20,000 nucleotides of DNA. It comes from an uncultured virus (IMG/VR IMGVR_UViG_3300003322_001263). Lineage: Duplodnaviria > Heunggongvirae > Uroviricota > Caudoviricetes. Below are positions 1 to 20,000 of this stretch, piece after piece. The stretch lies in the IMG/VR virus record IMGVR_UViG_3300003322_001263. One strand, given 5' to 3'. Numbering within the stretch: position 1 is the first letter of the stretch; each line of letters starts with the position of its first letter. The notes under the pieces were generated by a model. It saw only the letters and a program-made list of their open reading frames with translations, did not search any database and had not been told where the DNA came from. The translations under genes and the position numbers were made by a program.

Positions 1-1
1 G

Positions 2-241
2 GGCAATAGCCGTTTGCGCAATGCCATAATAACAGCGGACTGCCAAGAACGCCGCGGCATGTTTAACAGCTACATATTAACATTTAATACCAAAAAAGCG
101 GCTATTACGGCCCTTGGAAGGGCTTACCGGCACCTGCGCACTGAAGAACCCGGCATTGCTGGCAAAATTGGTGGCCTAAATTACAGCCGCGGGTATGCTT
201 TAGCCTATGATGCCAGCCGGGCGGTTTTGGTCGAAAATTAA
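2..241 (+). CDS. Hypothetical phage protein, 5'-truncated by the window edge
   Basis: Frame of ORF 14..241 is open back to position 2; ends at TAA 239-241 just before a promoter. Confidence 0.6.
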   Translation, partial: GNSRLRNAIITADCQERRGMFNSYILTFNTKKAAITALGRAYRHLRTEEPGIAGKIGGLNYSRGYALAYDASRAVLVEN

Positions 242-266
242 GGCAAAAAAATATTTGTTTAAAAAG

Positions 267-297
267 TTTGGTAATCTGCAAACTCTTTGTATATTTG
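267..297 (+). promoter_or_regulatory. Bacteroidota sigma70-type promoter P1
   Basis: TTTG 267-270, 19-nt spacer, TATATTTG 290-297; matches the -33/-7 consensus TTTG/TAnnTTTG; upstream of ORF 336. Confidence 0.85.
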
Positions 298-335
298 ATA
301 TACCAATAACGGCATAACAAATAAAACTCAAAAAA

Positions 336-554
336 ATGGCAACTTACCAAATAATGAAAGAAAATCAAAAGTTCGAAATGGTAGACGGTTCTTTAAAATT
401 AGTAAGCAAGCCTACCAAAGTAAAGACAATTAAAGCAAAAGACGACGCCGCTGCAATTGCCGCTTTTTACAAATATGCAGTTAAAAATGAAGCTTTTGGC
501 CTTTGCTTATTTTCTGTAGAAAACAACGATTTTGTAAAAACTTCTAACTTATAA
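336..554 (+). CDS. Hypothetical early protein (72 aa)
   Basis: ATG after A-rich leader downstream of P1; Lys-rich small protein. Confidence 0.8.
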   Translation: MATYQIMKENQKFEMVDGSLKLVSKPTKVKTIKAKDDAAAIAAFYKYAVKNEAFGLCLFSVENNDFVKTSNL

Positions 555-581
555 TCACACACACCTTTAATACTACGTAAA

Positions 582-992
582 ATGAACACAGCCACAACAA
601 CCCCCGTAATTGATTACACCCGCATACAAAAAGAGATTTTTATGCAGCAACAAAAAGTTGCCCGTATGCAACAGTTTTTAATGCAACGCAGCCTTAAATT
701 GGAGGCCGCTGCGCACGCTATAGAAAAATTTATGGAACACAACAGGTTAGTGCTGCCAAAATACACAAATGCCCATAGCACCGGCTGGGGAAGTAATGAA
801 TATTCAGACGATAGCGATATGCTTATAGAATGCTTGGCCGTGTGTACCGAAGGGATTAAAAATATAGCCCTTTATACCAAAAGATTTACCACTAAGTGGG
901 ACGAACAAATGAAACACACTACCGGCATTAGCTTAGACCGGGTTATTATTGCGGGCGGCAAGGCAACCCTTCATCTGCGGGTACGTCCATAA
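582..992 (+). CDS. Hypothetical protein (136 aa)
   Basis: Co-oriented ORF with AAA-ATG start; no family recognised. Confidence 0.8.
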   Translation: MNTATTTPVIDYTRIQKEIFMQQQKVARMQQFLMQRSLKLEAAAHAIEKFMEHNRLVLPKYTNAHSTGWGSNEYSDDSDMLIECLAVCTEGIKNIALYTKRFTTKWDEQMKHTTGISLDRVIIAGGKATLHLRVRP

Positions 993-1000
993 CCGGTTAT

Positions 1001-1030
1001 ACTGTGGCGGCAAACAATAGCCGCCACAGT
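1001..1030. terminator. Perfect 11-bp hairpin (terminator or RNA-processing stem)
   Basis: ACTGTGGCGGC 1001-1011 / GCCGCCACAGT 1020-1030, 8-nt loop, right after the stop at 992; U-tract is poor. Confidence 0.55.
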
Positions 1031-1040
1031 TCTAAATAAA

Positions 1041-1073
1041 TTTGGTAGGTTTTCTAAAAGAAACTTATATTTG
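1041..1073 (+). promoter_or_regulatory. Bacteroidota sigma70-type promoter P2
   Basis: TTTG 1041-1044, 21-nt spacer, TATATTTG 1066-1073. Confidence 0.85.
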
Positions 1074-1121
1074 TACAAACAATAAGCTACACATATTTCT
1101 AAACTTTCAAAAAATTCTAAT

Positions 1122-2024
1122 ATGTCACGTAAACGCGTAAAAACAATTGATGCCTTTAATTTCAAAAATGGCACCCTGCAACAGGATAACCTTTTTGTAA
1201 ACCCGCGGCTGGTAAATGTAAGCGAAGCCACCGGTTTTGAAACCATGGATGGTGTGCATAGCCTGCTTACCGTTACAGACCCCCACACAGGCATACAGAC
1301 CGCTGTTAATGCTGTAAGTAGTAAATACGGCCACTTGCCTAACGAAGAATTTATACCGCTTATAGAAGAACGGCTTGAAGGTGCTGGCATTGGCTATGTA
1401 CGCCAAAGTATTAACCGGCAAAATGTTGCATTTGCGGTTGACTACATACTTACCGACGACAACATGCACATTAATATTAAGAAGGGCCGGGATAAAATTA
1501 AGCCCATGATCCGCGTGCTTAATAGCTATAACGGCAGCAGCAAGACAGAAGGGCATTTTGGGTTTTTCAGGGAAATTTGTAGTAATGGCCTGCATACCGC
1601 CAGCACTGCATTGAATTTTGCCATCCGCCACCGGGGTGACATGAAAAAAATTGTTATACCAAAACTGGAAGACCTTATTGCTGCCTTTATGGATAATGAA
1701 TTTTACAGCATACATAAAAAGTTTGAAGTGTTGGCCGAAAAAGCAATTACCGACGTAGAAGGGTTTGTAAAATATACCCTTGGCGAAACCGGCTTACTTA
1801 AATATGCCAAAAGCGAGAAAAACCCAGACGATCCCAGCATTGGCGCGCAGTTTATAATTGATGTAATTAATAACGAAGCTAAAGAGCTTGGCACAAAGCC
1901 GAACCTGTGGCTTGGCTACAATGCGTTCAATGAATACATTCACACTCAAAACCAACAGGCATTCATGTTGCAAGAGCGAGCAGATCATAAATTGTTTGAA
2001 ACTATTTTGGCGCAAGGTAACTAG
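1122..2024 (+). CDS. DUF932-family (phage/plasmid-like) protein
   Basis: Motifs VSSKYGHLPNEEF, VLNSYNGS, FREICSNGL and terminal NLWLGYNAFNEY resemble DUF932 / TIGR03299-like proteins. Confidence 0.75.
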   Translation: MSRKRVKTIDAFNFKNGTLQQDNLFVNPRLVNVSEATGFETMDGVHSLLTVTDPHTGIQTAVNAVSSKYGHLPNEEFIPLIEERLEGAGIGYVRQSINRQNVAFAVDYILTDDNMHINIKKGRDKIKPMIRVLNSYNGSSKTEGHFGFFREICSNGLHTASTALNFAIRHRGDMKKIVIPKLEDLIAAFMDNEFYSIHKKFEVLAEKAITDVEGFVKYTLGETGLLKYAKSEKNPDDPSIGAQFIIDVINNEAKELGTKPNLWLGYNAFNEYIHTQNQQAFMLQERADHKLFETILAQGN

Positions 2025-2049
2025 CTTTGCATGGATATACCCATCCACG

Positions 2050-2076
2050 GCCCGGTGTTTCTACATCGGGCTTTTT
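2050..2076 (+). terminator. Intrinsic terminator, TTCT loop
   Basis: GCCCGGTGT-TTCT-ACATCGGGC then TTTTT; G-U pair only works on + strand. Confidence 0.85.
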
Positions 2077-2104
2077 GTTTATTTGAATATAATGTGTATA
2101 TTTG
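2074..2104 (+). promoter_or_regulatory. Bacteroidota sigma70-type promoter P3
   Basis: TTTG 2074-2077, 19-nt spacer, TATATTTG 2097-2104. Confidence 0.8.
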
Positions 2105-2109
2105 TATAA

Positions 2110-2306
2110 TAAATATTTTAGTGGCGGTTCAATTATTTAATGTCCCGCATTTGTTAGCAGTTATTGGTATGTTTTTCATGGCGCGGGTGGTTTGTTTCCC
2201 GCGCCATATTTTAAACAAGGGCAATCGTTTTTCATCATACAGTAACAAAGATTAGGATTTTAGTTTAAGAAGTACGTGTGATCCCCTGTTTTTACAGGGG
2301 ATTTTT
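2110..2306 (+). ncRNA. Candidate small RNA(s) or structured leader between P3 and a terminator
   Basis: No convincing ORF; 10-bp stem 2178-2187/2198-2207; GTTTTTCAT at 2171 and 2227; ends in terminator 2281-2306. Confidence 0.45.
2281..2306 (+). terminator. Intrinsic terminator, TTTT loop
   Basis: ATCCCCTGT-TTTT-ACAGGGGAT then TTTT. Confidence 0.8.
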
Positions 2307-2338
2307 ACTTATTCGTTACCGTTATAAAGATGTAAGCA

Positions 2339-3157
2339 ATGAGAATAAACTATAAAAATACTGCATTAGGATTACTAATCAACATGGATGAACGCCAATT
2401 TAGATTGGTTGACGATGGCGGGGTTACCACCCGCGAACAAAAAACAAGAATGGGCTTAAGCATTGTTAGGGAATGGCCTAAGATGCGCGATAGGTTTGCA
2501 TATAATATTCGTTATATGAGCAAGTCATTTTATGAGGCATACGAAAAATCAGTAATCAAGCTAGCGGATGTTCTAGATGCCGAACCAATGGACGAACATG
2601 GTACAATTATATTTTCGCCTAATACGGGCGAAAATACTACTATATTTTACCATATACATACATGGGGTAAGGATGCAGATTTTAAAGTAGAAGCTGTAAT
2701 CTTTATGTTCACTAGTCACGCCGATAAGGACAAGCCTGCGCTTGCTGCATTTATTCAAAAATACCCGAATGGTGGCGTAAAAGAATATATATCAAAAAAG
2801 GCGCGCGATTTTGACATGACAGATGTTAGCATGTTCGCGGATATATTTACTTTGCTGCTTTTTATTAAATATTGCGATATTGAAACAAAAGTTATTGACC
2901 CAAAGAAGCAGCGTAAACAAGTGGTAGCAGGGCAAAAATATCTAAATGAAACCGATAAGCGCATAACTATATTAGATAGTACATGGTTTACTAATTTAGT
3001 AGTCAGTGGCGCATTTGGCGTAAGCGGTCACTTACGTTGGCAACCCTACGGACCGGGCCTAACACAAAAGAAGCTTATTTGGATTGACGACTATACAAAA
3101 GAAGGCTATACCCGCAAAGCAAAAGTATTAACTAAAACAGAAAACAATGGAGGATAA
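2339..3157 (+). CDS. Conserved hypothetical phage protein (272 aa)
   Basis: C-terminal VSGHLRWQPYGPG..KLIWIDDYTKEGY resembles a recurrent V-x-G-H-x-R-x-Q-P-Y-G phage motif of unknown function. Confidence 0.8.
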   Translation: MRINYKNTALGLLINMDERQFRLVDDGGVTTREQKTRMGLSIVREWPKMRDRFAYNIRYMSKSFYEAYEKSVIKLADVLDAEPMDEHGTIIFSPNTGENTTIFYHIHTWGKDADFKVEAVIFMFTSHADKDKPALAAFIQKYPNGGVKEYISKKARDFDMTDVSMFADIFTLLLFIKYCDIETKVIDPKKQRKQVVAGQKYLNETDKRITILDSTWFTNLVVSGAFGVSGHLRWQPYGPGLTQKKLIWIDDYTKEGYTRKAKVLTKTENNGG

Positions 3158-3338
3158 ACTACCATATACATATATTAGCCTAACTGAATTTAATGAAAAG
3201 GTAAAAGAATTTTCTAAGACCAATGTGCTTCTAAATAGTTTACTTGAAAATAAATATAGAACATGGCGGGAATTACCTGAGCATTTAATACAAGATTTAT
3301 TTAAAAAGCTTGGGTGTAAGCCTATAATTTATAAATAA
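3147..3338 (+). CDS. Hypothetical protein (63 aa)
   Basis: Start overlaps the upstream gene end; operon-like packing. Confidence 0.7.
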   Translation: MEDKLPYTYISLTEFNEKVKEFSKTNVLLNSLLENKYRTWRELPEHLIQDLFKKLGCKPIIYK

Positions 3339-3344
3339 CCAATA

Positions 3345-3578
3345 ATGGAAATAACAGACTTCCCGGTAACAGTTGCCTATAATATGGCAAATAAAAAAAT
3401 AGGCTGTGTATTAATTCAGGCCGCAATGGGCGCCACTATATCTAGATCATGAATTATCTTTGCTTTTGATACTAAATATTGGGAATTAAGCTCATCTAAA
3501 TGTAAATTGTATATCATAAATTCAAAAACAGAACTAGATTTCATGGTTCGAATAACAAAAGAAGCTTACAATGGATAA
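3345..3578 (+). pseudogene. 77-codon ORF interrupted by an in-frame TGA at 3450-3452
   Basis: MEITDFPVTVAYNMANKKIGCVLIQAAMGATISRS*IIFAFDTKYWELSSSKCKLYIINSKTELDFMVRITKEAYNG; fills the gap between 3338 and 3571 and overlaps the next start. Confidence 0.6.
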
Positions 3579-3885
3579 ACTAAAAATTGTCAATCCTACA
3601 TCAATAGACCTTGGCGATGCATTGGGTATTACAACAGATAGGCTAATAACCTTAAGCAAGGGCATGGATGAAATGGTAAACCGTGCCAGCGCTGGCGAAG
3701 TTCGGTTAGTGTACACCGTTGATATAATAAATTATATTCGCGGCTTATGCCACACAGAAGAAGAATTTATATGGGCGTATCATAACCATATAATATGGAT
3801 GGCACGAACAAATAGATTGTTTACTACCGCTGAGGCGCAAACTGTGGCAATAGAAAAATTTGGCAAGCCTTTCAATTTTAAATAA
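3571..3885 (+). CDS. Hypothetical protein (104 aa)
   Basis: Operon-packed ORF; no family recognised. Confidence 0.75.
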   Translation: MDKLKIVNPTSIDLGDALGITTDRLITLSKGMDEMVNRASAGEVRLVYTVDIINYIRGLCHTEEEFIWAYHNHIIWMARTNRLFTTAEAQTVAIEKFGKPFNFK

Positions 3886-3886
3886 A

Positions 3887-4099
3887 ATGTCGTTACCAAA
3901 AAAAGCCAGAAGCGGCGATTTATTTGATAAGGTTCTTATTAATGTATATGACCTAAAAACGAAACAAATTGTTTTTACTGGCGGGCAATGCCAAGTAGCG
4001 AGTTTTTTAAATATATCGCAATCACACATTTTTAATTATATAAAAACAAAATCTAAATTCAGAAAAAAATACGCCTTAAGGATGGCAAAATCAAAATGA
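3887..4099 (+). CDS. Small basic HTH protein (NUMOD1-like DNA-binding), 70 aa
   Basis: ATG 3887 directly after TAA 3885; INVYDLKTKQIVF..QVASFLNISQSHIFNYIK resembles NUMOD1/IENR-type HTH. Confidence 0.6.
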   Translation: MSLPKKARSGDLFDKVLINVYDLKTKQIVFTGGQCQVASFLNISQSHIFNYIKTKSKFRKKYALRMAKSK

Positions 4100-4503
4100 A
4101 AACATTTGGCAACTATTTATTAGAATTACTTGGCGGCATAACATTTATCATTTTTATGATGTGGCTTTGCAGCGCCTGTAATAGCCCACAGCGGCAAATA
4201 AAAATGATACATGACTACCAAGACAGCATTGGTATTACCAAGCTACAATTAGATTATATAGATCAACAGCGTGATAGTTTGGCTATGGCTTACCAAATGC
4301 ACTACCCAGCCAAGGCATTCCCGCGCATAGACACCAGCGCGCATTACGCGTATGTACGCGAGGAAAGCGCCGCCTACCATCAATTATTGAGAGATCAGGC
4401 CACATTTGACGCCCGCTTTGATCCGGTTAAAGTTCAGTATCTAGAAAACCTAGACAGGTATAAACGTATTGTTGACAGTTTAAAATTATTATTACATGAC
4501 TGA
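4096..4503 (+). CDS. Putative lipoprotein (135 aa)
   Basis: N-terminal Lys, hydrophobic stretch, lipobox-like LCSAC; ATGA overlap with the previous gene. Confidence 0.7.
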   Translation: MKTFGNYLLELLGGITFIIFMMWLCSACNSPQRQIKMIHDYQDSIGITKLQLDYIDQQRDSLAMAYQMHYPAKAFPRIDTSAHYAYVREESAAYHQLLRDQATFDARFDPVKVQYLENLDRYKRIVDSLKLLLHD

Positions 4504-4744
4504 TAGCTTAAGAATTATTATTGAGGTAACAGGTGGCTTGATACCGGGCAAAACTATGCCGCAGTATACCAAGCAATTTATTATTACTAGCGATACGTGG
4601 TATGCACAAGGTATTTATGAAGGCAAGCAAGAAGAAGCGCGTTTGGAAATATTAAAAGTATACGGTTTTGCACAAGAATATGCGCGTAATCTAATGAATC
4701 CGCAAGTGTGCAATTGGGTGAACTTAAATTGGCTGTACTTATGA
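4496..4744 (+). CDS. Hypothetical protein (82 aa)
   Basis: Overlaps upstream stop; operon-packed. Confidence 0.75.
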   Translation: MTDSLRIIIEVTGGLIPGKTMPQYTKQFIITSDTWYAQGIYEGKQEEARLEILKVYGFAQEYARNLMNPQVCNWVNLNWLYL

Positions 4745-4851
4745 GATTTTGGAAATTGTTTATTGATGGCTATTGTTACAGCGCAGGCATCTTGCTTGCG
4801 CTGGCTACTATATGGGCTATAATATATTTAATAAAAAACCGGCGCGGTTAG
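4741..4851 (+). CDS. Single-TM microprotein (36 aa), not in the ORF track
   Basis: ATGA overlap at 4741-4744; MRFWKLFIDGYCYSAGILLALATIWAIIYLIKNRRG. Confidence 0.6.
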   Translation: MRFWKLFIDGYCYSAGILLALATIWAIIYLIKNRRG

Positions 4852-4858
4852 CGCCGGT
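4833..4858 (-). terminator. Intrinsic terminator at the convergence of the two arms
   Basis: ACCGGCGC-GGTTA-GCGCCGGT with A6 on its left, giving a U-tract on the - strand. Confidence 0.75.
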
Positions 4859-4901
4859 CTGAATGGACAATGCAAATGAACAGCAGGTAGATGAGTGCAA
4901 A

Positions 4902-5294
4902 TTAAATTTCTGGTGCTGGCGTTGGTGTTGGTGCTGGTTGATCCGGCACGGTGCCTTCTAAGTCTGTTCTAGTAGTAGCTAAGTTGTTGCTAATATTAGT
5001 TAGACTGTTAGCAATGTCTTGAATCTGTTCCGCTGTTGCGCCGTTTGCAAGTTGCTGTTGCAAGGTTGTGATCTGGCTATTCAGGTCGTTTACAACTCCT
5101 GCATTAGTGTCAAGCAACTCCTGAACTTGCGCTTGTTCATTGTCTAATGCGGTTTGCAAATCTGTTACTTGTGTTTGCAAACTGCCTACTTGCGTTTTTA
5201 AATCATCAATAGCTGCCATAATTAAAGATTGATTTTGTATTATTAAATCTAATTTATCATTATCGGCTTCTAATACTTCTATACAGAATTTCAT
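4902..5294 (-). CDS. Coiled-coil protein with Pro-rich tail (130 aa; alternative start 5219)
   Basis: Heptad pattern IDDLKTQVGSLQTQVTDLQTAL; C-terminal PDQPAPTPTPAPEI. Confidence 0.75.
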   Translation of the reverse strand: MKFCIEVLEADNDKLDLIIQNQSLIMAAIDDLKTQVGSLQTQVTDLQTALDNEQAQVQELLDTNAGVVNDLNSQITTLQQQLANGATAEQIQDIANSLTNISNNLATTRTDLEGTVPDQPAPTPTPAPEI

Positions 5295-5351
5295 AGCCTA
5301 TAAATTTGTTGCAATATAAGCAAATATCGTACCTGGCAGTATTGCTAAAAT

Positions 5352-5382
5352 AAAAAAACGGCGGCTTTTAAACCACCGTTTT
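5352..5382 (-). terminator. Intrinsic terminator downstream of the virion operon
   Basis: - strand AAAACGGTGG-TTTAAAAG-CCGCCGTTTTTTT; the G-U pair only works on the - strand. Confidence 0.8.
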
Positions 5383-5445
5383 GCTTCTAGCGATTCTTTT
5401 TCACAAATTTCTATTACTTCACTTTCAGGCAGGCAGACCTGACTA

Positions 5446-5493
5446 CAAATGTAATTAAATTATTTACACTACCAATATTTTTTTGTACATTTG
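5446..5493. promoter_or_regulatory. Back-to-back divergent promoters, both with a TACATTTG -7 box
   Basis: + strand TACATTTG 5486-5493 with TTTA 19 nt upstream; - strand TACATTTG 5453-5446 with ATTG 19 nt upstream. Confidence 0.65.
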
Positions 5494-5496
5494 TTA

Positions 5497-5560
5497 TTCT
5501 CATAAAAGCAATAATTTTTCTCATTGGACTGGCCGGGTATTTCTATACCCGGCTTTATTT
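5497..5560 (+). ncRNA. Candidate ~60-nt small RNA
   Basis: Promoter 5463-5493, TTCTCAT twice (5497, 5518), terminator GCCGGGTAT-TTCT-ATACCCGGC-TTTATTT; no ORF. Confidence 0.5.
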
Positions 5561-6514
5561 ATTATTGGCAGCAACCCATTTTTTATATGCTGAACTACTT
5601 ATTACTTCATTATATAAATTAGGGTCTTGATTCTTTACAAGAGTGGCACTTACTGGCCCGGCTTGGTGGCCACAATTGTAACCGCCCAACAGCGTTAAAA
5701 AATTGGCTACTGTGGTGGTTGGGTACATACCATCGGGTAGCCCGGTTTTAGCATTTAAAGGCACTTTAACGCTCTTGCCATCTTTTGTATAATACAAATC
5801 CTTTGCCTTTAATAAGTCTGGTATTTGGCTTATATGGAAGTACCTGCGTTCGTGCATGGCAATACAGAATGGGCGGCTGGTATTAATCAATGTATTTTGA
5901 TAGCTATACCATTCATAACCCAAATCGCTACTTGCTATCTGTGTATAGTTCCTGTTATATTGATTAATGCTATCTACTGTAATTTGTTTTGTATACCTGT
6001 CTAATAAGCCGGGGCTTTTGTCGGTAGTTAAAATTGCTTCTTTTAGATGCGATTGCATATCTTTATAACTACCGCCTTGGGTTACATTCTGTGTAAGTAT
6101 ATCACTTATTGGCTGCGCTACATTTGCATCAATGCCATTTTCCATTAGCTTTGTTACGGTATCTTGAATAGCTATCTGTTTAATTTGCTTCAAAATACTG
6201 CTTGGTTTAAATGTGCTTTCCACTGTACGCCAATAACTATTTTGCAATGTAGTAAGGTCATTAAACGATTTTACAAACTGCTTTACTTGGCTCTTATAAC
6301 TATCGGTCAATATAACCTTAAGCAATTTATTCTTGATATTGCTTACGATTTTAATATTGCCTATGGTTGGCTTAATGCGCCCGTCTTGCAAATCTAGCTT
6401 TCGAAGCTCTTCGTCTAAGCTTTGCAGCATATCGGTTTGACTGGCCGGTATCTGCTCAATAAAAGTGCTTATGGCGTCGTCTATGCGTGCTATTATGTCT
6501 TTAAAATTTGGCAT
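5555..6514 (-). CDS. Minor head / head morphogenesis protein (MuF / SPP1 gp7-like)
   Basis: SRPFC and GGYNCGHQ motifs, helical N-terminus, immediately downstream of the portal (TAATG overlap). Confidence 0.75.
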   Translation of the reverse strand: MPNFKDIIARIDDAISTFIEQIPASQTDMLQSLDEELRKLDLQDGRIKPTIGNIKIVSNIKNKLLKVILTDSYKSQVKQFVKSFNDLTTLQNSYWRTVESTFKPSSILKQIKQIAIQDTVTKLMENGIDANVAQPISDILTQNVTQGGSYKDMQSHLKEAILTTDKSPGLLDRYTKQITVDSINQYNRNYTQIASSDLGYEWYSYQNTLINTSRPFCIAMHERRYFHISQIPDLLKAKDLYYTKDGKSVKVPLNAKTGLPDGMYPTTTVANFLTLLGGYNCGHQAGPVSATLVKNQDPNLYNEVISSSAYKKWVAANNK

Positions 6515-8409
6515 TATGCATTCGCGTTAGCTGGCTGATTATTGTTTTGTTGCTGCATGCTTGGCTGATCCATTGGCGGGTTATCGGCTTCGGTGCTGGT
6601 ATCTTGCACGGCTGTTCCGTCATTTTGGCCACCGGCCAGCGCAGCGGCAATAAGTTGTGACGCTTCGTCCATTTTTGTTATTTGTTCTACGGCATATTGG
6701 TTCATCAATTGCATCTGTTTGTCGTACTCCCAAGTATCGAAATCTTCGTTTTCAAACAACGCGCGTCGCACATACCAAACAAGATTATCGCTAATTATAT
6801 TGTTCTCGCGCGTAATTGTTTTATTCGCAGCCATAGCCAATTTATCTTCCACGGTACTGCCGGGTAATGGATCAAGTACATGTACAAGGCGGATAACCTG
6901 ATTTATGGCCGGATCCTGCGCAAAGCGTTTTGAAGCATACTCTACCTCCATTTCGCTTATAAGTAATGGATTAATTTTGGCGTCACGGGCACCCTTAATT
7001 TCGTCCCGCATGTATTGACTACTAATCAGATCATAGTGTTCTGGTACTGGTATTACAGGCACCATTTTATCAACGTCTTCTTTGGCATATATACCTAAAT
7101 AACGATAATAAGCTATAGTCCTATAAATCTTATCCATAAGCGCAATTAAATCTTCCGCGATACCATGTACCGTATTATTAAGTTCCTCCTTATCTACCTC
7201 TTTAGCTGTGCCACTTTGGTTGAGCGGTGTTTGTTCTAGAAACTGGAAGTTAATGGCGGCAAGTGCTTTATAGATATGCTTATCTACGCTTTCGTCCATT
7301 AGCTTAACAATATTAATATCCTTTTCAATATACCCTGCGGGTGGCGTTGGTAATGCCTGTTGTCCCATATCTGCCGGGCGTATTAATAATTTACTATATG
7401 GCCCGCTTGGAATGTAGCCGTTATGGCAATTTGTACATTTTAATTGACGCATTTCAGGCGCATCGCCTTCTTTCCAGTTTTGGTTAACAAGCATCCCAAC
7501 CCCTTTACACTTAGGGCATTCATGTTGTGTAAACTCCCAACGCTCTGGGTATATATTAAGCCGCTTACCGGCTTGCAAATCTGTATATTCTGCAACAGCT
7601 TCATTAAGGTTGGGTAGCATACCACTAATGCGGCTCTCGTATACAAAATTATTTTGTTCGCTATCGCATATAATACCCCCAAGCTTAAACGCTGGCAACC
7701 ACCCAAGATTATGTTGATAATCTAGCGCAAGTGTAAAATTCTTTTTTGCATCAATCTGGTCATACCGTTGTATGCTCATTGTATTAACAACATAAAAGCT
7801 ACGCCCTTGTTGTAATTTGCCTTTATTGTCGTAATAAATACAACCGGCAGCTATTTCAAGCACGGCGTATTCCTCAGATTTAAAGTCAATTACTTCGCAA
7901 CAATTGTATAGATATGGGAATGGGCTAAGATAATCTGTTACTTCAAGCCCTTCTGTAACAAGTGGCGCAATAAGTATCACCGCGTTACTGTCAATAAGAT
8001 ACTGCTTTAAAACTACATTGAAAATATAGTTTGTAAGGCTAGTAAAATATGGAAAATCTTTTTCGCAGTAATCTTCTAGTTCTTCGCCTTCTACTATTTT
8101 GTCAAATTTTTCATTTGGGTATACAATAGCCCAATCGCTTGACCTGCGTATTTTGCCAAGGCTACTAACCACCCGGCTAAATGTAGGCTTTGTAATGGGC
8201 TCCCATATTAAAAGCCTAAACTCCTTTACTATATCCGGTTCGTTTGGCCGTTGCTTATCTATAATATTGGTAGGCTTCTTGCCATCGCTATGCGGCAAAA
8301 AATCTTCATATTTTTTCTTACAATCTACATAAAAATAATGACGCATATCTGCATTGAAATAAGCGCGCAATTCTTCGGGTGTGAAAATCTTTACTGGTAA
8401 ATTTGCCAT
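6514..8409 (-). CDS. Portal protein with an inserted CxxCxGxG Zn-finger
   Basis: 631 aa; QSGTAKEVD motif typical of SPP1-like portals; adjacent to MuF-like gene; CPKCKGVG..CTNCHNG insert; low-complexity Q/N tail. Confidence 0.75.
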   Translation of the reverse strand: MANLPVKIFTPEELRAYFNADMRHYFYVDCKKKYEDFLPHSDGKKPTNIIDKQRPNEPDIVKEFRLLIWEPITKPTFSRVVSSLGKIRRSSDWAIVYPNEKFDKIVEGEELEDYCEKDFPYFTSLTNYIFNVVLKQYLIDSNAVILIAPLVTEGLEVTDYLSPFPYLYNCCEVIDFKSEEYAVLEIAAGCIYYDNKGKLQQGRSFYVVNTMSIQRYDQIDAKKNFTLALDYQHNLGWLPAFKLGGIICDSEQNNFVYESRISGMLPNLNEAVAEYTDLQAGKRLNIYPERWEFTQHECPKCKGVGMLVNQNWKEGDAPEMRQLKCTNCHNGYIPSGPYSKLLIRPADMGQQALPTPPAGYIEKDINIVKLMDESVDKHIYKALAAINFQFLEQTPLNQSGTAKEVDKEELNNTVHGIAEDLIALMDKIYRTIAYYRYLGIYAKEDVDKMVPVIPVPEHYDLISSQYMRDEIKGARDAKINPLLISEMEVEYASKRFAQDPAINQVIRLVHVLDPLPGSTVEDKLAMAANKTITRENNIISDNLVWYVRRALFENEDFDTWEYDKQMQLMNQYAVEQITKMDEASQLIAAALAGGQNDGTAVQDTSTEADNPPMDQPSMQQQNNNQPANANA

Positions 8410-8412
8410 AGT

Positions 8413-9288
8413 TTACATTTGTTGCCGGTTAATCATCATCTCCTTCTTGCTAATCAATGGGAAAACGTGCTGCAAACCCAAGCGGCCAGCACTTGCCGCG
8501 CAAATTCGGTCGTAGGTTCGTTTAAGACCGCCACCGTTGTAATTACTGCCGCAGCTTATTGCATAGTAATTAGCTTGCAAGTCCGCTATATCAGCCATAT
8601 TACCTCCATTAAGGCGATCCCAATACGTGGGCTTCCATTTGTATTGATGCGGTACTATACTGCATTGATTCGTGGCTATATTAATAGCCAGTTCGTCAGG
8701 TATATTATCGGCGAATTTTTTTACAGTTTGTAACGCATGCGCGCGCGCGTATACCGCGCGCATGCGCGCGAACAGCTCTTCCGCGTACATATTATTTTCA
8801 AAATAAATGAACTCGCCGCGCCATTGATACATTATGCCGTATAAATCAAATACGCTGGCAAGTTCATCTAAGTCGGCCCAAGTAGGATACTTACTGTTTA
8901 AATCGCTTTTACTTGGGTCGTCATAATTGTACATGCCTTCTGTTATCCCTGTAAACGGCACGCCTTTTAGTTTATCAAACAATTTGGCCGGGCTTTCTTT
9001 ATTAACCCATAATGTATCAACGTCCATATATATAGTACGTTCGTATGGCGTAAGCTGATCTAATTGTAGCTTAACACCAAACGGTTTCCCGTGATCGTCT
9101 ATACACATTTTATTATCAAATACATACATGAAACGTTGATTAATATGCGCAATTGCGCTATCTGTATATACTAATGTTATTTGAGTATTTAAATCAATGG
9201 CTTTTAAACTCATTGCCAAATTGTATGCCATGCGTCCATAATATGGGTGCCCTATTGCCAATAATACTATTCCTGTTTCTTGCTTCAT
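8413..9288 (-). CDS. GT-A fold glycosyltransferase (GT8-like)
   Basis: N-terminal GIVLLAIG..Y, KLQLDQLTPYERTIYMDVD (DxD), later PDELAINIA. Confidence 0.75.
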   Translation of the reverse strand: MKQETGIVLLAIGHPYYGRMAYNLAMSLKAIDLNTQITLVYTDSAIAHINQRFMYVFDNKMCIDDHGKPFGVKLQLDQLTPYERTIYMDVDTLWVNKESPAKLFDKLKGVPFTGITEGMYNYDDPSKSDLNSKYPTWADLDELASVFDLYGIMYQWRGEFIYFENNMYAEELFARMRAVYARAHALQTVKKFADNIPDELAINIATNQCSIVPHQYKWKPTYWDRLNGGNMADIADLQANYYAISCGSNYNGGGLKRTYDRICAASAGRLGLQHVFPLISKKEMMINRQQM

Positions 9289-9289
9289 A

Positions 9290-10444
9290 TTAAAAACATG
9301 TTCCTAAATAAGTGACAGTGATTTGTGACTCAACAACTAAATTTACCGGGTTGCTACCGCTGAATTGCAGTACACATATTTCGCGCTGGTGTAATGGCCC
9401 AATATTAATACTGCGTTCTATGCCGTCGCAATCGGTATAGCTGCCCGCCCTAAAGTTATCAGGATCGGTATTAAATAATTCATAATCTCCGCAGGTGTCT
9501 GCCGGGGGTGGTGTTGTGGTAGTAAATGTTATAGATGCCGACGGGCTTTCGTTGCCGGTACCGCAATTAGTTAAAATATAAAAAATATATTCTTGGCCCG
9601 GTATTAAACCAGTAATATCGGCATGATCAGACGGAGATATGGTAGCCCCGCCAACTATTGTATTATCTGGTAAGGTGCGCAATTGCCAAATATACGAAGT
9701 TGCCCCTGCTGCCGGGGTCCAATTAACGGTAACTGAGGTTGTATCTAGGTTGGTTATATTTAAACCGGTAACCATTTGGCATGCTGGTATTGTGCCATTT
9801 AAATCCGCATATACATCGGCTTCGTCAAATTGTCCATTAGCACACTGCGCCCTATACGTTAATATTTTTGCATGCGTTAATGCTGGCATTGTTGTTTGTG
9901 TGTGAACAACAATCTCATTATTTGCATTGATAACCGCGCTCGCTAAATAGTTGCTATCAAATGTAACTAAGCTAATGGTAATAGGGTTGCAACATATTTC
10001 ATCATTAGCAAGTACATCTATAGTATAATCTGTATTTTCGTTTAACGTACCTGCATCGTCATCATTGGCAACAACCTGTATCATTTCTTGGCAAGTGCCG
10101 CAATTGCTATTAGTAGCATTGAATGGGCTTACCTCTGCTTTAAATTTGCCTTGCGCCAATGGATGGCTTAGAAAATCCTGCCATTCAATTTGATAATCAC
10201 CTTCTTGCGTTATAACGCCAACATATTTGTCACCTTCTACTTGAACGCTATCATGCACAAGCGCAATTTTTAAACGCTCATGTAACTTCTCAGGAATGCT
10301 GTCGGTAAGCCCTTCATATACCTTGCGCACAACAACGCTCAGCGTTACAGTAACTCCATTAGCTTTGCGATACCTGTTGGCATCTTCTAAAAACTGCGGT
10401 TTATGCAATTTAAAAGGTAGTCGTATGCGGTTGCTAAAGCTCAT
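9290..10444 (-). CDS. Virion/tail protein with Ig-like (Big_9/cadherin-like) and fibronectin type III domains
   Basis: VANDD..YTIDVLAND Ig signature; TSVTVNW..GATSY..TGLIPGQEY..C..TFTT FN3 signature (~9520-9781); Cys-rich C-terminal domain. Confidence 0.75.
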   Translation of the reverse strand: MSFSNRIRLPFKLHKPQFLEDANRYRKANGVTVTLSVVVRKVYEGLTDSIPEKLHERLKIALVHDSVQVEGDKYVGVITQEGDYQIEWQDFLSHPLAQGKFKAEVSPFNATNSNCGTCQEMIQVVANDDDAGTLNENTDYTIDVLANDEICCNPITISLVTFDSNYLASAVINANNEIVVHTQTTMPALTHAKILTYRAQCANGQFDEADVYADLNGTIPACQMVTGLNITNLDTTSVTVNWTPAAGATSYIWQLRTLPDNTIVGGATISPSDHADITGLIPGQEYIFYILTNCGTGNESPSASITFTTTTPPPADTCGDYELFNTDPDNFRAGSYTDCDGIERSINIGPLHQREICVLQFSGSNPVNLVVESQITVTYLGTCF

Positions 10445-10554
10445 TATATGATTATTGTTGTATTGGTTTCTAATTCAACTGTCATTGTTATTGATGGCGC
10501 ATCAACCACATGTATAATTGTAATAACGTCATTAAATTCAAATTCTATAATCAT
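10444..10554 (-). CDS. 36-aa Ile/Thr/Val-rich microprotein, not in the ORF track
   Basis: ATGA overlap upstream and TAATG overlap downstream; MIIEFEFNDVITIIHVVDAPSITMTVELETNTTIII. Confidence 0.7.
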   Translation of the reverse strand: MIIEFEFNDVITIIHVVDAPSITMTVELETNTTIII

Positions 10555-10940
10555 ATGGTTGTATAGCTTTTCTTTACTTTAAAGTTGCCTGTTAAAATAT
10601 ATTGCTGCGTGCCATCACCATATTTAACAAGTAAATCGTATTTATAATTATCAACGGTTAGTTTAATAATATCATCAAACTGCAATACATTATTCCCAAC
10701 ACCGCCTATGGTTGGCACAAGGTCTTGCTTAAAAGTAAAATCAAATGTGCCGGTATTATCAGCGCATGAACTGCAACCACAATCAGCGTTTTGCCGAATG
10801 CTCATTTTTACGTCGGCGCCGGTTAGATTTATTGGCTGGCTAAGGCTATCTAAAAATGTTATAGTAGCGTTAAACGTTTGGTTTTGTTTAACTGTTATAT
10901 CTAACCGTTTTGCAATTGTTGCATCAAGTACGCTGCTCAT
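10551..10940 (-). CDS. Beta-sandwich tail/baseplate accessory protein (BppU N-terminal-like)
   Basis: DITVKQNQTF..PINLTGADVKMSIR..YKYDLLV..GNFKV pattern; ATG 10940 preferred over 10952. Confidence 0.65.
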   Translation of the reverse strand: MSSVLDATIAKRLDITVKQNQTFNATITFLDSLSQPINLTGADVKMSIRQNADCGCSSCADNTGTFDFTFKQDLVPTIGGVGNNVLQFDDIIKLTVDNYKYDLLVKYGDGTQQYILTGNFKVKKSYTTI

Positions 10941-11091
10941 AAATGTATTCATTTAATAACACAGGCCAATATATAGCACTGCATAAAATTATAATAAAAT
11001 AAACTGCATGCACCATCAAAATATTATATCTTTTCCACCCAACATACGCCGAAACCATTACCCCAACAATATAATAAATAAGCAAAATCAT
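10924..11091 (-). CDS. Two-TM small membrane protein (55 aa), not in the ORF track
   Basis: ATGA overlap at 11091-11088; MILLIYYIVGVMVSAYVGWKRYNILMVHAVYFIIILCSAIYWPVLLNEYIYEQRT. Confidence 0.6.
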   Translation of the reverse strand: MILLIYYIVGVMVSAYVGWKRYNILMVHAVYFIIILCSAIYWPVLLNEYIYEQRT

Positions 11092-11237
11092 TTGCCTTTA
11101 TTTTTAAAATAATCCACCTGCTTAAGTCGTTTAACGGCTGCGCTTTTTGTCATACCGGGTTTGCTTAATGCCTTGTTGCCTGCTTTATTAAATACTTGGC
11201 AAGTCTTCTTGCCGTTTTTGGTTGTGCATTTTATCAT
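11088..11237 (-). CDS. Very basic 49-aa protein, not in the ORF track
   Basis: MIKCTTKNGKKTCQVFNKAGNKALSKPGMTKSAAVKRLKQVDYFKNKGK; KRLxQVxYFK ending recalls a small phage protein family. Confidence 0.7.
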   Translation of the reverse strand: MIKCTTKNGKKTCQVFNKAGNKALSKPGMTKSAAVKRLKQVDYFKNKGK

Positions 11238-11376
11238 AACTATTGGCTTTATAATAAAAATAAATAAATCTTACATATGCAATAGGATAATATACAATTT
11301 CGCGCATTGTAAATTTACCTATATATACTGCAGATTGCTTTATAAAAAACCTGCTTAACAAAATGAATTTTTTCAT
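11188..11376 (-). CDS. Hypothetical protein (62 aa)
   Basis: ATG 1 nt after the upstream stop, but overlaps the next ORF by 50 nt. Confidence 0.45.
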   Translation of the reverse strand: MKKFILLSRFFIKQSAVYIGKFTMREIVYYPIAYVRFIYFYYKANSYDKMHNQKRQEDLPSI

Positions 11377-11377
11377 A

Positions 11378-12127
11378 CTACATAATTTTTATAAATCCGC
11401 TTGCGTTGCCGCCAAAATCAAAATGTATGTTCGTTGGCGGGTATGTGTCTAATGAAATAACAATGCCAGCCGCAACTAACTCATGCGTAACCGGGTCTTC
11501 TATCCACGCTTGAACATTTGGCGTCAAGCCATATTTGGCTTGCAAGAATGCAGTCCATGGAATATCCAATGTTGCTTGATTAGTAAATTCTATAATGGTT
11601 GGTTCGCATTCGGCAATGTCTTGGCCAACGTCTTCGCCTGCGCAATAATTAAAACCAAATGCGTTTTCGGCATTAGTATATTCAAGCACGCTAGTATGAC
11701 AGTCATCAAATATACGCTGGAAGCAGTTGCTACAAAATGTTTGGTCGTCAATGGTTGGCTTGCTAATCATAATACGAAAACATTCGCCAATTTCTATGTA
11801 ATTAAAAAATGACGGTAGCCCCTGTTGCCATACATACAATATGCGTGTTGGGCTTATACGATAACGTGTTGGCTTTTCAATGAACTGTACAGCATAGGGG
11901 TCGCCGCAATTTTGCACCAACCCAACAACAATAGGTTCGCTATTAATTGTACAAAGCGCAGCACTTTCCGCTTCGGTATCGCTTTCAATTACAAACTGAA
12001 ACCATACATCATTAACGTCAAATACGGGCAAGCACATTTCTTCAGTTGTAAATTCGCAATCTACAATGTCGTCCGTATCGTCAAACTGGACGAAGCTAAA
12101 TTCGCTTGTTAATATTCTATACGACAT
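11378..12127 (-). CDS. Putative tail structural protein (249 aa), acidic and Cys-rich
   Basis: Position in the tail operon; C-terminal 77 aa paralogous to ORF 19733..19975. Confidence 0.7.
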   Translation of the reverse strand: MSYRILTSEFSFVQFDDTDDIVDCEFTTEEMCLPVFDVNDVWFQFVIESDTEAESAALCTINSEPIVVGLVQNCGDPYAVQFIEKPTRYRISPTRILYVWQQGLPSFFNYIEIGECFRIMISKPTIDDQTFCSNCFQRIFDDCHTSVLEYTNAENAFGFNYCAGEDVGQDIAECEPTIIEFTNQATLDIPWTAFLQAKYGLTPNVQAWIEDPVTHELVAAGIVISLDTYPPTNIHFDFGGNASGFIKIM

Positions 12128-12429
12128 TATGTTGTCCTGTTAGGTATAAATATATTAAATTCATTTATTAGCATGTTCTTAAAATTTTCATACGGCATGC
12201 ATATCGCGTATGCGCGCGCGCCCACCAATTCAACCGTAGTACAGGCTTCATCTTCGCTTGGGTTAAACCTTGCTATCAAATCTATGTCTATTACTATGTT
12301 ACTAGTATCGTCTGTTTTAGGCCACTTATCACGGTCGTCGCCGTGCATTATTTCGTAAGCCCTTACTTGTTCGTCGTTATAATTTCCACTCCATTTGACA
12401 GTAAATTCAACTAATCTCATACGCCCCAT
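12127..12429 (-). CDS. Hypothetical protein (100 aa)
   Basis: Overlaps both neighbouring genes. Confidence 0.7.
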   Translation of the reverse strand: MGRMRLVEFTVKWSGNYNDEQVRAYEIMHGDDRDKWPKTDDTSNIVIDIDLIARFNPSEDEACTTVELVGARAYAICMPYENFKNMLINEFNIFIPNRTT

Positions 12430-14645
12430 TTTTTACGTAATGTAAAATTAGCCATGCCTTGGGCTGGCCGGTATTTTATTTCTTTTATAAACCCTTTTTG
12501 TATTGTGGTATCTGTATTGCACGTATACGCAATATAACCGTATGGGCTGGCCTTAAGCTGATTCCATTGGGCCAAGCTTAATGGATATTCAAAACTCGCG
12601 TACTCGTTCTTAAAAAGCGGCGTAGCATCAGCCGCGTTTGCAAAATTAGCAATACCAAGGTTGCCATTTTCGTCAATGTTATTTATACCGTTTTCTAGGC
12701 GGCATGGCGGAACATCGTCTAATTGGCCACTGGCTAAAAAATTTGCTGTGCCTGCATTAAAAAATAATTTACTTGCGCTGCTATATATACTTGCATAAGT
12801 GCCCACAATGCTTTTAAACCAGCGCATCAGGTTGTGTAATGGGCTTATTCTATAATTTTTTACAGTGGCGGGCTGGAAAATATTTATTGGATTTAAAATA
12901 TGATTTTGCTCAACTAAAAAAGGGCTACCCCCGCGCGTTAGGCAAAATATAAAAGTTTCCGTATCGTAAGTAGTATCAGCCGCGCCGCTGGCTGCAAAGC
13001 TTTGCTGCCGTGTAATTTCAATTGGATAGCTACCTGCTATAAGGCTGCTAGTTATATCCAATGTTGTGCTTATGGTTTCTACGTTAGTACGGTATTCGCG
13101 ATTACTATTAAATTCATTTAGGCCATTAACGGCTTCTACTTCCCACTTTTTGTAACCAACGCTTATCTTGGCATAATGTAAGTTCTCTTGAATTTCGTTG
13201 CTAACTTCGGCTATGGCGTCAAGCAGTAACATTTGCGCATCCTTGTAAAAGAATTGAACTGGCTCAATTTGCAATATGCTACGCCCGGCATAGGTAGGGT
13301 CATCAGTTATGGAAAACCCTATATTGTCAATGCCATTAAGCCCGGCAATCAATTCTTTTGGGCTTATAAAAGTTTTTGCATCGGGTGCATTACGCAACTT
13401 AAGGCCACCGGTTATCATGCGCAAGCCACCGCATCCGTCTTGTGGAAATGCAAATGGTTGGCTATCGGTGCGACCATAGTATTCGCTTTTAACACGTATA
13501 CACCCGTTTGTAACATTTTCAACTATGCGGCTTAGTGCTTCATGCACCATATAATATTGAACGTCTGTACTTGGGCACAGCTTAATAGCTTCTATATCAA
13601 AAAGCGTTTCTTTATCAAAATCAATTTCAATATCGCATTCATCATTAACTATGCGCAACCCAATCACTGCATAAAAGCCTTCTCCGCTTGGTATGGTTGT
13701 AGTACCGGTAAGTGTATCGTCAAAAGCAAAATCAAACGGCGGGTCTGGTAAATCGTTTGGCAACTGCGCAGTATAGTCGAATAATATGTTTTCTGCAATA
13801 ATTGTCCCGTCTACAAATATGTCACCTGTGCCGTCCCATTGCAAAATAGTGTGTTTTAAAATAAAAACACCATTTGAAGTACCGGTAACATGTAGCGTAC
13901 CCTTCATTCTACTTGTGTATGTAAAATTACCATCAAAGCAAGTAAGGCTATCTTCAAACAATAACTGAGGCGTTAATGGCCCATCGCAATTAGTTGGAAC
14001 AACCGCCGTGTTATTGGTTACGCAGCTATTCACTGCCGTTAATTGCCCTGTAGCTATATTATTATAACGTTCTACGGTATAGTCTGGGCGCATGTACACA
14101 CTGGCAAAACTAACGCCAACAAGCGATGCCACATTTGTATTAAATACAAACCCACTATCTGCTACGCTGCCATCAACAGCCGATTGTAGCGCCTTGGCAG
14201 GTATTGGCATAAGCTGCCCTAATTGCGTATACGCGGGCAATACAGTTGTTGCATCGCTTGCAAATACGCTATCTATATCAACCTTGTTATCGAACCTATT
14301 ATTAAAGGTAACTGTACAACTTTTTTCTTCAAACGGTATTTCTACAATGCAGGGCGTGCCGCAACTATCTTTATATTTTCCAAAGTTTAAACGGCCCTCA
14401 ATTACTGTTTCGTAGTCTTCGTCGCAAGTTGCAGTTGCTTTAAATGTAACATCTGCGCTTATGGTATACTGATCTTTTTGTTGTTGTAAATATGTGGCAC
14501 CTGTGCCCCAAAAGCGCAATGTGCTAGTACTGGCTAAGAACTGCATGCCATGATAAGTGTCATCACGCTTCATACTTAATTCAAAGTCGGCCCAACCAAT
14601 AGGCTCTTCTATTTCGGTATCATTTAAATAGAACTTATAGTCCAT
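12417..14645 (-). CDS. Tail tip / baseplate-hub-like structural protein (742 aa)
   Basis: Large beta-rich ORF downstream of the tape measure gene; N-terminal EPIGW..KRD..YHG. Confidence 0.7.
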   Translation of the reverse strand: MDYKFYLNDTEIEEPIGWADFELSMKRDDTYHGMQFLASTSTLRFWGTGATYLQQQKDQYTISADVTFKATATCDEDYETVIEGRLNFGKYKDSCGTPCIVEIPFEEKSCTVTFNNRFDNKVDIDSVFASDATTVLPAYTQLGQLMPIPAKALQSAVDGSVADSGFVFNTNVASLVGVSFASVYMRPDYTVERYNNIATGQLTAVNSCVTNNTAVVPTNCDGPLTPQLLFEDSLTCFDGNFTYTSRMKGTLHVTGTSNGVFILKHTILQWDGTGDIFVDGTIIAENILFDYTAQLPNDLPDPPFDFAFDDTLTGTTTIPSGEGFYAVIGLRIVNDECDIEIDFDKETLFDIEAIKLCPSTDVQYYMVHEALSRIVENVTNGCIRVKSEYYGRTDSQPFAFPQDGCGGLRMITGGLKLRNAPDAKTFISPKELIAGLNGIDNIGFSITDDPTYAGRSILQIEPVQFFYKDAQMLLLDAIAEVSNEIQENLHYAKISVGYKKWEVEAVNGLNEFNSNREYRTNVETISTTLDITSSLIAGSYPIEITRQQSFAASGAADTTYDTETFIFCLTRGGSPFLVEQNHILNPINIFQPATVKNYRISPLHNLMRWFKSIVGTYASIYSSASKLFFNAGTANFLASGQLDDVPPCRLENGINNIDENGNLGIANFANAADATPLFKNEYASFEYPLSLAQWNQLKASPYGYIAYTCNTDTTIQKGFIKEIKYRPAQGMANFTLRKKWGV

Positions 14646-14850
14646 CGGTATCGCGCAAGTTTATACCCGTTAAGAAATAAGTATAGCCGTCTATAAAAAG
14701 CATACTGCCGCGCAATAATGCCATTGCTACATTATTAATCTGTTCTTCATTTTCTGCTTTCAAATCTTGAAGGAACTCAATCCAAGTTACGCCTACTTTA
14801 TCAATAGGGTTGCCTTGCGTGTGCTTGGTTATTACTTCTACTTTTTCCAT
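14635..14850 (-). CDS. Hypothetical protein (71 aa)
   Basis: Fills the gap between tape measure and tail genes. Confidence 0.65.
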   Translation of the reverse strand: MEKVEVITKHTQGNPIDKVGVTWIEFLQDLKAENEEQINNVAMALLRGSMLFIDGYTYFLTGINLRDTDGL

Positions 14851-14853
14851 ATC

Positions 14854-17800
14854 TTATTTTTTAAACCCCCTACGGTTATCTAAATATGTTTCCATGCTGT
14901 TACCTTTTTTGAACCAAGTCAACAAACCTTTTTCGTTTATATTCAAACCCATCTGCGGCATATTGCTGCTTATTACTTTGCCAAGCTTATCGTAGTCTAT
15001 CATATTGCCGCCATCGGCAATATGATGATATTCTTTTGTCTGTGCATCCTTAACTATATATGGCTGCATGGCATTGCGTTCTAGCATGGCAATTGTTTCA
15101 GCCGGGTTAAACACTTTATCATGCTTTCCTACCCAAACAACGCTACTCTTTTTTGCAAGGTACATATCACCGTTATGTTGCCATAATTCGGGGCCGGTTT
15201 CACCGATTTCGGCTGGGCCTTCGTAATTGTTTTTCTTACCTTTGCCAAATTTAGGTATAGGCTTGCTTGCAATTAATGCTACTTGTGCCGCGCCAAGGGC
15301 CGCAACAATAGCAGCGAACACCGGGCCCCCTTCAGCAAGGGCTTTAACGGTTGCAGCGGCGGCGTTGATAATTGCTTGGAATAGCGCAATTGCTTTGTCG
15401 CGTTGTGCTTGCTTACGCTTAAGGGCATTTTCTTCAGCGTCTAACCGTTTTTGCCGGGCCGCGGCTTCTTTTTCGGTAATGGCACCGGCATCTTTTAGGG
15501 CATCAATTTGCTTGCGCTGTTCGTCTATGCGCATTTGTTCGCGGTCGGTTTGTTGCTGACCAAAATCGCTAATTATTTGTAATACTTGGTTAGCTGTATC
15601 AACCGTAAATTGGACCTGCTTTTGAAATGTTTCTTTTTGCAGTTCCCGCTTCTTTAATTCTGTATTTTCAACTACTTCAAGTTCTTTATCTTTAAGCTGC
15701 GCCAACTTTAAATTATAATCCTGTTGGCTTATAAGCCCGCGCTTAAGGCTTTCATCAAGAGCATCTTCCTGCTTATATATTGCATCCAATTCTATACCGG
15801 CAAGCCTATTAACTGCGTTTATGCGTTCGCTTAACGACTTCCTAGTATTTGCTACTATGCGTTCATTTGCACGAGTTATTGCTCCATTTCTAGCAGCGTC
15901 CATTGCAAGTTCTTCTTCTAAGCTTTTTTGCAATGTAGCCAACCGGGCGGTGCGTATATCTTCGTCCATCTTGGCGCGTATTGCAGTTATTTTATCCGCC
16001 TCACCTTTGGCGGCGTCTATTTCTAACTGCGCTTGCAAAATAATATTCTGTTCTGTTAAGCCTAGCCGCTCTTGGTTGGTTTTATTAAGCTGGCTTAACT
16101 GTGCATTATTCAAGCTAATCTGATCATTTATTGCATCCGCTGTACTTTGTTTATTGAATTCTTTTTGTAATTGCAACTGATCAAGTAAAGCCTTTTCACG
16201 TATGGCGGTTTTTTGCTTTTCGGTTAAGCCAGTGGCAAGTAAATCTAATGCAGCTTTTTCTTGTATAACCTTTTTTTCTGCATCTATTTCTTTTTGTGAT
16301 TGACGAACTGTTATATCTTCACGTGCTGCTTGTATTTTTTGTAAAGCCGTTTCTGCAGCAACAACCCTATCGTTTTGCTGAACGCGCGCAAACTCTGCAT
16401 TAAGTTCTCGTATCTTTGCCTGTAGCTGCCGTTCTATAAGTATGCGCTTTTCTGTGTTATCACCGGCTTCGTTTAATGCAATGGCTGCTTGCGCGCGCGC
16501 GCTTTGCTTTGCTAACGAAAGTTCTTCAGCGCTGTTTTTACGCGCCAATGCTAACCGGCCATCTATACCATCTGCAACAGCTTGCAGTTGTTCGGTTTGT
16601 AATTGTTTTTCACGTTCGATTATTTTAATGCGAACTTGGCTGGCCGTATCTAACCGTTGCTGTTGTATTTTTTGGTAGCCATCTAAAAATTTTTGACTTT
16701 CGTCTAACAGGTCTTGATTAAATTCTTGTTCGCCGGTGCGTATTTTATTTATAGTTTCTTGTGCTATTTCTGCCCGGCCCCTATTTTCTTCTTCTATACT
16801 TTTAATGGCTTCTTGCGTAGAAAGAAGATCATTTATTTCTGCTTGAGTTATTTCGCTTTGCTTATCGCCGCGGGCCTTAGCCGCTGCCGCCAATTCATTT
16901 TGTATCCTTGCGCTTTGCTGCAATGTTTTATTTATATCGGTTTGTTGCGCTTCTAACGTATCATTAAATCCGGTTATATCTTTAGTCAATTGTTTAGTGG
17001 CTGCGCTTGTGCTTTTAAGCCAAAATACCAAAGCTGTTAGACCAAGCACTACGGCACCTATACCGGTTGTTGCAAACGCTACTCGTAATACAGCCATAAG
17101 GCCAATGCTTTCGCCTACAACGATATTATAAGCTTTTTGGGCGACTGTTTGCAAAAAGGTAGCTGCGGCACTTTCTTTTTGCAAGGCGTTGCCTATGGTC
17201 TGTAAACCCTGTAATATAGCGAGCGCACTATTTACCTTAAGCATTACTTCCTGCAATTGCTCATTGTCGTCCGTAAAAAGGCCAACCGCGCCTTGCGCAA
17301 CTGCAAAAGCACCGGCCAAGCCCTGTACGGTTTGTATTGCCCCATCTAATTTGCTTGTATCACTGGCAAAGTTATTTACCTGTTGAGCGGCATCGCTTAT
17401 GGTATCTTTAAGTTCCCCGGCAGCTTTAGCAAGGGCAAAATATTGTTCAGTGTTATCTTCACCGCGCAGTTTCATTTCGGCAAGCTGTAAGGTCATTTGC
17501 TTTAACTGCGCCTTAAGGCTCTTGGAGCTTTTTTCGGTATTTTCGTTGTTCTTATTAATAAGCTTGCCAAACTCATCAAATTCAAAGCCAGCTTCTTTAA
17601 GCGTATCTACAATGCCTTCGCTAAAACCACTAACGAAGTCAGTTATAAACTGTTCTATTCTGGCTTCCATTGCGGCAATGGTCTTTGCGTTCTGGTCTTC
17701 GGTGGATTTAAGTTGCTTGTTTAATCCATCAATAACCTGTTGCCTACGTGCCAATTCTGCATTCGTAGCTTTAAACTGATCTGCTGCCTTCTTGTCTATT

Positions 17801-17898
17801 TGACCATTGCGCAATAATGTTTGTTGCGCATTCTCTATTTGCTTATCATCTACAACAAACTCAATAAATACGGTTTCCGTACTAGTTGCTGTCGCCAT
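14854..17898 (-). CDS. Tape measure protein (1014 aa)
   Basis: Ala/Gln/Glu/Lys-rich helical protein with hydrophobic Gly/Ala segments and C-terminal GAAQVALIASKPIPKFGKG; follows a frameshifting chaperone-like gene. Confidence 0.85.
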   Translation of the reverse strand: MATATSTETVFIEFVVDDKQIENAQQTLLRNGQIDKKAADQFKATNAELARRQQVIDGLNKQLKSTEDQNAKTIAAMEARIEQFITDFVSGFSEGIVDTLKEAGFEFDEFGKLINKNNENTEKSSKSLKAQLKQMTLQLAEMKLRGEDNTEQYFALAKAAGELKDTISDAAQQVNNFASDTSKLDGAIQTVQGLAGAFAVAQGAVGLFTDDNEQLQEVMLKVNSALAILQGLQTIGNALQKESAAATFLQTVAQKAYNIVVGESIGLMAVLRVAFATTGIGAVVLGLTALVFWLKSTSAATKQLTKDITGFNDTLEAQQTDINKTLQQSARIQNELAAAAKARGDKQSEITQAEINDLLSTQEAIKSIEEENRGRAEIAQETINKIRTGEQEFNQDLLDESQKFLDGYQKIQQQRLDTASQVRIKIIEREKQLQTEQLQAVADGIDGRLALARKNSAEELSLAKQSARAQAAIALNEAGDNTEKRILIERQLQAKIRELNAEFARVQQNDRVVAAETALQKIQAAREDITVRQSQKEIDAEKKVIQEKAALDLLATGLTEKQKTAIREKALLDQLQLQKEFNKQSTADAINDQISLNNAQLSQLNKTNQERLGLTEQNIILQAQLEIDAAKGEADKITAIRAKMDEDIRTARLATLQKSLEEELAMDAARNGAITRANERIVANTRKSLSERINAVNRLAGIELDAIYKQEDALDESLKRGLISQQDYNLKLAQLKDKELEVVENTELKKRELQKETFQKQVQFTVDTANQVLQIISDFGQQQTDREQMRIDEQRKQIDALKDAGAITEKEAAARQKRLDAEENALKRKQAQRDKAIALFQAIINAAAATVKALAEGGPVFAAIVAALGAAQVALIASKPIPKFGKGKKNNYEGPAEIGETGPELWQHNGDMYLAKKSSVVWVGKHDKVFNPAETIAMLERNAMQPYIVKDAQTKEYHHIADGGNMIDYDKLGKVISSNMPQMGLNINEKGLLTWFKKGNSMETYLDNRRGFKK

Positions 17899-18198
17899 TT
17901 ATTTTCTCCCGTTGCGTTGCGCTTTTTTGATTTGCTTTTCTGTTTCAATTATCTTCTTGTTAAGCATAATAAAAAAGTCAAGCATGGGCATCTTACTAAT
18001 GTGATCTATTTTCACCGGATCATTGTCACCAAGCCAGCTCATTTGATCAAACCAACTATCTAAGCACTTTTGGATAATATATCGCGGAGCTTGGTTTGAT
18101 GTATCTGATCTATCATTATCGTCGCGTCCAAATAGCTTTGCGCACGTTCTTTGGATAATGCTCCAATCGGAATCAAATCTTTGAACGGCACACTCAAA
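17899..18198 (-). CDS. -1 frameshift extension (gpT-like) of the tail assembly chaperone
   Basis: -1 frame open from the T9 run (18204-18196) to TAA 17901-17899, abutting the TMP ATG; 99 extra residues. Confidence 0.7.
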   Translation of the reverse strand, partial: FECAVQRFDSDWSIIQRTCAKLFGRDDNDRSDTSNQAPRYIIQKCLDSWFDQMSWLGDNDPVKIDHISKMPMLDFFIMLNKKIIETEKQIKKAQRNGRK

Positions 18199-18656
18199 AA
18201 AAAATATAAAAGATCACCGTCCTTTTTCCATTCAGCAATCTTCTTCTTGTTATATTCAAAATCGTAGCCATATGGGCTTTCGGTTTCGTCAAAGAAAATA
18301 ACGCTGGCTAGTTTATATATGTGATCTGGGAATGGGGCTAAGTTAAGTCTTTCCTTTAGATTATTATTAATTTGGGCCAGATCGGTCAATTTTATTTTAC
18401 CGGACCCGGCGTTTAAAATCTTTTCCGTAGCTGCTATATGCATGCGTAGATATTCTTCATTGCAGCGCATTTTAAGTTCTGCAAATATTGCCATACTTGC
18501 AATGGCACGTCCTGTGGGCATCTTAAAATTATCCTGAAACTGGTAATATTTTTTACCATTATGCTTAAACGCTTCAGTCGCTATTTCCGTACCAAAAGCT
18601 TTTGTTTTAGGCTTTCGGGGCGGCAACATGCGCTTCATAATCTCTTTTAATTTCAT
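18060..18656 (-). CDS. Putative tail assembly chaperone (gpG-like, 198 aa)
   Basis: Directly upstream of the TMP gene; internal slippery TAT-TTT-TTT-TTG. Confidence 0.65.
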   Translation of the reverse strand: MKLKEIMKRMLPPRKPKTKAFGTEIATEAFKHNGKKYYQFQDNFKMPTGRAIASMAIFAELKMRCNEEYLRMHIAATEKILNAGSGKIKLTDLAQINNNLKERLNLAPFPDHIYKLASVIFFDETESPYGYDFEYNKKKIAEWKKDGDLLYFFLSVPFKDLIPIGALSKERAQSYLDATIMIDQIHQTKLRDILSKSA

Positions 18657-18921
18657 CTACCTGTTGTTTTAAATTGCTAATAGGGTATCTTGTAAATCCG
18701 GGCTGACCGGGTAATTGTAATAAATAAGTATGCGCGCGCAAATGCATCTTCATCATGCCAGCGGTTGTATCATAATTCATTTTAACAGTATATTGGCCGC
18801 TGCAATTACATGTACCCACTATTTTGAACCCGGCTTCCAATAACAATTGCTTGGCGACTGCATTGCCCTTCATTGATTCAGCTTTTGAGTTAGTATATGT
18901 CGCTGTTATTATCCTCTTCAT
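18607..18921 (-). CDS. Hypothetical protein (104 aa)
   Basis: Operon-packed ORF with a CNC motif. Confidence 0.65.
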   Translation of the reverse strand: MKRIITATYTNSKAESMKGNAVAKQLLLEAGFKIVGTCNCSGQYTVKMNYDTTAGMMKMHLRAHTYLLQLPGQPGFTRYPISNLKQQVDEIKRDYEAHVAAPKA

Positions 18922-18927
18922 GCTGCA

Positions 18928-19200
18928 TCACCTTTTATTGAATATATGGTACACAAGCCCGGCGCGATGATCTATAACTGTTTTGAAAAAGTGTAAATCA
19001 TTTGGCACTCTATCTCCTGTATATAATATCACAAACCAAACAGGTTCGTGTATTACATTTTCATTATCCTCAACGCCATACCATATACGTATATCGCTTT
19101 GAAAAAAATCAACATGATATACCCTGCGTTGCATTGGTAGGTTAATGCTTTGCGGCACGCCAATTAGTTCCTTCTTTAATGTGTACTTATTAATCTGCAT
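18928..19200 (-). CDS. Conserved small phage protein (90 aa, DUF7352-like)
   Basis: INKYTL..Q.INLP..IW..TG..F.TV..LVYHIF pattern; ATG 19200 minimises the overlap with the upstream gene. Confidence 0.65.
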   Translation of the reverse strand: MQINKYTLKKELIGVPQSINLPMQRRVYHVDFFQSDIRIWYGVEDNENVIHEPVWFVILYTGDRVPNDLHFFKTVIDHRAGLVYHIFNKR

Positions 19201-19558
19201 AATATTCTTTTTCTTGTTCATCGTCGTCATTAACTATCTCAACTTCATGCCGCTTGTCTACGAACTGGCTAATGGCTGCATTTATACCCATCGCGCCTAC
19301 GCAAGTAATAAACCAATCAAGCAGGCGTTCGCCTGTGGTTAATGGCGCAAACTTTGTTTTATCGTAAAACATTGTCCAGTATACGATACTACCAACCCAC
19401 ATGCATGCGCATATATAGCATCCGCCGATTGGCTTCCATAACCATTGCGGCATATTGCATTCCATCCAATCGCCTATGCGTTGGAAAATCATGCCTTCCC
19501 AGAATGTGCAACAATACCCAAGTGTAAAAAATGCTATAATTAAAATATGTTCAATCAT
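19190..19558 (-). CDS. DUF1360-like membrane protein (122 aa)
   Basis: Three hydrophobic segments, KPIGGCYICACMW (CxxC..W) motif, acidic tail. Confidence 0.6.
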   Translation of the reverse strand: MIEHILIIAFFTLGYCCTFWEGMIFQRIGDWMECNMPQWLWKPIGGCYICACMWVGSIVYWTMFYDKTKFAPLTTGERLLDWFITCVGAMGINAAISQFVDKRHEVEIVNDDDEQEKEYYAD

Positions 19559-19576
19559 ATTTGTGCTTTATATTTG
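19546..19576 (+). promoter_or_regulatory. Antisense promoter inside the virion operon
   Basis: TATATTTG 19569-19576 with TATG (1 mismatch to TTTG) 19 nt upstream. Confidence 0.55.
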
Positions 19577-19627
19577 CTGGGCGAAGACTCATCCTGTTCA
19601 AAACTGTTTTTTATTTAGTTATTTGGT

Positions 19628-19656
19628 AAACGGTGCATTTTTATGCACCGTTTTTT
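19628..19656 (+). terminator. Intrinsic terminator, TTTT loop, antisense to the operon
   Basis: AAACGGTGCAT-TTTT-ATGCACCG-TTTTTT. Confidence 0.75.
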
Positions 19657-19704
19657 GTATATTGGCACTGCTTAAGATTAGTATTCAAAGAGTATTTTAA
19701 TCGC

Positions 19705-19734
19705 CCCGGCTTGTTTTTACTTGCCGGGTTTTTT
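19705..19734 (+). terminator. Intrinsic terminator, TTTT loop, antisense to the operon
   Basis: CCCGGC-TT-GT-TTTT-AC-TT-GCCGGG-TTTTTT; no U-tract on the - strand. Confidence 0.7.
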
Positions 19735-19975
19735 ATGTTATTACCACAAACCCACTTTGTGGCCCACCATGGTCAATAGTAAGGGTATTGCCGCTGAAGC
19801 GCATGCTAGTTAACGGTAGCACGCTTAATACATATCCTAATGTTGCCGGGTCGTAATACCATACAAAAACCTTAGGCGGGTAAGCATATCTATCACGCAT
19901 GTCTTGCGTGTAGTTGATTATCGTTTGCGTTTGGTTTGCAAACTGTATTTTGATTGGCGTGCAACATACTGGCAT
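19733..19975 (-). CDS. Small putative virion protein (80 aa), paralog of the C-terminal domain of 11378..12127
   Basis: 14/40 ungapped identities plus a shared DxGG..SGF..I ending. Confidence 0.75.
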   Translation of the reverse strand: MPVCCTPIKIQFANQTQTIINYTQDMRDRYAYPPKVFVWYYDPATLGYVLSVLPLTSMRFSGNTLTIDHGGPQSGFVVIT

Positions 19976-20000
19976 AATTAATATCAGCTTTCCGGTAAGT

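Follow-up and report, generated by a model that had tools for sequence, protein, structure and literature searches.

Candidate small RNA genes with a shared terminator loop in an uncultured phage of likely Chitinophagaceae hosts

Described small RNAs and the phage units

FopS (RF04319) and GibS (RF04182) are small RNAs (sRNAs) of Bacteroides thetaiotaomicron. They have a sigma-ABfr promoter, a single-stranded 5' part and an intrinsic terminator, within 65–200 nt (PMC11697453, PMC7366714), as do the candidate phage units considered here. They pair at the start codons of SusC and other mRNAs (PMC11697453, PMC7366714) and are bound by RbpB (PMC11697453). Their targets are the starts of mRNAs for exported proteins, whereas some of the targets predicted here are the phage's own early leaders.

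According to PMC12197685, the phage sRNAs PreS (lambda) and VpdS (VP882) act in trans on host and phage mRNAs, using the host sRNA machinery. Both are Hfq-dependent and proteobacterial, whereas here several loop-sharing units occur per genome and Hfq has no match in any of five genomes of the family of the likely hosts, Chitinophagaceae, in agreement with the lack of Hfq in the phylum stated in the earlier note. PMC12197685 also describes sar, OOP and STnc6030 as short RNAs which tune timing and are antisense to phage transcription units, whereas the overlaps of the present units are confined to intergenic DNA and their best predicted partners are elsewhere. All five Bacteroidota genomes searched encode RRM proteins, with 2–4 RRM genes per host. 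To our knowledge, few trans-acting phage sRNAs have been described, most of them proteobacterial; in a review of phage sRNAs, "bacteroid" and "flavobacter" have 0 occurrences.

The window is the whole 20,000-nt stretch of DNA, from a soil phage, that was analysed. It contains the following features, all on the + strand.

290–297: early host-type promoter, −7 box TATATTTG, TTTG 19 nt upstream
299–322: 5' leader of the early gene 336–554; predicted trans target of U1 (predicted 22-bp duplex, −24.0 kcal/mol)
1122–2024: DUF932 gene (Pfam PF06067, E 1e-15), the last before T0
2049–2080: terminator T0, T-TTCT-A apex, 25 nt past the DUF932 stop
2097–2104: U1 −7 box TATATTTG (motif)
2110–2310: U1, candidate sRNA of about 200 nt (fold z −3.5)
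2147–2171: U1 tract complementary to the early leader 299–322, and over 11–12 nt to a leader at G000 52923
2171–2179: first GTTTTTCAT in U1, the same nine letters as in the GibS/FopS 5' end
2178–2207: strong internal hairpin of U1 (predicted fold)
2221–2235: GCAATCGTT, overlapping the second GTTTTTCAT; 9 nt in common with host family C (p 0.026, post hoc)
2280–2310: U1 terminator, T-TTTT-A apex (hairpin fold)
2339–3157: 272-aa gene adjoining U1, AcrVA2-like by a minority of homologs (a lead only)
5486–5493: U2 −7 box TACATTTG, TTTA 19 nt upstream
5497–5563: U2, candidate sRNA of about 65 nt; terminator 5531–5554, T-TTCT-A apex
19569–19576: U3 −7 box TATATTTG; can equally be read as part of an A-rich leader, that of the − strand gene 19190–19558
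19581–19658: U3, candidate sRNA of about 75 nt; terminator 19628–19653, T-TTTT-A apex
19658–19736: U4, with a weak box TATATTGG that interlocks with the tail of U3 and a body of about 65 nt; terminator 19705–19728, T-TTTT-A apex

We consider it rather probable that U1, U2 and U3 are stand-alone sRNA genes of FopS/GibS-like build, predicted to repress translation at start regions. Their anatomy is that of FopS: in the predicted folds U2 is fully unpaired before its hairpin, U3 shows weak pairing and U1 contains an additional hairpin, and the boxes are present. The promoter of U1 has −33 and −7 elements spaced like those of the early promoters, and the U-tail of T0 contributes the TTTG (2074–2077) that lies 19 nt before the −7 box.

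From their sequences, the best reading of the units is that they are FopS/GibS-like base-pairing sRNAs and not FopS members, in view of Rfam and of the loop. The best match of the FopS model in the phage genome scores 10.8 bits, against a gathering cut-off of 56 bits; the highest score in three host-family genomes is 33 bits, and the related phage G037 gives no match, while B. thetaiotaomicron, the positive control, gives 13 matches above the cut-off. The GibS model matches nothing in the phage genome, window included (positive control, 134 bits). Of 30 loci surveyed, 28 are of FopS/GibS type; these have AGGCGT/GGGAT-type or GibS loops and none has TTTYTA, one truncated copy being counted without its first terminator. 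U1 contains an internal 10-nt piece of the FopS R1/R1' seed (and 9 nt twice; p 0.037), which falls short of a seed match, and U2–U4 share 6–7 nt with it; GTTTTTCAT occurs in U1 and in GibS and FopS, the validated sRNAs of Bacteroides, where it lies in the 5' end. A FopS copy has been seen in a phage, and the units here are also phage-borne, but their bodies, unlike FopS copies, do not derive from a single seed by paralogous copying. FopS and GibS come from Bacteroides, whereas the host family here is Chitinophagaceae. Over the whole phage genome and the host and viral loci, Rfam returned only one tRNA, the GibS/FopS controls and sub-threshold noise.

In the likely hosts, conserved non-coding elements end in the same hairpin loop. 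Three multicopy families of Chitinophagaceae (A, B and C), none of which is in Rfam and which are candidate elements known from sequence, share the terminator apex with the phage units. Terminators of family A have a 20-nt core that is identical in T0. U2 matches the 5' half of family-B copies (23/28 identical, p 0.01) but lacks their invariant 3' core; family-B copies retrieved by the seed alone carry TTTCTA in 11 of 19 cases and a one-letter variant in six more. U1 was also compared with the family-B core, but the two have little in common (8 nt, p 0.30), and the match to the early leader is the better explanation. As far as its sequence tells, U1 is a mosaic.

An RNA anti-CRISPR (solitary repeat) or Cas12a repeat mimic was considered and rejected, as no unit has an Rfam CRISPR match. 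In the Cas12a repeat, TTTCTAC forms one strand of the stem; in the phage hairpins it spans the loop. A dCas12f guide was rejected too, with no model match and a different anatomy in PMC13472631.

The terminator loop

The five + strand hairpins stand where the earlier note had placed them and share the T-TTYT-A apex, as T-TTCT-A at 2050 and 5532 and as T-TTTT-A at 2281, 19628 and 19705. Their folding energies lie between −14.6 and −17.8 kcal/mol, with z between −3.6 and −6.2, and none of 200 shuffles does as well. The − strand hairpins at 4833 (C-TAACC-G) and 5352 (T-TAAA-A) do lack this apex, but the strand asymmetry is not absolute genome-wide: the whole 73-kb phage genome has 11 TTTYTA hairpins, so that the family extends beyond the window, and among them g10043 lies on the − strand at a gene end and g26948 is bidirectional. 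The −7 boxes at 2097, 5486 and 19569 and the weaker one at 19658 were found again, as were both copies of GTTTTTCAT (2171 and 2227, the only ones in the window), TTCTCAT at 5497 and 5518, both in the unpaired 5' half of U2, and ACTCAT at 19587. The two copies of GTTTTTCAT compare with 0.41 expected (at least two in 14/200 shuffles), and TTYTCAT is not enriched across the window (12 vs 9.0 expected). The units had been called free of open reading frames, which does not hold for U1: a 74-codon + strand frame (2031–2255) extends over terminator and promoter, and short − strand frames begin at the CAT motifs. A sigma-70 promoter scan is uninformative (78 vs 66.5 expected). A Pfam scan of 98 phage proteins, including part of the small ORFs, revealed neither integrase nor RRM protein. 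One DNA sequencing run matches the window throughout with no differences and may stem from the sample of origin.

The earlier note had allowed that the loop might simply be the general one of the host clade. It is not: TTTYYA (the TTTYTA apex plus TTTCCA) caps 7/19 intergenic terminators of the phage, 10/55 of five related phages and only 5/170 in two host genomes (800 kb; p 2e-5 and 4e-4), which serve as stand-ins for the true host strain. The loop is about tenfold over-represented among phage terminators, and a stricter apex scan gives 6/13, 3/61 and 0/47 for phage, relatives and hosts, respectively. The apex stays fixed while the stems co-vary, with two-sided changes in 9 of 10 pairs. It is not favoured by stability, since 32 of 256 loops are more stable, and a thermodynamic reason for it was rejected.

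The loop is also tied to promoters and to anti-start motifs. A −7 box lies 30–110 nt away from three of seven apex terminators, against about 8% expected (p 0.014), and an anti-start motif lies at most 70 nt upstream of 8/15 apex terminators vs 11/210 others (hosts and relatives; p 2e-6). In viral contigs, a −7 box followed after 40–70 nt by the loop coincides with a hairpin in 34/121 matches (16/94 after de-duplication), compared to 3/120 with the reverse-complement loop and 2/120 with a scrambled box; TCAT occurs within the first 25 nt of 7/16 hairpin matches and 11/78 others. The combination of TTCTCAT and loop gives a hairpin at only 9/120 viral loci, and in five hosts a degenerate pattern is no more frequent than its control because it cannot demand pairing. 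These results favour the part of the earlier proposal according to which a specific loop marks short promoter–terminator units with anti-start motifs. The controlled loop signal (apex against hosts, box plus loop against two controls) is what is new here; in the literature, subscription papers and figure sequences aside, no paper was found on the T-TTYT-A loop or on sRNA families of Chitinophagaceae.

The related phages differ in their units. Relatives were obtained from alignments, single-protein locus searches giving zero or one. In G037 the DUF932-like gene is followed by other TTTYTA units, which carry TTTTTTTCATA and GCAATCGTTAG, and G038 has no apex terminator at all. A TTTYTA antisense unit after the minor-head gene, the place of U2, is absent in 13/13 relatives (one fragment gave 100 nt). 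Closer relatives of the phage, with 75–93% identity, lie outside the 13 examined for U2. The exact 16-nt hairpin is also present in non-Bacteroidota genomes.

All these hairpins could instead be ordinary one-way terminators or insulators against + strand read-through into the late operon, the loop being a copied design favoured in the lineage and the boxes and CATs by-products of AT-rich DNA with A-rich leaders opposite. The loop does close ordinary genes, as 18 of the best 30 host model matches lie at most 45 nt from a same-strand stop and, in phages, T0, G000 10043 and L768 lie at gene ends. T0 itself is probably an early-operon terminator with the shared loop rather than an sRNA. U2–U4 lie in late-operon gaps, U2 is missing from the matching place in relatives, TTYTCAT is unenriched, and the U3 box, which lies over the A-rich leader of the 19558 gene on the other strand, may have arisen from it incidentally. 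As a general account this is nevertheless unlikely: it does not predict the boxes near apex terminators, the fall of the scrambled-box control or the link to anti-start motifs, nor does it explain the early-type spacing of the U1 promoter and the resemblance of U2 to family B.

Predicted targets

Complementary 8-mers were counted at the AUG of 611 starts of the stand-in host genomes and in two control windows. Matches at the AUG number 68 vs 15/12 for U1a (shuffle p 0.063), 58 vs 21/13 for U1b (p 0.013), 38 vs 14/14 for U2 (p 0.056) and 63 vs 12/6 for the FopS control (p 0.010); for U3, U4, T0 and the G000 32647 unit there is no enrichment at these starts. The target p-values are modest and uncorrected (0.01–0.06 for U1, U2 and U3). 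The best host match of U2 is 14 nt long, at an MRK.. signal-peptide-like start (p 0.024). In 41 host-family genomes, its 15-nt complement occurs 10 times vs 7 for the control pattern, and only three of the 10 begin a long gene.

Against the 127 starts of the phage itself, the best match of U1a is the early leader 299–322 (p 0.042), which also ranks first for it in the whole genome (p 0.13). The top three matches of U3 are early-gene starts (p 0.012, phage starts), where its U-rich tract (19605–19627), which resembles the unit at G000 32647–32725, is predicted to pair with the leaders upstream of the AUG. Altogether, 2/9 units of this phage and 1/14 of its relatives have p < 0.05 against their own starts, and in the genome-wide search no unit is significant (p 0.07–0.85). 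Whole-length duplex energies, covering two units, do not separate start regions from coding DNA. In the predicted fold of U1, the AT of the first GTTTTTCAT sits at the base of the internal hairpin, and both this AT and a large share of the anti-leader tract are in part base-paired, which counts against their pairing with targets. The evidence does not support all five hairpins being sRNAs or masking start codons: T0 is simplest as a terminator and, like U4, has no target signal against host or phage starts, and ACTCAT in U3 has no start-codon signal either.

If U1, U2 and U3 are indeed sRNA genes, the host housekeeping polymerase would read them from their −7 boxes. U2 and the GTTTTTCAT copies of U1 would pair with host mRNAs starting AUG-AGA-AAA or AUG-AAA-AA, often for exported proteins, while the phage's own earliest genes would be turned down by U1 through its 5' tract and by U3 through its U-tract. 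The T-TTYY-A loop might be a handle for a host RNA-binding protein or for the 3'-end machinery, borrowed by the phage RNAs. A bolder version is speculative, and we lean against it: T-TTYY-A would be a Bacteroidota-wide sRNA tag, read by a chaperone that replaces Hfq in Chitinophagaceae and Flavobacteriia, and lytic phages would use mosaic sRNA panels made from captured host seeds to silence host outer-membrane and exported proteins and their own immediate-early genes. Bacteroidota sRNAs exert control without Hfq, and a fixed loop marking sRNA-type 3' ends offers a direct bait for the missing protein. Searching for the loop is also an easy way to locate sRNA genes in Bacteroidota that have not been cultured and in the phages of this phylum.

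Decoy, cis-acting and peptide readings

The RNAs could also be mainly decoys that sequester a host RNA-binding protein (RRM, RbpB-like or other) with their shared loop and U-rich bodies and thus disable host sRNA control, as VpdS competes for Hfq (PMC12197685). The number of loop hairpins, 11 in 73 kb against 4–31 model matches per genome in 13 host-family genomes (150 candidates scored in each), would fit, as would a loop that is kept on mostly unrelated bodies, the RRM genes of hosts with no Hfq match and the binding of FopS and GibS by RbpB (PMC11697453). Yet the RbpB footprint on FopS is single-stranded sequence, the FopS terminator loops differ, the loop-reading protein is hypothetical, and decoys would have no need of the specific complementarity of U1 and U3 to the phage's own leaders. 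Decoys are improbable.

It is more doubtful still that the units act only in cis, as short antisense RNAs or by transcriptional interference, to keep the late − strand transcript low at the beginning of infection. U2, U3, U4 and the unit at G000 32647 are antisense in late-operon gaps, carry boxes of host type and extend over a late leader or 3' end (for U2, the 3' end of the late gene 5555–6514, to which it is antisense), and sar, OOP and STnc6030 provide phage precedents (PMC12197685). However, U1 is antisense to no gene, the overlaps involve only intergenic DNA, and the likeness to host seeds and the trans matches to early leaders would be left unexplained.

Lastly, the CATs could be start codons of tiny − strand peptides, since − strand frames of 19, 16 (with an ATGA overlap), 36 and 13 codons begin there, or the − strand late mRNA could be a target mimic that sponges family-B sRNAs, the strand opposite U2 reading like an MRKI.. 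start complementary to family B; both are very remote, as the − strand has no TAnnTTTG box in 2101–2700, the equivalent host ORFs vary in length between about 4 and 54 codons and do not share a frame, and the U-tail is on the + strand only.

Phage genome, likely host and candidate units

The phage record is 73,393 bp long and rated complete, and the window is its final 20 kb. Within the window, an early + strand block comes to its end, and a - strand operon carries the virion genes (portal, tape-measure and structural). The genome outside the window codes for terminase, primase, helicase, DNA-modifying enzymes and four proteins resembling sigma factors. A scan of 98 phage proteins found no integrase, so the phage is likely lytic. 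The early genes are preceded by TAnnTTTG boxes (consensus from PMC7366714), which suggest a host in Bacteroidota. The hairpin at 2050 (T0) has a 20-nt core whose exact sequence is present in about 140 genome stretches; the 120 matches listed are all from Bacteroidota, most of them named Chitinophagaceae, which is therefore the likely host family.

The earlier note had described five hairpins with a shared apex, together with -7 boxes and CAT motifs, and every one of these was located in the window:

1122-2024, + strand, DUF932 gene, within the end of the early block
2049-2080, + strand, T0, TTTYTA hairpin
2110-2310, + strand, U1, candidate unit with TTTYTA hairpin
5497-5563, + strand, U2, candidate unit with TTTYTA hairpin
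19581-19658, + strand, U3, candidate unit with TTTYTA hairpin
19670-19736, + strand, U4, candidate unit with TTTYTA hairpin

U1-U3 are probably, though by no means certainly, phage sRNA genes of the type of FopS and GibS (sRNAs of Bacteroides thetaiotaomicron), made by host polymerase and acting on translation-start regions, with a loop of host sRNA type. We infer their transcription, their targets and any loop-binding protein. The host polymerase would transcribe them early, the RNAs would pair with translation-start regions, some belonging to host exported proteins and others to the phage's first genes, and the loop would lead to handling by the host RNA machinery.

The whole phage genome (G000) has 11 TTTYTA hairpins, of which one ends a - strand gene (G000 10043) and one is bidirectional. 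Others form a tRNA-linked cluster at 28.2-28.8 kb: G000 28190-28790 (L122) carries a degenerate tRNA, scored at 38 bits by Rfam but not called by ARAGORN, with more tRNA-like T-arms and four TTTYYA hairpins. The bodies in this cluster have 9 nt in common with the host element family C, and the FopS 3' core shares 10 nt with them. In the related phage G037, tRNA-like sequence is likewise coupled to TTTYYA-type units; this coupling in both phages suggests tRNA-processed sRNAs. ARAGORN also calls a tRNA-Ala(cgc) at G000 45805-45882 (L123 306-383), in a stretch that lacks ORFs and has more tRNA-like arms. In this 73-kb phage, G000 9422-12352 and 27707-29862 hold four sigma-70/ECF-like genes; the genome also encodes a Tet/JBP oxygenase, a TET-associated glycosyltransferase, two DNA methylases and several glycosyltransferases.

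Another unit, running from box to TTTTTA at G000 32635-32725 (L124), adjoins an HTH gene. A seed-like tract in it recurs in U3 and in the Flavobacterium element L234, and the unit's best match genome-wide falls at window 14-33, inside the early gene there (p 0.21). On the - strand (5446-5352), a TACATTTG box stands back-to-back with the U2 box and is followed about 75 nt on by a hairpin and U-run, before gene 4902-5294. It may be an attenuator-like leader, or a further short RNA whose loop differs. The relatives L767 and L768 have a comparable box-hairpin unit 3' of the minor-head gene.

The loop in phages, hosts and viral contigs

The loop is not simply the general terminator loop of the host clade, the reading that the earlier note had set against its own. 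With one terminator finder applied alike to phage, relatives and hosts, a TTT[CT][CT]A apex occurs in 7/19 intergenic terminators of this phage and 10/55 in five related phages, versus 5/170 in two host genomes (400 kb each). A stricter run of the same comparison gave 6/13, 1/6, 3/61 and 0/47. In 13 aligned hairpins the apex is fixed and 9/10 stem pairs show two-sided changes; because the rows were picked by their loop, these changes attest to freely varying stems rather than to loop enrichment. With a covariance model at E<=1, each of 13 host-family genomes gives 4-31 matches among the 150 candidates scored per genome. At E<=0.01 the counts per genome are 3-5 for five Flavobacteriales, 0-2 for four other Bacteroidota and 0-5 for seven non-Bacteroidota. 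TTTYTA does not rank among the most stable tetraloops, and literature searches found no published description of it.

In hosts, the TTTYTA/TTTYYA loop ends highly conserved non-coding elements. Most copies of the multicopy family A have their own -7 box 20-120 nt upstream, often at 55-95 nt, and the family is complementary to host start regions (34 versus 11/8 in control windows, p 0.01); it looks like a candidate core sRNA of Chitinophagaceae. Across this family (L002-L121), a nearly invariant element of about 30 nt lies 5' of the TTTCTA terminator, with no Rfam match. Families B and C start at their 5' ends with TTTTCTCATA and TTTCATA, respectively. Family B is also multicopy: 19/20 loci retrieved by seed alone are non-coding, each with a terminator end (TTTCTA in 11 of these 19, a one-letter variant in 6), and the remaining one is a genuine gene start. 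Family-B-like cores are also found in the 3' UTR of a gene that we take, from its C-terminal sequence, to resemble small heat-shock genes (L176, L191, L051, L337, L726); they would be candidate 3'-derived sRNAs. These loci come from Chitinophagaceae and Flavobacterium.

The proposed tie between loop and anti-start motifs (..TCAT) held: over hosts plus related phages, such motifs lie within 70 nt of 8/15 apex terminators versus 11/210 others (p 2e-6). In viral contigs, the pattern of -7 box, 40-70 nt, G-TTTYTA-C and T-run gave true hairpins in 34/121 sampled matches (16/94 after de-duplication), versus 3/120 with a reverse-complement loop and 2/120 with a scrambled box. TCAT, absent from the query, follows the box in 7/16 hairpin matches versus 11/78 others, and tandem interlocked units resembling U3-U4 recur. 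Clean box-to-TTTCTA units of about 60 nt occur in L464, L470, L479, L542, L551, L564 and L565, including tandem units and units facing both ways. Many begin with CATA, and the set would suit the building of a family model.

Plain terminators with chance features are an unlikely reading of the units. Since 18 of the 30 best host matches have a same-strand stop <=45 nt away, and the 16-nt hairpin is found outside Bacteroidota too, the loop is enriched on sRNA-type 3' ends without being exclusive to them. Among the gene-end cases, some may be RNAs derived from 3' UTRs.

Comparison with FopS and GibS

According to PMC11697453 and PMC7366714, FopS and GibS have a single-stranded 5' seed and a terminator and pair near start codons. 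These sources further indicate that FopS targets are enriched in SusC-like outer-membrane proteins, that the RRM protein RbpB binds both RNAs and that one FopS copy is known from a phage. Their seed boundaries were derived here from the text of the papers, primers and Rfam. Their 5' end holds GTTTTTCAT, a motif present twice in U1. However, the phage units have no Rfam match and FopS terminators carry other loops; by these sequence features, the units are thus distinct from the FopS/GibS family. Hfq was found in 0/5 host-family genomes, and RRM genes are present in 5/5 Bacteroidota genomes. Units serving as decoys for a protein are improbable.

Predicted targets, relatives and the gene after U1

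In the U1 promoter, the U-tail of T0 supplies a TTTG that precedes the -7 box by 19 nt, the spacing of the early promoters at 290 and 1066. The complementarity counts agree only in part with the idea that the candidate sRNAs mask start codons. The U1 halves are complementary at host AUG regions (611 starts), with 68 versus 15/12 and 58 versus 21/13 in control windows (shuffle p 0.063 and 0.013; FopS control, 63 starts, p 0.010), but U3 has no host AUG signal in the start-complementarity test and target signal is absent for U4 in all three tests and for T0 in the first two.

The U1 tract 2147-2171 is predicted to pair over 22 bp with the leader of the early gene at 336, its best match among 127 starts (p 0.042; genome-wide p 0.13), and over a shorter length with another early leader, at G000 52923. 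U1 and family C have 9 nt in common (p 0.026, post hoc). For the U-rich tract of U3, similar to the unit at G000 32647, the best fits are the leaders of three early genes (p 0.012). Units reaching p<0.05 against their own starts number 2/9 in this phage and 1/14 in relatives, with about 1 in 23 expected by chance; self-targeting is therefore suggestive only. Action as cis-antisense is very improbable, and peptides or sponges are the least likely reading.

U2 is predicted to be unpaired as far as its terminator, and is identical at 23/28 positions with four family-B copies over their 5' half (p 0.01, shared 9-mer fixed). In hosts its best matches, of 14 and 13 nt, fall on MRK.. starts whose N-termini look like signal peptides. 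Across 41 genomes, however, its 15-nt complement shows no enrichment (10 occurrences versus 7 for the control), and 3/10 occurrences are at long genes.

U2 is kept after the minor-head gene in 0/13 relatives examined (48-72% protein identity), and the relative G038 has no such units. In G037, TTTYTA units containing TTTTTTTCATA and a 12-nt word of family C lie 3' of its DUF932-like gene; G001, G040 and G041 each have CAT-bearing units of their own. The unit design thus appears to recur while individual RNAs turn over; much closer relatives (75-93% identity) are known from proteins.

The gene directly after U1 (2339-3157, + strand) is conserved in the phage group (226 homologs), some homologs carrying a PF26125 AcrVA2-like domain (16% of one atlas cluster). 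According to 10.1101/2022.11.29.518452, AcrVA2 sets off mRNA decay that depends on translation, and the 2339-3157 product may be a second post-transcriptional tool alongside the sRNA.
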